Shown: positions 1-64,000 of the stretch, piece by piece
How the letters are laid out: each line of letters starts with the position of its first letter
Position numbering within the stretch: position 1 is the first letter of the stretch
Source: an uncultured virus (IMG/VR IMGVR_UViG_3300013120_000767)
Taxonomy: Duplodnaviria; Heunggongvirae; Uroviricota; Caudoviricetes
DNA: 64,000 nucleotides
Virus record (IMG/VR): IMGVR_UViG_3300013120_000767
Location: 62,001 to 126,000 of that record
Reading direction: 5' to 3' (one strand)
Program-made: the position numbers and the translations under genes
Notes under the pieces: generated by a model
Told to the model about the DNA's origin: nothing
Seen by the model: only the letters and a program-made list of their open reading frames with translations
Databases searched by the model: none

Positions 1-2
1 TC

Positions 3-2435
3 CATTTGGGCGGCTGCACAGATGTCTACATGCACACGACAGAGGAAGCCTCGGTGGGCGCCTTCGACGGAGTGTACGACTTGGTTCCCTACGCCACAGC
101 GTTGGCCACGTGGACCTCAGGGAACGACACGATGACGTTGGCATCCGTCGTTTTCAATTCGGACCTGGCAGCGGGCTACCCGGACCCCACTGAAGACTAC
201 TCAGCGATGATCCCCAGCATCATTACGTTGGAGATCGACGATCGTGACCCCCGCCAGGTGTACCGGGTGCTGGCGCTGTCCGAAACCGGGGCCCGCCTGA
301 GTGAGGACATGGGGGACTCCGGCACCAACCAGCCGGTCACCTTGTACGTCAACCACGAAGTGGACTTGCTCTCCGTCAAGAACTTGAAGAAGGCGGGGAC
401 GGACGGGACCGTGGGGTTCTCCAAGTACGTCATCCTGGGGACGGCTGCCCCCGCGTCTACGGTACCGGGGGACACCCTCGAAATCTTGTCGGACATAGGG
501 AAGGGGGCCTACGAAATTCAGTCCCTCCACAGCGGAGGGCTCATCGTCCTATTGACCACTACTGTGAGCGGGTTCGACACGGACGTAGAGTACGAGATTT
601 ATTCCACTGACGCGGGGGTGAACGCTCCTATCTCCCGTATCGACCACGTCGAGTTACGGGCGGCCACCGGGACTACCGCTATCAACCTGTACTACCGGGA
701 CCCCCTAGCCTGCCGAGTAATGGGCGACAGTGTCACCGACGGCCCCAATGTCATCATCCCGCCGGATGAAGAGGAGGGGTCATTGGGGGACTACCTGGGC
801 AGCGTTGCTCACCTGGTGCCTCCGCCGGCCGGGGCGTTCAGTAATAGCTTGGGGTTATTCGCCTGGTCGGGAGACGTCGAGGAAATGGGGGTCAAGGAGG
901 GGGACGTACTCATCCTCCACGGGGCCGGCAACAACTACTCCGCCCGCATCCTCCTGGCGGAGTACAGCGTAGACGACGAGCAGTCGTACATCCTGTACTC
1001 CCCCTACGGGTACGCCACAGTGGACGAGGACGACGTCCCCTTCGAGATCCACGCTGCGCAAGTGGCCACCGTCCGACTCTACTTTGAGCACCCGCTGGAG
1101 GCCATGGTCGGGTGGTTCACACCCGCCCTGACAACAATCTTCTACTTGGGGGCCTACACCTACAGCCCCCACATGGATCACAAGGAGCTGTACACCCTGG
1201 AGGACGCGCATACGGAGCTCGTCATCGACGTCAGTGGGGGGGCGACCAGCACCATCAGTACCAACTCCGCTACCCTTGACTTTGGGGAGCTGCGCCTGAA
1301 GCCGGGGGACATAGTGCTGCTGAAGTACTCAGCTATCATCAGCTCCTCCCTCGCTTCGACTTGTGACGTAGCCGGGAAGTCGCTGACGTTGGCAGTGGGC
1401 GGGAACGCCAAGACTATCTACTTCGTAGGCACTGACCCACTCACGTTGGATGACGCCGACGGCATCTCCGGGCAAATTGAGGACGGGTTCGGCATCGACG
1501 TCATCGTGCGGGCCCAAGGGGACCTGTTCCGTATGTACCTGGTCTCCACGCAGAAGGTGACCGTAACCGGGGGCACCGCCGTCACCGACTTGGGGCTGTT
1601 GGCCAACATGACCAACGACACCCTCAATGAGGAACTCAAAGGGAACCACACCATCATCAGCATAGACGAGACCTCGTTCACGGTGGACACAGTATTCTCC
1701 AGTGGGGCCACCGGTGACCAAGCGATGGTCGGCGTCTTCATACGGACCGGGGTGGTGTCACTGACGCCGGCAGAGATGGCCCTCAACACGGAGTACGGGT
1801 TCTACTACATGGACGTGGAGGTGCAATCCATGCAGGACGCCCCCTCCTCCTTTCTGGCGGGGAACACATACCTCGGCATTCAGGACTTCTACTACATGGC
1901 GGGTTTCAGCCTCTCCACCGACAAGGAGTACTCGTTTGGGGCCAACGAGGACCCACACATGTACCTGTCCCCCTACGTGGTAGACGAGAACGGGAACGAC
2001 ATCATTGTGGCTCGCTACGCCTTCGACATCCACTATTATGAGGCGCCGGTCGTTGAGAGCGTACAGGCGGTCCTGTCCTCCTCCTCCGTGCGAGCCACGG
2101 CCGACAACATGATGGGGAAGCAAAAGCCGCTGCTGCAAGTAGGGGTGGGCCCGGTCATCTACACGGGGGACACCGACGCCGTGATCCCGTCGGCGCAGGC
2201 GAGGATCAGGGAGCGGGTTATTGAACTGGTAACTAGCGGGCGGCCGGTGCGGCTCTCAGACATCCTGGGGGTGCTCACGCCGTTGGGTATCGACTACGAT
2301 GCCGATACGATGATTTTCTGGTACTATGAGGACCTTGAGAGGAACCGCCACTTGCGGTTTGGCGATGAGCTGACGGTGGACCGTACTTGGCGGGTAGAGG
2401 TGCCCTCCTCGATGATTATCTTTGCGGGATCATAG
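3..2435 (+). CDS. Virion structural protein, probable baseplate wedge/J-like (5' partial)
   Basis: Frame is open to the window edge; acidic, beta-rich; C-terminal 'ESVQAVLSSSSVRATADNMMGKQ' resembles baseplate wedge C-termini of large phages; lies in a run of large structural ORFs. Confidence 0.55.
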   Translation, partial: HLGGCTDVYMHTTEEASVGAFDGVYDLVPYATALATWTSGNDTMTLASVVFNSDLAAGYPDPTEDYSAMIPSIITLEIDDRDPRQVYRVLALSETGARLSEDMGDSGTNQPVTLYVNHEVDLLSVKNLKKAGTDGTVGFSKYVILGTAAPASTVPGDTLEILSDIGKGAYEIQSLHSGGLIVLLTTTVSGFDTDVEYEIYSTDAGVNAPISRIDHVELRAATGTTAINLYYRDPLACRVMGDSVTDGPNVIIPPDEEEGSLGDYLGSVAHLVPPPAGAFSNSLGLFAWSGDVEEMGVKEGDVLILHGAGNNYSARILLAEYSVDDEQSYILYSPYGYATVDEDDVPFEIHAAQVATVRLYFEHPLEAMVGWFTPALTTIFYLGAYTYSPHMDHKELYTLEDAHTELVIDVSGGATSTISTNSATLDFGELRLKPGDIVLLKYSAIISSSLASTCDVAGKSLTLAVGGNAKTIYFVGTDPLTLDDADGISGQIEDGFGIDVIVRAQGDLFRMYLVSTQKVTVTGGTAVTDLGLLANMTNDTLNEELKGNHTIISIDETSFTVDTVFSSGATGDQAMVGVFIRTGVVSLTPAEMALNTEYGFYYMDVEVQSMQDAPSSFLAGNTYLGIQDFYYMAGFSLSTDKEYSFGANEDPHMYLSPYVVDENGNDIIVARYAFDIHYYEAPVVESVQAVLSSSSVRATADNMMGKQKPLLQVGVGPVIYTGDTDAVIPSAQARIRERVIELVTSGRPVRLSDILGVLTPLGIDYDADTMIFWYYEDLERNRHLRFGDELTVDRTWRVEVPSSMIIFAGS

Positions 2436-2625
2436 GGGCAGCCCCCTTCTCGTTTCCGCAGTGGAGGCATACCTCAACTTCAAGGAGCTCACCTACCTCC
2501 CCGGCGGAGAACCGGTAGGTGGAGTCCGTACGCCCGCATTTTGAGCAGCGGGTGTGGATATGGGGGGCGTCAGTGAGCAAGTTGGGGACGCCCTCGAGGA
2601 GCTCCTCTTTTATTGATGTTGGCAT
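2416..2625 (-). CDS. Small zinc-ribbon protein
   Basis: CSKC...CLHC pairs; fills the gap between two + strand structural genes. Confidence 0.5.
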   Translation of the reverse strand: MPTSIKEELLEGVPNLLTDAPHIHTRCSKCGRTDSTYRFSAGEVGELLEVEVCLHCGNEKGAAPMIPQR

Positions 2626-2633
2626 GGTGACCA

Positions 2634-5600
2634 ATGGCGTATCCGACTTCGGTGAACTTTGATCTTTTTGATTGGTCATTGGGTCCCCCTGACACTTTGA
2701 ACTCCCTCGTGGACAGCTTCTCCGACCCGATCATAGTGGTCGGCCCCACCCAGATTTACTATGATAATACCAACAGTCGCTGGCTCATGTCCAGTGCCGG
2801 TTCACGGGCGGCCTTGACCATTCCCATTACCGTAGGGAACCAGGCCACCCTGGAAATGGCGGTGGTGCCGGCAGCGCTGCCGGCCGTGCTCTCCAAAGCC
2901 AACTACGTCGGCATCATGCTCTACAACGTCTCTGGCCCGTCCGGAGGGGTGCTTTTGGCTCAGGAGGGGCTGGGGTTGATCACAGCGGGCAACGAGGGGG
3001 TGGTCTCCTTCGAGAAGGTCCCCGCTACCGACTCCATCATGGCCGCCAACTTCACTATGCGGATAGTGTTCTCGGCGGAGCTGGTCAAGGTCTATATTCG
3101 CCAAACTGGTGGGGGCTTCGAAGAAGTTGCTTCCTGGTTCCCTTACAGCATTGGGGATACCGAGGACTTCGTGTACCTCGACGTGTACGGGACCAAGGAA
3201 GAGCCGCTGCTGTCTGGGTTCTCCTCTCTGCGGATGGGCGTTGCCGTAGAGACCAGCATCCCCCCCACCGCCGTTATCTCCGGGGCTACCAGTGCCCGGG
3301 TGAAGGAGCTGGTGCGACTGGACGGCTCGGGCAGTTTGAACCCTACAGATGCGGACTTGACCTACGCCTGGACGTTCTCCCCGCCGCAGGGGTCCTTATC
3401 GGTACTCTCCGGGTCGGCGCGGGCGTCGTTGACCCACGGCGCCCTCGTTTTCACAGCGGTGGACTCCGGATTGGGCGGGAACCTCATCAGAGTAGGCATC
3501 ACGAAGCCGGTGGGGGTTGCCGACCTGGTCGTCAGCGTCGCAGACAGCGACATTCAAATCCAACTGGCCCACGACGGGGGCGGGACGTACACGACGATCA
3601 GCGAGTTGGTGGGGATCTTGACCGATTCCCTGAATGCCGACTATAGTGCCGCCCTGGTTGCTCTGGTGACCCCCAGCGGCGCCGGCGACGACGCCCCCGA
3701 CGCCTTGGCGTTGACGTACTTATCCGGGGGTGTGGACTCCACACAGGCGTCCCCTATCTTCGTTCCGGACGTGCCTGGGTACTACTCAGCGGCCTTGATA
3801 GTCTCCGCCGAGGGCATGGAGAGCGAGTCCGTGTCCCACGGCGTGGGGGTCGGCCAGGCCACTCTCGTGTACGGAGCTGAGCCAGACGTTTCCCCAATCA
3901 GGAAGCAGGTAGCGCAGCCCTTCTTCAACATGATGACGAACAGCGACATTGTGGAGGCCTCCTGGCGGGCATTGGCGCACCTTACCTCGAACGAACTGCT
4001 CCAGGCGGTGCAGCACCGCATGAACATCCACATGGATAGGGCGCCCACGTACCTGCGTCACAAATGGATGCAGTTCAAAATGTACGAGGAGTTGGACACC
4101 CCCATTGAGGCCGAGTGGGTCGTGCCCATGGGGGTTATCGTGGGCGACCTCACCCCGTTGGACGACAACGACGGCGACGTCACCACTCCACGAGCGACTT
4201 GCGCTGTCCCCGCCAACTACGCCGGGGTGAAAATCGGCGTGATGAGCCCGAACTTCATCGCAACTATCGCCAAAGTGGACGAGGGCACCATCACTTGCGA
4301 TGACGCCCTCGTTGCCAAGACTTTGATAGACGAAGGGCTCTATGGGTACACTGAGAAGGGGGAGTCCTCCACTGCTTTCCTTACGAAGTACGCCCAGTTC
4401 AGCGCCCAAATCGAGGCAGGGGATTACCTCTATGCCCTGGGGCTGTATAAGGAGGTCGATACCCCCAGTACTAACAGCTTGGTGCTCGGCGACGCCCTGG
4501 CGGCGCCGTACGCAGCACCCTGGAAGGTACTTCGGGACGTCACCGCCCCTTTGGAGTGGCACGCCCTCTCCTACGTCAACCTGGGCACTTCCCTTAGTGA
4601 CTTCGCTATCGGGGACATCCTCGAGTTGGACTTGACCTATACCGACCCGGTGACGTCGGCGGTGTCTCGGGGGACAGCCCTGTCCCGTATCTTCGCCAAG
4701 GAGGGGGGGTGGTTCTACTTCTCCATCTACGACGCCTTGACGTCCCTGGTAGTAGGCACGGAAACAGCCACGGCAGTGGACGGGCCGGCCATCACTTTCG
4801 CCAACAAGAACCTGAACACTTTGTACCAAGTGACTGAGGACTGGGTAGTGCGCAACGTCACCAGGAACAGCGACTTCGCCAGGGTGCAGTACACCGATGA
4901 TAGCGGCCCCCTCTACGTCGATGACATAGCAGTGTTGAAGGACGACCTCGGCGTGGTTTCGGAAGTGGGCGACCTGTTTGCCTTCTACCCGCCCGTGACC
5001 TGGTACTTCAATGGGGCCACAGTGAAATGTGTTGGGGCCTACCGGACGTCTCAGGTGCCGCTGCCGGAGCGGGTGTTCGAAGTCCCAGTTCTGCGCCGCT
5101 CATTGTTGTTCACGGAGTTGTGCTACGTCCTCAACGAGGACTACACGATCTCTGGGACCAGCATTGTATTCCAGACCCCGTTCAGCCTCACCAACTTGCC
5201 GACCAAGAACTTGTGGGCGGAGCATGCCCTGCTCTACAATTACGAAGCCGCCCGCCTCTACGGGCCCTTTGTAGGACTGCCCAACCTGGACGAGCACCCG
5301 AGTCAGCTGTCGTTGGTGCCCATCGTCAAGGCTTTGATCAGCGGTGCCGTTACCGGGCCGGTGAAGGACGTCTTGGAGCGTAGCCTTGGGGTCATTGCCG
5401 GCTCCCCCTTCGCTGTGGAAACTTCGGTAATCATGGAGAAGTCCGGGGACTTCCTCTCTTTGCTGGACATCTGGGGCAGGACCCACGCCGTAGAGACGTC
5501 TACTCCTGACGACTTTGCGGTAGGGGACGTGTACGAGAGGCATCACCTCCTCCAGACCACGACGGAGCTGTGCGACTATTTGGACGGGGACGACGCTATC

Positions 5601-6839
5601 TTCTTGATGACCTACTCAGGGCTGGTGGGCAATCTCGACAAGTACCACGCCTTCATGGCTACGTTGAAGGCCATCGAAGTGGGGTCTCAAGATATGGCGG
5701 CGGCCATACTCAGGCGAATGAAACCCGCCTGGCAAGACGCCGTGTTGGTTTCCCAGCTGGAAGTGAGCGACGACGTCCTCCCTACTGAATGGCCTGAGTT
5801 CCGCACACAGCAGTTGGTGGCGGATGTGCCCACTTCGTTTGAGGACCCCGACCACCCGGTGATTCTGGGCACGGCCTTCATGTTCGATGACCCCTCCCAC
5901 TGGTTGGTGGGGGAGCAGGTGGACGCCGGCGTTGTCGGGGCCGGGGCGGCTACTGCCGCCACCCTCTCCGTGGACGTAGAGGCGGCAGGGGTGCACAAAG
6001 GGTGGGTCATGGTGGACATCACCTTGGGTGACTACGCTTGGATAACAGCAGTGGACGGTACGGGGGTAACCTTCGCCTACGGCATGCACGGGGGAGGCAC
6101 CCCTGCCGACGAGGACGAAGTCTACTTCATTCCCGGGTACGGGAGCATCTTCGACTTCCCCTTCGACCAGTTGATGACGCATACAGCTACCGGCGGGGGC
6201 CCGGACAGGTTGGTGTGGGACGCCGCAGAGTTGCTCAGACTACACGTTGGTGTAGGTTGGCGAGTCCACAACTTGACCAAGGACTCCTGGGGGTTGGTAG
6301 CGAGCTTGGTTGGGGACATCCTTGTCTTTACGGCAAACATGGAGCCGGTGCCGCCGGCGGCGTTTGCTCCCAACGCGGCGGGCGACGAGTTCCAACTCTA
6401 TCCCCCCTCGGGGATGCCGGGACATCACGCTGACGACATAAAGTACCTGGGGCCGATGGTTCACGCCGACTACCGAGTGTCGGAGGAGGTTCCAGGCGGC
6501 TTCTTGGTTGTAGCGGCAGCGCAGGCCCATGCCCAGTTTGTGAACCCGGCGTCAGTGATCCCCCCGAACTACCCGGTGCACCCTTACTCCCTGGAAGACC
6601 CAAGGCCAACCATCTCCCTGCGGCCGACCGTGGCAGCGGGGGTGTGTACCTTGTGGGGGTACTTCTACCTGGCTGGGTTGGTGGTGACTTTCAATGGTAC
6701 GCCCTCCCCCCTGGTCGTAGTGGTTTCGTTGTCGGAGGCGACCGCCCAACTTCCTCCCGGACTTACGGGGGAGGTTGACGTACGGGTGGAGGACGGCGCC
6801 GGAAACGGCTTTACTTGGCCGGCGGCGTTTTCTGTATAG
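2634..6839 (+). CDS. Large virion structural protein (baseplate/tail) with PKD-like and C-terminal IPT/TIG-like domains
   Basis: 1401 aa; PKD signature 'PPTAVISG..VRLDGSGSLNP..LTYAWTF..SPIFVPDVPGYY'; IPT-like end 'PTISLRP..VTFNGTP..VDVRVE..AFSV'. Confidence 0.65.
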   Translation: MAYPTSVNFDLFDWSLGPPDTLNSLVDSFSDPIIVVGPTQIYYDNTNSRWLMSSAGSRAALTIPITVGNQATLEMAVVPAALPAVLSKANYVGIMLYNVSGPSGGVLLAQEGLGLITAGNEGVVSFEKVPATDSIMAANFTMRIVFSAELVKVYIRQTGGGFEEVASWFPYSIGDTEDFVYLDVYGTKEEPLLSGFSSLRMGVAVETSIPPTAVISGATSARVKELVRLDGSGSLNPTDADLTYAWTFSPPQGSLSVLSGSARASLTHGALVFTAVDSGLGGNLIRVGITKPVGVADLVVSVADSDIQIQLAHDGGGTYTTISELVGILTDSLNADYSAALVALVTPSGAGDDAPDALALTYLSGGVDSTQASPIFVPDVPGYYSAALIVSAEGMESESVSHGVGVGQATLVYGAEPDVSPIRKQVAQPFFNMMTNSDIVEASWRALAHLTSNELLQAVQHRMNIHMDRAPTYLRHKWMQFKMYEELDTPIEAEWVVPMGVIVGDLTPLDDNDGDVTTPRATCAVPANYAGVKIGVMSPNFIATIAKVDEGTITCDDALVAKTLIDEGLYGYTEKGESSTAFLTKYAQFSAQIEAGDYLYALGLYKEVDTPSTNSLVLGDALAAPYAAPWKVLRDVTAPLEWHALSYVNLGTSLSDFAIGDILELDLTYTDPVTSAVSRGTALSRIFAKEGGWFYFSIYDALTSLVVGTETATAVDGPAITFANKNLNTLYQVTEDWVVRNVTRNSDFARVQYTDDSGPLYVDDIAVLKDDLGVVSEVGDLFAFYPPVTWYFNGATVKCVGAYRTSQVPLPERVFEVPVLRRSLLFTELCYVLNEDYTISGTSIVFQTPFSLTNLPTKNLWAEHALLYNYEAARLYGPFVGLPNLDEHPSQLSLVPIVKALISGAVTGPVKDVLERSLGVIAGSPFAVETSVIMEKSGDFLSLLDIWGRTHAVETSTPDDFAVGDVYERHHLLQTTTELCDYLDGDDAIFLMTYSGLVGNLDKYHAFMATLKAIEVGSQDMAAAILRRMKPAWQDAVLVSQLEVSDDVLPTEWPEFRTQQLVADVPTSFEDPDHPVILGTAFMFDDPSHWLVGEQVDAGVVGAGAATAATLSVDVEAAGVHKGWVMVDITLGDYAWITAVDGTGVTFAYGMHGGGTPADEDEVYFIPGYGSIFDFPFDQLMTHTATGGGPDRLVWDAAELLRLHVGVGWRVHNLTKDSWGLVASLVGDILVFTANMEPVPPAAFAPNAAGDEFQLYPPSGMPGHHADDIKYLGPMVHADYRVSEEVPGGFLVVAAAQAHAQFVNPASVIPPNYPVHPYSLEDPRPTISLRPTVAAGVCTLWGYFYLAGLVVTFNGTPSPLVVVVSLSEATAQLPPGLTGEVDVRVEDGAGNGFTWPAAFSV

Positions 6840-6868
6840 TTGACTGGTAGGGGTTGTTGCGCTAGCCT
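6840..6868 (+). promoter_or_regulatory. Sigma70-type promoter
   Basis: TTGACT-N17-TAGCCT directly upstream of RBS (GAGG) and ATG 6886. Confidence 0.55.
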
Positions 6869-6885
6869 AAGGAAGCGAGGTTCTA

Positions 6886-7554
6886 ATGCGAATCGTAGAA
6901 GAAGTACAGGTTGAATCGAACGTCAAGATAATCATCCGGGAACGGGGTAAGATCATCGCCAGACGGGAGAGCCACAACATCGTCACCCTCCCGGGCAGAA
7001 CCTACCTCCGTAACCGCTTGGGGGCTGCCTCTTACCCGGCCATTCCTACAGTGGCGGGAACCGGCAGCAACCCCTTTGCTGAGTACCCGGGGGACGGGTC
7101 GTGGTCGATTGATGACGCCTTGGACCCCCACGTGCTGCGCTACTGTGCCTTCGGCAGCGGGGGATTACTCAACGGCGGGGCCTATACTGAGCATCAGAAC
7201 GTAGGGGGTTTGGAATCCCCCCTTCCCGTAGCAGCTACGGCCGTACCTGGGTATACCCACAGGTACGTGACCCAGGCCCTCCCACAACCGGACGCCAGCG
7301 ACCCGTACATCTTCCCTTCCGCTACCGAGCTCTGCTTGCGTTTCGTGGTGCAGAAGGCGGAGTTGAGCCTCACCGGGGCAGTAGAGGTCAGTGAGATCCT
7401 GGCTTTGACTTCTCTGGCCAATCCCTACCGGCCGCCATCGGTTGACGAGTACTCCGGGCTGTCCGTGCCGGGAGGCATCGCCTACAACATCCTCGAGCCG
7501 TTCCCGAAGGGCATCGACCACATCTTCGAGGTCCTCTGGTACTGGAGGCACTAA
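6886..7554 (+). CDS. Virion structural protein (baseplate/tail-fibre attachment type)
   Basis: N-terminal 'VKIIIRERGKIIARRESHNIVT..GRTYL' is typical of small phage baseplate proteins; stop/start overlap with next gene. Confidence 0.5.
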   Translation: MRIVEEVQVESNVKIIIRERGKIIARRESHNIVTLPGRTYLRNRLGAASYPAIPTVAGTGSNPFAEYPGDGSWSIDDALDPHVLRYCAFGSGGLLNGGAYTEHQNVGGLESPLPVAATAVPGYTHRYVTQALPQPDASDPYIFPSATELCLRFVVQKAELSLTGAVEVSEILALTSLANPYRPPSVDEYSGLSVPGGIAYNILEPFPKGIDHIFEVLWYWRH

Positions 7555-10500
7555 TGTTCGATCCCCTCGCTGAATTTGTCCGCCTGTCCATGCTGATCGG
7601 GAACACGGTCCCTTCGGTTGTATTGGCCAATGTCGATTCCGAACGAAATAAGTGGATTCCCTCCGAAGCGCAGCCGGTGGGCACTCGCCTTGTCGCCGAT
7701 GGGGAGGATATAACGTCAGACGTAGTGAACCGCCTTGCTGTGGCCATGTGCGCCCAGACGGAGCGTATCCTCCTGCAAATGGAGGAGCCCGCCCTCTACA
7801 TGCGGACGGTCATGTTCGACGCCGCTCACTTGGTGGTGGCGGGGATCGGCGTTACGGAGTTGCCTCTGTATAGCAATCGGCCCATCGCCATCCCCGGCAC
7901 CCAGGCAGGACTGGAAACGACCATGGACTTGCTTGACCAGGACGGGGCGGAGATCGTCATTCCCGAAGTGGGAGAGTTCGTGGGGGTGCGTTGCTTCATC
8001 TCCGACCTTGAGCATTTGGACGGTACTGCCGCGTACGACGGCGGGGGAGATGTTGAAGACTACGTCATCAACTCCTTCGCTATCACCGGTGTGTTCAAGT
8101 GGGGGGTGTCCGTCCCCTCTTCAGTGGAAGAGCGGGTCACCGGGACGGCTTCGGGGGGGAGCGCCACTACCTTGGTGGACGCCACCGCCGACTTTGTCGC
8201 CGACGCAGTCGTCGCCGGTTGGGTGGTATGGAACAAGCGAACCGACGACTACGGCATCGTAACGGGGGTGATCGCTAACCAGCTCACCTTTGCCGGTGGG
8301 ATGATTGGGGGCGAGACCTGCGGCAACTTGGATGACTATGAAGTTCAAGGCCCCAACCACGTCATGCCAGGTATCTTCGCTACCATTTCAGGGTCAGACA
8401 ACAACAACGGCACCTACCTGGTAGTGGAAGTTGCCGACAATGACGTTGTTCTCGCCCTCATGTCCACTGACCTGTACCTGGCTGGGAGTTTACCTGAGTG
8501 GTCCATCGAAAACGCTTGGAAGGAGGCGGCCCCCACGGTCATGGTGGAGAACGACACCAACTTGGGGACCATCCAATTCCGCACCCTGGGGAAGTGCGCC
8601 GTCAACCCCATGGTCACCTTGACTGACAACTTCCCAGTCAACCCAGTGACCAACGGTCAAATCATCGGCGCAGGGGTGCGGGTGATGGACCTGACCCGCC
8701 TACTGGACAAGTCCATCACTCTGTTCGGCGCTGACCAACTCACCGTGCTCACCGACTCCCAAGTTGTGCGCCATATCAAGGAGCTCAAGGGCTTCACCAC
8801 TGGGTGGGGGGTGGCAGACCTCCAGGAGTACGATTGGAGGTACCCGCCTTCGGACAGCATCGAGAGTATTCACCGACGCCTCAACACTGCCGACCTTGAC
8901 GGGATCTACCGTATGGACCCGGAACGGGATTATCCCTTTGGCGCTTCGTACGAGCAGCCTACTACCGGTACGCCCGGGAAGGGGCGGGTTATCCACATCG
9001 ACGGGGGCGCAGTAGAACTGTACACGGAAGAGGGGGCAGCCGAAGATACCGGCGACGTCAACCGGACCATGCTTCGCATCTACGCCCGGGACACGGGTGA
9101 CGGTAACGTCCCCAACCTGGGCGAGCTGCTGCAAGAGAACACCCCCCTCGGCTACTCTCTGGCGCCGGCAACCGGGTACGCCCCGCTTACCTACTTGTCA
9201 GCCATCTTTGTGGGCGAGGTCACGTCCAGCTTGGATATGACCGTAATGGCCGCTCGACGGGCGCTGTTGAGCCGAGGTCTTGCGGGGGAATTGTTCCCCC
9301 TGGCGCTCAGGGACAACGCTCACGATGGTCGAGGTTCCGTCGTGTTGATGAAACGGACCGGCTCCGACGACTACCAGATTGGTTACGTGCAGCTCCGTGA
9401 TTGGGGACCGGGCGGCGCTGCTGAGTCTTTGGACGTCTACTTCCAGACGGACGTGCAGGACTGGGACACCGGGTACACCCTGGTTGTCTTCCAGCCTCTA
9501 TACACAGTGGGGACTCCTCCGGCGGAATTGATAACGGCCGGTAACTATGGCCACCAGGCCTACCATACTTTCTCCGCGCCGCCGCTGGACGCCAATTCCG
9601 GGGGTGTGCAGTACCACCCGGACAATGCTGCAGCAGCCTTCTTGGGGTGGAGTGGGCATACTGCAGGGGTGGGGACGCCAATTGTCGACTTCCTCCACGC
9701 CCGCATCTACGACCCGGCCAGCCCACCCACTGGGCCCACTGCTGACGACTTCACCCGCATCGCCCGGATCAGTTGGGAGGGGGCGGACTTCGGGCAGGAG
9801 CAGGACAACCTCATCTTCCAGGAGGATAACAAGGACTACGCTGACGTCACCATTCGCCCCTGGCAGAGCTTCACCGGGTGGTGGAGCTACGCCTTGGCGC
9901 CGGTGATGACGTTACGGCACTACGCCGACAGCGTCCACGACGACACTCGAGGAGAGTCGGACACTCTCATGTTGGGGCTGCCCTTCTACGAGGACGACAC
10001 GACTCCCGGGGACCTGTTCCACGGTGCCTTCCTTGGTGGGCGGCATGGACGCTTGGTTACCTGGGACTCGGCAGTGTCGGACATGAAGGCCTCCCTGGCC
10101 GCTGCTGTTCCCGACCCGTTGTTCTACACGGCCGCCTCCGGGTACCCGCTATACGACGACGCCGGCCTCTTCTCTTCCGGAGTTGCCCTGGAGATGACGG
10201 CGGGAGGTGGGGGGGTGCTCCTCATTACCAACTTGACTGCGCCGGAGCTCACCGTCTTCCGGGAAGGGGAGTTCGAACGGCACAATGGGTGCGTCCTACT
10301 GACCATTACCCAATGCACCGATGTGGACAAAATAGGAACGTACCACGTCGACAACATCGTCCCGGCAACTGGGGCGATTACGATCTCTCGCGGTACTACC
10401 CTATCTGAGTCTTTCACCCCCGGGGACGAGGCCAAAGGCTATCTGTGGACGCACACCATCATGAATGATGGGCTCATCCCCAACCTGGCCATGACGGGGT

Positions 10501-13115
10501 ACCACAAGCGCAGCGAAGTCCAAAATATCCCGTCCCCCTTGATTCGCTTCCCGTTGCAGAGAGTGACCGTCGTAGGGCCAATGTCGGTGTCGTTCACCCA
10601 AAGCGGTGACTACGACGACCTGATTCGCTTGATGGCCACCCCTACGGAGTGGATGTTCTTCAACAACACTCGGAACATGTACTCCATGGTCACTTCGGTG
10701 GCTGTAGTTGCAGGGACGATCACGATCAACTTTGAGAACATCGTTGGGGCGCAGGCGACGGGCGATGAGATGTATGTCATCCATTGGAACTACGTCCAGG
10801 ACGCTACTCAGCTACGGCGAGGAGGAGAGTATATCCGCACTGCCGATGTGATGGCCTCTGGGCAAGTCCGCACCATCATAGCCGACCTTACCGAGGGTGT
10901 TCCTATCGCCGGGTATGAGTCGCTGGGAGTGGAACTGGGGTCCTTGTACCACTGGTCAGTGATCGGGAAGGACATCAGCACAGCGTACACCTACAGCGCT
11001 TCAGCGCCTCCGGATGATCGCTACTTCTCCGTGCACATCGCTGCCCTTTCGGGGCAGGTCAACTGGATGAACATGGAGTTGGCTGCCGGCGCCGGTTTGG
11101 GCTATATTTTGCACACTCCCGTCGCCGGCGGCGCTGTCATACCTATGCTGACAATCACCGACACTGTCGCAGGGGCTTGGTTCGAGTGGGAGGAAAACGC
11201 TGCGGGTGTCCCCCACTTGACGATCTCCTCCCCCCTCATTTTCAACATGGCGGCGGAGCACTGGCTGGACACCCCCCTTCGGGGGCAGGACGGAGCGCAC
11301 CGGTACTTCCTGTCTTTTCTGTCTTCGCTCACTACGCCGGACAACAATGCCCACGCTTCCTACTACTACGGCAACGCAGCTTTGGACATCCGGGGGGGTT
11401 ACGACTTGCTGGGAGCTCTGCTCGGTGCCTATGGTTGGGTTGTCTACGTCCCGGTAACCCGAGACTGGGCCAAAGTCATGGACGGGGTGACGGACTTGCA
11501 CTTCGCCCGGGACTTCCCAGCCGGCAGCATCGACCTGACTAAGGCTATGGAAGAAGCAATCCTGTGGCCCGCTGCGTACATGGGGCTCTTCTCGGCAGGA
11601 GGCTCCCCCTACGTGCCTACAGACCGGGGCGACTTCTTCCTGAGGCTGTATACCAACCACGTCCACCATGCCGATGTAGGTTTCAGCGACAGCTTTTCCG
11701 TAGTGGGGTACGGCCACCCAGACTTTTGGGACGGCACTATTGCGGGATCGCACCCAATCGAGCTTGGCCTGTTGGCGGCAGGGGCGGAGAACACTTTGGT
11801 GTGGCCTTGGACTACCGGTGACCTCAAAGCCAACCTCCCAGGTTCGTACGAGGAGGACAACCGAGCAGCGCCGGACGGTGCTCGCAGGACGTCTTACGTC
11901 AAACCCCTGGTGTACTTCGCCAATCAACCCAACTTTGCCGGGCATGGGTTCGGTCAGTTCACTTTGCAGCCCGCTACTTCCGATGGGGCCGCCCTCTTCA
12001 TGATGGCTACAAAGGAAGTGTGGTCTTACACTCATACGTCGACGGGAACAAGCGTAATCCGTTTGCCCTTCGAGCGCCCGGTGCCGGGTTCCTTATTGCA
12101 GAACGTGTGGTGGGAGTTTTCCGCCAGAGACGACCCGGTAAATGTAGTCCCCCCACCCACTGAGAACCTGACCTCAGCCACTTTTCGAGTATTCATTGAA
12201 CGGGAGGGCTTTGTCGAGACCTCCCCTATGCGGCACATTGGCGTGTTCGGGGTGGCCCGAGGGCTCACGAAACGGTCAGGGTATGACGACCTGAAGACCG
12301 AAAAAACTTTAGTGTGCCACTACCCGGACGATTGGGCGGGGGTGAACCCGGAAGACCCAGCGTTGCCCTGGATGTACAACTTGTACGACGCAGCTTCGGG
12401 AAGTCTCCTGACTGCGGCTGAGGCAACGTGGGCGGTGACTGACGTCAACAACCCAGGTGGTCGGGATTGCCTGGCCGGCCTCACCCTCCCCCACAGCCGG
12501 TTGGGCCGTGACGCTGGTCCTTCGTACCCTGTGTGGTTCCCCTCCACTACTATTCGTGCAGTAGGGGACCATATAGACGCCTTTTGGAACAACTACGAGG
12601 GAGCGAGGGTCGTCGTGTTCAACTTGGCCTTTGATCCGACCCTTACTTCCTTGGGGGTCATTGCCAATCCTTTCGCCGTGTGGGGTAACGTCCCCCTTGG
12701 TGGGACCTATCCACTTCTTTCTCTGCGCCGATCACAGATCCCGAAGGGAGACTTCCTGTACGTGTGGTACGACGAAATCGGCACAGGGGACAGAAAATTA
12801 GGAACGTTCCCCATTTTGGGGGAAGCCAAAGCCACCTACCCAGGAGCGGGTAATAGCGCTGTTGTAGTGTTTGACCCCAACGGCGTCATACCCGCAGTGG
12901 GGGTCGTGAGCGCTGCCGTCCCAGCCCTCCTGGGGAGCACCCGCCTCAAGATCTGGCTGGAGTCGTACTGCGGGGTGGTCTCACCGGATATGATTGTGTG
13001 GCTCCACCACGCCGAGTACGAAGCTATCGAAGTCTCTCAGCGGTTCTCCCTCCCGATCCCCCTGACGACGTCCTACGCAGACTGGTACCATGAAGAAGAT
13101 GTAGACTTCCCGTAA
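7554..13115 (+). CDS. Large tail fibre / adsorption-apparatus protein
   Basis: 1853 aa, Gly/Thr/Asp/Val-rich; carries beta-rich modules also seen in 2634..6839; last gene of the structural block. Confidence 0.55.
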   Translation: MFDPLAEFVRLSMLIGNTVPSVVLANVDSERNKWIPSEAQPVGTRLVADGEDITSDVVNRLAVAMCAQTERILLQMEEPALYMRTVMFDAAHLVVAGIGVTELPLYSNRPIAIPGTQAGLETTMDLLDQDGAEIVIPEVGEFVGVRCFISDLEHLDGTAAYDGGGDVEDYVINSFAITGVFKWGVSVPSSVEERVTGTASGGSATTLVDATADFVADAVVAGWVVWNKRTDDYGIVTGVIANQLTFAGGMIGGETCGNLDDYEVQGPNHVMPGIFATISGSDNNNGTYLVVEVADNDVVLALMSTDLYLAGSLPEWSIENAWKEAAPTVMVENDTNLGTIQFRTLGKCAVNPMVTLTDNFPVNPVTNGQIIGAGVRVMDLTRLLDKSITLFGADQLTVLTDSQVVRHIKELKGFTTGWGVADLQEYDWRYPPSDSIESIHRRLNTADLDGIYRMDPERDYPFGASYEQPTTGTPGKGRVIHIDGGAVELYTEEGAAEDTGDVNRTMLRIYARDTGDGNVPNLGELLQENTPLGYSLAPATGYAPLTYLSAIFVGEVTSSLDMTVMAARRALLSRGLAGELFPLALRDNAHDGRGSVVLMKRTGSDDYQIGYVQLRDWGPGGAAESLDVYFQTDVQDWDTGYTLVVFQPLYTVGTPPAELITAGNYGHQAYHTFSAPPLDANSGGVQYHPDNAAAAFLGWSGHTAGVGTPIVDFLHARIYDPASPPTGPTADDFTRIARISWEGADFGQEQDNLIFQEDNKDYADVTIRPWQSFTGWWSYALAPVMTLRHYADSVHDDTRGESDTLMLGLPFYEDDTTPGDLFHGAFLGGRHGRLVTWDSAVSDMKASLAAAVPDPLFYTAASGYPLYDDAGLFSSGVALEMTAGGGGVLLITNLTAPELTVFREGEFERHNGCVLLTITQCTDVDKIGTYHVDNIVPATGAITISRGTTLSESFTPGDEAKGYLWTHTIMNDGLIPNLAMTGYHKRSEVQNIPSPLIRFPLQRVTVVGPMSVSFTQSGDYDDLIRLMATPTEWMFFNNTRNMYSMVTSVAVVAGTITINFENIVGAQATGDEMYVIHWNYVQDATQLRRGGEYIRTADVMASGQVRTIIADLTEGVPIAGYESLGVELGSLYHWSVIGKDISTAYTYSASAPPDDRYFSVHIAALSGQVNWMNMELAAGAGLGYILHTPVAGGAVIPMLTITDTVAGAWFEWEENAAGVPHLTISSPLIFNMAAEHWLDTPLRGQDGAHRYFLSFLSSLTTPDNNAHASYYYGNAALDIRGGYDLLGALLGAYGWVVYVPVTRDWAKVMDGVTDLHFARDFPAGSIDLTKAMEEAILWPAAYMGLFSAGGSPYVPTDRGDFFLRLYTNHVHHADVGFSDSFSVVGYGHPDFWDGTIAGSHPIELGLLAAGAENTLVWPWTTGDLKANLPGSYEEDNRAAPDGARRTSYVKPLVYFANQPNFAGHGFGQFTLQPATSDGAALFMMATKEVWSYTHTSTGTSVIRLPFERPVPGSLLQNVWWEFSARDDPVNVVPPPTENLTSATFRVFIEREGFVETSPMRHIGVFGVARGLTKRSGYDDLKTEKTLVCHYPDDWAGVNPEDPALPWMYNLYDAASGSLLTAAEATWAVTDVNNPGGRDCLAGLTLPHSRLGRDAGPSYPVWFPSTTIRAVGDHIDAFWNNYEGARVVVFNLAFDPTLTSLGVIANPFAVWGNVPLGGTYPLLSLRRSQIPKGDFLYVWYDEIGTGDRKLGTFPILGEAKATYPGAGNSAVVVFDPNGVIPAVGVVSAAVPALLGSTRLKIWLESYCGVVSPDMIVWLHHAEYEAIEVSQRFSLPIPLTTSYADWYHEEDVDFP

Positions 13116-13124
13116 GTCGAAGCT

Positions 13125-13166
13125 AAAGGAAAAGGGGAGGGGGGCCATGCCAAAACCCCCCCTCCC
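13125..13166. terminator. Hairpin between convergent genes (probable terminator, T-run on - strand)
   Basis: GGGAGGGGGG (13135-13144) pairs with CCCCCCTCCC (13157-13166); A-rich run on the left. Confidence 0.5.
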
Positions 13167-13198
13167 GGGTCCTCAAACCCACCCTGAGCAATAGCGAG

Positions 13199-14254
13199 TC
13201 AGGGAGTGAGGATTCCTTTGCCGCAAACCGGGCAGGCGCCCATGCCTTCGGCAGTTGTGTAGATGGTTTTCGGTTGGATGACCAACAAGACCTCCACCAG
13301 CCCCAGGAAAGCAGCCATGAAGGCTTGCCCGTCCCTGCAGGCGCCTTCGGGAGGGACCGCCCGTTCACGGTAGATACCGAACAGCGCCTCTGCGGAACTC
13401 TTCAGGGGGTGGTCACCGGCGAATTTCGCCCATCCGTGCTCGCCCTCCAAGAGCTCCTCGATGTTGACAATGGGGACATCTTCGTCGTCCCGCCCGTACC
13501 CGCTGAGGTCGAAGACATCGTCCCCGGTCCAGTAGTACCCACTCTCTGAGTACCAGTGGTGGTTCCAGTCGTGGCTACACCCGATGCGGGCGTCGGCGTA
13601 GTCGAGGAAGCTCACTGCGTCGCACAGGGTGATGTCGAACGCCCGGGGCTTGGTCAAGCCCCCTCTAGCGTCACACCCTCCGTGCACTTGCAGTAGAACG
13701 TGCCCCCCATCATCGTCCTCCCAGTACATGAACTGGATGTCCTGGGAGAGGAGGTTCTCATGGTTGTAGGTGTAGATGAGCATGGGCTCCCCGTCCCCGT
13801 AGATGCCCTGCGGGGGGTCCTCCGGGCGGGACTCGGCAAGGTGGGGCATGTACCTCCTCATGCACTCCAACCAGGTCACCGGCTGCTGTCGGAAACCCCC
13901 GCTCGGGACGTGGTGCTGGTTCTCCCTGAGCTCGCAGAAGGCGTGGAAGTTTGCGTCCAGTTCCTCATTGAACACGAGCCGCTCCTTAAGCCAGTGGTAG
14001 ATGGAGTAGGTGAAGTTGACTTCACCATACCTGAAGTGGACCCCCGCCCACCGCTCCTGCTCGAAGTCCCGCCCCTGGTTGCGTTGCCAATGGCGGCCAT
14101 AGCCGTGCAGGAATGTCCCGTCGGGTTGCTGGGTGCCTCCGGAGTCCAAGAAGGGTGTCCCCGTATCCTCCTTCAGCATTTCCGCCAAAACCTCAGCCGT
14201 TTTGCTCAGCAAGGGTCCTGAGGTAGTGGTCGTGGAGTCTTTTCCCGCGTTCAT
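13199..14254 (-). CDS. Hypothetical phage protein
   Basis: 351 aa, RBS GAAGGAG; motifs 'DTGTPFLDSGG..YGRHWQRNQ' and 'LQVHGGCDARGG'. Confidence 0.7.
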   Translation of the reverse strand: MNAGKDSTTTTSGPLLSKTAEVLAEMLKEDTGTPFLDSGGTQQPDGTFLHGYGRHWQRNQGRDFEQERWAGVHFRYGEVNFTYSIYHWLKERLVFNEELDANFHAFCELRENQHHVPSGGFRQQPVTWLECMRRYMPHLAESRPEDPPQGIYGDGEPMLIYTYNHENLLSQDIQFMYWEDDDGGHVLLQVHGGCDARGGLTKPRAFDITLCDAVSFLDYADARIGCSHDWNHHWYSESGYYWTGDDVFDLSGYGRDDEDVPIVNIEELLEGEHGWAKFAGDHPLKSSAEALFGIYRERAVPPEGACRDGQAFMAAFLGLVEVLLVIQPKTIYTTAEGMGACPVCGKGILTP

Positions 14255-14579
14255 CTCCTTCCTCCGTCACTTTGTCCGGGTCCTCCCGGGCGTTGTAGTA
14301 CAGGTAGCCGACCTCTGACCAGAGGCTGGGGGCGGCAGCTACGGCAGCGCAGATCGCTCCGCGGTTCCACGGGTGGGTCACGTCGATTGCGATCAGCCCG
14401 GTGTCCCCAACGTGCTCTATAGCCGCCTCCATGGCTTGCCCCACCGCCTCAGCGAAGTCCACCGCCCGCTCCGGGGAGTCGAACCTTGCCGGGAGCTCCG
14501 CTTTTCGGGTGGTCCCTTTCTGAATTGAGTAGATGTCCACTTGGTCAAAGCAGATGTCGACGACGGTGACTCCCATCAA
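14193..14579 (-). CDS. Hypothetical protein
   Basis: Coupled to upstream HTH gene in the co-directional block. Confidence 0.55.
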   Translation of the reverse strand: MMGVTVVDICFDQVDIYSIQKGTTRKAELPARFDSPERAVDFAEAVGQAMEAAIEHVGDTGLIAIDVTHPWNRGAICAAVAAAPSLWSEVGYLYYNAREDPDKVTEEGDERGKRLHDHYLRTLAEQNG

Positions 14580-15085
14580 TCCACCAGGGAGATTTCAATG
14601 CGGACCTTCTTCCCCGAAGAAAGCAGCCGCACGAGCTGGGCCAGCCCTGTTTGTGTCTCCGTTGTTTGTATGAGCTCCCGGATGCTCAGGGCAGATTCCT
14701 TTACCAGCAGGGACGGCTCCTCACTCACGGGAGCGGGTTCCGGCTTTTTCCGGGGGGACTCCGCCGACTTGGCAGGCGCTTCCTCTTCCTTTTCCGGTTC
14801 CGGCGCCTGCGGTTCGGGCGGTGAAGGCGTCTTCGCCTTCTTCCTCTTGGGAGCGGGCTTCCGGGGGGGTGAGTCGGTGGGGGAGTCAAGCCCCCCGCCC
14901 GCCTTCTCCTCGGCTACGATCTGGTCGATGCGCTCCGCCAAGTCGTCAGGGATGGGGAAGTCCCCCTTTTCGTACTTCCGGTAGGTAGCCCGGGGTACTC
15001 CGAGGAGCCCCGCCATAGCAGTCACCGTGATCTGCAATACCTCCTCACGGATCTGTTTCAGTTCTTCAGGTTTCAATGCGCTCAC
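14576..15085 (-). CDS. XRE-family helix-turn-helix protein with disordered tail
   Basis: 'LKQIREEVLQITVTAMAGLLGVPRATYRKYEKGDFPIP' followed by a Pro/Glu/Lys-rich linker. Confidence 0.8.
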   Translation of the reverse strand: MSALKPEELKQIREEVLQITVTAMAGLLGVPRATYRKYEKGDFPIPDDLAERIDQIVAEEKAGGGLDSPTDSPPRKPAPKRKKAKTPSPPEPQAPEPEKEEEAPAKSAESPRKKPEPAPVSEEPSLLVKESALSIRELIQTTETQTGLAQLVRLLSSGKKVRIEISLVD

Positions 15086-15939
15086 CGTTCCTCCTCGAGA
15101 GCCACGTCGTCGCCGGAGGGCAACAGGGGCTCCAATCTGTCGGCCAGAGATTTGACGAGCTGAGAAGCGTCGAGACGCTTTCCCTCGTCTTTCCGTAGGG
15201 CCGCCAAATTGAGGCCCCGGAACTTCTGGTCAGTGTCGTTTACAATGGACAACAAGCCCGGGGGAATTCCCCACAGGATACTCCGCTTCGTTGCGTACTC
15301 CTCGCACCAGGCCAGAACTTGACCAATCACGGAAGCATAAAGCCTCCGTTTGGTGTTGCCGAAAATGCTCTCGGCGTGGCGCAGTCGCTCGTACCCCCTC
15401 AACAGGAGCCCATTGGTGTTGTTGGTTGCCCACTCCTCCATATTGTCGATACTGGCCTGCGTTTCGGCAGCACCCATGGAGGGGAGAGCGAAGATGATAC
15501 GCCCGTAACGGAACCCGAATTTTCGAGGGAGGGCTGTCTTAGCCGGCATGAGCTCGAGCTCTTCGGCTGTCAGCTCCTCTCGGGATTCCACCAGGGCGCT
15601 GTCGAATTCCTCCTCGACAAAGTCGTCGACAGCGTCCAAGAACTCCTCTTGGAAGTCCTCCAGTCGCTGCATCACCTCCGGAAGGATCTCGTTATCTATG
15701 AGGTACCCGGACCCGGTGGGGGACCGTCCCCCTTTCTCTTGCAGGAAGTCCCGGGCCGCCCGCTCCACGCGGGTTATCCCCTTGAGCCATTTCTTGTCGA
15801 CCAGGAAGACGTGCTTCCCGCGTCGTTTGTCTCCTCCTTTCGGGAGATCCTTTTTTGCTGTCCATACGCTGATCCTGAGCCACACAAGTGTGGCGCTTGA
15901 GAACAACGCCTCGACGTTGAATCTTGTTGCTGGTTCCAT
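15082..15939 (-). CDS. DUF3150-like protein
   Basis: 'LVWLRISVWTAKK..FLVDKKWL..GYLID..LEDFQEEF' pattern; typical neighbour of AAA ATPase modules in mobile elements. Confidence 0.55.
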   Translation of the reverse strand: MEPATRFNVEALFSSATLVWLRISVWTAKKDLPKGGDKRRGKHVFLVDKKWLKGITRVERAARDFLQEKGGRSPTGSGYLIDNEILPEVMQRLEDFQEEFLDAVDDFVEEEFDSALVESREELTAEELELMPAKTALPRKFGFRYGRIIFALPSMGAAETQASIDNMEEWATNNTNGLLLRGYERLRHAESIFGNTKRRLYASVIGQVLAWCEEYATKRSILWGIPPGLLSIVNDTDQKFRGLNLAALRKDEGKRLDASQLVKSLADRLEPLLPSGDDVALEEER

Positions 15940-15951
15940 CTCTTACCTCCG

Positions 15952-16131
15952 TTACCCGCACCAAGGGTTGCGGTTGACGTCCCCTTCGGGGACCCCCAGG
16001 TAGGCCAAAAACCTGTCTAGCCCGGGGGTCCACCATGAGGATACCACCCTGCCGCCTCGGAGGGTGAAGCGAAAGTCAGAACTCCTCGTATTCGAGAGCG
16101 TCCTCAGTAACCTCTTCCTGGAAGTACTCAT
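15952..16131 (-). CDS. Small protein ending in ..PWCG
   Basis: Fills the gap between DUF2997-like and DUF3150-like genes; start uncertain. Confidence 0.4.
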   Translation of the reverse strand: MSTSRKRLLRTLSNTRSSDFRFTLRGGRVVSSWWTPGLDRFLAYLGVPEGDVNRNPWCG

Positions 16132-16270
16132 CTTTGAGTTTGGGCTCCTCGGCTTCTTCGCCGATGAGCTGCTTGAGCGGGGCCGTCGCTTCGAGGCACT
16201 CGCCCCTGGTGAAACCGTCAGTTTCAATGTGGCATCGCCCATTCTTGATCCTCATCTTGATGGTTTTCAT
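16076..16270 (-). CDS. DUF2997-like protein
   Basis: 'IKMRIKNGRCHIETDGFTRGECLEATAPLKQLIG..KDEYF'. Confidence 0.75.
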   Translation of the reverse strand: MKTIKMRIKNGRCHIETDGFTRGECLEATAPLKQLIGEEAEEPKLKDEYFQEEVTEDALEYEEF

Positions 16271-16650
16271 TCGTACTGCACCATGACCACCTCGATGGCG
16301 CCGTCGGGTTGGGTTTCGATTGTTGCCTCATACCCCATCTCCTCAGCGTACACCAGGGCGGCCTCCACGTGGTACTGGTCGGCGACTTGATTGACCCACT
16401 TGGTCATGTACTCATCACCGACGAGTCGATGCTTCCCCTCCACTTCTTGGACGCCTATGTCCCAAGGGACACCGGGGACTTCGATGACTGCCACCTGGTC
16501 ATGCTTGAAGCCCCGCTCGGCGGCAGTGTCGTTGTGCAGCGTGCGGATGGTAGACTTGCCTTGGCAGTATGTGAACCCTACCTTCTGGCAAGCCCTCTCC
16601 AGCAACTCGAGGCTTTCCGGTTTGAACTCCATCTCCACGGCGTGGCTCAT
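16267..16650 (-). CDS. DUF1257 (Ycf35-like) protein
   Basis: 'MSH..LLERACQKVG..DIG..LVGDEY..QY..GY..QPDGAIEVV'. Confidence 0.75.
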   Translation of the reverse strand: MSHAVEMEFKPESLELLERACQKVGFTYCQGKSTIRTLHNDTAAERGFKHDQVAVIEVPGVPWDIGVQEVEGKHRLVGDEYMTKWVNQVADQYHVEAALVYAEEMGYEATIETQPDGAIEVVMVQYE

Positions 16651-18074
16651 GCGTCCACCACTATGGAGGAGGTGTCCTCGTCATCCTCGTCCGGGTCGTC
16701 GGCCGGGACCAGTCCTGCCTCGTCAGCGAAGCGCCTGAGCTCTTCAAGCTGTGCCTTGGAGACTCGGGAAACCCTCACTGTGTAGCCTGCTGCTTCGGCC
16801 AAAGACACATTCATGGCCTTGGCATTCTCACAGCATTGAAAGATTTCTGCACCACTCCACCCCTCATCAGGCGGGTGCCCCTCCTCCTCGATACCGAAGT
16901 TGCGCTTGTGAATCTCCCACGCCTTGTCCCTCACCTTCTGGTTGGGCAAGCCCAGGTAGAAGATGGTGGAGAACCTGCCGGCCCGAATGTACTCGGGGGG
17001 TAAACTCATGGCGTTGCACGTAGCAATCACGCATGCGTCCAGGCTCCTCCGGTCGGACAACCAGGTGAGGAACTTGGACAAGGTCCTCTGCGTGGTACCC
17101 CCATCAGTAGAGCCACTTCCACCGAGGCCGGAGAAACCCTTCTCGATTTCGTCTACCAACAGCAAACAGCGCCCAAAGGCCTCCACAATGGCCACCATGC
17201 GGCGCATTCGGGCCTCGGAGGACCCGACAATTCCGTGGAACAGGCTGCCCACGTCCAGGATGATGAGTGGAATGCCCAACTTTCGAGCCAGGGATTTGGC
17301 GAAGTGCGTCTTGCCGGTACCTGGAGGCCCCATAATCAGCACGCCCCGGATCTTCCCTTCCGTTCTGACCATGAAGAACTTCAGACTCTCCATGCCGGCC
17401 AGGTCATCCATTTTGTCCGTCGGCAACGGTTGGTACAAAGACAACGCTGCAGACTGCCGGAGGATCTGCTTCTTGACCTCGGCAAACAAAGCTGGGTCCA
17501 GCCCCTTGGTCTTGACCAGGGAGAGCTTGAATGCCCGCTTGAACTCGCTGAAGGTCATACCTCGGCCAACCTTGGCCACTTCGGGCAGCGCCGACTGGGG
17601 GATCTCCACCTTGCCTCCGTACTCGAGGGCCAGGGCCCCGGCAAAGCCCAAAAGGTCCTCCTCTTCGGGGAGTCTGTCCCGGACGACGACAGCTTCACGG
17701 CCGATCTCCGCCGGCAATTCCTCAATGGTAGGGCAAGTCCCAATGAGAATGCAGGGCTTGTCCTTCTCACGCACTTTCCGGACGAAGTTGTGGAGCGCTT
17801 GCAGGAACGACTTGTCCTGGAGGAAGAAGTGCATATTCCGCAGAACAATAATGCTCCACTTCCCTTTCGTGTCCGGAAGTGTATCCACGTACTTCACCAC
17901 CTGGCCCTTGAGGCCTATCAAGTCCTGCACTTCCACGGTGGCCCCCTTCCCCAACCTGTCAGCAATTCGGGTAATTCGGTCCTCTGTATACAGAGGGTCG
18001 AATGTCTCAACCACAATAATGGGGTAGGATGCCCTGATGTAGTCCTCAAGTTTCAAGTCAAACGGGTAACTCAT
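16647..18074 (-). CDS. Ycf46-like AAA+ ATPase
   Basis: N-terminal 'YIRASYPIIVVET'; Walker A GPPGTGKT; Walker B LLVDEIEK; 'ATCN..LPPEYIRAGRF'. Confidence 0.85.
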   Translation of the reverse strand: MSYPFDLKLEDYIRASYPIIVVETFDPLYTEDRITRIADRLGKGATVEVQDLIGLKGQVVKYVDTLPDTKGKWSIIVLRNMHFFLQDKSFLQALHNFVRKVREKDKPCILIGTCPTIEELPAEIGREAVVVRDRLPEEEDLLGFAGALALEYGGKVEIPQSALPEVAKVGRGMTFSEFKRAFKLSLVKTKGLDPALFAEVKKQILRQSAALSLYQPLPTDKMDDLAGMESLKFFMVRTEGKIRGVLIMGPPGTGKTHFAKSLARKLGIPLIILDVGSLFHGIVGSSEARMRRMVAIVEAFGRCLLLVDEIEKGFSGLGGSGSTDGGTTQRTLSKFLTWLSDRRSLDACVIATCNAMSLPPEYIRAGRFSTIFYLGLPNQKVRDKAWEIHKRNFGIEEEGHPPDEGWSGAEIFQCCENAKAMNVSLAEAAGYTVRVSRVSKAQLEELRRFADEAGLVPADDPDEDDEDTSSIVVDA

Positions 18075-18195
18075 TCGTCCTCCGTAATTGACAGCTCAGC
18101 GGCAATCTCGATCAAGTCAGTAGGAGAGCCGGAAAACCCCAACTCCCGCATGTGGGCGATGATGTCTTCCGGCTCTTCGATAAGTACCGTGGGAG

Positions 18196-19287
18196 TTACT
18201 CCCGGTACCGGTCGGCGACGTCCTTCAGGCGGGCGAAAGGGCCCTCCCCCTCGACGTCGTCCAAGTCCAGGTAATTCTCTAGGATGGTCTGGACATCGAC
18301 AAAGCCCGCCATCACCTTGTCGACCAACAAGTCGATCGCTGCGACTGCCTTCCTTTCAGCTTCCTCCAAGGCCTGTACCCGGGCGACGAGCTGCATGACC
18401 TGCTCCCGCAGGAAGGCTACTTCTTCGGCTGCCCCAGCGGTGCCGCCCATTTTGGCCACCATCTTGAGCAAGGCTGCGTGAATCAGCGCAGCGGGCTCAG
18501 CGTCCTCAAAGGCATGCAGAGGATCGCCCTTGTCGTACTTCGGCGTAGGCGCTTCGCTCTCCGGCTGCTCTCCCCCCTCCGTGCCTTCGGCAGTGGGGGG
18601 CGCTGAGGGGGGAGCTTTCTTCTTGGGCGGGGCCTTCTTGCCCGCAGACTTCTGTTTCCGTGTTGCCTTCTTGGGCGCTCCGGCCGACTCCTCTGCGTCT
18701 GCTGGCTCCCCCGTAGCTGCGGGCTCCCCCCCCTTCTTCTTCTTGGGCGGAGCTTTCTTCTTGGGGCCGCCCTTTTTGCCTTTGGGCTCTTCAGGGGCCT
18801 TGTCGACTTCACCGGGGGCGCCCCGCGCCTCCAGAATTTTCAGGATGATCTCCTCCTTGGGCATGGAGTAGACGTCGAACCGGGGGATCTTCGCCTCCAC
18901 GGCGCCGATGCGGTAGAGATCCCCCTGCTCCAGTGCTTCCAGTTCTTTTCGCGTATACAGCTGGTGTTCTGCCATCTCCCATTCCTCCGTCGTTAAATGG
19001 CTTTCAAACGTCTCTACTGTCTCCCTACTCAAAATCCAACACCGCACCAGTTGCGCCGCTGGACAACGATAGCAATCGCCGGGGCAGTCGAGCTCTACCC
19101 GGTCCTTGAAGGTCCGAATGACCCGGAAAATGCGCATCCTTCGTTGGTCAAGAACCGACATGGGCGGGTCGGCGCCAGTGCCCTCAATGAGCTCCGTTAA
19201 GTCGAAGGGGCTCATATCCAAATCGACACAGTACCCCCGAGCACGGGCAACACACACCAGTTCAGAGTGAGTGGTTACGCGTCTCAT
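18196..19287 (-). CDS. Hypothetical protein (Cys cluster, Lys/Pro-rich linker, coiled coil)
   Basis: 363 aa; 'CPGDCYRC'; repeated KKKAPP; possible -1 frameshift extension (see findings). Confidence 0.7.
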   Translation of the reverse strand: MRRVTTHSELVCVARARGYCVDLDMSPFDLTELIEGTGADPPMSVLDQRRMRIFRVIRTFKDRVELDCPGDCYRCPAAQLVRCWILSRETVETFESHLTTEEWEMAEHQLYTRKELEALEQGDLYRIGAVEAKIPRFDVYSMPKEEIILKILEARGAPGEVDKAPEEPKGKKGGPKKKAPPKKKKGGEPAATGEPADAEESAGAPKKATRKQKSAGKKAPPKKKAPPSAPPTAEGTEGGEQPESEAPTPKYDKGDPLHAFEDAEPAALIHAALLKMVAKMGGTAGAAEEVAFLREQVMQLVARVQALEEAERKAVAAIDLLVDKVMAGFVDVQTILENYLDLDDVEGEGPFARLKDVADRYRE

Positions 19288-19853
19288 CAGTCCTCCGCAT
19301 ACCGGTCGCCTTCGTTAATGTCGGAAGGGTAGTCCTCCCCGGACCCCCTACCTCGCTGCTCCAACTTTCGCAACTCCACAATGCGAGACACCACCGCCAG
19401 GTCCCGGGAGATTTGCTTGTGCCGCATCTCCAGCATGCTGAAGGCGTGACAAGCACTTTCGTACCGCTCGTCCGCTTCCATATAGTCGACGTTGGCTCTC
19501 ACCGCTACTCGTCGCTTCTCCAGGGACTCTCCGTAGGCCAACCTGAGCTCGTGAATGACCCGGGACTCAACCGCTCTCTTAGTGGCCTCCCATGTGTTCT
19601 TGATCGTCTTCGCCTCCACCATCCGCTCCGCAATGTAGGCGTCCCAAATCCTCATTATCGCCATGAGTTGCTCTAATTCAGGGTTGGGCCAATCAGTGAT
19701 GTTCTCCGGGATTTGGGGATACTCCCTTTCAGGCAACTGGAATAGCGGTAACTTCCGGGCCTCCCAGTCGCCGAAGGCCCTGTCCACTGCAGCCTTCTTG
19801 CGTTCCCGGATAGCTCGTAGCTCTTCGGTTGACTTGAACCCTATTGCCATCAA
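19287..19853 (-). CDS. UvsY-like recombination mediator (putative)
   Basis: Helical 188 aa with 'VRANVDY..ISRDLAVVSRIVELRKLE'; lies near recA. Confidence 0.4.
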   Translation of the reverse strand: MMAIGFKSTEELRAIRERKKAAVDRAFGDWEARKLPLFQLPEREYPQIPENITDWPNPELEQLMAIMRIWDAYIAERMVEAKTIKNTWEATKRAVESRVIHELRLAYGESLEKRRVAVRANVDYMEADERYESACHAFSMLEMRHKQISRDLAVVSRIVELRKLEQRGRGSGEDYPSDINEGDRYAED

Positions 19854-20614
19854 CTCCTCCTTTTGAATACCTTACTGCGGGCGAGTGCCCCGGTCTTGGG
19901 CTGTCTGCGGCCAAAGCACTTATGGTAGTAGTCACAAGTGCTGCAAAGAAAAGAACTTTTCCCTACCGGCAAAGGCGGTAAGATCCCGGAGTCAACATAG
20001 GTCTCCTTGAACTTGGCCAACTCGGCCAGTTCTTTTGCCCATGCTTCCTCGGTGAGGTCCACCAATTTGGCGTGGGGCGTCCCTGTGTTCCGATTGACAA
20101 GGATTAGGATACCGGGCTGCCACAGCTTCAGCAGCGCCGCCGTCATCAGCATTTGGAAATAGTGTGACTGGGGGGTGTTCTTCACGTATTTCTTGAAGTA
20201 GGCATCCCCACAAGACTTGATCTCCCCCAGGAAGTCGTACTCTCCCTTGAGCAACTCAGCAATGATCAGATCGACCCGGGCCCGGGAGGTAATCCCCAAC
20301 ATCTCAGTGTCCGGCACTACGAACTCAATCAGTGTCTCCGGGAGCTTGCGTTTTATCCAGGTTTGGATAACTTCGTGAATGCAGTTCCCCATCTCCATCC
20401 TCAGCTGAGCCTGGAGCGTAGTTCGGCGCTTCGCCGTTTCACCGGTCAACTTGAAATACAGTTTCCGAGGGCACCAACCAAGGTCGGCCTGCGACGGGGT
20501 CAAGGTCTGGTTCTTCACTTCCGGCGGGTCGATCCGCAGTTCTTGCAGGATGCCGTTCAGCTGCTCGACCGCCTGCTCGTGGCGCGCTTCAATCATATGT
20601 ACTCCGTTTTCCAA
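19850..20614 (-). CDS. Cas4-like PD-(D/E)XK exonuclease
   Basis: 'WCPRKLYF', 'RVD..EIKS', 'YFQ' and C-terminal 'CSTCDYYHKC' (four Cys for an Fe-S cluster). Confidence 0.8.
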   Translation of the reverse strand: MENGVHMIEARHEQAVEQLNGILQELRIDPPEVKNQTLTPSQADLGWCPRKLYFKLTGETAKRRTTLQAQLRMEMGNCIHEVIQTWIKRKLPETLIEFVVPDTEMLGITSRARVDLIIAELLKGEYDFLGEIKSCGDAYFKKYVKNTPQSHYFQMLMTAALLKLWQPGILILVNRNTGTPHAKLVDLTEEAWAKELAELAKFKETYVDSGILPPLPVGKSSFLCSTCDYYHKCFGRRQPKTGALARSKVFKRRS

Positions 20615-20970
20615 AGTGGCTTCATGCCGCCAGGGTAGATAGTGACGGTTTTGCGACCGTCGTCCTTATGCTCCTCCAGGACGGCGTCGACGTCGGCGTG
20701 CACAACTACCGCATACTGCCGATGGTCGAAGACGACGGCAAACGCCGGCGCCAGCCCCAGGCGAGCCGCCCGTTGGCGGATGGCCAATAGGAGGTCCTTG
20801 TTGACCCGGTGCCCCGTGGCGCAGGTGTGCTTCACTTCCACCAAGTGAGTGGCCGAGATTACGTCTTGTTTCCGGGCTGGGTTGCGGGAGCACCCCGATC
20901 CTTTCTGAAGCTCCCCCTCGTACAGGCGGGCAACCGCTGCTTCTGCTTCCTGCCAAGTCATGTCCGCCAT
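20593..20970 (-). CDS. PD-(D/E)XK nuclease, Holliday junction resolvase-like
   Basis: 'E..VA..GSG..KQDV..LVEVKHT'. Confidence 0.65.
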   Translation of the reverse strand: MADMTWQEAEAAVARLYEGELQKGSGCSRNPARKQDVISATHLVEVKHTCATGHRVNKDLLLAIRQRAARLGLAPAFAVVFDHRQYAVVVHADVDAVLEEHKDDGRKTVTIYPGGMKPLWKTEYI

Positions 20971-20978
20971 GCCTCCAT

Positions 20979-21098
20979 ATTAGATGTGCTTTCGTTGGCA
21001 GCGGACACCTTCGCCTTCAGGCAGTTGAGGAACTGCCTGGTGGGCTTGGTACGCGTGCCCCCAGCCGCTACTTTGGTAGTAGTTAGGGGAGTTGTCAA
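20979..21098 (+). mobile_element. Miniature IS200/IS605-derived element, copy A (degenerate)
   Basis: Left part aligns with 52339-52398 (minus); right part is a hairpin followed by AGTTGTCAA, a typical IS605 right end. Confidence 0.5.
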
Positions 21099-22279
21099 GA
21101 CGTCCTCATGAGGATACCCTTCTTCCGCAGGACCTTTTCCCAGATCTCGTCGTACAGCCCGTGCTCCTCCACGTAGTTGCAGAGGGGGTCGTAGCCAATA
21201 CCCCCGAACTCTCCATATGAGAAGTGGGAAGTCCCAGCCCTGTGAATGACCTCGTACATGACGGCCGTAGTCACCAGGTCCATGGTCCGGTCGATGCCGG
21301 AGTAAGGGTTGAACAGCAGCACTCCTCGAGCTCCGTCGCCGTGCCCGTACTTGCCCCGGGCAATTTTCCAGACGATTTTCTGCCCGCCTTCCTTGTCAAC
21401 GTCCTTCCGCACTCGGATGACGGCGGCGGTGTTGTGCTTCAGCGCCTCCCCGAACGGGAGGGTGAAGTTGTCCCCGGGCATCATCGACTTGCGAGCCTGG
21501 GAGGTCACCAGCACTGAAGTGGGGTTGAACTTCCCCTGGTGGTACTGGAGGAACAGGTTGAGCTTCTGCGTGAACTCCCCGAACAGGCGGGCGAAAGCCC
21601 CCCGGCGGGGGTCGTCCCCCAGCTTCTTCTCGGCGATTTCCCTGGGCGGCAGAGCGCCTAAGTCATCCACCACCGCAAGCTGGTACGTCCGGGTGCTCAC
21701 CAGAGTCAGGAACCCCTCCAGTACCCGCTCCAGGGCCCGGGGGCTGCTGTAGTCGGCGAAGAGGAAGTCCAGCTGCCCCATGGTCGCTCCTGCTTCTTTG
21801 ATCTCCTGGGGCGTGGGGGGTTGCCCATGGTATCCCTGGTACAGCGCGATGAACTCTTCTTTCTCTTCCTTGTTGAACGGGATCTTCAACCGGTGTATGC
21901 GAGCGTAGGGGCGGTCCAACGGCAGTCCCAAAGACAGGAACAGGCCCTTGAAGTCCTTGCCGTACGTCCGCTGCGCCTCCCGCAAGTTCCACATGGTCAG
22001 AAGGGTCTTGCCTGCCCCGTACGGGCCGTACAGGATGGTGGCGGCTCCGGACCCGGCTCCGCCGGCAATTTCGACGTCAAGGGAGGGGACGCCGAAGGGG
22101 CGGCGGATGCTCTGGTTGGTAATCAAGTCGGCGGCTCTAACCAGGTGCACCCCTTTCTTGGCGAGGGCTGCCCTAATCGCTTCGGCTTGTTCGGCCGGCG
22201 TAAGGCTCCCCTTCTTCTCCTTCTTCGGGCCCTTCTTCGTTCCTTTTTTCTCTGCTTTCTTACTCCCCTTCTTTGCCAC
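21095..22279 (-). CDS. recA: RecA/UvsX-like recombinase
   Basis: 'GVPSLDVEIAGG', Walker A GPYGAGKT, 'VVDDLGAL', 'ARLF', 'TSQAR', 'GEALKH', 'GID..DLV..AV'. Confidence 0.8.
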   Translation of the reverse strand: MAKKGSKKAEKKGTKKGPKKEKKGSLTPAEQAEAIRAALAKKGVHLVRAADLITNQSIRRPFGVPSLDVEIAGGAGSGAATILYGPYGAGKTLLTMWNLREAQRTYGKDFKGLFLSLGLPLDRPYARIHRLKIPFNKEEKEEFIALYQGYHGQPPTPQEIKEAGATMGQLDFLFADYSSPRALERVLEGFLTLVSTRTYQLAVVDDLGALPPREIAEKKLGDDPRRGAFARLFGEFTQKLNLFLQYHQGKFNPTSVLVTSQARKSMMPGDNFTLPFGEALKHNTAAVIRVRKDVDKEGGQKIVWKIARGKYGHGDGARGVLLFNPYSGIDRTMDLVTTAVMYEVIHRAGTSHFSYGEFGGIGYDPLCNYVEEHGLYDEIWEKVLRKKGILMRTS

Positions 22280-22415
22280 GTCTCACCTCGAACGGCTCAG
22301 TTCCGCACTTCGGGCACCAGTGAGCGCCCCCCCGCTTCTCTACTTTGCTCCCGCACTTGGGGCACTTCCCGTCCTTTGGACCTTCAGTTTGCACTGCCAG
22401 TTTTTCTAGAACCAT
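22260..22415 (-). CDS. Small zinc-finger protein
   Basis: CPKCG...CPKCG; RBS GGAGGAG. Confidence 0.65.
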   Translation of the reverse strand: MVLEKLAVQTEGPKDGKCPKCGSKVEKRGGAHWCPKCGTEPFEVRRGKEGE

Positions 22416-22734
22416 GACGCTCCTCCCAATCACGTTTGAAGTTGTCGTCGCTTTTCTTGGCGAGCCTAAGGAGCTCCCTGGCGACGTTTGAGTGTGGCTC
22501 GGACTTCTGCATGCGGAGGACCTTGACCACCTCGTGTGGGCTCTTTGCCTGTATGTAGCGGTGTCTCTCCTCTTCTCCCGGGATAGGTGACCCCCCAACA
22601 ATTTGGAGCAGGTAACCTACCTTTGTGCGGTATAGCCGCAGCTCCGTGTGCCGCTCCCACCCGCCTTCGGTGGAGGCCTCGGCCACCAGAGCGCCGCTAA
22701 AGGAGAACACTAACTTCCCTGGTTTCTTGGTCAT
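22384..22734 (-). CDS. Hypothetical protein
   Basis: RBS AGGAG; 'ELRLYRTKVGYLL'. Confidence 0.6.
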   Translation of the reverse strand: MTKKPGKLVFSFSGALVAEASTEGGWERHTELRLYRTKVGYLLQIVGGSPIPGEEERHRYIQAKSPHEVVKVLRMQKSEPHSNVARELLRLAKKSDDNFKRDWEERHGSRKTGSAN

Positions 22735-22795
22735 CGAATCTCCTGTGGGGGGCCCGTTTCCGGACCCCCCAGTTCCTTCCAAACACTAGGCCGTC

Positions 22796-23260
22796 TCAGG
22801 ACGCCAGCAACTCAGCTTCTGCTCCCTGGAACCGAGTGAACTTCTCCGGGATGCACCCCGGGCTCCACTTGGCGACGACCTGAACTCCTTCTTCGACCAC
22901 CTTGACGTAGCCGACGTAGGGCTCGCCCTGGCTGGGGCGGAACAGCCGCAGACCGGTCACGGTGGACCGGAAGCAGTCGTACCGCTGCTTCACCAGCTCC
23001 CCGTCACCCTTCACGATGACGCACTGAGTGCCGGCGATGATGAGCGGCCGGTACCCTTTGCGCACGTCCCGGGAGAGGACGACCCAGCCATTACGCCGGC
23101 CGCCCTTGGTGCGGGCTGCAATGAAACCGTCTCCCACCAGGTTCTTCTCTTCGAGAGCTTCGTTGAACTCTCCCTCTCGGTAGTGTTTACCCCAGCCGAT
23201 GAAGCCGGGGCGGCCGGACCGCCAAGATGCCTTGGCCCGACCAAGTTTCTTTTTCGCCAT
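22796..23260 (-). CDS. Hypothetical protein
   Basis: 154 aa, RBS AAGGAGG; downstream of a GCTATAAGAAC motif. Confidence 0.65.
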   Translation of the reverse strand: MAKKKLGRAKASWRSGRPGFIGWGKHYREGEFNEALEEKNLVGDGFIAARTKGGRRNGWVVLSRDVRKGYRPLIIAGTQCVIVKGDGELVKQRYDCFRSTVTGLRLFRPSQGEPYVGYVKVVEEGVQVVAKWSPGCIPEKFTRFQGAEAELLAS

Positions 23261-23330
23261 ATCAATGGCCTCCTTCCACCTCCCCTCAGGCGGAACAAGT
23301 TCCTGAGCCCGGAGTAGGGGTTTCCCCGGA

Positions 23331-23711
23331 CTAATTCACTCCACCGTTCTTATAGCAGATTCCCCCGAGCGACTGAGTGTACTGAAGTACGATTCCGGGC
23401 TTCCCTTCCTGCGAAACCGCTGCTACTACGGCGTACTCCCTCTTCTCCCGGCTGTAGCCGATCCACAGGCAGTTGGGTGGCGGCCCCAACTCGTCCAGGT
23501 CCAGGGCTACCCAACTCCCAATGCGTTGGGGGGCGTCGGCGCTTACCAGCCAGAAACGCCCCCGTTCGTTTTGGGAGACAGTGAGCCCCGACGGAAGCGT
23601 ACCAGCCTTGTCATACCTCCGAAACACCCGCACCAATGTCTGCACGAACCCGTCCAGGTCGTCTGTCTCCTCAAAGATGGGGTGGCAAAACCTCCGTCGT
23701 TGCGCTTTCAT
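23331..23711 (-). CDS. Hypothetical protein
   Basis: ATGA overlap with the polymerase gene. Confidence 0.6.
   Translation of the reverse strand: MKAQRRRFCHPIFEETDDLDGFVQTLVRVFRRYDKAGTLPSGLTVSQNERGRFWLVSADAPQRIGSWVALDLDELGPPPNCLWIGYSREKREYAVVAAVSQEGKPGIVLQYTQSLGGICYKNGGVN
23346..23356 (-). promoter_or_regulatory. Candidate phage-specific promoter GCTATAAGAAC
   Basis: Identical to 58087-58097 and one mismatch from 51076-51086. Confidence 0.5.
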
Positions 23712-25606
23712 TTTCCCTCTTCCCAGTTGTCCGCCACTGCTGCGTCTACAGTGAGGGGGACATCCAGTTCAATCCCGGGGTGCTCCATATCCGCCCGGAC
23801 GAGCTCGAGGGCCCGGGCAGCATGTTCCGCAGGTACTTCGATAATGATTTCATCGTGCACCTGCAAGAGCATCTCGGCTCCTAACTTCCGGAGTTCCTCG
23901 TCGGCGTCCATCTTCACCATGGCCAGCTTCATGATTTCGGCCGCCGTCCCCTGAATGGGGGTGTTATACGTTCTGCGCTGGGCCTCTGCAATAGCGCTCC
24001 ACTGCTTCCGGCTCTTGGGCCAGTAAACATAGCGCTTCCTTCCAAAGTACGTCGGGATGAACCCCTGCTCCTTTGAGAAGTCGACACAGTCGTCGAAGAA
24101 TTCCCGGACGTCGTAGTGGACGTCCCAGTACGCGTCCAGGTACTTCTGGGCTTCCCGTTTGGACACGATCATGCCAGCGTCCTTCTTCAGGTTTTTGACG
24201 AGCCCGTAGGCGGTCAACCCGTAGAGAACTCCAAAGTTGATGGTTTTGGCCACGGAGCGGTACTTCAGGAGCTGCTCGTCTCGTTCCGTGACGTCCCCTT
24301 TGGGCTTTTTCTTGGCTGCGACGATGTCCTCGTACGGGACGTTGAACATGCGGGACGCCGTCAGCGAGTGCATGTCCATGCCTTGCAAGATGGGCTCAAG
24401 TAGGGTCTTGGCCTGCGCCAGGTGCGCCAACACCCGCATTTCGATCTGGGCGTAGTCGGCCGCGATGAGCTTGTAGCCCTCCCTGGCAACGAACGCCCGG
24501 CGGATGTGGAAGCCGTGCTTGTCTTTGTCCGAACGGGGGATATTTTGCAGATTAGGATCTGAACTTGACAAGCGCCCCGTCGCAGTTACATGCTGGTTGA
24601 AGTGGGTATGGATGACGTCCTCTATCATCCGCTCCAGGGGGCCCTTGACGTAAGTGCCTCGGAACTTGTCCACCCCCCGGTACTCCTGGATGAGCTCCAG
24701 GACTGGGTCGTTCAAGTTCTGCTCCTGGTCCAGCAAGGTGGACAGGGACTCCGCATCGGTAGAGGGCAAGCCGGTGTCGGTCTTCCCCACTACTGAGTAG
24801 CCCAACACCTCGAACAGCGCATAGCGCAGCTGCGGGTGGGACTTCATGTTGACCACCCGCCCAGCGTAGCGGGAGAACTGCTCCGTGATCTTCCGGAGGC
24901 GCTCCTGCATGGGCGCCAGCAACCCTTCCAAGTACTCCCGGTCCAACCGCATCCCTCGGCGCTCCATCCTCCACAGAATGGGAGCCAGCGGACGCTCCAT
25001 GGTGATGTAGTAGTCCCATAGGGTGCACTTCTTGCCCGTAGTGTACGCCTCGGCCTCATACAGGTCCTTGAATATCACGTGGAAGATCATGATGGTCAAC
25101 CACGCATCCTTGGCCGCGTAGTCGACCAGTTGCACAAAGTCTTCGCCGGTGACGTCCTCCAATTTCATCTTGGAGAAGTTATACTGCCGGAACTTCTTCG
25201 GGGGCACCCCGAGTATCTTCCAGGAGAGCCCCTTCAAGTCGTGGAACCCGTCCGGGTCCCACAGGTTGGACATCATTTGGGTGTCGAAGCAGCGGGCCCA
25301 GAGCTTCATCGGGTCGAATCCTGCATTGGTCAGCAGGTGGATGTCATAGGCGGCATTGTGGAAGATTAGAATAGTGCTCGAGTCTTCTTCCAGGAATTGC
25401 TTCAGCGCATCCAGCGTGTACGCCTTGGTGGCGTACCTCGCTTCGGTGTTCGCAAAGGACCACAGCACGATGTGGTCCCGAATGATGTCCAACCCTGTGG
25501 TCTCGGTGTCAACGGCAAGGAACCCCCCCGTGGAGGCTTCGCGCAGCTTAGCGAGGACCTCCTCGCTGGTTTCCAAATACTGTGGTGGGGGGATTTCCCT
25601 GATCAT
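23708..25606 (-). CDS. polA: Family A DNA polymerase (3'-5' exonuclease plus polymerase, no 5' nuclease)
   Basis: ExoI DTETTG, ExoII FHNAAYD, ExoIII YAAKD; TGRLSSSDPNLQNIP; motif A DYAQIEMR; motif B RSVAKTINFGVLYG; motif C VHDE. Confidence 0.97.
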   Translation of the reverse strand: MIREIPPPQYLETSEEVLAKLREASTGGFLAVDTETTGLDIIRDHIVLWSFANTEARYATKAYTLDALKQFLEEDSSTILIFHNAAYDIHLLTNAGFDPMKLWARCFDTQMMSNLWDPDGFHDLKGLSWKILGVPPKKFRQYNFSKMKLEDVTGEDFVQLVDYAAKDAWLTIMIFHVIFKDLYEAEAYTTGKKCTLWDYYITMERPLAPILWRMERRGMRLDREYLEGLLAPMQERLRKITEQFSRYAGRVVNMKSHPQLRYALFEVLGYSVVGKTDTGLPSTDAESLSTLLDQEQNLNDPVLELIQEYRGVDKFRGTYVKGPLERMIEDVIHTHFNQHVTATGRLSSSDPNLQNIPRSDKDKHGFHIRRAFVAREGYKLIAADYAQIEMRVLAHLAQAKTLLEPILQGMDMHSLTASRMFNVPYEDIVAAKKKPKGDVTERDEQLLKYRSVAKTINFGVLYGLTAYGLVKNLKKDAGMIVSKREAQKYLDAYWDVHYDVREFFDDCVDFSKEQGFIPTYFGRKRYVYWPKSRKQWSAIAEAQRRTYNTPIQGTAAEIMKLAMVKMDADEELRKLGAEMLLQVHDEIIIEVPAEHAARALELVRADMEHPGIELDVPLTVDAAVADNWEEGK

Positions 25607-26664
25607 CAGGCGGCCTCACCCTCCGTCTTGGACCTGGCTTGCGCCCGGAAGGGGTTGGGTATCCCCAACAGCGCTGCTTGGTCGTCTGTGGACTGGCGGT
25701 CGTACGCCTTGAACCGGTAGGGGTACTTTCGGGCCTCCAGCATGCCCTCGTCCTCAACGGCCGTTGGGAAGTGGTTGTGCAGCTTGAGCACCTTCCCTCG
25801 CCCCTTGGGGTTCGGCACCTGCTCAATCTCCAAGTCGCAATCCCAGATATCGTAGAAGGTGGGGCTCCCGCACCCTTCCGAGACTTCCTGGGTACGGTGG
25901 TTGCGAACCTGGCAGTCGTGCTCCAGCTCCATGTAGCCCTCATGTCCGCAGTGGGGGCACTTGGCCTCCTCTACTTCCATCAGGAGTAGCGCGTCAAGGC
26001 CCACGTGGATCGCCTTACCGCACTTGGGGCAAGTCGCCTCGACAGGGAGCACCTCGCCCTCGTCGCAGGAGCGGCACTTCCGGGAGATCTCCCGGGACCA
26101 TTGGCAGAATGCCTCCCAACCAGCCTCGTCGAGGTCCAAGTGGCATTTCCGCCAATTGACCGTGACGTGCCCCGCTTTGCAGTGCTCGCAGCCCTCCCCC
26201 GTGCAGCGGGCGTAGCGGAAGCGGAACCCCTCGTCGTCCGGGTCCTTGCCCTCACTGCCCTCCAGCGGTACCTTGTGCAGCTTTGCATACTGGATGATGT
26301 TCACGGCGTACCAGGGGTTGGCGTAGAAGTGGTGCTTCGAAGTTTCCTTGAAGTACTCCTCGTCTTCCCAGCAAGGCACGCAGTCCTCGTCCCGATTGCC
26401 GGCGTGGCAATTGCAGGTGAGGAACCACCCCATCTTCTGGGGGTTGAACGGGTTCTGCACCCCGGGGGCCCAGCCCCGGTAATGCACGAACACTGCCTCG
26501 TTTTCATCCTCTCCGTACGTCCCGGGGAACGCCCGGATGACCTCCCGCTGACCGTCTTGGAGAATCAGCTTCGGATCGGTCCTCGTGCTGGTGAACTGGC
26601 GACTCCTCTTCTTGCGCCGCTTGTCCCCTCTGTACTGATTCAACAACTTGTCGTCTACCCGCAT
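25606..26664 (-). CDS. Zinc-rich ssDNA-binding protein (putative)
   Basis: Many CxxC pairs; lies between primase and polymerase, the usual SSB position. Confidence 0.5.
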   Translation of the reverse strand: MRVDDKLLNQYRGDKRRKKRSRQFTSTRTDPKLILQDGQREVIRAFPGTYGEDENEAVFVHYRGWAPGVQNPFNPQKMGWFLTCNCHAGNRDEDCVPCWEDEEYFKETSKHHFYANPWYAVNIIQYAKLHKVPLEGSEGKDPDDEGFRFRYARCTGEGCEHCKAGHVTVNWRKCHLDLDEAGWEAFCQWSREISRKCRSCDEGEVLPVEATCPKCGKAIHVGLDALLLMEVEEAKCPHCGHEGYMELEHDCQVRNHRTQEVSEGCGSPTFYDIWDCDLEIEQVPNPKGRGKVLKLHNHFPTAVEDEGMLEARKYPYRFKAYDRQSTDDQAALLGIPNPFRAQARSKTEGEAA

Positions 26665-27604
26665 GAGCTCCTCCTATGTTGTGCTCAAGTATACTCCTAA
26701 CTTCCCTCACCGACAGCTCGTCGGGTTGGGTGGCTTCACAATCTTCGCCGTAGTCTACAATGTGGGCCTTCACTCCCCGCCACCGTAGCTTGCCTCGGTA
26801 GCTCCAAGCGGCCCGTTGGCCCTCCTCGTCGTTGTCCATGAACAGCAGTACCCGGGCGTCGTACTTGGTCAACACCCGGACTTGCTCTCCCCCCATCGCC
26901 CCCATGGCTCCCAGGACGTTGGGGAAGCCTGCCTCAAACACCCTCATGGACTGCTTGGGCCCCTCCGTCAGGATGATGGTATCGTACTCGCTCTCCCACA
27001 CGGCAGGGAGGACCACGTGCCCATTGATGAAACACTCGTCCTTCCCTGTTTCATCGTAGACGACGTCCATGCTGGAGAACTCCTCGGGGGAGTAAAATCG
27101 GTACCGGGTCTGCCAGTCCTCTACGGCCTTCAAGTCCCGGTAGTGCAAGGCTCGTAGCCTCCTCCGGTGATCCCGGATGGGATACACAACCCGGTCCCGC
27201 TCAGCATCGTACCTGACGTCGAAGTGGTCGATGACGCGGTCAGGGAACGGGAGCTTCCCATACGCTTCGGGGAAGAGGAACAGGACCTCCTCCGGCAGCG
27301 TGCTTGGCCCCTTCTTGGCAATCTTGGGAATTCGGGGGGCGTCGGACACCAGCCCCGCCTGCTTGATTTGCCTGTACGTCTCCCCCATCTCCAGCTCGGC
27401 CAACAGCTGGTACAGCGTCCACCCCCGATTGCAGGACTTGCAGTTGCACAGGCCCGTATGTATGTGCATGGTAAATGACCACCCACGGTGGCGCCCACCC
27501 GAGTGGAACGGGCATTTGAACATGACGTTCTCCGACCCGCCCCTGCGGCAGGGGCCGAGGACTCCCTCAACCCAGTCGATCAAAGGTGTCTTGTTGCCTA
27601 CCAT
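26504..27604 (-). CDS. DnaG-type primase (CHC2 zinc finger plus TOPRIM)
   Basis: 'CPFH..CKSC'; 'RVVYPIRD'; 'ILTEG'; 'FMDNDEEG'. Confidence 0.9.
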   Translation of the reverse strand: MVGNKTPLIDWVEGVLGPCRRGGSENVMFKCPFHSGGRHRGWSFTMHIHTGLCNCKSCNRGWTLYQLLAELEMGETYRQIKQAGLVSDAPRIPKIAKKGPSTLPEEVLFLFPEAYGKLPFPDRVIDHFDVRYDAERDRVVYPIRDHRRRLRALHYRDLKAVEDWQTRYRFYSPEEFSSMDVVYDETGKDECFINGHVVLPAVWESEYDTIILTEGPKQSMRVFEAGFPNVLGAMGAMGGEQVRVLTKYDARVLLFMDNDEEGQRAAWSYRGKLRWRGVKAHIVDYGEDCEATQPDELSVREVRSILEHNIGGAHAGRRQVVESVQRGQAAQEEESPVHQHEDRSEADSPRRSAGGHPGVPRDVRRG

Positions 27605-28863
27605 AGTGGCGTATCCTCCCGTTCCTCCTTCTCCTGTTGTTGATTGGCGGCCATCGCCATGTCATCGCCGGGGGAGTAGTTTATCTTGAACGGTTTGATT
27701 GGCAGCTTCCGCTCTGCCGGGAAGCCTACCCACATATAGCTAGCCCGGGCCGGCCGGCGCAATTTTATGGATAGGTCAGGTTTGGCGTATACGTTTTGTG
27801 AATAGGCGTAATCGGACTGGTCCTCAATGCCGCTGGTCTTGGCCTCCCGAATATGGGACTGCCACGAAGCCAGGAAGTGAACCTTGGTGCGGTTGGAAAT
27901 CCCACACGCTTCAGTGATGAGGTTCGACTGTTTACGCCAGTCCAAGTCGTCCGCTGCGGCGTAGAGGGCGTCGTAGTACAGTACGTCCGGGCCAAACGAG
28001 TTGATTGCCTCCCGCACCGCCGCCAACCCTTCTCCGTTGTCCTCGTAGATTCTGAGCTTGGAGCGCATCCCGGACATATTGGTTTCACTGCGTAGTTTCT
28101 GCAAGAAGTCCAAGAACCGGGCTTTTTCGTCGTCGAGCAGCTGCCCCCGCCAGTACTTCTCCAACGAAATGCGCGCCAACTGGCACGCCAGAATGGTGAG
28201 TACTTCCGGCCCTTGCATCTCCTTACCGACAATTACCGCCACGCGGGCGTGATGGTAGCCGAAGAAGTGAGCACAAGCCTCCAAGCAGAACATGGTCTTT
28301 CCGGTTTTTGGCGGGGCGGAAACCAACGTGAACTTCCCAGGGCAGGCGCCGCCCGTCCCCTCGTTGATCGGGCTCCAGGGCCAAGGGATGCCGATGATTC
28401 CATCATTGGTGCCAATCAGCTCCATCTCCTTAATGATATGGTCGTAAGCAGAGGTCGCTAAATCGAGTGAGGTGGCGCCCACCACCGGCGCCAGGTCGGA
28501 GCAGAGCTCCTGCATCATTTCCAATGCTTGGCTCGGATTTACTTGGGACATGTTTTCGATGCCGGGGAGGTGGACCGCCATGTGGCGGCGCATTTTCTCT
28601 TCGACCAGCATGGACACCAGGACGTTGAGGGTGTAAGTGGTTCTCTTGGGCAAGTCTACTTCTGCAAAGCGGGCCAACAGGACATCTTCCGTAGGTGTGG
28701 TTCCCCACCGGTCCTTGTCATGGTACCAACTGAACAGGTAGTCATACAGGACCAGGGCATCCACTGTGACCAGTAAGTCTCGGCGCAGCCCTACCTTTAC
28801 TCCCTCCCCGAAACCTTCGTTTACCAGGGCTCTTACGGCCTGGAGTTCAATGCTAGCGCCCAT
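27598..28863 (-). CDS. DnaB-like replicative helicase
   Basis: 'GIPWPWSPINEGTGG', Walker A APPKTGKT, 'KEM', Walker B 'LYYDA'. Confidence 0.85.
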   Translation of the reverse strand: MGASIELQAVRALVNEGFGEGVKVGLRRDLLVTVDALVLYDYLFSWYHDKDRWGTTPTEDVLLARFAEVDLPKRTTYTLNVLVSMLVEEKMRRHMAVHLPGIENMSQVNPSQALEMMQELCSDLAPVVGATSLDLATSAYDHIIKEMELIGTNDGIIGIPWPWSPINEGTGGACPGKFTLVSAPPKTGKTMFCLEACAHFFGYHHARVAVIVGKEMQGPEVLTILACQLARISLEKYWRGQLLDDEKARFLDFLQKLRSETNMSGMRSKLRIYEDNGEGLAAVREAINSFGPDVLYYDALYAAADDLDWRKQSNLITEACGISNRTKVHFLASWQSHIREAKTSGIEDQSDYAYSQNVYAKPDLSIKLRRPARASYMWVGFPAERKLPIKPFKINYSPGDDMAMAANQQQEKEEREDTPLW

Positions 28864-29540
28864 TGCTCCTCCTGTGTCAGCTGAGTAAGCTTGGACAACT
28901 CACTCAGGTGCTGGCCGGGGGTGCCGACGAGGCAGCGGGCCTGGACGAGGCGCAGGCCTTGCAAAGCCATCGCCGACCGTTCCCGTCGCCGGAGTTCGTC
29001 GATAGGGTAGAAATAAGGGGTCCTGGTAGTCATCAATTTGTCCGCCAGGTCTGCCTGCAATTTCTCTACGGCCCATTTCCACTCCAAGTGGGGCCGTTCC
29101 ATAATGGGGTATTCGTCCTTCAGCTGCCGCAGGGTAACAGGGAAGGGGGGCATCGTGTGCCACACGCCCTTGGTGCGGAAGATATGCCCGAGAAACAAAG
29201 GCAGGTTATCAGCCGCCCGGAGGTACACGCCGCTACAGTAGTCGGCCCCAATCATCATACAGACCAGGGCAAGGGGGAGCCCCTTGAACACAACGTACAC
29301 CTGCGGCATGTGGCACAGCCCCTCCAGGGCAATTGCTACCTCAGTAAGGTTGCCCACAAGGGCGTGGTGACCAACCGGGTAATGAGGGACACCCACCCAC
29401 TTCGTGGGAGGGCGGTAGCTGGGACGGGTTGCGCCGGTCACCTTCACCTGCTTCCCGGTGCGTTCAAAACGGGCCTTAGTTGGCCCCCCGAACTGTTCCC
29501 GGCACGCAGCAATGAGTCCTTCCCAGCTACACGTTCGCAC
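28833..29540 (-). CDS. Hypothetical protein
   Basis: Fills the operon between helicase and upstream gene; probable GTG start at 29540. Confidence 0.55.
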   Translation of the reverse strand: MRTCSWEGLIAACREQFGGPTKARFERTGKQVKVTGATRPSYRPPTKWVGVPHYPVGHHALVGNLTEVAIALEGLCHMPQVYVVFKGLPLALVCMMIGADYCSGVYLRAADNLPLFLGHIFRTKGVWHTMPPFPVTLRQLKDEYPIMERPHLEWKWAVEKLQADLADKLMTTRTPYFYPIDELRRRERSAMALQGLRLVQARCLVGTPGQHLSELSKLTQLTQEEQWALALNSRP

Positions 29541-29541
29541 A

Positions 29542-29991
29542 CTACCACCCCTTGGGCTTACCAACTCCGGACTTGTACGTCTTTCCGTCTTCGCCAGGCA
29601 AGAACCGCCTCGCCGTCGAGGGCAGCCCGCCAGCATCCTTGCCCTTGCGCAGCAGCTTCTCCACGCCGGATACGGAGGGGGGCTTGATTATCCCTGCTTC
29701 GAGCATTTGCTTCCACCATTTGAAGATGCCTGGCCGGGCGTACAACGGGTTGGCTCGCCTGGTGAACGAGAAGTCGCAGCAGATAGGGATGAGGTTGACC
29801 CCGTCCGGGAACTTGGCCCCCCCTGCCAACTCGACAAGGTGGATCATCAGTTTTTTCTCTGCCTGCTCCAAGCTTTCCAGCTCGGCGAAGATTTTGCGGT
29901 GGCCATCTACAAATGCCGCCTTGGCTGTCCGCAATCGCGTCAACTCCTCGACAATGCGGGCGGCCTGCTCCAATGTTTGCTTCATCGACAT
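29542..29991 (-). CDS. Hypothetical protein
   Basis: RBS AGGAG; coiled N-terminus; 'PSVSGVEKLL'. Confidence 0.6.
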   Translation of the reverse strand: MSMKQTLEQAARIVEELTRLRTAKAAFVDGHRKIFAELESLEQAEKKLMIHLVELAGGAKFPDGVNLIPICCDFSFTRRANPLYARPGIFKWWKQMLEAGIIKPPSVSGVEKLLRKGKDAGGLPSTARRFLPGEDGKTYKSGVGKPKGW

Positions 29992-30593
29992 TTCAACACT
30001 CCTTTCAGGGTACTCAAGATACGGAGTACCCCAGCTAAGTCCTCCTCCCATTCCCTCGTCTTTTCCGGCTTCCGGTCGATGAAGGCGGGGTGATGGACCA
30101 TGTACACTGGAAGAGTCCACGTGAGCTCGCCCAGTTCCATCGGCAGGCGGAACATCCGCCCCCGTAAATCAGTGATTCCTTGCGTCGTGTGCAGCAGCGC
30201 CTGCCCGCTGATCCGGCCGAGGCCGACAATCATGAACGGGTCCAGTAGGCGCAGTTGCTCCATCAAACGGGGCGCGCACACCCCGTACTCGTCTTTGCGG
30301 GGGTCTCGGTTGTCCAAGGGGCGGCACATGACCACGTTGGTCAAGTAAGCGTCCTTGGGGTCGAACCCTACCTGTTTGAGGGCTGCTTTAAGGCGCTGAC
30401 CGGACTTCCCCACGAAGGGCCTCCCGGTATCATCCTCTACTTCCCCCGGGGCCTCCCCGATGAATACTACCTTTGGGGATAGGCTGCCCGCCCCGAACAC
30501 GGTGTGGTTCCTGTCCTCGTGCAGTCGACACTTCGTGCACGCTGACCACTCCGTTTTCAAACGTCCCAATGCGGTAGCCGATGTTTTGGGCAT
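29982..30593 (-). CDS. Family 4 uracil-DNA glycosylase
   Basis: 'CTKCRL', 'FIGEAPGEVED..GRPFVGKSG', 'TNVVMCRP', 'HPA'. Confidence 0.95.
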   Translation of the reverse strand: MPKTSATALGRLKTEWSACTKCRLHEDRNHTVFGAGSLSPKVVFIGEAPGEVEDDTGRPFVGKSGQRLKAALKQVGFDPKDAYLTNVVMCRPLDNRDPRKDEYGVCAPRLMEQLRLLDPFMIVGLGRISGQALLHTTQGITDLRGRMFRLPMELGELTWTLPVYMVHHPAFIDRKPEKTREWEEDLAGVLRILSTLKGVLKCR

Positions 30594-33195
30594 ACTTCCT
30601 CATCATTTGAGCCATGGCATAGCACGGCTTAGCCTTGGGCACGTAAACGATCACCCAGGGCTGGTTCTTACTCTCAACATCCCGTAAGGACCGCCAGATG
30701 GCTTGCAAAAACCGCCCTTCCGAATCCTTCCCGACGGGCATTGTGATGAGGACTAAATCGAGGTCCAGCCGATTCAGACCCTCTCTCGCAGCTCCCATTG
30801 TTCCGACAATCAAATCGTTTGTCAAGAGCTCTTTTTCCCGCTTCTCCCATTTCACCTTCCCGGTAATGATTCCAGTAGGTTGGAGCTTCTCCTCGAACAA
30901 GTCATGCAGCCAATGGGCGTGTTTTCGAACATGGGTGAATACCATAGGTATTCTCCCTTGTTCGACAAACCCCCTGACGTCCGCAAAGATGCGGCGGTTG
31001 AACCCTCGCTCTTTGGCGATTTTTTTCCAAAACAGAGGAAAGTTGAACTTCCCTCCGCGATCTATCACATCTTTGTCGTGCTCTGTAGTCTTGATGGGAA
31101 CTTCAACGAAGGCCACCAGGGGCTTCATCGAGTGGTAGGTCGACCGGTATATCACCGGCCCCAGGTGGTAGAGGTACAGCGGTAGGGTGCCGTCCGCCCT
31201 TTCGGGGGTAGCCGTGAAACCGAACCTGGCTCCCCGGAACATGGAGGCGACTTTCAGCCCGGTAGGGGACCCAAGATTATGGACTTCGTCAAACACCACT
31301 GTTCCGAACTTGTCCCGTAACTCGACCGGGTAGATCCCAGCCTTCAAGGCCAGCGATCGCAGCGAGGCGATGACAATGGGCTTCTCCAGCTCGGAGTACT
31401 TGGCCCCATTGAAGACGCCGATGTCCTCCTCAGCAATTCCGGCCTTGTCCGCCAGCTCCCGCTTCCAGCCGCTGATGATGGACAGCGTGGGGAGGATGAC
31501 GATGGTCGCCTTGCCCCGCTGCACGATCTTCTTGACGGCCAGGACAGTGTTATGGTTGATGAAGCCATTACCGTAATACTCGTGCCCGTTGGGTACGGTG
31601 AAGTCCACTACGTCCTCAACGGTATTCTGGAGCTTGGTTACTTTCAGGAAGCGGAGACCGTAGCGGTCTATTTCCCTCAAGAGGCTTTCCAGAACCCTTC
31701 GGATGTGGTTACCCTTTTTCCCTTCTTTGTCTCGTACAATGCGTAGGAACTCACGCAAACGAGGGCGGCTGATGCCGACGGTTCGGGCATCCTTGTACGC
31801 AGCGTACACCTCTTGCCCGTACTCTTTGGCGCACTCGTACACCAGCCTACTGACTGGGACGACATCAATATTTGAGTTTCGGGGCCTCCTTTCCAGGTGT
31901 CTACGCAAAGTCGCCAGGGAGGCACCTTTGCTCCCAGAGCAAAACCCAATTTTCTCGGCGAACTTGATAACGTCGCCTCCACGGATTCCTACCTCCCAGG
32001 CATCTAAGTGGGTTGTTTTCTTTTTCCGCACTTTGGCCAGTATGCCCAATGCAAGGAGAGCTTGCTGAATCTCCCTAGAAAGCCGTTCGCTAGCAGACGA
32101 CGAGGTTACGCCGTCTTTGGGGATTACCCCCCCATCTGCGGTAAAGTACCCTTGGAGGAACCAACGTAGTACGTCGCTCCCTTGCCGCAGAACCGCCACA
32201 GGTATCGTTTTGTTCTCCGACTTAACCGAGAGAAGTCCATGGTGTTCCAGCCACGCCTTGTACTGGCAGGAACATATTTCGTAGTCGCAGTTGGACCCGG
32301 TGCCTTTACGCAACTTCACTCCTGCTGCCTTAGCGTGAGCCCGCATGACTCGCAACACGTCAGGGTCGACAGTTGATATCCTTGTCCGATTCCTAACGGT
32401 AAGCCCCCCGTCTCCAACAAGGAGCCCCAGAACAATAGCGTCTGTCCGGGATAGCTGCCCGGTTAGGTTAATGTCCGTTGACGAGTAGTCGGGGTCCTTC
32501 CGGGCATACTTGAACTTCTTCGCCTTAGCCGCTCCCCAAGACATGGAAGTAGCCAAAGCGACGTAGTCCCCCTCCTTCAACTCCCCCACCATGGTCCAAT
32601 TCAGGGTAGCTGTATCCGGGTCTAATGTAACAAGTGGGTGCTCCAATGTGCCTGCTTCCTGATATCCTAATTGCGTCTCTATAGAACGGCAGACAGAGAC
32701 TGGGAAGCGGTACGCCCTAGTTGCTTGTTGTGGGCCATTACGGGAATCTAGGAATAAAGCCTCCCCACTTGTTATTGCTAAGTGGGCGTCCTCGGCCCTG
32801 AAAATTCCTTGGTCAGTGTACAACCAAGTTCCCAACCCTACGCACTTCCCGCGACCCCCCGGAATGGAAAAAAGGCCGCCGTCGGCGTGCCTCAATGCCT
32901 CCCAGGCCTTCTCCTGTTCGGCATCCAGGAAGGAGGTTACTCGATCCTCCATGCGGGAAAAGTCCCGACCGGGAGGGGTCAAGTCCAGGACCTCCACGTC
33001 CATGGGGAACTCCCGGGGGATTGCTATGTGGGTGTCCGATTCGTGATAGCCGATACGGGCATGCTCGATACCGTCCAAGTCGGTGTTGTGGAAGGTCAAC
33101 CGCTCCCGGACTTCGGCAAGGTCGACCTCTGCCTTCCGCAGGAAGAGCAGGCCTGACTTGAACGAGGGCATCTCCCGTAGGTCTATGATGTTCAT
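30430..33195 (-). CDS. Superfamily 2 (UvsW/ResIII-like) helicase interrupted by an intein
   Basis: Walker A GGRGK|T split by the intein; DEVH; 'GFTATPERADG'; 'EGLN'. Confidence 0.9.
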   Translation of the reverse strand: MNIIDLREMPSFKSGLLFLRKAEVDLAEVRERLTFHNTDLDGIEHARIGYHESDTHIAIPREFPMDVEVLDLTPPGRDFSRMEDRVTSFLDAEQEKAWEALRHADGGLFSIPGGRGKCVGLGTWLYTDQGIFRAEDAHLAITSGEALFLDSRNGPQQATRAYRFPVSVCRSIETQLGYQEAGTLEHPLVTLDPDTATLNWTMVGELKEGDYVALATSMSWGAAKAKKFKYARKDPDYSSTDINLTGQLSRTDAIVLGLLVGDGGLTVRNRTRISTVDPDVLRVMRAHAKAAGVKLRKGTGSNCDYEICSCQYKAWLEHHGLLSVKSENKTIPVAVLRQGSDVLRWFLQGYFTADGGVIPKDGVTSSSASERLSREIQQALLALGILAKVRKKKTTHLDAWEVGIRGGDVIKFAEKIGFCSGSKGASLATLRRHLERRPRNSNIDVVPVSRLVYECAKEYGQEVYAAYKDARTVGISRPRLREFLRIVRDKEGKKGNHIRRVLESLLREIDRYGLRFLKVTKLQNTVEDVVDFTVPNGHEYYGNGFINHNTVLAVKKIVQRGKATIVILPTLSIISGWKRELADKAGIAEEDIGVFNGAKYSELEKPIVIASLRSLALKAGIYPVELRDKFGTVVFDEVHNLGSPTGLKVASMFRGARFGFTATPERADGTLPLYLYHLGPVIYRSTYHSMKPLVAFVEVPIKTTEHDKDVIDRGGKFNFPLFWKKIAKERGFNRRIFADVRGFVEQGRIPMVFTHVRKHAHWLHDLFEEKLQPTGIITGKVKWEKREKELLTNDLIVGTMGAAREGLNRLDLDLVLITMPVGKDSEGRFLQAIWRSLRDVESKNQPWVIVYVPKAKPCYAMAQMMRKYAQNIGYRIGTFENGVVSVHEVSTARGQEPHRVRGGQPIPKGSIHRGGPGGSRG
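31549..32844 (-). mobile_element. Intein (432 aa) with LAGLIDADG homing endonuclease
   Basis: Starts 'CVGLGT', has block B 'TLEHP', LAGLIDADG motifs 'LGLLVGDGG' and 'FLQGYFTADG', ends 'YYGNGFINHN' followed by Thr. Confidence 0.95.
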
Positions 33196-33852
33196 CTATT
33201 GTGCCGCTACCTGTTCCCGGTAGCTGAGGACTGCTTTGGCGTGCCGGCGGTAGCTCCCACAACCGTTCCAGTACTGGAGCCACACCATTTCTTCCGAGCC
33301 GGGGATGACCCGGCACCTTCTGGTACACCGGTTGTTCTCATCGGTGGCCAGGCAACGGGGTCCATTTCTATCCACCCGTTTCTTCAACTGGTCGTACGCT
33401 GTCATCATCACGTCCAGGGACCGCTCGAAGTGCCGCATATCCAGCACTGTGTACTCAGTCCCGTGTTCCTTGTTGTGCGCCCGAATCCAACTCCAGGAGG
33501 GGGAGTGCCGCAGCTGCCATTCGCTGACTTCTGCCGCCTTCTTCCGGATGACCCGGTTGGGTAGGTCCCATCCGTTCATCACCTTGGTGTAGCCCCCCAC
33601 GCACTTCCATTCACCATTGCTTTTGACCCACTTGTGGCACAGCCTCATAGCCCCCCGGACACCGCCGTAGCTCTCCTGTTTGACGACCCGGGCACAGACG
33701 TCGAAATTCATGTCCGTGAGCAAGGTCAACGCCAGGCAGGAATAGACGCCCTGGTCGGTGATGCCGAAGTGGCTCTGCACATCATCCACTTCCCGCAGTT
33801 CCGGATTGAACCCAAGGGTGTGCACAAGCAAGACGATTGCTGCCAAGTTCAT
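33196..33852 (-). CDS. Exported lysozyme-fold (SLT-like) protein, putative
   Basis: Hydrophobic N-terminus; 'ARVVKQES', 'SEWQL', 'YWNG..Y..AKAVL' resemble SLT motifs. Confidence 0.4.
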   Translation of the reverse strand: MNLAAIVLLVHTLGFNPELREVDDVQSHFGITDQGVYSCLALTLLTDMNFDVCARVVKQESYGGVRGAMRLCHKWVKSNGEWKCVGGYTKVMNGWDLPNRVIRKKAAEVSEWQLRHSPSWSWIRAHNKEHGTEYTVLDMRHFERSLDVMMTAYDQLKKRVDRNGPRCLATDENNRCTRRCRVIPGSEEMVWLQYWNGCGSYRRHAKAVLSYREQVAAQ

Positions 33853-34106
33853 GCGTCACCTCCATGCTTCCCCCCAAAGTCGAGGGTGTATGTGCACGCG
33901 TGTTTCCCCGCCAGGGAAGACAGCAAGACACGGAGGGCGTTGGCATTACCCCCTCTGCGCCCTACGACCTTGCCGAGGTCTTCCGGGTGCACCGTTACCA
34001 CTACTGACACCTTCTTTCCTTCGAGAATGGTATGTTCTACTATATCTACCTCTTCCGGGTGGTCAACGAGGGCCTTTACGACCGGCTCGATTATTTCCTT
34101 GATCAT
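33849..34106 (-). CDS. khpA: KhpA (UPF0109) single-KH-domain RNA-binding protein
   Basis: 'KALVDHPEEV..VHPEDLGKVVGRRGGNANALRVLL' with an intact GxxG loop. Confidence 0.9.
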   Translation of the reverse strand: MIKEIIEPVVKALVDHPEEVDIVEHTILEGKKVSVVVTVHPEDLGKVVGRRGGNANALRVLLSSLAGKHACTYTLDFGGKHGGDA

Positions 34107-34138
34107 CTTGGCATGCCTCCCCCTTGATTCGAGGGGTT

Positions 34139-34167
34139 ATTCTACCAGACTTGTGGGAAACCATCAA
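34139..34167 (-). promoter_or_regulatory. Sigma70-type promoter for the khpA-replication operon
   Basis: TTGATG-N17-TAGAAT on the minus strand, then RBS GGAGG. Confidence 0.7.
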
Positions 34168-34199
34168 GCTTCGCTGACTCTCTCGACGAGGGTATCGTA

Positions 34200-34390
34200 C
34201 GCACGTGCACCCGCGCCCGCGCCTGCGCAATATACATAACAACAACTACAACTAAACCCCAACGGGGGCTCTTCTAGTATCCCTAGAAGAGCCCCCAGAG
34301 GGGGTTGAGTTGGGGGCTCTGCCCCCCGGACCCCCGTTTTTTTAAAGAGACCACCCGGGGGGCTATGCCCCCCGCCACCCCCCTTAAGCC
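34200..34390. other. Hairpin/cruciform-rich non-coding region (candidate replication origin or structured RNA)
   Basis: Perfect 14-bp stem 34264-34296 within a longer imperfect stem; two GGGGGCT..GCCCCCC units; AC-rich tract and T7 run. Confidence 0.45.
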
Positions 34391-35215
34391 TTACGGCAGG
34401 TGAGTAGACTTGGTAGCGAGGACAAGGGCCACAAACTCCCAGATTTCCTGTGGGGACCGCAAAGCGGGGACGTCCATAATCAACCCACGTTTGTTGATCA
34501 CGCTGACGGCGTCGGGCCCAATTACAACTTGGGCTACGCCTTCCGGGGGTACGTCCTGCCAAGTGGGCTTGGCCTCCTTTTGGGTTTGGGCGGCCTGCCT
34601 GGGCTGCCTCAATTTGCGGGGCGGAGGCGTTGCTGCACTGCGCACAAACCCCCCGAACGCCGCCTCGCGCCGAACTTTGGGGCCCGTTGCCATGTACTTG
34701 ATGAGCTTGCCTGCCCGCTTCTCTTCCACGAGGCGGCCGATGAGGCCGGTGAGGCGGCTGTCCCAGCCGGCGACGGTGCCGAAGCACACTCGGTAGGGGT
34801 CGGTGAGGAACTTCAGCATTCCAATGGCTTTCAGGGTCTCCAGTTCCTCCGCGGTCACTTGAATGTACTCCGCTCGCCCCCCCGTGGCGGCGAGCGCTGG
34901 GGCGATAGTCCGGCCAATCCAGTACTTCCGGAAGGCGTCGCGCATCTCGGAGATGGGGGTTGTGTCATCAGTGATGCCCAGGAGGTGGTAGGCTTTCCCT
35001 CCCTCTTTGCAGAAGAGTATCCCCGCTCCGGCGGCGTCGTTGGCCTTCTTGTATGCGTATTTCTGCATTGGGTCAGTGAGGTCCACGAGCCCTGCTTTCA
35101 GGTCTGCCTTGATGGCGTTCCGCAGGCGCCGGGCGCCCCTCAGCACATCCCTCATTGTGAGCTGCGCCATTTCTGCATTGGAGAAAACGATCCTTATCCT
35201 TTTGTCGATATCCAT
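34391..35215 (-). CDS. Hypothetical basic protein
   Basis: 274 aa; ends at the hairpin region. Confidence 0.65.
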   Translation of the reverse strand: MDIDKRIRIVFSNAEMAQLTMRDVLRGARRLRNAIKADLKAGLVDLTDPMQKYAYKKANDAAGAGILFCKEGGKAYHLLGITDDTTPISEMRDAFRKYWIGRTIAPALAATGGRAEYIQVTAEELETLKAIGMLKFLTDPYRVCFGTVAGWDSRLTGLIGRLVEEKRAGKLIKYMATGPKVRREAAFGGFVRSAATPPPRKLRQPRQAAQTQKEAKPTWQDVPPEGVAQVVIGPDAVSVINKRGLIMDVPALRSPQEIWEFVALVLATKSTHLP

Positions 35216-35238
35216 GGGTGGTCCTTTTATACGTGGAG

Positions 35239-36147
35239 TTACGAAGTAGGTATGTCCGGGTAGTCTGGTTGTTGCACTGTGAAGTAGTCGTCCGCCCCGT
35301 CGATGTTGTCGAACAGGTCGAAGTCTGCGCCGGGCACCGTGAACCGGCGAATGATCGAGGTGTTCTTGACAGATACCTCTACCTCCGTCCCGGGCACCAG
35401 CTCAACCGAGAGTTGCCCGTTGGTGTCCGACTCGACTACGGTGCGGTCGTCGGCAACTACAAACTTGGTGTCGTTGTTGGAGAAGGCCACCTTCGACAGG
35501 GTGGTGACGAGCACCTCCCGATACCGGATGGGGCTGCCTTGGCCGTTGATCAGCGTCGCCGTCATGGTGACTAGGGATTGGGGGGCTACGTACCTGGAAG
35601 TCGGGACGGGGATGGTCTTGGTGTTGAGCAGTATGGGGGCCTCTTCGTCCCGGTAGTCGATCTCCAGCTCAAACCCGTTGACTGTGAATACGTACCCGGA
35701 CTTCTCCAGGCAGATGCGGTAAGCCCCTTCCGGCAGCTCCAGGTTGCACTCTCCGTTGTCATCAGTGGTGGTTTCCGAGATGAGGTCGTACCCGACGTTG
35801 GCGAATTCAAGGAGCATGACCCGGACGCCGGCGTGGGCGGTCCCATCTTCGGTGTCTTCTACCCGAATGGTAGCGGAGTGGACGGAGATAACCACAAACA
35901 GGTTTTGCTCCGCCTGCTCGTTGTTGCCGTCCCCTCGCCAACGAATCAGGTAGGTGCCGGTATCATCCAGGCGCAAGTCGCCGACGTACACGCCGCCGGT
36001 AGGGTGCTCCTGGCAGGCGAGGGGGCTTTCCGAGATCTCCACTCCATCCTGGTAGATGTTGGCGGTGACGTCGGTCAGCCCGGTGACGCCCAGGGTCCAG
36101 ATGATGGAGCCGGGCTTGTTCACAATGAGGTACTGAGGGTCAAGCAT
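35239..36147 (-). CDS. Virion-associated Ig-like / carboxypeptidase-regulatory-like beta-sandwich protein
   Basis: 'GVRVML..TTDDNGECNLELPEGAYRI..KSGY' repeated as 'SDTNGQLSVELVPG'. Confidence 0.55.
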   Translation of the reverse strand: MLDPQYLIVNKPGSIIWTLGVTGLTDVTANIYQDGVEISESPLACQEHPTGGVYVGDLRLDDTGTYLIRWRGDGNNEQAEQNLFVVISVHSATIRVEDTEDGTAHAGVRVMLLEFANVGYDLISETTTDDNGECNLELPEGAYRICLEKSGYVFTVNGFELEIDYRDEEAPILLNTKTIPVPTSRYVAPQSLVTMTATLINGQGSPIRYREVLVTTLSKVAFSNNDTKFVVADDRTVVESDTNGQLSVELVPGTEVEVSVKNTSIIRRFTVPGADFDLFDNIDGADDYFTVQQPDYPDIPTS

Positions 36148-36878
36148 TACTCTGCTCCTTCCACCACGTACTTGTACCCTTTGACGATGCCAAGGTACCC
36201 GATGGCTTCGTCGGCCGCTTTGTCGGCCAGGGCGTTGCCGATTGGTACAACCCACACGCCGGGCGTGGTCAGGTCCGGGTCGGAAGTGACCACGCCGGCG
36301 GTAACGTCGAGGTAGAGCGGGTCGCTGTACGCCCAGGCCTCCGCCGTGGCCCGCACTCGAGTGGGCCCGCTGACGATGACCTGGGATTGGGTGGCGCCGG
36401 CGCCGAGTCCTGATTGCACCACGCCGAAGAACTCCCCGTCATCGTTGAGGGCCATCTCCGCCCCGTCCCGGTCACCGGCAGCCAGCCGTACAGCGCTGTA
36501 CTGAGGAATGGGGACGGTGTCGGACGAGTTGAAGATCCAGCAGGTGATCGGCTCCCACTGGGAACCGTCGGCATAGGCCGGCGGGTCCGGGACTTCGGTG
36601 GCCATGGAGGCGATCGCCTCGGCGGTGAGGGTCTCCCCCGTGACGAACACAGTCAGGATTGTTTGCCAACTCGTCGCCACCGAGCGCCAGCGCAGAATGT
36701 AGGTAGCTCCGGCGTAGGTTTCGTTGAGCTCAACGTACGCCCGGTAGATGGTGGGGAACTCCTCCGTGCCGGAGACTGTGAAGATCTGGGTGCCATCGCT
36801 GGCGAACACGCCCAGCTCCAAGTCCTCGAGCCCGGCGGCGGCCTCCACTCGTTCTGTCCACACCAGCGGTCTCAGCAT
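36147..36878 (-). CDS. Capsid decoration/cement-like protein (putative)
   Basis: C-terminal 'FFGVV..VIVSGP..PLYLD..G.VT..IGNAL'. Confidence 0.45.
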   Translation of the reverse strand: MLRPLVWTERVEAAAGLEDLELGVFASDGTQIFTVSGTEEFPTIYRAYVELNETYAGATYILRWRSVATSWQTILTVFVTGETLTAEAIASMATEVPDPPAYADGSQWEPITCWIFNSSDTVPIPQYSAVRLAAGDRDGAEMALNDDGEFFGVVQSGLGAGATQSQVIVSGPTRVRATAEAWAYSDPLYLDVTAGVVTSDPDLTTPGVWVVPIGNALADKAADEAIGYLGIVKGYKYVVEGAE

Positions 36879-36930
36879 GGCTGCGCCTCCTGGGGGGATT
36901 CTACTACGTAGCGTGGGGGTTGTCGAGGAA

Positions 36931-37182
36931 CTAGATCTCGCTGTGCGTTCCCGCCCCCCCTTCTCGGGTGCCGCTGCCGGAAAGATCGCAATCTATAGGC
37001 AGGACGCTCTCGTCTTGTGTCGTCATTAGCCACCCTAAGCAGTGGCGATTGCCGCACTGTTGTTTCATGCGGCATGGCTGGGACCTCCAGCCGGTCGGTT
37101 GTTCACAAGAGAAGTACTTAACCGCCCCACCTTCCGGTTGCCTCTGGCCCCCCGGCGGTGAGCTTTGTTTGCTTGTTCTCAT
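36931..37182 (-). CDS. Small Cys-rich protein
   Basis: ATGA-coupled to the RuvC-like gene. Confidence 0.45.
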   Translation of the reverse strand: MRTSKQSSPPGGQRQPEGGAVKYFSCEQPTGWRSQPCRMKQQCGNRHCLGWLMTTQDESVLPIDCDLSGSGTREGGAGTHSEI

Positions 37183-37700
37183 GTGTAATCCTCCAGGGGC
37201 GGGAAAGTCTCCGCCCGGGCGATGCCGGCAGCTTCAGCTTCATCCTCGTTGAGCCTTTCGCCGTAGATCCCCAGGACCATGTGGCGGGCCATCCGTTTCA
37301 GTACGTCACCGGTATAGCGGCCGGAGGCCCGGGCGCCGAGGACTCGCTTCCTCCACGTCGACGGTTCGAGGAAGATGGGCAGGGCTGTTCCCCCGTTGTC
37401 AAACCATGCCTGTACCCACATCCCTGACTTCCGGGCGGTGGTCAGAGCATTGCGGGGGTCCCGGCGCATTTTGCCGGTTTCTTTGTTCCTGCGCAGGTCG
37501 AGCCACTGTTGCTCGATGACGATAAGTTCTGGTTCATGCAGCATGGCGAGTTCCACGCTTTCTGCGATAGACTTGGCGAGGGCCCGAAACTTTCGGCTTT
37601 TTGGGAACGACCCGTACCCTAAGAGTGCATCACCTCGGACGCAGCACCACGCATTTGGGGGGTCGATTCCAAGAACGACCAGCGGTTCGGGTATCCTCAT
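37179..37700 (-). CDS. RuvC-like Holliday junction resolvase
   Basis: 'VLGIDP', 'IVIEQ', 'PSTWRK', 'NEDEAEAAGIA'. Confidence 0.8.
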   Translation of the reverse strand: MRIPEPLVVLGIDPPNAWCCVRGDALLGYGSFPKSRKFRALAKSIAESVELAMLHEPELIVIEQQWLDLRRNKETGKMRRDPRNALTTARKSGMWVQAWFDNGGTALPIFLEPSTWRKRVLGARASGRYTGDVLKRMARHMVLGIYGERLNEDEAEAAGIARAETFPPLEDYT

Positions 37701-37711
37701 GCCCGCACCTC

Positions 37712-37892
37712 TTTAGTTTGCTCTTGTACCGGGCGTGTTTGCTTTCCGCCAGTTTTCCGCATCCTCCTCCGCCGCTCGTTGCGAGCAACGGGTTTCTATG
37801 CCGGTAGGTGTCTTGAAGCGCCAAACATATTCCCCCTCTTTCCACACTTCGTAGAGAGCTTTGTCGTTACTGGTTTTGCTGGTGTTGCTCAT
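37712..37892 (-). CDS. Small hypothetical protein (not in ORF track)
   Basis: RBS GAGGAGGAG; MSNTSKTSNDKALYEVWKEGEYVWRF..; boundaries approximate. Confidence 0.45.
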
Positions 37893-37977
37893 CTTTCGCT
37901 CCTCCTCTTTTGCGCTATTTGTCCCTACAAGCCCGCACTTGGGAAGAGTAATTTCGGCCCTTCCTGCGGGGGGCTTG

Positions 37978-38202
37978 CTACTGGTCGAGTGGTATCCACA
38001 GGCAATGGAAGCCTAGCTCCTTGAGGATTTGGGCGATCTCCTCCTGGGGTAGGCGGACGAACAGCAGGTCCTCCTCCCGCATGCACTGGGCCTCCTTCAG
38101 GCGGAAGCGTTGATGTGCCCGCTTCGCTGTCTTGATGGAGGGGAACTCCAGCTCCCAAGGGAAGTACTCCCGGGCTGCCACTGTGTTGCGTTCTTGAGCC
38201 AC
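37978..38202 (-). CDS. Small hypothetical protein
   Basis: RBS GGAGG. Confidence 0.5.
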   Translation of the reverse strand: MAQERNTVAAREYFPWELEFPSIKTAKRAHQRFRLKEAQCMREEDLLFVRLPQEEIAQILKELGFHCLWIPLDQ

Positions 38203-38255
38203 TTTTGTTTAACACCTCCAAGGCCCATCATCCACAATTGGGGGGGTCGCGTCAA

Positions 38256-38450
38256 CTAGAACATTGCTTGTTCTTCGTAGAAGTTGCGTACTCTAGCAAA
38301 AGAGTCTTCGTTGTAGGCGGGCGCTTCCCCCCTTATGCGGCAAAGGTCGTTCTCCGCTTTCATCCCCTCCACTTCGGCCAGTAACCTGGCGGCAACAAGA
38401 AACCGGAGCGAAGCTCTGTCAAACAGGTCTGCGGCGCGGGTATCAGGCAT
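38256..38450 (-). CDS. Small hypothetical protein
   Basis: 'AEVEGMKAEN..RGEAPAYNEDSF' is a common small phage protein pattern. Confidence 0.6.
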   Translation of the reverse strand: MPDTRAADLFDRASLRFLVAARLLAEVEGMKAENDLCRIRGEAPAYNEDSFARVRNFYEEQAMF

Positions 38451-38775
38451 TTTTCCTTGCCTCCTGCGCAAGTAGGCGCCGTAGCTCGGCACGTTTCCGC
38501 TTGCGTTCTTTCAGCTTCCCTTGGAGCGCTGCAATGTCGCGCTCCACCCGTTCCAATACGTTTTGGGCTAAGGCGGCTTTGGTTGAGAAATACAGCTTCT
38601 CATTGTAGGCGTGGAACCGTTTTCCGGGTCCCTGCACTGGGCAACAAACCATTTGCTGATAGCCGATGCCGACGTTGCAGGGGTCGCTGAGAACCTCCCC
38701 CGACCGTAACTCTTCCCGGTTCCGCCAGTGCAGGATCATTCCTTTTTTGATGGGTACTCCGTCGGCGGTATTCAA
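38443..38775 (-). CDS. Hypothetical protein
   Basis: Coupled in the early-gene array; C-terminal coiled coil. Confidence 0.55.
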   Translation of the reverse strand: MNTADGVPIKKGMILHWRNREELRSGEVLSDPCNVGIGYQQMVCCPVQGPGKRFHAYNEKLYFSTKAALAQNVLERVERDIAALQGKLKERKRKRAELRRLLAQEARKNA

Positions 38776-39428
38776 GCTGGCCAGAAACCCCAATGGCCGA
38801 GCGCGTCCCGCCCGAATTTGAAGCCGGTGGGGGCGTGCTTGTCCATGACCTCCTTGAGGTTCTCGAGGAGCTGTTTGGGCTCGTCCGAGTCCCACCAGGG
38901 GTGGTCGGTCGGGATTTCCTTGGGGTGCCTCCCCCTCAGTCCTTCCGGGATGTGCGGGCTGCTCAATTCGTAGAGCTTGTCGACTATAGCGCAGAGCAGC
39001 GCCCATTCGTCGGAGGAATCCAAGACGTCCTCGAAGGGCTCGGCGGTTGCCACTTCTTCCCCTTTCCCGCATTTCGCAACGAGAGCAACCGCAAAGTCGC
39101 AGTCGCCGGAGGGTTCGAAGGTCCCCTTTTGTGCTCTGCTCAGGGCTACCTGTTCGGCGTCGTTTGGGTTCTTAGCTTGGACCCCAATGGTGGTGACGTG
39201 GTATGAGGTCCTGTTGATGACCACATCGAAGAATGGCATACCTGTGGGCGGCTCTTTCCCGGTTACGAAGCCCAGGGCCTGGGCGGCGATGGGGTCGCCC
39301 CCTTCCGCCAGGCGCAGGACAGCGTCGTAAAGCGTCCGGAAGGCTCCTGGTTTCAGGAGCCTGGGATGTACGCCTTCGCAGGCACTTCGGAGCTTCTCGG
39401 TGTCTTCGAGGGGGACTTTATCCTTCAT
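38772..39428 (-). CDS. Hypothetical modular protein
   Basis: RBS GGAGGAG; C-terminal 'MDKHAPTGFKFG..GHWGFW'. Confidence 0.7.
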   Translation of the reverse strand: MKDKVPLEDTEKLRSACEGVHPRLLKPGAFRTLYDAVLRLAEGGDPIAAQALGFVTGKEPPTGMPFFDVVINRTSYHVTTIGVQAKNPNDAEQVALSRAQKGTFEPSGDCDFAVALVAKCGKGEEVATAEPFEDVLDSSDEWALLCAIVDKLYELSSPHIPEGLRGRHPKEIPTDHPWWDSDEPKQLLENLKEVMDKHAPTGFKFGRDALGHWGFWPA

Positions 39429-39780
39429 TGTACTCCTCCACGGCGTTGAACTTCGCGCCGGCGGAACGCAGCCCGTCTAGGAGGTCGGTGCCGTTCTCCA
39501 CCAGTAAATCAATTGTCTTGCCAAGGTGTGCGGGGGCTCTCCCCCACTTGTGCGCCCTAACGAGGGCAAGCAGCCCCAAAGCTTGGTGTAGGAAGCACGC
39601 CAGGGTGGGGGCGTTTGCCATCAATTCGCCGATGGCTGCCAGGTCCCTCCCGCTACGGCACCTCCCTTCGTCGTCTTGGGTGACGAGCTCAGCGAGATAG
39701 TTGCCGCCGTCGTCGAGAACCCACTTGTGCGGCCCCACCCCATCCTGGCGCCAGTTTTCCTGGTCAACTCTCACAGTCAT
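39418..39780 (-). CDS. Hypothetical protein
   Basis: RBS GAGGAGG; 'GELMANAPTL'. Confidence 0.6.
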   Translation of the reverse strand: MTVRVDQENWRQDGVGPHKWVLDDGGNYLAELVTQDDEGRCRSGRDLAAIGELMANAPTLACFLHQALGLLALVRAHKWGRAPAHLGKTIDLLVENGTDLLDGLRSAGAKFNAVEEYNEG

Positions 39781-40771
39781 CGTTTTCCTCCTCGAACAGC
39801 CCCCTCCCGGCGGAGTACACCAGCGTGTCGGTCTCCACACTCCAGTACGGGTAAGGGCACTCCTCGTCTTCGAACCAGCTTTTGTCCAGGCAGTACGCCT
39901 TCAGCTTGCCGGGTTGGGTGGTGAGGTACCCTGCGCAAGGTGCGCATGGTGAGCACTCTCCGCACATTGTGTAGACTGCGGACTTCAGGACGAGGATGTC
40001 CCCGTCTGCACACAACCGAACCGAGAGCCCTTCTTCAGGCGTGTCCCACTGGTAGGAGCTACCCTGGGACTCGTAGTGCTCCCCCAGGACTCCCACTTGT
40101 TCTTCGACCTCGTCTGCGACGAGCTCCCGGAGGGCCAAATCAAAGCCTTCCATGACCTTCTGAGCGAAGGTCGGGATGTCCTCGATGGGGGCCATGTCCG
40201 TGTCTAGCTTCTGGGTGAGCATGTCGGCGATGTACTCGGTGGCCTGCTCCCGGAACGCCAGGCAGTCGAAGGCCCGGGTGAGAATCCGGGTGAGGTGGTC
40301 GGCGACTTCCTCTTGCCAGGCCTTGTAGTTGAGGTCATCACCGTTGGTGACGATTTCGTCGACGGATTCCGGGTCCAGCTGGTTGGAGTGGATCACTCCG
40401 TAGTGGATGCCGGTTTCCGGATCGATGTTGGGCGGCGCTTCCCCGGTCATGGCGCAAGCGGCCCTGACGGCTTGGGTGTGGGTGCCTTCGAGCGGCGGCT
40501 GATTCCCCATTGTGTCGGGAAGGGAGCGCTCTTCCTCAGCGTTCTCTAAGTCCCGCAAATCCTCTCGGCATTTGGCGCAGCATGTCTGACTATGATAGCC
40601 ATTCTTTACCATGTCATCCACGTCGATCAGTTCTCCTTCAGTAGCCAGTCGGGTGTAGAGCTCAATAGGCGATCCGCCCAGGGAGACGATGAGGAGAATT
40701 CCGCCATCAGTGGTGAATTCCTGCCCACAATTCGGGCAGGTGATGAGGCTGTAGCTGTATGTGTAGGTCAA
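39764..40771 (-). CDS. Hypothetical protein with zinc-binding motifs
   Basis: CPNC/CAKC N-terminus; 'NIDPETGIHYGVI'; 'CSPCAP.AG'. Confidence 0.65.
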   Translation of the reverse strand: MTYTYSYSLITCPNCGQEFTTDGGILLIVSLGGSPIELYTRLATEGELIDVDDMVKNGYHSQTCCAKCREDLRDLENAEEERSLPDTMGNQPPLEGTHTQAVRAACAMTGEAPPNIDPETGIHYGVIHSNQLDPESVDEIVTNGDDLNYKAWQEEVADHLTRILTRAFDCLAFREQATEYIADMLTQKLDTDMAPIEDIPTFAQKVMEGFDLALRELVADEVEEQVGVLGEHYESQGSSYQWDTPEEGLSVRLCADGDILVLKSAVYTMCGECSPCAPCAGYLTTQPGKLKAYCLDKSWFEDEECPYPYWSVETDTLVYSAGRGLFEEENDDCES

Positions 40772-40775
40772 GTTG

Positions 40776-41039
40776 TCACTCCCTGTAGGTGTCGTAGACT
40801 TCAACCTCGAAGAGGTCCCTTTCGCCCTTGGAGAGGACGATGGCGCCATGCTCTTCCACAAAGTCGTGGAGATCAGGTATGTCCAGGACCCACCTGTGCG
40901 TCCCGATCTCGCTACAGATTGGGCAAGGGCCGAACCCCTCCTTGAGGAAGGCTCCGGCTATCGGTGGCGTGTCTGCGAGTTCTTGGTAGGTGTCAAAGTA
41001 CAGCACGTCATAGCTTGTTCTTGTGATCAGGTAGAGCAT
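40776..41039 (-). CDS. Hypothetical protein
   Basis: RBS AGGAGG; C-terminal 'VEVYDTYRE'. Confidence 0.65.
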   Translation of the reverse strand: MLYLITRTSYDVLYFDTYQELADTPPIAGAFLKEGFGPCPICSEIGTHRWVLDIPDLHDFVEEHGAIVLSKGERDLFEVEVYDTYRE

Positions 41040-41049
41040 TAGTTCCTCC

Positions 41050-41205
41050 TTAGTCGTCCCAGAAGGGGCCGATGTACGTATGACAGGGCGTAAAACCTCT
41101 TGCCTTGAAGATCGGCTCTAGGTCGGTGAATTCCCCCTCTTCCGGTGGGAGAAGCACGATTGCGAATCCCGGGCCGTCGATGGGCTGTAGGATGATTGCT
41201 TTCAT
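41050..41205 (-). CDS. Small hypothetical protein (not in ORF track)
   Basis: MKAIILQPIDGPGFAIVLL..; ATGA-coupled to the upstream gene. Confidence 0.5.
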   Translation of the reverse strand: MKAIILQPIDGPGFAIVLLPPEEGEFTDLEPIFKARGFTPCHTYIGPFWDD

Positions 41206-41597
41206 GCGGCCCCCTCGGCCTCGATGAGGGCCAAAATACCGTCTATGGTTAGGAGGGCCTCTTGTAGGCGGGCCGTTGCTTCTTCCCCGGCTCCGGGTTC
41301 CCGTGAGGCCGCCACGAGGCGATCCAGCGCCTGACAGACCAAGCTGAAGGCAAGCCGGTTCGACATTTCGCTATCGAAGAGGTGAGAGACGTCTTTGCCA
41401 TCTCTGTGGATCGAGACGACGTCCTCAATGTGGTACTCCTGGGATGCTACCTCCCCGAGATTTTCCTCGATTACGCCATCGTCAGTGAAATCTTGAGCGA
41501 GGACGCGGTCTACTGCTTCTTTCAGTGAGGCGCACTCGATGCTGTAGGTATCGTAGCATCGGGCGCCGAGTACGAGGGTGAATTTGGGCATGTTCAA
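41202..41597 (-). CDS. Hypothetical protein
   Basis: RBS AAGGAGG. Confidence 0.6.
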   Translation of the reverse strand: MNMPKFTLVLGARCYDTYSIECASLKEAVDRVLAQDFTDDGVIEENLGEVASQEYHIEDVVSIHRDGKDVSHLFDSEMSNRLAFSLVCQALDRLVAASREPGAGEEATARLQEALLTIDGILALIEAEGAA

Positions 41598-41676
41598 TCC
41601 TCCTTGCTTTCCCAGTAGTGGCGATCAGCAGCCTCTTGGCAACTGTCCAGTATCCTAATTTGCCACAACAGGAGCC

Positions 41677-41979
41677 TCATTCCGTGCTCCTTAATCGTTC
41701 GTCCCAGCAGCATTCGTCCCCCACCCATTTCCCTCGATGAAGATGGGCAGTGTCGGCGGGGGTCCAGTTTCCGCACAAGGAACAATTCACGGCGTCTACC
41801 CCTGTTCCATCGTGGTCGATGCTGTCAACTTCGTAGTCGGAGCCATCGCTGGGGCCCCAGTTGTGGTCATAGGCATCAGCTGTGGCCTTGGCTTCTGCCT
41901 CCGTCGGAGAATCCGCCTCGACCTCGAACAGACGGGTCTCGTATGCTGTTCTTGTAATAATTACGTAGTAGGTTGGCAT
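41677..41979 (-). CDS. Hypothetical modular protein with C-terminal Cys/His domain
   Basis: C-terminus shared with 42643..42978. Confidence 0.7.
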   Translation of the reverse strand: MPTYYVIITRTAYETRLFEVEADSPTEAEAKATADAYDHNWGPSDGSDYEVDSIDHDGTGVDAVNCSLCGNWTPADTAHLHRGKWVGDECCWDERLRSTE

Positions 41980-42192
41980 TTACTCCTCCTGTGGTTTTGG
42001 TGCACCGCAATTAGCGCATACCTCCTCTTCTTCGAGGTTGAAATAGTGACAGGGGCCGACCTGTTCGATCTCCTCAGTGCATTCCCAAAGGAGCCCGGCT
42101 CTTAGGGCCAGGTCCATCAGCAGGATTCCGTAGTCCCAGTCCCTATTGCAGGCAGCGAAGAGGCGGGTGAGCATAGAAGGTTTTTTATCCAT
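41980..42192 (-). CDS. Small zinc-binding protein
   Basis: 'WEC..CH..CANCG'. Confidence 0.6.
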   Translation of the reverse strand: MDKKPSMLTRLFAACNRDWDYGILLMDLALRAGLLWECTEEIEQVGPCHYFNLEEEEVCANCGAPKPQEE

Positions 42193-42646
42193 CAGGTTCC
42201 TCCAGTTCGATCCAGGGCAGCTTCTTGTTATGCGGCTCGCCGATGTAGATGTGGTCGGTAAAGAAGCGGGTGCCGCAGTACTTCAGGAACCCCGTCCAAT
42301 TGAATCTCCTGGGCATGACGTTGAGGGACATAGTGCTTTGGGCGTGAGCTTCTTGTTCCTCTGCCCCCTCGACCAGTTGTCCATCTTCGCAGTAATCGCT
42401 TGGGTCTACGCCTGCGATGAGCGAGGGCTCCCAGTGGGCGGCAGATATCCCGTAGATGTGGTCTTCTGCCTGCGTCTCACAGAGCAGCTTCTGCATTCTA
42501 CGCAGCAAGGCGAGGAGTTTGGGGGTGACTTCCACCTTCGCTATTGTAGGGAAGTCCTCTTCAACGTATTCGGTTTCGTGGTGTACTGCTAAGATGATTG
42601 TTCTCAAACGTTCCTCCGTGTTGACGTACATTGATGTGAAGCTCAC
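42185..42646 (-). CDS. Hypothetical protein
   Basis: Coupled in the array. Confidence 0.55.
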   Translation of the reverse strand: MSFTSMYVNTEERLRTIILAVHHETEYVEEDFPTIAKVEVTPKLLALLRRMQKLLCETQAEDHIYGISAAHWEPSLIAGVDPSDYCEDGQLVEGAEEQEAHAQSTMSLNVMPRRFNWTGFLKYCGTRFFTDHIYIGEPHNKKLPWIELEEPDG

Positions 42647-42978
42647 TCTGTGCTTCTCAGTCGTTCATCCCAGCAGCACTGGTCCCCCACCCAGCCCCCA
42701 TCGTGGAGGTGGGCGGTATCGGAGGGGGTTTGCTCGTGGCAGAATTTGCATGTGACGGTGTCTTCGATCACAACGATGTCCTCGAGGAGCACGGTCTTTT
42801 GGCAGTTGTCACACATGTAGTCCACGTCGGTCACTTGTTCGTACTTGATGATTGGGTCACCGGCCTCGTACCAGTTGTCTTCGGCAGTGATTCCAAGCAG
42901 GGGGAACCAGCGGCGGGTCTTCTCGCAGACTAGGATCTTGCCTTCCGTCCCGCAGTGGGGACATCTCAGGATTTGCAT
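42643..42978 (-). CDS. Zinc-ribbon protein with the shared C-terminal Cys/His domain
   Basis: RBS GAGGAGG; CPHC..CDNC, then 'CKFC..AHLH..CCWDERLRSTE'. Confidence 0.7.
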   Translation of the reverse strand: MQILRCPHCGTEGKILVCEKTRRWFPLLGITAEDNWYEAGDPIIKYEQVTDVDYMCDNCQKTVLLEDIVVIEDTVTCKFCHEQTPSDTAHLHDGGWVGDQCCWDERLRSTE

Positions 42979-43025
42979 CTGTTCCTCCTCTTCCGGGCGG
43001 TTGTGGTGCTCCAGTTCTCCACTCA

Positions 43026-43946
43026 TTACCAGCCAAAGGTTCCCAGGGAGGTAACAATGGGCCCATCCCGGTCCATGACCAGTAGCTTTGCGCCGTAGGC
43101 TGTAGCCGTGCGAACCAGCCATACCAGGTTGTTCGAACAGCTCATCTCAAGCAGCTCCTCGACGAAGTCATTGAGGTATCTTGCGGGGGGTAGCGTAATA
43201 GCGTAGCCCGTGTAGAACTCAATGACCCTCCCTTCGTCTGGGTTTCGTGCCATGCGTTGGAGGGCTACGTCATCCTTTTTCGTGATGTGGGCTGTGCTCA
43301 CATCTAGAAATTCCCTGAATGTAAGAGAGTGGTGGAGTAGCTCTTCCCTTGTAGCCCGCGGGGAGATAGCTTCCGGCCACCTTAGACCATCCACGGTAGT
43401 GCGGATTGCTTGGCGCACGGCTTGGATGTTGACTTCGATTCCATCCCCGAATGCCGCACGAAGGGCGGCGAGAATGGCCGCAGCGCAAATATCCTTCGGG
43501 ATCAGCTTGGAGACGAATGTGTACTTGTATCCGTGCATCCCGTCCCATGTATGCAGGCCGCCGAGAAGAGGCCGCAGCGCCTCGTCAACTTCGTTGGGCG
43601 GATGGGCTCCGCTTATCTGGATGATGTAGTATTGGGTTTCCTTGAGCTTCTCGATCTCCCAGGGGGGAGTGAGCCCATTGCGGCGTAGTCGAGCAGCAAA
43701 GCTCGCTTTGCGGCTGTGCTCAGTGACTCGTTGGGTGACATCCATCAGGGCTTTGCGGACGCCTTGGGTGGTATCCTTGTCCCACCGGATTCCTTGTTTG
43801 TCAGTGGCCCAGTGGATTACTTCCCCCGATTCCTGATCCACAATTCGGCCAGACATGCGAATGGGGATATGAGGGCGCTCCTTGTGATACAATGTCTTGT
43901 CGACGTAGATGAAAAAACCGTCGACGTCGGTTACGCGGTTCTTCAC
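43026..43946 (-). CDS. Hypothetical protein with C-terminal DUF5983-like domain
   Basis: 'FLDVSTAHIT..D..MDRDGP..LGTFGW'. Confidence 0.6.
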   Translation of the reverse strand: MKNRVTDVDGFFIYVDKTLYHKERPHIPIRMSGRIVDQESGEVIHWATDKQGIRWDKDTTQGVRKALMDVTQRVTEHSRKASFAARLRRNGLTPPWEIEKLKETQYYIIQISGAHPPNEVDEALRPLLGGLHTWDGMHGYKYTFVSKLIPKDICAAAILAALRAAFGDGIEVNIQAVRQAIRTTVDGLRWPEAISPRATREELLHHSLTFREFLDVSTAHITKKDDVALQRMARNPDEGRVIEFYTGYAITLPPARYLNDFVEELLEMSCSNNLVWLVRTATAYGAKLLVMDRDGPIVTSLGTFGW

Positions 43947-44716
43947 AGTTTCTCCTCTGCTTCCCAGGGGAAGATGATGATGTCGGACCACCACGTGGTT
44001 GCCTCCTCCACTTTGGGGGCGGCGGCTGAGAGGTCTCGCGGCGGGTCGAACAGAATCCAGCCTTCGTCAGCTACCCAGCGGGCGAGCTCGACGTCTCCGT
44101 CCGGCGGGAGCCGGAGTGTGGTGTAGGTCTGTTGCACGAACTCGTAGGGACCGTAGTTCTTGCTGAAGCGGGCCTCCGATCCGCACTCGAAGCGGACCCC
44201 TATCATGGGGGTTCTCCCGGAGGGTAGGGAGGCGACCATTCCCTGTGTTTTGGCGTCTTTGCCGGAAGACAGGGGCACTACCTCTTTGCTCTCGAGAGTG
44301 TGCACCAGTATCTCCTGTGTCTCCACGTTGTAGCTGGTGCCTCGGACTCGCAGAGAGCAGACCTCCGTCAGCGCTTCATGGGGAGCGAGCAGCTCGACGT
44401 TCCAGTAGGGATCGCACCAGCCGTTGTCCCAGCGCCGCAAGGAGTCCTCGTCAGTGTCAACGACCCTGACCACGCAGGGGGGGTCGCATTGGATGCCCAC
44501 GCCGTTATCGCCTCTGTAACCGTAGACGGTGGCGGCCAGGAAGGTTTTCCCGACAACCGCCCGAAAATCGGCCCGGACTTTCTCTTTGACGTTGTCCTTT
44601 GTAGTCCTCTGTGGGTTGGCTGCGAGCGCCTCTTCCTCGCGCAGTTCCCGAAAGGCTGGGAGGGAGAAGATGGCTTCGAGTATCTCCCGACACATTTGGT
44701 TTTTGTCCTTGGTCAT
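43943..44716 (-). CDS. Hypothetical protein
   Basis: RBS AAGGAG. Confidence 0.65.
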   Translation of the reverse strand: MTKDKNQMCREILEAIFSLPAFRELREEEALAANPQRTTKDNVKEKVRADFRAVVGKTFLAATVYGYRGDNGVGIQCDPPCVVRVVDTDEDSLRRWDNGWCDPYWNVELLAPHEALTEVCSLRVRGTSYNVETQEILVHTLESKEVVPLSSGKDAKTQGMVASLPSGRTPMIGVRFECGSEARFSKNYGPYEFVQQTYTTLRLPPDGDVELARWVADEGWILFDPPRDLSAAAPKVEEATTWWSDIIIFPWEAEEKL

Positions 44717-44937
44717 GGCGTCTCCTTTTTTCTTCTGAGGCTGCGCAGGAGGGAGTACACCCTCCAGGGCATCCTCAGTGTCAATGTCCGGTCTCGGTAA
44801 CGGATAAAGGCGAGAGGGGAATGGGAGGAGGTGCCAAGGTTCACTCCGACCCTCCCCTTTTCCCCGTTGTCATCAGTGAGGGCTACACTATACGTGTGCC
44901 CTATGCCGGTGTCCCGGCGCTCGTAGGTTGCCTGCAT
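44713..44937 (-). CDS. Small hypothetical protein
   Basis: RBS GAGGAG; coupled. Confidence 0.55.
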   Translation of the reverse strand: MQATYERRDTGIGHTYSVALTDDNGEKGRVGVNLGTSSHSPLAFIRYRDRTLTLRMPWRVYSLLRSLRRKKETP

Positions 44938-45162
44938 TTAGTTCTCCTCTTTGTCTTCGAGGTGGGTGTTGTAGTACGCCCGCAAAGCTGCTCGAGCTTC
45001 TGCGTTCGTGTTGAACACTCCGCGGGAGCGGGCCCATACTTCGTCCCAAAATACCCACCCACCTGCTTCGAGCTCGCGTACAGGGTCATACGGGCTCTTG
45101 TGGGCTTTTTCTCTTCCGTGTGAGTGTTTCCAGGAGAGGGCCTTTGGGGGTTTGTCAATCAC
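44938..45162 (-). CDS. Small hypothetical protein
   Basis: 'WVFWDEVW..G.F.T..EA..AL..Y'. Confidence 0.6.
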   Translation of the reverse strand: MIDKPPKALSWKHSHGREKAHKSPYDPVRELEAGGWVFWDEVWARSRGVFNTNAEARAALRAYYNTHLEDKEEN

Positions 45163-45944
45163 GCTGTTTTCCTCTTCGGCACCGCTGCGGCATTCCCGGC
45201 GATGCCCAGCCGGCGGTAGAAGTACTTCCGGATGGCCGACACGTAGACGGCCTCAACCGAGTCCATGGCGTAGAAGGGGCACCCCAGCTCGGCCTGCTTC
45301 CCCCAGAACTTGGCTAATGGCCACATGTAGATGCCGTGGAAGGCACCTTTCTCTTTGAGGGCGTTGACCAGCAGGGAGGGGACAAAGTACTCATCGTCCA
45401 GGTGGCTCAGGAGGTGGTCGCTACTGACCTTGTCGCCGAGGTTCTCCCCGCTGTCGGCATCTTGCATTTGACAGAAGAAGCAATCCCCCGTCCCGGGGGC
45501 CGGGATGTTGCCGGCGAGCATCTCCGCTACGAACTTCCTGGCGTAGGCGTCCACTTTTTTCTTCAGGGCAGCCATCTTCTTCTGCGACGGCCCCTTGGGG
45601 ATGCAGAGGCCCCCTTTGGGCCCAATGCGGGCCCCGTCCTGGAACAGCTTCTTGTTGCCGCCCCCCCAGCCTTTGCCGATGTACCAGACGCTCTTTTGGG
45701 ACCAGATGCAGAGGCCCGGCGGAAGATAGTCGTCCATCCAGCGCTTGGTAGTGACAGTTCGCCAGCCGCCGGAGTCGAGCACCATGCTCCCGTCCGGGTA
45801 GAACTGGATGATGTCGGTGTTGTGTAGCCGCAAAGCGAGGTGGTCGCCCCGGTCGTGAACCGTGACGTTCTTGGAGATGCGGGCGTAGGGTTTCCTGGCC
45901 CGCTTCAGTCGGCCAATCATTTCTTGGTAGTTTGTTGCGCTCAA
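45159..45944 (-). CDS. Hypothetical phage early protein
   Basis: 'LRLHNTDII..DGS..LDSGGWRTVTTKRWM'. Confidence 0.7.
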   Translation of the reverse strand: MSATNYQEMIGRLKRARKPYARISKNVTVHDRGDHLALRLHNTDIIQFYPDGSMVLDSGGWRTVTTKRWMDDYLPPGLCIWSQKSVWYIGKGWGGGNKKLFQDGARIGPKGGLCIPKGPSQKKMAALKKKVDAYARKFVAEMLAGNIPAPGTGDCFFCQMQDADSGENLGDKVSSDHLLSHLDDEYFVPSLLVNALKEKGAFHGIYMWPLAKFWGKQAELGCPFYAMDSVEAVYVSAIRKYFYRRLGIAGNAAAVPKRKTA

Positions 45945-46189
45945 AGGTTTCTCCCCTCAATCATGTCGGAGACGCCGTCGTAGAGATAGCGGTAGGCATT
46001 AATTAGTTGCTGCATCTTACTTCCCTCCAGGTTCTCCGAAGTCAACTATAGGCACCAGGCGCAGAGTGACTCCGGTATCAGTGACTTGAATCTCTATTTT
46101 GTAGAAGTCATCGGGCTCCAGAATCACAGTCCCGCCTTTGCACCGAGAAGCCACCGACTTGAGTCGGTGGAGGGATAGGCGCTTTCCCC

Positions 46190-46218
46190 TTGACAAGCCA
46201 TTTGCGCATTTCTATCAT
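46190..46218 (+). promoter_or_regulatory. Sigma70 promoter of tnpB (probably leaderless mRNA)
   Basis: TTGACA-N17-TATCAT; ATG at 46226. Confidence 0.75.
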
Positions 46219-46225
46219 AGAATCG

Positions 46226-47350
46226 ATGAAGCTGGTTGCCAACATAAAACTTCTCCCGTCGCCAGAGCAGGCGGAAGCCTTGCGGGCAACCCTGGAACGC
46301 TCCAACGAAGCTTGCAACTGGATCAGCACTCAGGCATGGGAGCACAAGTGCTTTCAGGTCTATCGCCTCCAATCCGAAGTCTACCGTACAGCCAGGGAAC
46401 GGTTCGGTCTTTCGGCCCAAATGACTGTGCGGTGCGTCGGCAAGGTCGTTGATGCGTACAAGGTGTTCAAAGGCAAGCAGCGGGCTTTCCGCAAGCACTC
46501 CGCTCAGCCATACGACGACAGAATCTTCCGGTTCTGCAAGGAAGACACGGTGTCCATCTGGACGCTTGAAGGCAGGCAAAAGATTCCCTTCGTCTGCGGT
46601 GAGCATCAACGGGCCATGCTTTCTCACGCCCATGGACAAGTTGACCTCATGTTCGTTCGCGGCTCTTGGTACATCGGAGTTGTCTGCGACATCGATGATC
46701 CTGAAACCTTCTTTCCTGAGGGTGTTCTTGGGGTTGACCTCGGAATTGTCAATCTCGCCTGCGACAGCGATGGACGAAGCTACTCCGGGGAAGCCGTAGA
46801 GGACAACCGGCGCAAGTATCAGCATCGCCGCAAGAATCTTCAGAAGAATGGCAGCAAGGCGGCGAAACGGAAACTGAAGCAGGTGTCCGGCCGCCAAGCC
46901 AGATATCAGCGCGACGTAAACCATTGCATCAGCAAAGCAATCGTAGAGGAGGCGCAACGCTCCCGACGAGGAATTGCCCTGGAAGATCTCAAGGGCATCC
47001 GTGGCCGGGTACAGGCCAGAAAGCGCCAACGCAATCGATTGCACAACTGGAGCTTCGCCCAACTTCGGGCCTTCGTAGAGTACAAGGCCCGACGGGCTGG
47101 AGTTCCGGTATTCGTGGTTGACCCCCGCAACTCCAGTCGGGAGTGCCCCGACTGTGGGCACATCTCGAAGCGGAACCGACCCACGAGAGACTCGTTTTCG
47201 TGTCGGGCCTGTGGCCGTTCCGGCCCGGCCGACCACATCGCGGCGCTGAATTTGAGCGCCAGGGCCGCTGTCAACCGGCCGATGGTAGGGGGTGCGACCA
47301 TTCATGTTGCTCCTACCTACAAGCCCTCGACTTCAGTCGAGGGTTGTTGA
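46226..47350 (+). CDS. tnpB: TnpB RNA-guided endonuclease
   Basis: RuvC I GVDLG, RuvC II IALEDL, zinc finger CPDC..CRAC, RuvC III ADHIAALN; catalytic D-E-D intact. Confidence 0.95.
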   Translation: MKLVANIKLLPSPEQAEALRATLERSNEACNWISTQAWEHKCFQVYRLQSEVYRTARERFGLSAQMTVRCVGKVVDAYKVFKGKQRAFRKHSAQPYDDRIFRFCKEDTVSIWTLEGRQKIPFVCGEHQRAMLSHAHGQVDLMFVRGSWYIGVVCDIDDPETFFPEGVLGVDLGIVNLACDSDGRSYSGEAVEDNRRKYQHRRKNLQKNGSKAAKRKLKQVSGRQARYQRDVNHCISKAIVEEAQRSRRGIALEDLKGIRGRVQARKRQRNRLHNWSFAQLRAFVEYKARRAGVPVFVVDPRNSSRECPDCGHISKRNRPTRDSFSCRACGRSGPADHIAALNLSARAAVNRPMVGGATIHVAPTYKPSTSVEGC

Positions 47351-47416
47351 CTACGGTGTGGGTAGTACCGCTCAGGAGCCGAAGGTCCCCGCCCTTCAAG
47401 CGATTGTACAAGCTGC

Positions 47417-48031
47417 TCATGGTAGCTCCTCTTCTTGCGCGTTTGCGGTCCCATAGGCCTCGGTGATTTCGGCGTGCAGCCGCATTACCCGGCGGTCGAT
47501 ATGGTGAATCTTCGCTAGAGCGTACTCCTGGCCGCATTCGAGAGCATCGTCGGCGGCCTTTCCGCATTCGTCGCTGATGGCGGCGAGCCGAGCTATGATC
47601 ATAGAGGCATCAAGCGGTGTTATTTTTGTCCTCTTCGGGTTGGCTCTCCCGGTTGCAGCGTACCTCATGACTCTGTTCCAGGCGGCGATGGCTTCTTCTC
47701 GATTCCCAGAGGATGGTCCCGTGCACCCGCAGGACTCGCCTGTACAGCAGACTCGGTGGTTGCCATAGTGGTTGGACATCACTACGGGTGCATTGTCGCA
47801 GCAGGAGCAGAGGGCCAGAGAGAGGAAACCTGCATTGTCCGGCCCGTCGATCATCCTGTTCCAAGCTATGACGGCCTTGTCGTGGGTGATTTTGCAGCCG
47901 GGCCCCACCCAGCAGGCTGCCTCGGAGCACATGGGATGGTGGAGGCCGTCCGAGGCAAAGACGACCTCGGCGAGGCTGTCGCAGTGGGGGCAAGGGTGCA
48001 TGGTGGGATCTCGTAGTGTAGAAACTGCCAT
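47417..48031 (-). CDS. Tandem Lar-like (restriction alleviation family) zinc-finger protein
   Basis: Two copies of 'C..C...C..C.GP....A...WNR'. Confidence 0.65.
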   Translation of the reverse strand: MAVSTLRDPTMHPCPHCDSLAEVVFASDGLHHPMCSEAACWVGPGCKITHDKAVIAWNRMIDGPDNAGFLSLALCSCCDNAPVVMSNHYGNHRVCCTGESCGCTGPSSGNREEAIAAWNRVMRYAATGRANPKRTKITPLDASMIIARLAAISDECGKAADDALECGQEYALAKIHHIDRRVMRLHAEITEAYGTANAQEEELP

Positions 48032-48044
48032 ATTTTCTCCTTCG

Positions 48045-48341
48045 TTAGCGCTTGACGTTGTAGACCATTATCTCGGCGAGCCCTCTGTACTGCGGGAGGT
48101 CCCTGTAGGTTTTTAACCACCACGTTGTGATTTCCTTGTCGGAGGCACCCTCGCCGAGGCTGTTGGGGATCTCGCAGACTTCCGTGGTCCATCTGCGGTC
48201 TTCCCACAGGAGGGCGATCTCGCAGGGCCAGTGGGTTGGTTGCCTGCCCTTTCCAAAGGTGAGGTCTACTCCCAAGTTGGGGTTCTCGGTAAGTAGGTCC
48301 TCTTCGATGCGATGCACTACTGGGGTGTATCGCTTGCTCAT
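48045..48341 (-). CDS. Hypothetical protein
   Basis: RBS GGAGGAGG. Confidence 0.6.
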   Translation of the reverse strand: MSKRYTPVVHRIEEDLLTENPNLGVDLTFGKGRQPTHWPCEIALLWEDRRWTTEVCEIPNSLGEGASDKEITTWWLKTYRDLPQYRGLAEIMVYNVKR

Positions 48342-48691
48342 AGGTTTCCCTCCTCCTTTTCGGCGTCGTACTCTTCTGTGGTGAATTCATAGCCGTCCCC
48401 GGTGGGGGGCCAGTGCTCCGTCACTGAGATTTCAATGGGGACGTAGCCCCCGACAGTACGCCAGATGAGGAGGGCGATTTCCTGCTCGATCAGCTCCTCG
48501 GGCGTGTCCTCCAGGCCGATGGCGACCAGTGGAGTACCTTCTTCCATTGGCCCCCTGCTGGTTACGAACCCGACCGTGAACAGGTCCCCTGCCACCAAGT
48601 GTTCGTTCAGGGCCACCAGGAGGGGCCCCGGGAAATTGACCGTGGTAAGGGGGACGGTGATGTTGTAGCTCCAGGTGCGTTGGTCGTTCAT
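48338..48691 (-). CDS. Hypothetical protein
   Basis: RBS AGGAG; starts MNDQRTW. Confidence 0.6.
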   Translation of the reverse strand: MNDQRTWSYNITVPLTTVNFPGPLLVALNEHLVAGDLFTVGFVTSRGPMEEGTPLVAIGLEDTPEELIEQEIALLIWRTVGGYVPIEISVTEHWPPTGDGYEFTTEEYDAEKEEGNL

Positions 48692-48960
48692 TTTTCTCCT
48701 GTGGGCTGCGCCCATCCGGTTATTTTCTCCATTTTCCAGAGTGACAATTGGGGGGCGTTTGCGTAGTCGGAGGAGGATATCGCCGTTCCTTCCCGGCGGC
48801 TTTTGAGAACCCGCCCAGTGCTCATGTCGACGACCTCTGTAGCCATTGCCGCTAGGCGGCAAGACCAGGGCACATCATACAACTCGACACGTTTGCCTCG
48901 CCGCTTGCGGGCGGGGACTTTCCACCACTTGTCGTTTATCTTCAAGGCAATCCAGGTCAT
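48688..48960 (-). CDS. Hypothetical protein
   Basis: ATGA-coupled. Confidence 0.55.
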   Translation of the reverse strand: MTWIALKINDKWWKVPARKRRGKRVELYDVPWSCRLAAMATEVVDMSTGRVLKSRREGTAISSSDYANAPQLSLWKMEKITGWAQPTGEK

Positions 48961-49169
48961 ACTGGGTCCTCAGGCTCGGCGCTCGGCACCAACTCGATGC
49001 TGCAGCAATCCGGGCATCGGCGGTTGCCGCTGGTATCCAGCAGGACCTGATAGCCTTGCGTGTGTGCGGAGCAGTTTAGGCATTGGAACCAGTCGTCTTC
49101 CCTGAAGTGCGCCGGGATTTCGGCTACTGCAGCAGCGAAGATACTGCGTATGGATTCGTTGTGGCTCAT
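48957..49169 (-). CDS. Small zinc-ribbon protein
   Basis: CLNC..CPDC. Confidence 0.6.
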   Translation of the reverse strand: MSHNESIRSIFAAAVAEIPAHFREDDWFQCLNCSAHTQGYQVLLDTSGNRRCPDCCSIELVPSAEPEDPV

Positions 49170-49984
49170 GCGTCCTCCAGGGTATAGCCTTGGTCAAGGT
49201 AGTATTGGACACAGTCCAACAACCCACTCCTTTTGTGGTCCCCTCCGAAGAAGCCGTAACACGAGTCTTCGATTTCCCCATTCCCACCAAAGACCTGAAA
49301 GCCGTAAACGGCACCGATGAGGTAGTCGTCATACACATCTACCTCGCTGCGCAGGTATTCCTTTATCTTCGTGATGCGGCCTCTATTGAGACGCTTCCAG
49401 CACATCTCCTCCCGCGCCTTTGTCTTCGAGATGAAGATGAAACCCACCTGTCCGCTGTCCCAAGGGCAGGTGAAGGGGTAGGTGCGCATGGTGATACCGC
49501 TGTGGGAGTACAGGTAGAGGGGGAGGACCACGGCCGGGTCCAGGTTCTTCCAGATCCAGGCTTCCATTTCCTCCCACCCGCTGAACTCTTCTGGTGGGGG
49601 AACTCCATGGTCCCTGTCCCCCAGGTCGTAGTTCCTGGCGTAGCACACCATGGTCCCGAGGTTGTCGTCTTCTCGGGGACTCACGGGCTGGTCGTCGATG
49701 ACTATCTTGACTACTTTTTCAGGATTCACGAGGCCCCTCCTTGGCTTCCTCGGCTGTTTGTTTCCATTGGATGCTCCCCTTAACGGGTGGACGCTCAGCA
49801 TCGCCTCCAGCAGCTCCCAGAACTTCTCGCTCATTCTTGTGCGTAGGGCGTTGCTGTGGGTGAGTACCCAGCTTCGCACTTCTTCCGGGGAGGGCACCTT
49901 CTCGCAGTCGTCGTAGGCGGACCCGAAGAGGGACTCCCAGATGTCATCAGCGGTGAACTCGATCTTGAAGACGGTGTTGTCATT
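49166..49984 (-). CDS. Hypothetical phage/plasmid early protein
   Basis: 'SPREDDNLGTMVC', 'LPLYLYSHSGIT', 'WDSGQVGFI', 'GAVYGF..DSCYGFFG'. Confidence 0.7.
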   Translation of the reverse strand, partial: NDNTVFKIEFTADDIWESLFGSAYDDCEKVPSPEEVRSWVLTHSNALRTRMSEKFWELLEAMLSVHPLRGASNGNKQPRKPRRGLVNPEKVVKIVIDDQPVSPREDDNLGTMVCYARNYDLGDRDHGVPPPEEFSGWEEMEAWIWKNLDPAVVLPLYLYSHSGITMRTYPFTCPWDSGQVGFIFISKTKAREEMCWKRLNRGRITKIKEYLRSEVDVYDDYLIGAVYGFQVFGGNGEIEDSCYGFFGGDHKRSGLLDCVQYYLDQGYTLEDA

Positions 49985-51074
49985 CATCTTTCGACATGCC
50001 TCCAATCTCCTCGGCACCTACTGGTACCTCGCCGACGATTTTCTCGTCGTTGAATGTCACGTCGGGGTTTTGCGGGTTCGCAATGAACGCCTCAAGCTTG
50101 TGGAGTGCTTCCCCCCTGGTCCTGGCGATGACAGTGTACTCCCCTTCCAATACTACCGCAGAGCGGACTATGAAGTACCGGTTGGGGAGATCTTCTTCCT
50201 GTACTTCCCGGTTGTGCAGCGCCCGGTCGACTTCAGCATCTTCGATTCGGGCAAAGTCCTTCTCTCGAAGCGCGCAGCGGTGGACCCGTTGCAGGGGGGA
50301 AGGGAGTCGTTCCTTGAAGTACGCCAGGAGTTTCCTCTTCTCTTCACCTTCCAGGAAGACGTGAGCGCCGTAGTTGCCCAAGCAGGCTTCTATGTCCTCC
50401 AGTTCCAGGTATCCCTGGATGACGTAGCGGGTGTAGTGGATGCGCCAGGTGTTGTCCTGGCCGCAGCTGAGCATGACCAACCAGTACCTCTGCCCGTGCT
50501 CGATGAGCAGGAAACCGAACTGCAGAGCCTTCTTCCGCAAGTCCTCGTAGTAGCCCCCGGCCATGCACCCGGCCGTGCATGTGTAGGGCACGTCCACTTC
50601 GTAGGCGGTGTTCCAGATGACGTCGAGGTCGACATGCCCTTCATAGCACTCCTCGCAGGGCTCGAATTCGAACTCGTAGGCGTTGTGGGCATAGTACTCT
50701 TTTACGTCCTCTTCGTCGACGCCGAAGTCGTCGATGAACGCTTGGACCACTGTGGCTTTGGCGTCGTCGTCCAGCTCTTCGTACTCCCCTGTCATGCCGA
50801 GGCGCCCGGCGTTCTCGGTGAAGAAGTCTCCCAGAGGCATGAGCATCTGCTCCTTGCAGTACCTGAACACGACCTGGAAGACCTCGTCTTCGTCCAACTC
50901 TTCGTACTTCCGATGGTTCTCGCCGTCGCAGAATGGGCAGGAGAGGTCGATGTCCTCCTGCCAGTTTTCCTGCTCCATGACCGCACCAAAATCCAGCGTG
51001 TTCAAAATTTCCTCCCTAAAGGAAGTGCCCCGGTCGATGACCCCCGGGGGTTGGGTCAAGCTGCTTTTCTTCAC
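49980..51074 (-). CDS. Acidic hypothetical protein, first gene of the early array
   Basis: 364 aa; CPFC..CEEC; 'LSCGQDNTW'; start uncertain. Confidence 0.7.
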   Translation of the reverse strand: MKKSSLTQPPGVIDRGTSFREEILNTLDFGAVMEQENWQEDIDLSCPFCDGENHRKYEELDEDEVFQVVFRYCKEQMLMPLGDFFTENAGRLGMTGEYEELDDDAKATVVQAFIDDFGVDEEDVKEYYAHNAYEFEFEPCEECYEGHVDLDVIWNTAYEVDVPYTCTAGCMAGGYYEDLRKKALQFGFLLIEHGQRYWLVMLSCGQDNTWRIHYTRYVIQGYLELEDIEACLGNYGAHVFLEGEEKRKLLAYFKERLPSPLQRVHRCALREKDFARIEDAEVDRALHNREVQEEDLPNRYFIVRSAVVLEGEYTVIARTRGEALHKLEAFIANPQNPDVTFNDEKIVGEVPVGAEEIGGMSKDE

Positions 51075-51075
51075 A

Positions 51076-51086
51076 GTACTTATAGC
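51076..51086 (-). promoter_or_regulatory. Candidate phage-specific promoter GCTATAAGTAC
   Basis: Heads the roughly 13-kb array of small genes; AT-rich upstream. Confidence 0.55.
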
Positions 51087-51132
51087 AAAATAAGGAAAGT
51101 TTTTGAGGCAGCCAGGCCATCAAAGGACCGAA

Positions 51133-52203
51133 CTACTCGAGCTCGAACGGCCACGGTTCTCGGCTTGCCCATGGCCCGTCGGTGGGGGAGCAGGTGTCCG
51201 GGTCCATGTCCTGGAGGCGGTAGAAGTCCCACCTCTGGCGGCATTTGTCCACTTCCTTGATGCGCCGGAAGGTCTGTTTGGTGCCGGAGTAGAACTTCTC
51301 CCTTACTCCGTCCCCGTCCGTGTCCACCTTGGGGTAGTACCCATCCGCCGCCCACCGGTACAACCCGGACGGAAGAGGCTGGCCTGGGTTGTGGGGGTCC
51401 TCTAGCCGCAGTCCGTCCTCCCCCCCTACTTTGAGGATAAGGATGACGTGGTGGTCCATTTCCACGAGGTTGACTTTGTTGAGCCAGTCCCAATGTTGGT
51501 ACAGGATGTTCAGCGGGCGCTGCTCCAGGCGCAGTTTCCCGTGCACTTCGAAATAGTCCCCGTACCCTGGAACGACGTGGCGACCTACCTTGGCATCATG
51601 CTTCGAAGTGGCGATTTTGCGCCCGCTGCGGCCGATGCGGAAGTTGTAGTCCTGGTTGACGCAGACAATGCCGCCCACCATCAGCCCCGCCCAGGGGGAG
51701 CAGGTCCCGCCGTGAACGGGCGCTTCCAGTTCATGGCCGGGGACTAGCCTCCCCACCTTGGGGACGACGAAGACCTGGTTGTTGTCAAACTGCTCCTTGT
51801 CGAACTGGTAGGGGTCGATCCACCCCCCGTACCGACATCCCTGCCCGCCGTCGCAGTTCTGCTGCTGCATGACAGCGGCGGAGATGCGCCGGTCGAAGTT
51901 GTTGGCCGGCAGCCCGAAGGGGAGGGCAGCGGCCTCCTCGAAGGTGTCGACGACCTCATTGGTGATGTGCGACTGTGCTGCGGCCAGGATGCCGTCCAGC
52001 GTCTGGATGGTTTCGCCGGCGTGGTCCCCCACCCCTACGTGCCCGTCGACTGCGAGCCCGTAGGCAGCCTGGAACGCCCGCACTGCGAAATCCGTCATGT
52101 TGAAGAATTTTCCGTCCTCGGGCCCTACAGGATAACCCGCCCTGTTGAGCTTTCCCTGTAACACCCGCACTTCCGCGTGAATCGTTCCGTGCTTAAGAAT
52201 CAT
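51133..52203 (-). CDS. Putative endolysin: N-terminal peptidoglycan-binding domain plus Cys/His catalytic-like domain
   Basis: 'VRVLQGKLN..GY..EDGKF..T..AVRAFQ..GLAVDG.VG..T'; 'GGTCS' and 'HVILI'. Confidence 0.7.
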   Translation of the reverse strand: MILKHGTIHAEVRVLQGKLNRAGYPVGPEDGKFFNMTDFAVRAFQAAYGLAVDGHVGVGDHAGETIQTLDGILAAAQSHITNEVVDTFEEAAALPFGLPANNFDRRISAAVMQQQNCDGGQGCRYGGWIDPYQFDKEQFDNNQVFVVPKVGRLVPGHELEAPVHGGTCSPWAGLMVGGIVCVNQDYNFRIGRSGRKIATSKHDAKVGRHVVPGYGDYFEVHGKLRLEQRPLNILYQHWDWLNKVNLVEMDHHVILILKVGGEDGLRLEDPHNPGQPLPSGLYRWAADGYYPKVDTDGDGVREKFYSGTKQTFRRIKEVDKCRQRWDFYRLQDMDPDTCSPTDGPWASREPWPFELE

Positions 52204-52218
52204 GTGTGGTCCCTCCTT

Positions 52219-52460
52219 TTGCGATTTCTTGACGGCCTGATTTAACCAGGTATCTTGGCCTCCTCCCCCACCTCACGGTGGGGGATTCCTGTCCACACAC
52301 TACCAATGTAAACTGTAGATGTCAAGCAAGTTGGGCGTCTCCTCGGTGGCCTGAAGGCGGGGGGTGTCCGCTGCTGGCGGAGTCGTAACTAACATGGAAG
52401 TACTGCGGGCACACCCCCCGATTGCGATTTCTTGACGGCTTGATTTAACCGGGTATTATG
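52219..52460 (+). repeat. Tandem duplicated sigma70-type promoter (35-40 bp direct repeat)
   Basis: 52219-52253 and 52422-52456 are 33/35 identical; each has TTGACG-N16-TAT(C/T)(A/T)T. Confidence 0.8.
52255..52393 (-). mobile_element. Miniature IS200/IS605-derived element, copy B (139 bp)
   Basis: Minus strand has a degenerate left hairpin, TTGACA-N17-TAGTGT, then right end GGAATCCCCCACCGTGAGGTGGGGGAGGAGGCCAA; excision restores the flanking repeat. Confidence 0.7.
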
Positions 52461-52499
52461 GGGGGTGAGAAAGGCAACCCCGCTCGGCGGAGGCGCTAC

Positions 52500-53450
52500 A
52501 TGATACAGTTGGATTATTACGATGACGGCGGTGAGTTCTTGGCCCAGACTGTGGGTGAGGGAAGGGAACTTGCCAAGGTCGCCGCTCGTGGGATCTCTAA
52601 GGGGGTGCGGGTAGACAAGGCGGACCATAAGAAGTTCCCCGACCAGGAGTTCGCCCTGGTGCGGAAACAGAAAGGCAAGGTTGTGGGAAGGTACTACCCG
52701 ATTTCGGACCAGGCCAACGCCTTGGTTTCCATGTTCTATTTCCTACACACGGGCAAGAAGCTCCCCGAAGAAGTCAGGGATGAGGTCAGCGCTCGACTCT
52801 TGACGGCGTTGAGGAAGTTCGGGCTCAAAGTGAAGGGCGGGGCCGACCTTTCCAAGACTGCCTCAGCGGAGTTTGACGAGGTACGAGAGCCAAAGGCTCG
52901 GCCTCAGCCGAAAAACTTCATCGTGGTGCGGGGGGCCAACGTCGGCTTTGACTCAAGAGACCAACTGGAGAAGCTAGCCGCTAGCTTGGCCGGCCAGATA
53001 GGCGCTTTGCGCCCCTGCGAGAGGCGGTCGGTGGCTTTGCAGCTGCTGATGCACGGAGTAGAGGCCCCCGACCCATTGAGCAAGTACGCTGCCGTAGATG
53101 AGAACACCAGTCGCCAGTTCCTGCTCGATCGGCGCCGTGCGTTCTTAGAGGCCCATCGGCCGGATGCGCTGAGCCTTTTTGACACCATCCTGGGAGAGCA
53201 GGACTTGGAGAAGCACGCCAGTATGTTGGACCAGTTGGACCAGGAGGTGTGCTTGAAGGGGCACCCGGACGCTTTCTTGACCACGTTCGGTCACCGGGAG
53301 GTGCCGCCCAAAGAGGAGGTCCCTGAAGACACCTTGGAGAAAGTGGCGGCGGTGATGGGCGCCACCGTGCGCAACGCCGTAGCCACGGGGAACATAGGAA
53401 TCCTGAGCCGTGAGCACCGTAGGGTGCTCACAACTATCATGGAGGAGTAG
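52500..53450 (+). CDS. Head-associated/internal protein (putative) with repeated L-x-K-x-A-A/S motifs
   Basis: RBS GGAGG; six motif copies; three genes upstream of the portal. Confidence 0.6.
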   Translation: MIQLDYYDDGGEFLAQTVGEGRELAKVAARGISKGVRVDKADHKKFPDQEFALVRKQKGKVVGRYYPISDQANALVSMFYFLHTGKKLPEEVRDEVSARLLTALRKFGLKVKGGADLSKTASAEFDEVREPKARPQPKNFIVVRGANVGFDSRDQLEKLAASLAGQIGALRPCERRSVALQLLMHGVEAPDPLSKYAAVDENTSRQFLLDRRRAFLEAHRPDALSLFDTILGEQDLEKHASMLDQLDQEVCLKGHPDAFLTTFGHREVPPKEEVPEDTLEKVAAVMGATVRNAVATGNIGILSREHRRVLTTIMEE

Positions 53451-53452
53451 AC

Positions 53453-54208
53453 ATGCCGAGCAACAACTTTGGAGCGTTCCTGTCGATGAGTTACCACGGC
53501 TGGTTCACTGAGCGCCTGAAGGACGTCCGAAGCTACATCGACCGGGCGTTCATGAACAGCGAGGGTGGCCTCCAGCGGAACACCATCCCCTTCTTCTGCC
53601 TGGGGGACGGGCCCGCCGGGGATGACCAGCACCCGATCATTGTGGACGCTGTGGCCTCGCACGAGATTTACATCGGAGCCTACCAGATCAACTATGGCCT
53701 GGGTTACTGGGCCCCGAAGGCCGGCTTCCGCCTTTACGCCTTGGAGGGCAACACGGGGAAGGACTACAACCTGGTCATCAACGTTGCTGCCGGCGCCGCC
53801 TTTGTTTTGGCGTGGGCCGCTGCCACCGAGACCTTGACCATTTCCATCCCGAACGACGAGTCCGGGACCTTGGCTGGGTTGCGCACCGCCTTGCTGGCGG
53901 ACGCCACCTTGCGGGAGATGTTTGCCGTGAGCGGCACGGATGCGGTCACCTTGGTTGCCGCCGACGTCATGGCCTCCACTGCCATCACTGCCCCGGGCAC
54001 CTGGGGAACCGGCGTGGCGGGAATGGCGATGCTCGCCGACCTGTACTTCTCCCGGTTGGAGCCGAACTGGGCCATGCTGCACATCCTGGCCGACCAGTTC
54101 AGCACGGCGCTGGACGCTTTCTTGCCCCTCACCCTTGTGGTTGAAGTGTGGAACGACGGCCAGCTCATGCAGTTCCACCACCTTGCCCAAGCCGAGGGCG
54201 CCGAGTAG
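53453..54208 (+). CDS. Virion structural protein (putative)
   Basis: RBS GGAGGAG; Ala/Gly/Thr-rich beta domain. Confidence 0.55.
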   Translation: MPSNNFGAFLSMSYHGWFTERLKDVRSYIDRAFMNSEGGLQRNTIPFFCLGDGPAGDDQHPIIVDAVASHEIYIGAYQINYGLGYWAPKAGFRLYALEGNTGKDYNLVINVAAGAAFVLAWAAATETLTISIPNDESGTLAGLRTALLADATLREMFAVSGTDAVTLVAADVMASTAITAPGTWGTGVAGMAMLADLYFSRLEPNWAMLHILADQFSTALDAFLPLTLVVEVWNDGQLMQFHHLAQAEGAE

Positions 54209-54217
54209 AGACGACAG

Positions 54218-54739
54218 GTGAAGCTGACTGATCCCGCACTCCACCCAGTGTTCTTGGCGTTCCTTTTGGACGAAGGGGGTGCTGGGTGGGTTGAGTGGGG
54301 GGCAGCGAAGCTGAGGTCGTTTGTCGGCCCTTGCTCCCAGGGCAATTGGAACAAGATTCAAGGGGCAAAGACCGTTCGCTGTTCCCACGCCGCATTTGAT
54401 GACTTTCGGGTCTTTTCTCACGTGGTGCAGGCACTCAACGGCAGGACCCCTAACTTCTTGCTGTTGGAGCCCCCGAGCATCCCTGAGTTGGTGGGTGGGG
54501 CGCAGATGGTGATGTTGCTCGCGTTGCACACGGATAAGCAGTTCGCCCCCGAAGTTTATCGGTACGCAGCGGCCGTGAGCGACCTGCATGGGGCGGGGAC
54601 TTTACCGGAACCGTTGAAAAAGTCTTCGGAGTATGTAAAGGTACCAATAAGGGCCCCCGGTCTCCGCGAGGAAGCTGCGGAGTATGTGGGGAAGTTGAAC
54701 CGGGTGTTGATCGCCCAGATGGAGGCGCACGGTGGGTGA
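54218..54739 (+). CDS. Hypothetical protein
   Basis: In the operon upstream of the portal. Confidence 0.6.
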   Translation: MKLTDPALHPVFLAFLLDEGGAGWVEWGAAKLRSFVGPCSQGNWNKIQGAKTVRCSHAAFDDFRVFSHVVQALNGRTPNFLLLEPPSIPELVGGAQMVMLLALHTDKQFAPEVYRYAAAVSDLHGAGTLPEPLKKSSEYVKVPIRAPGLREEAAEYVGKLNRVLIAQMEAHGG

Positions 54740-56669
54740 AGGCAGAGTCAAATCGTTGCCGCAGAGGCGGCCGCCTTCCAAACTGGCCGCTTACGATCGG
54801 TCCCGGCTGACGTTGAGCAAGCCCCCGTCGCCTTTTTTGGATTACGCCAGTACAGTACTCCCCGACACCCTCCATGAGGTATGGCGGTGGTGCGCCTACT
54901 TCGCCATCTTCAACCCCCTACTCAATGCTGCCATTGTCCGCAAAGCATTGTACCCGGTTACCGATCTCACTTTGCGGGGCGGGCTTCGGGAGTCTGAAAT
55001 AGACGACTGGGTGGAGCTCCTGACGGAGTTTTTGGATATTCAGGCGTTGCGGGTGCAGATCAACCTTGACCTCTATGTGTACGGGCACGCTGCAGTGTCG
55101 GTGATCGCCCCGTTCAACAAGTACTTCCTCTGCAAGAAGTGCGGGAAGCCTCACTTAGCCAAGATCGCCAAGTTCAAGGTGGACCCGTGGGACAAGTCCT
55201 TCCGGGTGCGTTGTGTGGTCTGCAAGAGCTACCAACGAGCAGTGGTCAGGGATTTCTACATCAAGGCGGGGAATCGCATCACCCTACGGCGGTGGGACCC
55301 CTTTGAGCTGTCGGTGAGGCGCGTCGGCTTCTCGTTGCAGCCTAAGTACCAGGTGGATTTCTCCAAAGAGTTTCGGAACCAGGTCAAGTTAGGGAAGCGG
55401 GAGGCCATTGCCGACACCCCGCAGGAGTTTGTTGAGGCCATCCTCCGTAATAAGAAGATGAACCTGTTCAATGACCAGGTGTTCATCTTTGAGGAAACAG
55501 CGCTGACTCCTTCCACCTACAAGAAGTCCGTGCAGACCAGGGAAGGGTGGCCCTGGCCGACGTTGGCCGGGACGTTGCCTGACTGCTTCCATATGAAGAT
55601 TGTTTTGAAAGCGGAGGAGGCGCTGGTGATGACTCAGCTCATCCCTTTCCGGATGATCACCCCGGCCGCTTCCGGAGATGCTGGGCACAGTGTGAACCTG
55701 TCCGGCGCCGCAAAGATGTGGATGGACAAGATGCGCAGCCAGCTGGAGACTTGGGAGCAGGACCCGGCCTCGGTGGCCATTTCCCCCATCCCGTCGCAGC
55801 TGCTCCAGTTCGGGGACCCCAATCGCCTGCTCATGCCTGACCAGCAGGTCAGGTTGCTGATGGAGCGTATCCTCATTGGAGCGCGCACACCGGTCGAGTT
55901 CGTGTGGGGCGGCAAGTCGTGGTCGGGCGCTTCCCATTCTCTGCGGGCATTGGACACCGAGTTCATAGCGTTGATGCACTTGCACAAGCGGTTCATTCGG
56001 TTCGTGATGAAGAAGTGCGCCTCCATTCTGGGCTGGGGGCTGCCCAACGAGGTCTTCCTCCAACCCATCATGTCCGGGGACGAGGTCCAGAAGCTCTCCA
56101 TCCTGAGCGGCATGGCGGCCCAGGGCGGCCTGGCGTACCGGGTGGTGCACGAGCGAATGGGCCTTGACAGTGAGGCCGTTTGGGAAGCACAACTCGAGGA
56201 GCAGAAGATGCGAGTGCGCAACCAGGCGGCGATTCAGCGGTTGCAGGAGGAATTGGGGCTCGGCCCTCCACCGGGGCAGCCTCAACCTGGGCAGCCTCAA
56301 CCTGGCCAGGAAGCACCGCCGGGAGGAGCCCCTGGAGAGGGACAGCCTCAACCCGGCCAGGAGGCTCAACCGGGGGAATCCCCCTTAGCGCCTCCCCCCG
56401 ACCAGTTGTCGGGAACGCACGGGGTGATGGGAACGCCGGAGATACTCGCTATGGTGCCTCCCGAAGGTGTGGACCCGGGGGCAGTACACAAGATCAGCAT
56501 GGCGCTGAAGCATCAGTCCCCCTTGCAGCGGGCTATGGTGTTGCAGGACATCGCCAACAAGAACATTGATATGCACCGGGCGCTGATGGAGCAATTCAAC
56601 CCCATGCAGCCGGTCATTGAAAGGCCCCTCCCTGAGCAGCTCCCGCCACGCAGAGCGGGGTACAGCTAA
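54732..56669 (+). CDS. Probable portal protein with zinc-ribbon insertion and Pro/Gln-rich tail
   Basis: 'WRWCAYFAIFNPLLNAAI..YPVTD', 'LDLYVYGHA', 'GWPWP', 'ILIGARTPVEFVWG'; CKKC..CVVC insert. Confidence 0.7.
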   Translation: MGEGRVKSLPQRRPPSKLAAYDRSRLTLSKPPSPFLDYASTVLPDTLHEVWRWCAYFAIFNPLLNAAIVRKALYPVTDLTLRGGLRESEIDDWVELLTEFLDIQALRVQINLDLYVYGHAAVSVIAPFNKYFLCKKCGKPHLAKIAKFKVDPWDKSFRVRCVVCKSYQRAVVRDFYIKAGNRITLRRWDPFELSVRRVGFSLQPKYQVDFSKEFRNQVKLGKREAIADTPQEFVEAILRNKKMNLFNDQVFIFEETALTPSTYKKSVQTREGWPWPTLAGTLPDCFHMKIVLKAEEALVMTQLIPFRMITPAASGDAGHSVNLSGAAKMWMDKMRSQLETWEQDPASVAISPIPSQLLQFGDPNRLLMPDQQVRLLMERILIGARTPVEFVWGGKSWSGASHSLRALDTEFIALMHLHKRFIRFVMKKCASILGWGLPNEVFLQPIMSGDEVQKLSILSGMAAQGGLAYRVVHERMGLDSEAVWEAQLEEQKMRVRNQAAIQRLQEELGLGPPPGQPQPGQPQPGQEAPPGGAPGEGQPQPGQEAQPGESPLAPPPDQLSGTHGVMGTPEILAMVPPEGVDPGAVHKISMALKHQSPLQRAMVLQDIANKNIDMHRALMEQFNPMQPVIERPLPEQLPPRRAGYS

Positions 56670-56716
56670 AAAAGGGGGAAAGGGGGACGGTCCCCAGAAC
56701 CGTCCCCCTCCCTTTG
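56668..56716. terminator. Probable bidirectional terminator
   Basis: AGGGGGACGG/CCGTCCCCCT stem flanked by an A-run and TTT, between convergent genes. Confidence 0.65.
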
Positions 56717-56723
56717 CCGGAAG

Positions 56724-56825
56724 TCAGCCGAACAGTGGAATTTCACCTTCCGGGTCCAGAAACCCGTCGATTAGCTCCCACAGCTCCCAGCCCACCTCCA
56801 GCCCCAGTAGAACAGCGTTGAACAT
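56724..56825 (-). CDS. 33-aa hydrophobic peptide (not in ORF track)
   Basis: RBS GAGGT; MFNAVLLGLEVGWELWELIDGFLDPEGEIPLFG. Confidence 0.4.
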   Translation of the reverse strand: MFNAVLLGLEVGWELWELIDGFLDPEGEIPLFG

Positions 56826-56910
56826 CGGATTACCTCATAGGTTGAGGTTGCCGATGTCTCTCAGTCCCACCAGTTTGCGTCGCCTGGTCGGGCTGTGAGG
56901 GCTCTCTTTT

Positions 56911-58011
56911 TCAGAACCCTTCCTCCTCCTCGTCCACGACAAGTATGCCCTCCCTTGCGGACGTGGCGGCACGGTACAGGTACCATGCCCTCTCGTGATC
57001 TTTCCACCAGGCTGGGGGCGGGAGCAGCACAACCCAGTCGGTGTCGTTCAGTGTGTAGACCGTCATGATGCGGCGGTCGCTCCCACGGGGGTAATTCAGG
57101 CCGGTGGGGGACCATACGGCATTGAGGTCCTTTTCCAGCACATCCATGGGTACCGTGTCCTTGGCAAAGTCCGACACGTAGTCACACTTGGCGAGTTCCT
57201 CAGCGGTCTTTTCCGGCGTGCCTCTCCGGAGATACCGTTCCCGAGTGAACTTCGTTTGGCAGGCTTCCAGGATGAGCCCGTAAGCTCGGTTGGGGCCATG
57301 CCGTGCTATGTCCGCCACGGTAGTGGCAAACACCCCAAAGTCATCTTTGGGGAAGCGATTGGGCGTTGCCCAATCAATCAACTCCATATCTGCCCAAGTT
57401 GGCACGACGACCGTAATCATTCGGGCATCCTCCTCGATGGCGTCCACCACTTGGATGATATCCTCATCTATCGGCAGCCACTGGTCCGGGTGGAACCCCA
57501 GCTCTCGTAGATTCCGCACGATCGTGAAAGGCAGAGAGACCTCGTTCTCTGCGGCGTTCATGAGCAGATTCGACATCGCCCCCGGCCTTGGGGATCGGAA
57601 CGGGTCCCCAACGAGGTGGATGGCCGATTTGAAACTTGCACCGAAGAATGAGTTACTTACGGTTTCGGCGTTGACCAGGGTGACTTCGCAATCCGGGGGT
57701 ACGATGTACTCCCAGGCCAACATGTAGGGGATGACTCCGGTGTCCTCAACTTCTTTCAGTACTGCCCGCCCGGCTTCGCTCCGCCCCACTTCTTCCTTCC
57801 CCCAGCCATAGGCTTCCCAGGGGGCCTTTCCGTAGTGGGCTTCAAAGAGCTTTATGGATTGGGCGTTGGAGATGAGGACCATCCCCTCTGGCAGGTGGTC
57901 TCGGAAGAATCGGGAGAATCCGCCCCTTCCTCCGATCACCCTCCCGTCGAGTTGTGTCTCGTCAAGCCGATGTGCTACCTGGCGAGTCACACTTGTGATG
58001 TCTAGTGCCAC
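56911..58011 (-). CDS. Hypothetical protein
   Basis: 366 aa, RBS AGGAGGT; downstream of GCTATAAGAAC. Confidence 0.7.
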   Translation of the reverse strand: MALDITSVTRQVAHRLDETQLDGRVIGGRGGFSRFFRDHLPEGMVLISNAQSIKLFEAHYGKAPWEAYGWGKEEVGRSEAGRAVLKEVEDTGVIPYMLAWEYIVPPDCEVTLVNAETVSNSFFGASFKSAIHLVGDPFRSPRPGAMSNLLMNAAENEVSLPFTIVRNLRELGFHPDQWLPIDEDIIQVVDAIEEDARMITVVVPTWADMELIDWATPNRFPKDDFGVFATTVADIARHGPNRAYGLILEACQTKFTRERYLRRGTPEKTAEELAKCDYVSDFAKDTVPMDVLEKDLNAVWSPTGLNYPRGSDRRIMTVYTLNDTDWVVLLPPPAWWKDHERAWYLYRAATSAREGILVVDEEEEGF

Positions 58012-58086
58012 ATTGTCTACCTCCTGTCTTATGCGGTTTTCTCCCCAATTCCACAGTGCCTGGTGTTTTTCTCGGCACTGTACATT

Positions 58087-58097
58087 GTTCTTATAGC
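58087..58097 (-). promoter_or_regulatory. Candidate phage-specific promoter GCTATAAGAAC
   Basis: Intergenic; same motif as 23346 and 51076. Confidence 0.55.
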
Positions 58098-58175
58098 GGG
58101 ATTTGGCTGCCCTTTGCTACGCTTCTTTCTTTTTAGCGCCGGGTAGGTTAGACTACGGACTAGTGGAGGGAACCG

Positions 58176-61100
58176 ATGCCGGACAGGACGCTCCCCCGGG
58201 ACTACTCGGAGAACTTGAACGCTGCCATGCGCGCCCTTGAGGGGCAGTTCCCGGTCAAGTACGGGAAGAGGGAGTTGCGGCTGTCCGAAGTAGAGGTGGA
58301 AACCCCCAAGGACCCCACTGATGTCAGCGCCCAGAAAGCTGCTCGGGTGCAGGGGAAGAAGTGGGGCGTAGGTATTCGGGGGACCGTGGCGCTGTATGAA
58401 GAGGGGAGGCTTGTAGACAAGCAACGGCTGCGCTTGGTGAATGTGCCCGTGCCTACTTCCAGGTGGAGCTACATCGTCAATAACAGTGAGTACTACCCCA
58501 TTACTCAGAACCGGCTGAAGCCGGGGGTGTTTATTCACCGCAAGCAGACAGGGGATACCGTTGCCTCTTTCAACCTCTCCCGGGGGAGGAACTTTGAGGT
58601 CCTGTACAGCCCGGAGCGGCAGCTCTACACCTTGAAGTACGGGGACACCAATGTCCCTCTTTACCATGTCATGAAGGCCTTGGGGGTGGATGACGGTGAC
58701 ATGCGGTCCGCCTGGGGTGCAGAAGTGCTCCAAAAGAATGCAGCGACTAAGCCCAAGTTGGTCCGGTTGCTGGCAGCGGCGGGGGTGGACTCCAACGAGA
58801 GCGGGGCCCCCCTGTTGGTCCGGGAGATGTTCTCCGCCATGGAGATGAGCACTCCTGAAGTGCCGGAGAAGACTATTGGGTTGAAGACTACCAAGGTCTC
58901 CTCCCAGGTGATGCTCCTCTCTTCTCGGAAGTTGCTGAACGTGGTGCGGGGGAAGGACACACCGGACCGGAGAGACTCGTTGGAGTACCGTTGGTTCATG
59001 AACATGCCTGCGTTCGTGCATGAGCGGATCAGCCGAGCGGGAGTGACCGGGAAGCTCAAGTACCGAATGGCCAAAAGTGACGATGTGACGGCTATCATGG
59101 GTGGGTCCTCCCCGTACGACAAGTCGGTGTGGAGCATTTTCACCTCCGCCGGCCTGGCCGACCGGGCGCCGCAGACCAACCCCTATGCGGAATTGGGCGC
59201 AGTGGGCCGGGTCAGCATCATGGGGGAGGGGGGCATCTCCAACCCCGACGCCATCACTGAGGCGGCCCGCTCCGTCTACCCCACGTTTGTGGGCGTCATC
59301 GACCCGGTGGTGACGCCGGAGAGTGAGAAAGCGGGGGCGGTGTACCCCCTTTCTATCGGTGGTACGGTGAAGAACCGGGAGCCTGCTCTCAGGGTACGCG
59401 AAGTGAAGACGGGCCAGCCCCACACGTTCACGGTGCGGGAGCTGCTCAATACCCCGTACGCGCTCACTGATGAGTATGCTCAGGCAAAGAAGGCTGGGCG
59501 GAACGTACGGGCCATCAAGGGCGGCAAGGTAGTCGAAGTGCCGGCCGGGAGCGTGAAGTACGTTATCGACCCGGCTACTACTTTCTCAGAGGTGACCCTG
59601 TCCACCCCGTTTGCCACTGCCACCTCCCCCAACCGCTTGGAGATGGTGTACCGTCATTTGACTTCCGCTATTGCCTTGCGGGACCGGGAGGTTCCGCTAG
59701 TACTGACGGCCACGGACAACGGTCGAATAGTGGAGCGAGTAATTGGAGACATGGTGGTGATGCGCTCTCCCGTGAACGGAACCGTGGTTTCCGTGAACAA
59801 AGACCGCATTCTGGTGAACGGGGAGGACGGGCGGAAGCACAAGGTCTTCATCCCCCATATGTTCCCCTTGAACGACGGCCGATCGGTGGAGCACCACGAG
59901 CCCGTAGTGAAGAAGGGGGACAAGGTCAAGAAGGGCGACCGCCTCACAGAGGCCAACACTACTCGGGACGGGCTCATCGCCATGGGGGTGAACGCCCGGG
60001 TAGGCTACATGGCCGACGGGTTCAACTTCGAGGACGCCATCACCATCAGCGAGTCCTTTGCCGCCAAGCTCACTTCTACAGCTATTGTGCAGAAGCACTA
60101 TAGCGAAGACGCTGAGGTGGACGCCGCGTTGTTCTCCCGCACTGTACGGCCGCTGTCGGTGGAGGAGCGGGCGACGTTGGAGGATGGGGTGGTAAAGCCA
60201 GGTACTTTGGTCCGAGAGGGGCAAATCCTGGTGGCCGGGGTGAAGAAGCAGGCCATGTCCAAAGAGGAGCGCCTACTGGGCAAGAAGTTGGGGATGGAGA
60301 CGCTCAGAGACGCCTCGGTGGTGTGGGATCGGCAGACCCCCGGAATCGTGCAAGAGGTGGAGAAGACGCCGGATGGGTACTACATCGCTGTGGCGGTGGA
60401 AGAGGTGGCCAAGCTGGGCGACAAGCTCAGTGGCCGGCATGGCAACAAGGGCGTATGCGGAAAGATCAAACCGGATTCGGAGATGCCCACCACCAGGGAC
60501 GGGAGACCGCTTGATGTCTTGCTTAATCCTGTCGGAATCGGGGGGCGTACAAATCCCTCCCAGATGTACGAGACTCTGGTAGGCAAAGTTGCCAAGAAGA
60601 AAGGGCACCCCATTGCGGTCAGCAGCTTCTCCGGAGGTGTCCGTATTGTTGATGTCCCGGCGCATGAGCGCACCTACTGGGTTGGGAGGGGGGAGGAGCG
60701 CAGGCCGATCAAGAAGCACATCGAAGCTTACAGCTACGAGCGGGACTTCGTTGAGGAAGTGGCGGAGCTCCTGAAGAAGAACGGGATGTCCGACACAGAG
60801 GAGGTCTTCGTTGACGGCAAGAAGGTGGGGGACGTCCTGGTGGGGTACCAGTACTTGCTGAAGCTCATCCACCAGGCCGAGCACAAGATGAATGCTCGAG
60901 GTGCCGGCTACCCCTACGCGTACTCCGCTGAAGGTACCCCGGTAAAAGGTGGGGAGGCCGGAGAAGGCGAAGTAGGGAAAGCCCAGTCTGCCGACCGGGG
61001 GATGGCCATGGCCCTACTTGCACACGGTGCTGGCGAGAACATGCGTGAGGTGCTCAGCTATCGTGGTGACAAGGACAACGATGCAGTGTGGACCGCCATT

Positions 61101-64000
61101 CAACTGGGGCAAACCCTACCCCCTCCTCGGGTCCCCAAGGTGTACCACAAGTTCGAAGCCTACCTGAATGCGGCCGGGTTGAAGCTGGAGAGGGAAGGGG
61201 ACGAGATGTGGCTCTTACCCATGACCAATAAGGAGATCCTGGCTCGTTCCAACGGTGAATTGACCAAGCCCACCATGTTCTCCGGCAAGACCGGCAAGGC
61301 AAAGGCGGGGGAGCTCTTCGACTCGAAGATTACGGGTGGTTTGGACGGCTCGGGCTGGGGCCATATTCGTCTCCCTTACGAAGTCCCCAACCCAGTGTTC
61401 ATTTCCCCCATCTCCAAGATCTTGGGCTTGACCCGTGCGCACGTTATCGCTGTGGGCAGCGGGCAAAAGGGCCTTCAGTACGAGGACGGGAAGTACACGG
61501 CGGTAGATGGGCCGGGCAACACCACGTTAGGTAAGGCCCTTAGGGAATTGGACGTCCGAAAGGAGCTGAGCAAGGGAGGCGACCCCCTACGTCAGAGGTT
61601 CCTCCGGGCTCTGGATGAGCTGGGCGAGGGAGCGGACGTATACATGCTCCGCAACGTCCCTGTGATACCCCCGGTCTTTCGGCCGGTTACCTCTATGAAG
61701 GGGCGGCTGATTATTTCGGACCTGAACCTCCTGTACGGCGACCTTATTGCCACTGGCAACTCACTTAAGGGGTTGAAAAAGGAAACCCCTGAGCTCATGG
61801 CTTTCGAGGAGGGGAGAAACGCCCGGGGTAAGCTTTACGCCGACGTAGCCGCCCTGTTCGGTTTAGGCAAGACGGAACACTACAGGGAAGCCAAGGGCAT
61901 CTTTCAGCAGCTGCACGGGACCGGCTCGGTGAAGTTGGGCATGGTCCACCGCAACATCATGCGGCGTCGGCAGGACTTGTCCGGGAGAGCCGTGATTGTC
62001 CCCGGGCCCGGTTTGCACCTGGATGAGGTAGGAGTTCCGCGGGAGATGCTGCGGGAGATGTACCAGCCCTTCATTGTCCGAGAGCTTGCTACTTTGGGAT
62101 TAACCCCTTTGGTAGCTAAGAAGCTCACCGAGGACCGTCCTGAGGACCCCCTGGTTGAAGCCGCCCTGAAACGGGCTATTGCTGACCGCCCGGTGTGGCT
62201 GAAGCGGGACCCGGTGCTTCACAAGTTCGGCGTTATGGCCTTCTTTCCCCGCCCGACCAACGAAAACGTCATTGAATTACACCCCCTGGTGACCAGCGTG
62301 TACAACGCGGACTTCGACGGGGACACCTGCTCTCTCTTCGTCCCCGTTTCCGACGAAGCGGTCATCGAAGCCAAGCGCAGCATGCCCTCGAGGCTGCTCA
62401 GGAGTCCCTCCAGCGGCGATTACCTGTACACTCCGACCCATGAAGCGCTGATGGGGCTTTTCGACATGACTGCGGTGAGGGGAAAAAAGGCAAAAAAGGG
62501 CTTCGGGGACCTCAAAAAGGCCATTGCTGCCCAAAAAAGAGGGGAGATCGGGGTCACGGACCGCATTCGGGTGGCAGGGAAGGAGACCACCCTCGGCCGG
62601 AGCATGATTCAAGGCCTCTTACCTCCCGAAATGGCGAGTTTTTTGGCTGTTGGCGCTCCCCAGTTGGACAAAAAGCGCCTCCAAGCCCTCGCAGAGACCT
62701 TGGGGGTGGTCTCGCCCGCCCGTTACGGGGCGGTCATGGACGGCTTGAAGAATTTGGGCTTCGAATACTCCTACCGTTCAGGCCTGTCGGTGTCCTTGGG
62801 GGATTTGACGCCATTGAGGGCTGAGCGCCGGAGGTACTTGAGGCAGTTGGAGGGGGCGAAAAACAAGGAAAAAGCTGTGCGGGACGTGGGAAGAGCCCTG
62901 GAGAGACAGCAATACCCCCCCGGGAGCACGTTTACCCGGATGAATCGGGCGGGGTTGAAACCGGCCAAGGCAAATTTGCAGCAAATGCTGCTTTCTCCCC
63001 TGTTTGGAGACTGGGGGGAGGGCAACCTCGTGCCGGTGAGGAGGGGGTACGCCGAGGGAATGAACAGTATGGACTACTGGTCCACGGCGCCGACGGCCCG
63101 CAAAGCAGTGGTGCAGTCCGTGCGGTCCGTACGCATCCCTGGAGACATCACCAAGCAGATGTTGGCCGCCACCATGAGCTCGGTCATCGCCACCCGTGAT
63201 TGTGGGAGCACCGGCAGCGTACGCCCGGTGTCCGATGCCGTGGACAGAGTGCTGGGGGAAAGCACCGCGGGGGTCAGAGCAGGCACTATCATCACTCCAG
63301 CCGAGGTAGATATTTTCCGGCGCAAGGGAGTAAAGCAGGTAAGGGTACGTTCCCCCCTGAGCTGCCGCAACGGGGAAGGGATCTGCGCCAGGTGTTTCGG
63401 GCAGACTGAGCATGGGCCGGCCCAGTTGGGGGACAACGTCGGTATCAAGGCCGCCCAGGCCCTGGGGGAGCGGGGAACCCAATTGACGCTTCGCAGCTTT
63501 CACCTCGGCGGCTTCGGGGAGCTCCCCCCCCTGGACCAGGTTACCAACCTTCTCCGTTTGCCCCAGAACTTGCCTGGTAAGGCCACTCTTTCCCATTTGG
63601 CGGGGAAGGTGGCCTCGGTTGAGAAGGTCCCCGACGGCACATACGTGCATGTAACGGGGAGTAAAGGGAAGGGGAAGTACTTCGCTCCGGTGGGCCGCGC
63701 GGTTGTGGTCAAACGGGGTCAGTCCGTGAAGTTGGGGGAGGCCCTCACTACCGGTTTGGTGGACCCGAGGGAGGTGCTTGCCGTGACCAAGAGCTTACCA
63801 GCCGCTCAGCGGTCGATGGCGGACAGCTTGATGGCTGTCTACGGCAAGTATGGCATCGACCCCCGGAACGTGGAAGTGTTGGTCAGGGCCGTTACCAACT
63901 TAGCGGTGGTGGACGACCCCGGCTCTTCCAATAAGATCAAGGGGGAGTATATCCCCTACTACCAAGCCCGGGCTTGGAATCGCTCCCACGACAACTCGTT
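58176..64000 (+). CDS. rpoBC: Fused beta-beta' multisubunit-type DNA-directed RNA polymerase (3' partial, at least 1941 aa)
   Basis: RBS GGAGG; in one frame: beta motifs 'SYIVNNSEYYPITQNRLKPGV', 'QTNP..GEGG', 'DPVVTPE', 'GFNFEDAI', GDKLSGRHGNKG (60417), then beta' motifs 'VPVIPPVFRP', 'SDLNLLY', 'SGRAVI', 'KRDPVLH', NADFDGD (62304), 'RSPLSC..ICARCFG', GERGTQLTLRSFH (63465). Confidence 0.95.
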   Translation, partial: MPDRTLPRDYSENLNAAMRALEGQFPVKYGKRELRLSEVEVETPKDPTDVSAQKAARVQGKKWGVGIRGTVALYEEGRLVDKQRLRLVNVPVPTSRWSYIVNNSEYYPITQNRLKPGVFIHRKQTGDTVASFNLSRGRNFEVLYSPERQLYTLKYGDTNVPLYHVMKALGVDDGDMRSAWGAEVLQKNAATKPKLVRLLAAAGVDSNESGAPLLVREMFSAMEMSTPEVPEKTIGLKTTKVSSQVMLLSSRKLLNVVRGKDTPDRRDSLEYRWFMNMPAFVHERISRAGVTGKLKYRMAKSDDVTAIMGGSSPYDKSVWSIFTSAGLADRAPQTNPYAELGAVGRVSIMGEGGISNPDAITEAARSVYPTFVGVIDPVVTPESEKAGAVYPLSIGGTVKNREPALRVREVKTGQPHTFTVRELLNTPYALTDEYAQAKKAGRNVRAIKGGKVVEVPAGSVKYVIDPATTFSEVTLSTPFATATSPNRLEMVYRHLTSAIALRDREVPLVLTATDNGRIVERVIGDMVVMRSPVNGTVVSVNKDRILVNGEDGRKHKVFIPHMFPLNDGRSVEHHEPVVKKGDKVKKGDRLTEANTTRDGLIAMGVNARVGYMADGFNFEDAITISESFAAKLTSTAIVQKHYSEDAEVDAALFSRTVRPLSVEERATLEDGVVKPGTLVREGQILVAGVKKQAMSKEERLLGKKLGMETLRDASVVWDRQTPGIVQEVEKTPDGYYIAVAVEEVAKLGDKLSGRHGNKGVCGKIKPDSEMPTTRDGRPLDVLLNPVGIGGRTNPSQMYETLVGKVAKKKGHPIAVSSFSGGVRIVDVPAHERTYWVGRGEERRPIKKHIEAYSYERDFVEEVAELLKKNGMSDTEEVFVDGKKVGDVLVGYQYLLKLIHQAEHKMNARGAGYPYAYSAEGTPVKGGEAGEGEVGKAQSADRGMAMALLAHGAGENMREVLSYRGDKDNDAVWTAIQLGQTLPPPRVPKVYHKFEAYLNAAGLKLEREGDEMWLLPMTNKEILARSNGELTKPTMFSGKTGKAKAGELFDSKITGGLDGSGWGHIRLPYEVPNPVFISPISKILGLTRAHVIAVGSGQKGLQYEDGKYTAVDGPGNTTLGKALRELDVRKELSKGGDPLRQRFLRALDELGEGADVYMLRNVPVIPPVFRPVTSMKGRLIISDLNLLYGDLIATGNSLKGLKKETPELMAFEEGRNARGKLYADVAALFGLGKTEHYREAKGIFQQLHGTGSVKLGMVHRNIMRRRQDLSGRAVIVPGPGLHLDEVGVPREMLREMYQPFIVRELATLGLTPLVAKKLTEDRPEDPLVEAALKRAIADRPVWLKRDPVLHKFGVMAFFPRPTNENVIELHPLVTSVYNADFDGDTCSLFVPVSDEAVIEAKRSMPSRLLRSPSSGDYLYTPTHEALMGLFDMTAVRGKKAKKGFGDLKKAIAAQKRGEIGVTDRIRVAGKETTLGRSMIQGLLPPEMASFLAVGAPQLDKKRLQALAETLGVVSPARYGAVMDGLKNLGFEYSYRSGLSVSLGDLTPLRAERRRYLRQLEGAKNKEKAVRDVGRALERQQYPPGSTFTRMNRAGLKPAKANLQQMLLSPLFGDWGEGNLVPVRRGYAEGMNSMDYWSTAPTARKAVVQSVRSVRIPGDITKQMLAATMSSVIATRDCGSTGSVRPVSDAVDRVLGESTAGVRAGTIITPAEVDIFRRKGVKQVRVRSPLSCRNGEGICARCFGQTEHGPAQLGDNVGIKAAQALGERGTQLTLRSFHLGGFGELPPLDQVTNLLRLPQNLPGKATLSHLAGKVASVEKVPDGTYVHVTGSKGKGKYFAPVGRAVVVKRGQSVKLGEALTTGLVDPREVLAVTKSLPAAQRSMADSLMAVYGKYGIDPRNVEVLVRAVTNLAVVDDPGSSNKIKGEYIPYYQARAWNRSHDNS

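Follow-up and report, generated by a model that had tools for sequence, protein, structure and literature searches.

We propose that the word GCTATAAG is the -10 region of a phage-specific promoter class, common to a lineage of phages that carry a single-chain beta-beta' RNA polymerase (RNAP). Each site would consist of a weak -35-like box (CTCAAA or similar), a 17-nt spacer, (T)G-N-TATAAG and a T-G step, with a predicted start at this step, 6-7 nt downstream of a hexamer whose final base is G where host sigma70 needs T. A phage sigma factor of 317 aa most likely recognises this signal while bound to the fused polymerase of the phage. The resulting holoenzyme would drive non-virion units on the minus strand, made up of small, recombination and other accessory genes, and host-type TTGACA/TAnnnT promoters would serve the portal module and the block containing the sigma gene. 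We hold this reading, that phage sigma and fused polymerase together use the GCTATAAG sites and host-type promoters serve the portal module and sigma block, to be the probable one.

The TATAAG sites and their anatomy

The 11-mer GCTATAAGWAC matches the window (the whole 64,000-nt stretch analysed) exactly three times, at 23346-23356, 51076-51086 and 58087-58097, each time on the minus strand. The mean in dinucleotide shuffles was 0.00 copies, and three copies were reached in 0 of 100. The preliminary description of this DNA had reported three minus-strand copies of GCTATAAG(A/T)AC as unlikely by chance, each upstream of a minus-strand gene unit and one heading the small-gene array. The exact matches and shuffles bear this out, and the gene map agrees, placing the 51076 site ~70 nt ahead of the array's first gene. 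A one-mismatch search of the window returned no further site, and the rest of the 134,075-bp contig contained no additional exact copy. Outside the window, a fourth, related site, TGCTATAAGAG (m4), is found at contig positions 6903-6910 on the minus strand, at the head of a 16-gene minus-strand array. The total is just four sites in 134 kb; the contig is possibly incomplete, its relatives measuring 180-193 kb.

All four sites are on the coding strand of the unit downstream, and two of them lie in divergent gaps, where a promoter is required. The distance from the word to the start codon is 60-88 nt here, and 18-132 nt for the sites of two relatives (G001 and G002) that were used for the logo. 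In a 6-mer search of oriented upstream regions of this genome, CTATAA was found in five regions (0.15 expected) and TATAAG in four (0.17 expected).

The site next to the polymerase gene, m3 (58083..58118, minus strand), reads AGCAAA (58118-58113), a 17-nt spacer, cGC-TATAAG (hexamer 58095-58090) and aaca-ATG, with a predicted start at the G at 58083. It occupies the divergent gap between the RNAP gene (58176, plus strand) and a minus-strand gene of 366 aa (56911..58011) that it is predicted to drive; this gene has no Pfam, PHROGs or NCBIfam match, and the unit is closed by a strong terminator-like hairpin of 16 pairs followed by a T-run (56678..56712, minus strand). Site m2 (51072..51107, minus strand) reads CTCAAA (51107-51102), a 17-nt spacer, TGC-TATAAG (hexamer 51084-51079) and tact-GTG, its predicted start being the G at 51072. 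It heads the small-gene array, whose first gene (~341 aa; 49980..51005, minus strand) also has no family match in Pfam, PHROGs or NCBIfam. Site m1 (23342..23377, minus strand) reads CTCAGT (23377-23372), a 17-nt spacer, TGC-TATAAG (hexamer 23354-23349) and aacg-GTG, with a predicted start at the G at 23342. Its word, at 23346, lies within the final 25 nt of an ORF (23331-23711) and 88 nt ahead of the ATG at 23260. The unit headed by m1 begins on the gene map with a 154-aa gene (22796..23260, minus strand), followed by genes for a RecA/UvsX-like protein, a Holliday-junction resolvase, a Cas4-like nuclease and an AAA ATPase. Genes behind TATAAG sites are small unknowns or belong to recombination or nucleotide metabolism, and no match to a known virion-protein family was found among those searched. 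The view that the motif marks non-virion, minus-strand units is supported.

The four sites resemble one another beyond the hexamer. TG stands one nucleotide before it in three of four (m3 has CG), and T-G occupies positions 6-7 after it in all four. In relatives, a near-invariant G stands two bases ahead of the hexamer, often with a T in front of it. The preliminary description had noted the absence of a good -35 and of the near-invariant final T of the -10; indeed, the boxes at 17 nt read CTCAAA, CTCAAA, CTCAGT and AGCAAA, and the hexamer is TATAAG in 4/4 sites. Neither that final T nor a TTGACA-like -35 at 16-18 nt, as canonical sigma70 promoters have, is present at the sites, and a sigma70 scan reports none of them. 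The -35-like position at 17-nt spacing also carries information in G001, G002 and the Salmonella phage Arash; the box is weak, and the relatives L088 and L090 lack it at this spacing.

A scoring matrix trained only on 28 sites of G001 and G002 ranked m2 first in this genome (24.0), m3 second (16.9) and m4 third (16.4), compared with maxima of 13.4-15.8 in five shuffles. The weakest of the four sites, m1, scored 11.9, which places it fifth in the genome and under the maxima of the shuffles. Judged from its sequence, the motif is supported as a real, promoter-like signal at odds with the host sigma70 consensus. Its geometry appears to be that of an extended -10 promoter read by a sigma, in which the -35-like box is weak and specific to the lineage.

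Conservation and likeness to known promoters

The word recurs at related loci. Within 250 nt upstream of the RNAP start, [TC]ATAAG was found on the strand facing away from the gene (minus) in 39 of 63 loci and on the plus strand in 2 of 63, and control windows inside the RNAP gene contained it in 3/63 and 1/63. It is absent beside the RNAP gene in the other 24 loci. Sites orthologous to m3 adjoin the RNAP gene in three relatives: exact GCTATAAGAAC faces away from it in L087 (RNAP 68% identical) and L090 (45%), and L088 (46%) has GCTATAAGAGTAGTG at the orthologous place. Motif discovery on upstream regions of this genome and its relatives, which the preliminary description had suggested, found TATAAG enriched in three genomes, at or near the top of the 6-mers (13 oriented upstream regions against 1.97 expected in G001, and 14 against 0.82 in G002). 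G-N-[TC]ATAAG is a lineage-wide class, enriched upstream and oriented with the genes, with a copy facing away from the RNAP gene here and at the 39 related loci.

Several known promoters resemble these sites in part. The bacterial sigma70 extended -10 is TGnTATAAT, where a canonical -35 is dispensable and the start lies ~7 nt downstream. The sites described here are alike in having, in three of four, TG one base before an AT-rich hexamer and, in all four, a predicted start ~7 nt downstream, but the hexamer ends in G instead of T, the upstream box is CTCAAA-like instead of TTGACA, and the reader is probably a phage sigma. The consensus for group-3 sigma-28/FliA factors is TAAA-N15-GCCGATAA; CAAA-N15-GCTATAAG here has the same spacing and a similar core, whereas the -10 word differs. 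Among phage factors, T4 gp55 reads TATAAATA late promoters, and SPO1 gp28/gp34 are likewise phage sigmas on host core. They share with the present case a sigma-family protein of the phage and a short AT-rich, -10-like word that departs from the host consensus. However, T4 and SPO1 lack a core of their own and use these factors for middle or late genes, whereas in the present phage a core of its own accompanies the sigma and the genes behind the sites are non-virion. The early promoters of the N4 virion RNAP are hairpins, formed by a conserved inverted repeat. An N4-type early promoter was rejected here, as the conserved core GCTATAAGAAC has no self-complementary arms and no inverted repeat is common to the four sites at the core.

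A cultured parallel is Arash (OQ632216.1), with 30 copies of GGTATAAG on its minus strand and a single copy on the plus strand (shuffle mean 4.97, maximum 12). As here, one strand carries the virion genes, sigma and RNAP, and the other carries the non-virion genes, which in Arash follow GGTATAAG-N4-RTG sites. Sigma and portal are homologous in the two phages; both also have the sigma gene in a neighbourhood of large virion-type genes and the RNAP gene adjoining the portal gene on the virion-gene strand. Arash differs in its RNAP (27.8% identity, divided between gp206 and gp216), in the spelling of the word (GGTATAAG instead of GCTATAAG) and in the number of sites (~30 instead of 4). The word "promoter" is absent from the main text of the Arash paper (PMC10585845).

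Phages with a multisubunit-type RNAP have been described among the Caudovirales as mReC phages, with phage-encoded beta and beta' domains as in this contig (Weinheimer and Aylward, 2020; PMC7481178). Neither "sigma" nor "promoter" was returned by a term search of the main text of that paper, where the promoter class and a co-inherited sigma are not described. The multisubunit RNAPs of phiKZ and AR9 are phage-encoded, some are packed in the virion, and early genes are transcribed from phage-specific promoters (PMC7598289, PMC9209446). Enzymes of the phiKZ/AR9 type and of N4 differ from the present one in being split into 4-5 subunits or single-subunit and T7-like, and in having no sigma-70-family factor. 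A jumbo-phage survey reported no sigma factor in its RNAP-bearing group, and its sigma-bearing phages had no RNAP of their own (PMC7824862).

Fused polymerase, phage sigma factor and host-like promoters

The RNAP gene (58176..64000, plus strand) continues 214 nt beyond the window end and encodes 2012 aa in the contig. A Pfam search with the 1941 aa lying within the window matched Rpb2_6 (1.1e-48), Rpb1_2 (4.1e-25), Rpb1_5 and Rpb2_3, in order along a single ORF. With beta and beta' domains in one ORF on a phage contig, the predicted product is an mReC or fused beta-beta' phage RNAP. Its catalytic NADFDGD (N1377-D1383) is invariant in alignment A1 except at position 1380 (F/H/T). Metagenomic relatives number in the hundreds, are ~2,050 aa long and occur on contigs of up to 190 kb. 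Upstream on the same strand lies a portal-protein homologue of 645 aa (54732..56669), matched by BLASTP to the annotated portal Arash gp204 (E 9e-35 over 510 aa). No alpha or omega subunit appeared among the Pfam, PHROGs and NCBIfam matches.

A sigma-70-family factor of 317 aa is encoded at contig positions 53565-54518, just outside the window, and its gene had been missed in the preliminary description. Pfam finds Sigma70_r3 (6.6e-9) and a C-terminal HTH, PDB sigma factors match at 2.3e-10 (the sigma F alignment covers residues 121-237 and 284-310) and a PHROG sigma factor matches at 7.7e-12; regions 2, 3 and 4 are recognisable. The best family matches are group-3 types, SigB/F/G (4e-16) and FliA/WhiG (3.9e-12), both under the NCBIfam family cut-offs (59.4 vs 234.35 bits and 46.4 vs 189.6 bits). 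Membership of either subfamily was rejected because these curated cut-offs are not reached. Orthologues are present in 9/9 near-complete relatives (4/4 and 5/5), and Arash gp10 is a homologue of the family (hhalign 99.8%, E 2.2e-27).

Since the motif appears to have extended -10 geometry and a phage sigma exists, specificity most likely resides in the sigma and not in the bare polymerase. The earlier proposal that the fused RNAP reads the TATAAG sites stands as to a real promoter-like signal, and needs amending as to the protein that would recognise it. A complex predicted for sigma residues 76-317 with RNAP residues 1040-1420 scored 0.54 (runs 0.67, 0.54 and 0.35; best control 0.00), with partner pLDDT of at least 69 and agreement between runs in at least 33% of contacts. 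The mark it passed is passed by 116 of 157 solved complexes and by 2 of 215 mismatched pairs, and at scores of 0.60 or below it is reached by 18 of the 157 solved complexes and by both of the passing mismatches. The pass may reflect likeness alone, because sigma-beta' complexes have been solved. The predicted complex is weak support for pairing, of a kind that does not tell phage core from host core.

A second promoter class coexists with the TATAAG sites. Of 46 matches to TTGACA-17-TAnnnT, nine are in oriented upstream non-coding space (1.1 expected), among them those of the module with the portal homologue and of the block with the sigma gene. TTGACG-16-TATTAT (52432..52459, plus strand) stands at the head of the plus-strand module whose last gene is the portal gene. 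It belongs to a ~40-nt repeat present in two copies, the second of which is at 52229-52256. On the minus strand, TTGATG-17-(TG)TAGAAT (34139..34167) precedes a KH-domain gene and the replication operon, and TCGACA-17-TAGAAT (36898..36926) precedes a gene starting at 36878. The preliminary description had listed sigma70 promoters at 52229, 52432, 34139 and 6840, of which the first three were found by the scan; the last (TTGACT-17-TAGCCT) is visible but below the scan threshold. It had also assigned replication and virion genes to host sigma70. A host-like class is indeed present, but the replication operon cannot be called cleanly "host only": it has a sigma70-like site and is also downstream of m2 (the 51076 site) on the same strand.

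Readers of the sites and timing of their use

Phages of this lineage carry their own bacterial-type RNAP and sigma, and therefore probably run part of transcription themselves. In line with the preliminary description, this may follow an N4-like programme, in which the fused polymerase, together with the sigma, would be packed, injected and start the early genes, and host polymerase would make replication and virion proteins later. This claim about timing sits atop our preferred reading and does not oppose it, and we give it a little under an even chance. In purified Arash particles, LC-MS recorded more spectra for RNAP beta Gp206 than for any other protein (3516), together with 1210 for beta' Gp216 and 467 for sigma Gp10 (PMC10585845). 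These counts are indirect support for injection in the present phage, and come from a list of 116 proteins that includes ribonucleotide reductases and RNA ligases, and for which the authors allow carry-over of abundant proteins (PMC10585845); Arash is, moreover, a distant relative with the divergent, two-gene RNAP described above. Gene placement, with sigma among virion-type genes and RNAP beside the portal in both phages, is consistent with this programme, as are the non-virion genes behind the sites and the RNAP gene itself, for which no TATAAG site facing it was found. The two promoter classes are not cleanly separated, because the replication operon also lies downstream of m2. A stronger form, in which the lineage has its own minimal holoenzyme (single-chain beta-beta' plus dedicated sigma, with no alpha or omega among the family matches) that is packed, injected and starts infection from TGnTATAAG independently of host polymerase, is put forward only tentatively.

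Alternatively, the phage sigma could read TATAAG and direct the host core, and the fused polymerase would then act elsewhere, at other promoters or in a different role. In favour of this, the factor is a true member of the sigma-70 family in which regions 2-4 are recognisable, and any core of bacterial type might accept it; the predicted sigma-RNAP complex is also weak. Known phage sigmas, those of T4 and SPO1 among them, use host core, and the jumbo phages that bear a sigma have no RNAP of their own (PMC7824862). We nevertheless regard this arrangement as unlikely: sigma and fused polymerase are co-inherited in 9/9 near-complete relatives, across fetched loci with G+C from 0.37 to 0.62, the promoter word is conserved along with both, and the 6-mer search yielded no second conserved motif able to serve the phage polymerase.

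Less probable still, and by a good deal, are ordinary host promoters ending in G, read by sigma A as extended -10 elements or by a host alternative sigma. TGnTATAAx is near the extended -10 consensus. Such reading is conceivable here because the host-like promoters of this phage (TGCTATAAT, GCTATATT and TGCTATGAT) share the GC/TG context before the hexamer. Against it, the final G is found in 4/4 sites, [TC]ATAAG recurs beside the RNAP gene in 39 of 63 related loci with G+C of 0.32-0.69, the 30 GGTATAAG sites of Arash mark one strand in a phage whose host is Salmonella, and the same genomes also contain TTGACA/TAnnnT promoters as a distinct class. That the word is some other signal (a regulator-binding, processing, replication or packaging element) is the least credible reading, given its strict orientation with downstream genes at 60-88 nt before start codons, its position at unit heads in divergent gaps and its promoter-like geometry.

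If phage sigma and fused polymerase do read these sites, a large, widespread group of uncultured phages would use a third kind of phage transcription system, next to the single-subunit enzymes of the T7/N4 type and the split enzymes that phiKZ-type jumbo phages use without a sigma. It would combine a one-chain bacterial-type core, a true sigma factor and a simple, portable promoter, and its sigma would be a natural case of preference for G at a position where every housekeeping sigma requires T. A packed and injected holoenzyme would be the first sigma-dependent virion RNA polymerase. In addition, the sequence rule (G-N-TATAAG, start ~7 nt downstream, one strand) would separate virion and non-virion genes in metagenomic genomes, hundreds in number, for which there is otherwise hardly any annotation. 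The promoter class can be tested now because a cultured member exists, Arash on Salmonella.

Two weaker variants in the preliminary description are not confirmed. Both GTATAAAAGGAC (~35221) and GCATAAGAC (~58026) score below 9 with the matrix and overlap ribosome-binding sites, the former that of the gene starting at 35215. The latter (58026..58034, minus strand) lies 62 nt downstream of m3 and could be a weak second copy of doubtful function; its spelling, GCATAAG, is the local one in two relatives (L010 and L021).

The TATAAG sites and the genes behind them

The window contains exactly three copies of the 11-mer GCTATAAG(A/T)AC, at 23346, 51076 and 58087 of the minus strand (sites m1, m2 and m3), as the preliminary description had noticed. 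None of 100 dinucleotide-preserving shuffles of the window reached this number, and a one-mismatch search of the window for the 11-mer gave zero additional sites. The window corresponds to bases 62001-126000 of a single virus contig of 134,075 bp and 59.5% G+C, in which TATAAG is found only seven times on both strands, four of them in the context GCTATAAG. The fourth copy, m4 (TGCTATAAGAG, contig 6903-6910, minus strand), lies outside the window. A weaker variant also put forward, GTATAAAAGGAC at about 35221, had to be discarded, as it overlaps a ribosome-binding site and does not attain a score of 9 with a matrix built from sites in relatives.

When the four sites are aligned on the hexamer, TG stands one base 5' of TATAAG in three of them, and positions 5-7 after the hexamer are purine-T-G in all four (aacgGTG, tactGTG, aacaATG and agaaATG), which puts a pyrimidine/purine step at the expected start of a bacterial-type enzyme. 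The box found upstream at 17-nt spacing (CTCAAA, CTCAAA, CTCAGT and AGCAAA) is dissimilar to TTGACA, and the final hexamer base is G. Judged from sequence, this layout is that of a promoter read by a sigma factor. A leaderless reading from the RTG was rejected: the frames stop after 2 codons at m1 and 18 codons at m3, and at m4 the RTG is out of frame with the gene (all judged by eye). Inspection by eye also showed a G+C-rich inverted repeat within about 10-60 nt downstream of all four; behind m3, for example, it reads cagtgcc...ggcactg. Those after m1, m2 and m3 (window 23290-23345, 51030-51060 and 58045-58078, minus strand), like the one after m4, may be 5'-UTR hairpins.

The genes of the contig were mapped from codon usage, and all intergenic spacers were read in the orientation of the downstream gene. 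Long plus-strand blocks encode giant proteins, a portal homologue and the polymerase. Long minus-strand blocks include small genes of unknown function, replication genes (family A DNA polymerase, primase, DnaB-like helicase, UDG and an intein-bearing helicase) and genes for RecA/UvsX-like, resolvase and Cas4-like nuclease proteins. The four sites, m4 included, are all minus-strand and each faces into a unit of that strand, as proposed for the copies in the window. The recombination genes are headed by m1 (23346), which falls within the final codons of the gene that follows the DNA polymerase. The small-gene array is headed by m2 (51076), itself preceded by a gene for a protein with a peptidoglycan-binding domain. 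Site m3 (58087) is located in a 164-nt divergent gap adjoining the polymerase gene, and its unit is a single 366-aa gene closed by a 16-pair hairpin and a T-run, while m4, in another divergent gap, heads 16 genes. Two TATAAG-driven arrays each contain one gene for a Lar-like restriction-alleviation zinc-ribbon protein (window 47417-48031 and contig 3850-4356, both minus strand).

Other features of the map deserve mention. The first gene of the replication operon (window 33849-34106, minus strand) encodes a KhpA/KhpB-type KH-domain RNA-binding protein (6.3e1 bits, E 2.3e-17). The 921-aa ResIII/DEAD-type helicase (window 30430-33195, minus strand) is split by an intein with a LAGLIDADG homing-endonuclease domain (Pfam LAGLIDADG_3 2.6e-15; Intein_splicing 4.7e-8, under its cut-off), and LAGLIDADG or intein domains are also present in several relatives' polymerases, which have lengths of 2,400-2,900 aa. 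Outside the window, a plus-strand block at contig 7221-20556 (loci L082 and L083) encodes asparagine synthase, three glycosyltransferase-like proteins, two methyltransferases, a radical-SAM/SPASM enzyme, UDP-glucose dehydrogenase and a QueC-like domain protein, a set suggestive of a pathway for sugar or base modification.

Conservation of the word among relatives

A near-identity DNA search of the phage collection gave zero matches, and a single-protein locus search of viral contigs retrieved only the same virus, in a 100%-identical copy that is not independent. Homologues of the polymerase number in the thousands (about 2,050 aa, on contigs of up to 190 kb), and 80 of their loci from viral contigs and 34 from metagenome contigs were taken for comparison. 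In three of the four closest relatives the word faces away from the polymerase gene, about 100 nt or less from its start. It is spelled exactly GCTATAAGAAC in L087 and L090 (polymerases 68% and 45% identical) and GCTATAAGAGTAGTG in L088 (46%), and was not found at the polymerase locus of L089 (45%); L087 has a second copy 6.8 kb distant. At the equivalent place in distant relatives the spelling becomes GGTATAAG, GTTATAAG, GGCATAAG or CGCATAAG. Of the 63 loci containing the polymerase gene start, 39 have [TC]ATAAG on the minus strand in the 250 nt upstream of it and 2 have it there on the plus strand, with control windows inside the polymerase gene giving 3 and 1.

Genes were called as for this genome in G001 (181 kb, terminal repeats) and G002 (193 kb), both of them complete relatives. 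The present contig may be incomplete relative to its 180-193 kb relatives. In an unbiased 6-mer count over oriented upstream regions, TATAAG ranks first in G002 (14 regions vs 0.82 expected) and second in G001, behind only the ribosome-binding word (13 vs 1.97 expected); in this genome CTATAA and TATAAG are both within the top four. The motif search upstream of genes that the preliminary description had called for finds the word enriched in all three genomes. The sites of G001 and G002 share the consensus (t)GG[TC]ATAAG. Their alignment carries some information at about 17-23 nt upstream, and downstream a T-G/A step occupies positions 6-7. When a matrix trained on 28 G001 and G002 sites alone was scanned over this genome, its three best matches were m2, m3 and m4, exceeding every shuffle; m1 came fifth, under the shuffle maxima.

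Among the genes behind the relatives' sites are those for a class II ribonucleotide reductase, a metallophosphatase and HNH nucleases, together with many small genes of unknown function, and none of the 15 proteins searched matched a known virion-protein family. Behind one such site in G002 (contig 186951-189533, minus strand; locus L144:6951-9533) is an 860-aa protein with major-vault-protein domains (MVP_shoulder 1.2e-26, and Vault repeats).

A phage sigma factor accompanying the fused polymerase

The polymerase ORF starting at 58176 has 2012 aa in the contig and is a single chain of Rpb2 domains followed by Rpb1 domains (Rpb2_6 1.1e-48). Outside the window, at contig 53565-54518, among genes for proteins of 1,726, 1,061 and 885 aa, the phage encodes a 317-aa sigma-70-family protein. 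It has Pfam Sigma70_r3 (6.6e-9) and a C-terminal HTH, a PHROG sigma factor match (7.7e-12), a match to sigma F in the PDB (2.3e-10, aligned over regions 2-3 and 4.2), and NCBIfam matches to SigB/F/G (4e-16) and FliA/WhiG (3.9e-12) that are both well under cut-offs. Orthologues were found in all near-complete relatives of two sets (4 of 4 and 5 of 5); the sigma factor travels with the polymerase.

A complex predicted for sigma residues 76-317 and polymerase residues 1040-1420 scored 0.54 (runs 0.67, 0.54 and 0.35; best control 0.00), with partner pLDDT of at least 69 and contact agreement between runs of at least 33%. Of 157 solved complexes 116 attained the mark applied, as did 2 of 215 mismatched pairs; at scores of 0.60 or less only 18 of the 157 and both passing mismatches did so. 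The model hints weakly at contact between the two proteins, and the pass may show only likeness, because sigma-beta' complexes have already been solved.

The cultured Salmonella phage Arash is a distant relative (polymerase 27.8% identical). Its gp10 is homologous to the present sigma family by profile comparison (hhalign 99.8%, E 2.2e-27); a tblastn search of the phage collection with the sigma as query did not reach it. The Arash sigma gene lies among structural genes, and its portal gene is followed by the polymerase gene. Its portal, gp204, matches the 645-aa protein at window 54732-56669 (E 9e-35), the only plus-strand virion gene that could be named: Pfam and PHROGs recognise almost none of these products, and the 656-aa protein after the polymerase has no similarity to Arash gp218. 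The non-virion genes of Arash are on the minus strand, and in its genome (180,819 bp) GGTATAAG occurs 30 times on that strand and once on the other (shuffles: mean 4.97, maximum 12), with the consensus tcca.aa...tGGTATAAGtAAagTGTAaa.

The housekeeping consensus of Salmonella, the host of Arash, ends in T, so that the word is not just a host promoter there. The ATG of gp9, whose gene directly precedes that of gp10, follows the single plus-strand copy in Arash (record 11590-11602, locus L145) by 4 nt; a start at this copy would yield a leaderless message, and the copy may be due to chance.

The TATAAG sites are probably phage-specific promoters of the sigma type, predicted to be read by the phage's own sigma together with the fused polymerase. 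The preliminary description had assigned them to the polymerase; this stands in part, and a sigma factor, whose gene lies outside the window, must be added. A search for sequencing runs, RNA or DNA, that contain window 50001-60000 gave none; the core that the sigma uses, the position of the transcription start and the timing are all matters that we infer. If sigma and polymerase do act together, the enzyme may also be injected and act first, a more tentative proposal. In the published account of purified Arash particles, LC-MS detected 116 proteins; RNAP beta had the most spectra (3516), beta' had 1210 and sigma 467, and the authors caution that abundant enzymes may be carried over into the preparation (PMC10585845). 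According to a jumbo-phage survey, RNAP-bearing groups lack a sigma factor and sigma-bearing groups lack an RNAP (PMC7824862), and a term search of the main text of the paper defining the RNAP-encoding lineage returned neither "sigma" nor "promoter" (PMC7481178). No description of a TATAAG promoter or of a sigma partner for these polymerases was found in the literature listings and paper passages searched.

A second, host-like promoter class

Raw counts of sigma70-like sites (TTGACA/TAnnnT) give no global enrichment (5 vs 4.4, 12 vs 6.1 and 4 vs 4.5 expected), and an excess appears only once position and orientation are considered. In this genome 9 of 46 matches fall in oriented upstream non-coding space, which makes up 2.3% of both strands (1.1 expected); the same placement test gives 6 of 29 in G002 (1.0 expected) and 6 of 138 in G001 (4.0 expected). 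In this genome, the module that ends with the portal gene has such a site ahead of it (52432), and so do the giant-protein block with the sigma gene (contig 43409), the unit that follows the polymerase (contig 127228) and three minus-strand units, the replication operon (34141) included. The 164 nt before the polymerase gene (window 58012-58175, plus strand) have no clear promoter of either class.

Two promoter classes exist, and the replication genes are reachable from both. The proposed division, with host-like promoters for virion and replication genes, is not a clean one for the replication genes.

The divergent gap at window 52204-52499 contains two copies of a repeat of about 40 nt, TTGCGATTTCTTGACGGCyTGATTTAACCrGGTATyyTGG, each bearing a plus-strand sigma70-like promoter, and on its minus strand TTGACA-17-TAGTGT faces the gene for the peptidoglycan-binding-domain protein. 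Outside the window, a phage-encoded Cpn60/GroEL-type chaperonin (contig 37366-39003, minus strand; L083:17366-19003; Pfam 3.4e-37) is one of three genes in a minus-strand unit that has a sigma70-like promoter of its own.

Follow-up and report, generated by a model that had tools for sequence, protein, structure and literature searches.

The window, that is, the whole 64,000-nucleotide stretch of DNA analysed here, ends within a gene that we identified from its open reading frame (ORF), Pfam content and homology as a fused beta-beta' RNA polymerase (RNAP; 58176..64000, + strand, continuing to window-equivalent position 64214). Within the window, the ORF (58176..63998, +) begins with ATG, is open at the window end and encodes 1941 amino acids (aa). 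The frame runs on for 214 bases past the window before it ends in the parent record, giving a full protein of 2012 aa, with the window edge falling 71 residues short of its C-terminus. A Shine-Dalgarno-like GGAGGG, read directly from the DNA, lies 5 nt ahead of the start codon (58165..58170, +).

The sequence motifs expected of a multisubunit-type polymerase are all in this frame. The beta active-site motif GDKLSGRHGNKG (60417..60452, +; residues 748-759) was located by alignment, at a position where the family consensus is GDK..GRhGNKG, and the catalytic NADFDGD (62304..62324, +; starting at residue 1377) is invariant or at least 90% conserved in 31 homologs. Two further stretches share the frame of these motifs: the trigger-loop motif GERGTQLTLRSFHLGG, near residue 1764 (base 63465), and AAGLKLEREGDEMWLLPMTNKEIL (residues ~1000-1023, bases ~61176-61244). 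The initial annotation had placed ATG 58176, the beta motif, NADFDGD and the trigger loop in one frame, with no stop before 64000 and the chain already near the beta' C-terminus at that position; every coordinate was checked and is confirmed, and the translation beyond the window that it had suggested yielded the 2012-aa protein described above.

The gene belongs to a phage genome whose two records overlap into a ~184-kb circle (183,773 bp) and whose phage genes include terminase, portal, baseplate-J and a replication module. A portal protein gene lies upstream of the RNAP gene (54732..56669, +; 645 aa; E 9e-35 against gp204, the portal of Salmonella phage Arash). Between the two, an ORF call identified an opposite-strand ORF of 366 aa (56911..58011, -; GC3 0.70), which has a homolog in 0 of 78 related loci and no Pfam or PHROG match and which, judged by sequence comparison, is specific to the phage. 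The genes flanking portal and RNAP gave no PHROG or Pfam match, and two flanking genes gave no tblastn match among 50,697 phage records. No significant promoter motif emerged when k-mer enrichment was computed for the 183.8-kb circle over 79 intergenic stretches. One candidate, GAAAAAGT, was rejected: five of its seven occurrences in the genome are intergenic, yet the enrichment is not significant, and in the window it was observed twice against 1.54 expected, with 44 of 100 shuffles reaching two.

Beta and beta' modules

A Pfam search, as proposed in the initial annotation, recovered Rpb2_3 and Rpb2_6 followed by Rpb1_1, Rpb1_2, Rpb1_3 and Rpb1_5, in that order. Rpb2_6 (166.7 bits; cut-off 23.4), Rpb1_2 (89.4; 25.3) and Rpb1_5 (46.7; 28.5) exceed their cut-offs, and Rpb1_1 and Rpb1_3 are under theirs. 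Among solved proteins, its best relatives are the beta' (E 3.7e-91) and beta (E 1.3e-60) chains of bacteria. NCBIfam models for bacteria outscore archaeal ones by a wide margin, and the protein falls far short of every cellular cut-off, among them the equivalog cut-offs for rpoC (395.9 versus 963.5) and rpoB (263.1 versus 896). Pfam order, a block map and motif alignment agree on a colinear, bacterial-type single chain running from beta to beta', as first proposed.

In the block map against Salmonella RpoB 40-1342, the beta module occupies residues 1-1009 (58176..61202, +), in line with the earlier estimate of about 1005 aa, and aligns through the final residue (1342) of RpoB. It has no counterparts of RpoB 215-296 and 317-355 (SI1 region) or 934-1037 (SI2 region). 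The beta' module, delimited by alignment, comprises residues 1010-2012 (61203..64000, +, with the last 71 residues outside the window). Its N-terminal zinc ribbon (four Cys, RpoC 70-88) is unmatched, and at the loss site (61335..61346, +; RpoC 64-88) there is instead a short Gly-rich loop, which is present in 84 of 84 homologs. The second zinc site (RpoC 814/888/895/898) is represented by C1676, C1730, C1737 and C1740, kept in at least 90% of 31 homologs; by alignment, C1676, the first of these, lies with the bridge-helix region (63069..63203, +), and Cys1730, Cys1737 and Cys1740 lie with the N-terminal half of the trigger loop (63363..63518, +), after which there is no SI3 insert.

The N-terminal trigger-loop motif aligns to bacterial enzymes and the C-terminal arm aligns unreliably; the bridge helix aligns but has diverged, and conservation of the flap tip is poor across the fused family. 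In bacteria, the zinc ribbon and flap tip help sigma region 4 and RNA-exit functions, which, like the negative promoter search, weighs against the reading preferred below. The lid, clamp helices and rudder (equivalent to RpoC 255-320) were placed by alignment at 61695..61880 (+) and form the expected sigma-docking site, a role of this region that is established for bacterial RNAP. The description of the enzyme as streamlined stands in part: the zinc ribbon is lost and some loops are trimmed, but most of the shortfall relative to E. coli consists of the missing enterobacterial inserts SI1, SI2 and SI3.

The counterpart of rifampicin-pocket cluster I (RpoB 505-537) was aligned to 59136..59234 (+). 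The equivalents of RpoB Q513, F514, D516 and H526, positions involved in rifampicin binding, are D, R, P and A in the phage beta. On the basis of these pocket residues, the RNAP is predicted to be rifampicin-insensitive.

Sigma-like gene and probable virion packaging

A sigma-like gene encoding a 317-aa protein lies 7.5-8.4 kb upstream of the window start on the same record. The protein matches Sigma70_r3 (6.6e-9, over the cut-off), a PHROG sigma group (7.7e-12) and the SigB/F/G subfamily (4e-16, 59.4 bits versus a cut-off of 234), with region 2 at 0.019 and a C-terminal HTH (3.8e-7) matched by HTH_24, not Sigma70_r4. Its homolog in Arash is gp10 (E 8e-13), and the sigma-like gene was found in all five relatives that are 91-100% complete. 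Arash gp8 was considered as a homolog of the 1143-aa protein before the sigma-like protein and rejected (E 0.007). The earlier statement that the window holds no alpha, omega or sigma gene is true of the window, but the genome has this sigma-like gene outside it. By Pfam, no alpha, omega or second sigma was found in the phage's two records; an alpha domain was found in 0 of 5 near-complete relatives versus 14 of 14 control genomes, and omega was likewise not found in those five. There is exactly one RNAP gene per genome in the five near-complete relatives and in the phage's two records, with no second RNAP set in any of them.

Predicted complexes of the sigma-like protein with the RNAP gave an ipSAE of 0.57 (median of three runs; best control 0.00). 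Solved pairs passed at that mark in 116 of 157 cases and mismatches in 2 of 215; scores of 0.60 or below account for 18 of the 157 solved pairs and for the two passing mismatches. Resemblance to solved holoenzymes may also be enough for a sigma-clamp pair to pass. Partner pLDDT was at least 69, and at least 42% of contacts agreed between runs. These models weakly suggest sigma docking on the fused RNAP. Bacterial RNAP has five core chains and needs an alpha-dimer scaffold for assembly. The fused core most probably pairs with a putative sigma70-family factor that the phage itself encodes and would dispense with alpha and omega, although it may draw on those of the host; the covalent joining of beta to beta' may stand in for the alpha-dimer scaffold.

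The position of the RNAP gene is also conserved. In each of the 53 related loci with at least 7 kb of flank, a co-oriented portal homolog precedes the RNAP gene, and Arash and Vibrio phage D69 also have a portal homolog upstream; the proximity to the portal and the shared orientation noted initially are borne out, the portal gene matching the annotated Arash gp204. Such a fixed place beside the portal is that expected of late, particle-associated products. In the available part of the Arash study, virion preparations contained gp206 with 3516 spectra, the most of all proteins and above the major capsid protein, gp216 with 1210 and the sigma gp10 with 467 (PMC10585845). The same source reports 116 virion-associated proteins, including ribonucleotide reductases and ligases (PMC10585845, in part), so abundant non-structural proteins may have been carried over. 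Arash, the source of these proteomic data, is ~28% identical, and its enzyme is split after the catalytic domain.

By analogy with the Arash proteome, and with the conserved place beside the portal, virion packaging of the fused RNAP is plausible. The enzyme would most likely be made late, packed in the virion and delivered with the DNA, as extrapolated from this distant cultured relative, and once delivered it would set phage transcription going without reliance on the host polymerase. Identity, fusion, family, synteny and sigma co-occurrence were computed here, and we infer activity, sigma use, alpha independence and packaging. Taken whole, with packaging included, a sigma-dependent, virion-carried, alpha/omega-free single-chain RNAP of an old phage family is the reading that we consider somewhat probable.

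The same single-chain RNAP could instead be unpackaged, with host RNAP transcribing the early genes and the phage RNAP plus sigma the middle and late genes, T7-style. This is a serious possibility that we judge unlikely. It would accommodate the many metabolic enzymes in the Arash virion list, among which the RNAP could itself be carry-over (PMC10585845, in part), and the single RNAP gene per genome, versus the separate virion and non-virion sets described for phiKZ-like phages in the part of the source available (PMC7824862). It fits poorly with the co-oriented position beside the portal in 53/53 loci, and with Arash preparations in which the homolog tops the spectral counts, above the major capsid protein, and sigma gp10 is also present (PMC10585845, in part).

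It is highly improbable that the RNAP fold has been kept for another main role, as a structural or ejection protein or as an RNA-templated polymerase. The lost zinc ribbon, divergent bridge helix and poorly conserved flap tip could suit such a role, and in the available part of one report other virion RNAP-like proteins are fused to structural modules, such as the P23-45 tape measure (PMC10770324). Against such a role, the family keeps every catalytic residue and the trigger loop at only 31-46% identity, and a putative cognate sigma co-occurs in 5/5 genomes.

Phylogeny and junction of the fused family

Fused homologs in public databases number in the hundreds, at 31-46% identity and on phage contigs of up to 210 kb; hits in IMG/VR exceed 665. 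Among 185,579 species genomes (one per species), the best 80 of 827 matches have 25-34% identity to the RNAP. We built a distance tree of phage RNAPs and 32 bacteria from many phyla using our own neighbour-joining on corrected distances with 100 bootstraps. In this tree, which is without an archaeal outgroup and without archaeal or eukaryotic sequences and has uncontrolled long-branch effects, the phage RNAPs fall outside all 32 sampled bacteria in 100/100 bootstraps. The Arash and D69 RNAPs cluster with the fused forms, also in 100/100. Phage-to-bacteria corrected distances are 1.73-1.76 for the eight nearest bacterial samples, all sampled phyla being equally far, and divergence inside the fused family is 1.08 versus 0.58 among the 32 bacteria. 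The initial annotation had called for a tree with bacterial, archaeal and phage RNAPs; ours, of bacteria and phages, keeps the RNAP apart from host clades, and the locus has no rplL/rpsL context; its assignment to the phage is upheld.

The same annotation had described a captured host core, and here the evidence points the other way. A recent phage capture of host rpoB-rpoC, then fused and trimmed, would explain the colinearity with RpoB/RpoC in order and in most domains, and the far better scores of bacterial than of archaeal models. We nevertheless find it very hard to credit in view of the 25-34% identity in the best 80 of 827 matches, the equidistance of all sampled phyla (1.73-1.76 for the eight nearest), a fused-family divergence of 1.08 that exceeds the bacterial 0.58, the 100/100 split of phages from bacteria and NCBIfam scores below cut-off (rpoC 395.9 versus 963.5). 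The fused RNAP is neither a one-off nor a recent capture. It belongs to a large, old family of tailed phages of roughly 175-210 kb, in which the fusion is fixed and the gene lies immediately downstream of the portal. In the literature searched, mostly without subscription journals and bioRxiv supplements, we found no account of phages whose beta and beta' are colinear and completely fused, and the fused family is little described though hundreds of its homologs are public.

The covalent junction (..LEREG-DEMW..; 61188..61211, +) is without a linker, as assessed from 84 homologs, a second contig and a structural model. Its length is the same in the 84 homologs except for one additional aa in a single case, and the AF2 fragment at the junction is modelled as strand-turn-strand (pLDDT 83-89). 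Over 21,900 bases that include the junction, the sequence is matched with 100% identity by a second contig that was named independently. A single stop-free RNAP ORF is present in 76/76 related IMG/VR loci (50 complete without inserts, 14 with inserts and 12 cut by the locus end), and Rpb2 and Rpb1 domains are both present in 120/120 database homologs among the matches listed. The second contig, the 76 loci and the constant junction length uphold the original observation that the beta end runs straight into the beta' start.

For practical purposes we can dismiss the idea that assembly or sequencing created the fusion, or that the contig is misfiled cellular DNA: the two records overlap at both ends with 100% identity to close the circle, 76/76 related loci are fused with a conserved junction, and the surrounding genes are phage genes with no rplL/rpsL context. 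It is close to certain that the gene encodes a true RNAP fusion and belongs to a phage family. In the protein, the last beta strand would pass through a two-residue turn into the first beta' strand, making one 2012-residue chain.

Significance and comparison with known systems

We tentatively propose, with rather less than even confidence in the proposal as a whole, that a widespread and scarcely studied family of 175-210 kb tailed phages carries a virion-borne, self-sufficient two-gene holoenzyme, consisting of an alpha/omega-free chain and a sigma, that derives from a lineage before or outside the bacterial radiation and in which the covalent link replaces the alpha-dimer platform. If true, this would be the simplest known sigma-dependent cellular-type RNA polymerase, and a large uncultured phage group would transcribe host-independently, unlike phiKZ, N4 and crAss phages. 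A single-chain sigma-using enzyme could serve as a minimal model for assembly, for sigma docking without a zinc ribbon and for rifampicin-insensitive transcription, and possibly as an orthogonal transcription module of one core gene plus a sigma gene. The fused family, being more diverse than the sampled bacterial phyla, could supply deep phage phylogeny with a long marker that aligns well, and it bears on the debate over the origin of viral polymerases. Cultured Salmonella and Vibrio relatives make the proposal directly testable.

Cellular RpoBC fusions (Helicobacter/Wolinella NF007172, Wolbachia-type NF011417 and CPR bacteria) are likewise one ORF with beta then beta'. They are 2284-2908 aa long and lie in a chromosomal ribosomal-protein/rpoBC context, whereas the fused RNAP has 2012 aa and a portal context. 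In the distance tree they group with their own phyla (Helicobacter with Aliarcobacter, Paceibacterota with Saccharibacteria), and the fused RNAP scores far under the cellular-fusion models (381 versus a cut-off of 5372 for NF007172; 340 versus 4632 for NF011417). The beta C-terminus and beta' N-terminus are established neighbours, so their tethering is tolerated, as reportedly found by Zakharova (1998/1999) and Severinov (1997).

Phages are known to encode several other polymerases. The phiKZ/AR9 jumbo phages have their own beta/beta' relatives, no alpha or omega, and one virion-packaged set, according to the parts of the sources available (PMC7598289, PMC7824862, PMC13282480). As far as these sources extend, their RNAPs consist of 4-5 polypeptides in two paralogous sets, are very divergent and have no sigma-family factor recognizable by sequence. 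The fused RNAP, in contrast, is single-copy, forms one chain, is readily aligned with bacterial enzymes and is accompanied by a putative sigma70-family gene. The crAss-like gp66 and N4 vRNAP are large single polypeptides carried in the virion, as the fused RNAP may be. The N4 vRNAP is T7-like. The crAss gp66 has two barrels and is neither alignable nor colinear with RpoB/RpoC, in the part of the source available (PMC7481178). Cobetia phage Carin-5 encodes a beta and a beta' of bacterial type next to a sigma, which shows no detectable similarity to the 317-aa sigma-like protein; its RNAP genes are separate (1083 + 927 aa) and lie in a nucleotide-metabolism/replication neighbourhood, and the distance tree does not place them within the fused clade.

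The mReC phages are tailed and metagenomic, and their beta/beta' are alignable with COG0085 and COG0086 and outside cellular clades, in the part of the paper available (PMC7481178). The fused RNAP shares with them that it is a tailed-phage gene, alignable with cellular subunits and apart from the sampled bacteria in the distance tree. In the main text of the mReC paper, 'fused' and 'fusion' are used solely for crAssphage (Weinheimer and Aylward 2020, PMC7481178). In the available part of its annotation table, RNAP rows on three contigs are separate proteins; totals are 118 COG0085 + 117 Rpb2_6 and 116 COG0086 + 91 Rpb1_2, with Rpb2_6 rows not in excess over COG0085 rows, and six sample numbers of fused-family contigs are absent among the mReC RNAP contigs there (PMC7481178).

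Salmonella phage Arash (gp206 + gp216) and Vibrio phages D69, D148 and D181 are cultured, at about 181-187 kb. In the available part of the Arash paper, gp206 and gp216 are annotated as beta and beta' and fusion is unmentioned (PMC10585845). The Arash enzyme is split into 1525 + ~606 aa, from genes ~4.8 kb apart, and that of D69 into 1527 + 609 aa. Arash/D69-type enzymes form one clade with the fused RNAP, have the same portal - small ORF - RNAP order and carry the beta-to-beta' fusion at the same junction. They are about 28% identical to the fused RNAP, and where it continues unbroken past the catalytic domain, their chain is interrupted, near fused-RNAP residue 1466-1471.

A single-chain beta-beta' RNA polymerase

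The fused RNA polymerase (RNAP) gene opens at ATG 58176 on the + strand, 5 nt downstream of a GGAGGG, and is free of stops to 64000, encoding 1941 aa within the window. In the parent virus record (G000; 134,075 bases, the window being bases 62001–126000), the frame ends 214 bases past the window edge, giving a full length of 2012 aa. The beta motif GDKLSGRHGNKG (60417), NADFDGD (62304), a trigger-loop motif (near 63465) and the passage from the beta end, AAGLKLE, into the beta' start, EMWLLPMTNKEIL (near 61190), all lie on the + strand in this frame, confirming the single open frame and motif positions of the initial annotation. Its reading of the chain as bacterial-type beta followed by beta' was likewise upheld. 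Pfam domains occur in the order Rpb2_3, Rpb2_6, Rpb1_1, Rpb1_2, Rpb1_3 and Rpb1_5, with Rpb2_6, Rpb2_3, Rpb1_2 and Rpb1_5 exceeding Pfam cut-offs and Rpb1_1 and Rpb1_3 scoring below them. Among solved structures, bacterial beta' (Thermus, E = 3.7e-91) and then bacterial beta (E = 1.3e-60) come closest, chains from archaea and eukaryotes matching far more weakly, and NCBIfam scores, all well under curated cut-offs, were higher for bacterial rpoC (395.9 bits) and rpoB (263.1 bits) than for archaeal models (≤87 bits).

The beta-beta' fusion is real, because a second contig is identical across it, homologous frames are uninterrupted, database homologs carry both domain sets and the junction is constant in length. 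The overlapping contig of the same phage (G001, 89,166 bases) matches G000 at 100% identity over 21,900 bases covering the entire gene. Each of 76 related IMG/VR loci encodes the homolog in a single uninterrupted frame, which is complete at 2043–2165 codons (stop to stop) in 50, contains large inserts in 14 and is truncated at the locus end in 12. Rpb2 and Rpb1 domains are both present in all 120 database homologs listed, most with 98–100% query coverage, and the junction length is invariant across 84 aligned homologs that lack inserts, except for a single added residue in one; the direct run-on of beta into beta' originally proposed is thus borne out. We regard it as virtually certain that the gene is an authentic fused RNAP gene belonging to a phage family.

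Inserts are in-frame and extend 14 of the 64 complete ORFs to 2391–3596 codons (loci L090, L112, L114, L132, L136, L143, L147, L149, L151, L155, L159, L161, L162 and L163). Precomputed Pfam annotations of insert-bearing RNAPs include LAGLIDADG, Hom_end and intein-splicing domains, which makes the RNAP gene a frequent target of inteins; the RNAP match in Vibrio phages D148 and D181 overlies an annotated homing endonuclease. Elsewhere in the window, a 921-aa SF2 helicase (30430–33195, − strand) is broken by an intein whose homing-endonuclease domain is of the LAGLIDADG type (LAGLIDADG_3, 2.6e-15; Intein_splicing, 4.7e-8).

We mapped the protein onto Salmonella RpoB (1342 aa) and RpoC (1407 aa), whose lengths match those of E. 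coli, so that their numbering is taken as E. coli numbering. The beta module (residues 1–1009) aligns to the final residue of RpoB and lacks counterparts of RpoB 215–296 and 317–355 (SI1 region) and 934–1037 (SI2 region). The beta' module begins at RpoC residue ~18–20, leaving no linker between the modules. An AlphaFold2 model of residues 860–1300 (31-row alignment, mean pLDDT 71.8) renders the junction as a strand, a two-residue turn and a strand (pLDDT 83–89), and its top Foldseek matches are bacterial beta' chains (E from 3.6e-14, query-normalised TM 0.45–0.49). The four-cysteine zinc ribbon (RpoC 64–88) is replaced by a Gly-rich loop in all family members, and other gaps comprise several 13–25-residue loops, most of RpoC 942–1100 (SI3) and 1142–1185. 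Retained are the lid, the clamp-helix and rudder region, NADFDGD, the trigger loop, a present but divergent bridge helix and all four second-zinc-site cysteines (at least 90% conserved). 'Streamlined', as the gene had been described, is only partly apt, because its length difference from E. coli comes mainly from missing enterobacterial inserts, but the protein still falls ~270 aa short of the smallest bacterial beta and beta' pairs sampled (2284–2298 codons). The rifampicin-pocket residues Q513, F514, D516 and H526 correspond here to D, R, P and A; in the light of resistance mutations, the enzyme is predicted to be rifampicin-insensitive.

Distribution, relatives and origin

The gene had been taken for a phage-captured bacterial-like core, a view that did not hold up, and it is not unique. 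At least 665 confirmed IMG/VR stretches carry RNAP homologs, and the fully fused form is common in metagenomes, on contigs reaching 210 kb, of which two have terminal repeats. Among 8000 candidates scored, 731 database proteins match at E ≤ 1e-10, a count that may include bacterial subunits of like length. In a one-genome-per-species scan of 185,579 prokaryote species, the best 80 of 827 matches are all ordinary rpoB-rpoC loci, 25–34% identical. We inferred a neighbour-joining tree of 67 sequences (32 fused proteins, Salmonella phage Arash, Vibrio phage D69, Cobetia phage Carin-5 and 32 bacteria; 1949 trimmed columns, Kimura-corrected distances, 100 bootstraps), omitting L037, L063 and L089, loci with broken or ambiguous ORFs. 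Phage and bacterial sequences split in 100/100 bootstraps, with the phages apart from all 32 bacteria and the RNAP in no host clade. The fused proteins with Arash and D69 formed a clade in 100/100 bootstraps, and the fused proteins by themselves in 56/100. Mean corrected distances were 1.08 within the fused family, 0.58 within bacteria and 1.77 between groups, and no bacterial phylum was closer than another to the phage RNAPs. Being neighbour-joining with no outgroup, the tree argues against a recent capture of host rpoB-rpoC and leaves the origin undated.

Vibrio phages D69, D148 and D181 and Salmonella phage Arash come closest among 50,697 GenBank phage records, with ~28% identity. The Arash and D69 types share the portal–small ORF–RNAP order with this phage; in contrast to its one chain, their beta is joined in one protein (1525 or 1527 aa) to just the first two-thirds of beta', and the remainder is a separate gene (~606–609 aa). 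Of 30 shorter database proteins matching at E ≤ 1e-20, seven were aligned, none of which starts at the beta/beta' boundary: two (P0125 and P0126; 951 and 955 aa) open with Met at the equivalent of RNAP residue ~1117, and one (P0136; 633 aa) starts at ~1466, the Arash break point. Contig ends may account for some short proteins. The pattern suggests that the chain is broken at differing sites across sub-lineages, with the canonical boundary unused among those seen.

Genome context and proposed function

At each end, the two records share a 100% identical overlap (17,419 and ~22,049 bases), closing a 183,773-base circle, so the phage genome is complete when both are combined (CheckV completeness of G000, 73%). 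Among its products are a large terminase (PHROG, 9.4e-41), a baseplate-J-like protein and, outside the window, a 555-aa GroEL/Cpn60-family chaperonin (G000 37366–39033, L007:1366–3033, − strand; Cpn60_TCP1, 3.7e-37). Replication and other DNA-metabolism genes include a family A DNA polymerase, a primase, DnaB-like and other helicases, a UvsX-like recombinase, a Cas4-like nuclease and a Holliday-junction resolvase. Window positions 1–64000 yielded no tRNA gene. Sugar, radical-SAM and QueC-like enzymes are encoded as a block: G000 5166–18694 (L005, outside the window) holds a PAPS-reductase-like protein, two glycosyltransferases, an asparagine-synthase-like protein, radical SAM/SPASM enzymes, a methyltransferase, a UDP-glucose dehydrogenase and a QueC-like protein, a possible module for DNA or virion glycan modification.

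In all 53 loci that extend 7 kb or more upstream, a portal homolog precedes the RNAP gene on the same strand (62 of 76 when every locus is counted), with a median gap of 894 bases (range 45–4791). Here it is a 645-aa ORF (54732–56669; E = 9e-35 to annotated portal gp204 of Arash). The intervening 366-aa ORF (56911–58011, − strand, opposite to its neighbours) looks like a lineage-specific insertion into this conserved gene pair, since it has no family match and no homologs in 78 related loci.

The whole circle contains one RNAP gene and, by Pfam, the records of this phage contain no alpha or omega domains. A 317-aa sigma70-family candidate (G000 53565–54518, outside the window) matches Pfam (Sigma70_r3, 6.6e-9; r2, 0.019; C-terminal HTH, 3.8e-7), PHROG 'RNA polymerase sigma factor' (7.7e-12) and, below cut-off, the NCBIfam SigB/F/G subfamily (4e-16). 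Five relatives rated 91–100% complete each have one RNAP frame and a sigma homolog (E = 6e-11 to 2e-26), and an alpha domain occurs in 0/5 of them versus 14/14 control genomes.

One chain thus holds a complete, conserved catalytic core, in single copy per genome, at a fixed place beside the portal gene and with a co-occurring sigma-family gene. We propose that the covalent junction would stand in for alpha-mediated assembly, that the phage sigma would dock onto the retained clamp helices, and that the enzyme would be produced late and packed into the virion. A predicted complex of RNAP 1006–1500 with sigma 95–317 reached an ipSAE of 0.57 (median of three runs; best control, 0.00), a mark passed by 116/157 solved pairs and 2/215 mismatches, with just 18/157 solved pairs, along with both passing mismatches, at ≤0.60. 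Partner pLDDT was at least 69, and at least 42% of contacts were common to runs. This prediction weakly supports docking on the clamp, and its pass may reflect mere likeness to solved holoenzymes. The RNAP is probably an active, sigma-using transcriptase. In a study of Arash virion preparations, gp206, the RNAP homolog, tops all proteins with 3516 spectra, gp216 has 1210 and sigma gp10 has 467, in a list of 116 proteins that includes metabolic enzymes and for which its authors mention possible carry-over (PMC10585845). By analogy, we lean towards the RNAP of this phage being carried in the virion, so that the initial annotation is probably right about packaging.

Comparison with known polymerases

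Among cells, Helicobacter and Wolbachia have known beta-beta' fusions, and further phage multisubunit-type RNAPs include the YonO and P23-45 forms. A Candidatus Paceibacterota (CPR) MAG also has rpoB and rpoC as one 2284-codon ORF (L057:163–7014, +); in our tree, this fusion clusters with Saccharibacteria, apart from the phage fusions, and the Helicobacter fusion likewise with its own bacterial relatives. By published accounts, phiKZ and AR9 have split RNAPs, in two sets and with no sigma-family factor (PMC7598289, PMC7824862, PMC13282480), whereas this phage has one chain, one RNAP gene and a sigma-family candidate in its genome. The text on mReC phages describes separate beta and beta', its annotation table gives separate proteins on the contigs examined, and 'fused' applies there to crAssphage alone, whose gp66 is single-chain yet non-colinear (PMC7481178). 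Compared with mReC as so described, the present RNAP is colinear beta-beta' in one ORF, not two proteins; it shares the single chain with gp66 but is colinear with bacterial beta then beta'. In the full-text literature searched, where subscription journals are thinly covered, we met no account of a phage RNAP that is fully fused, colinear and accompanied by a sigma; such sequences are already public, some auto-named 'beta subunit/beta' subunit'. This bacterial-type phage RNAP, fused and accompanied by a sigma, is the mark of a large family of uncultured phages whose cultured relatives have a partly split enzyme, and hypotheses about it are directly testable in Arash and the Vibrio phages.
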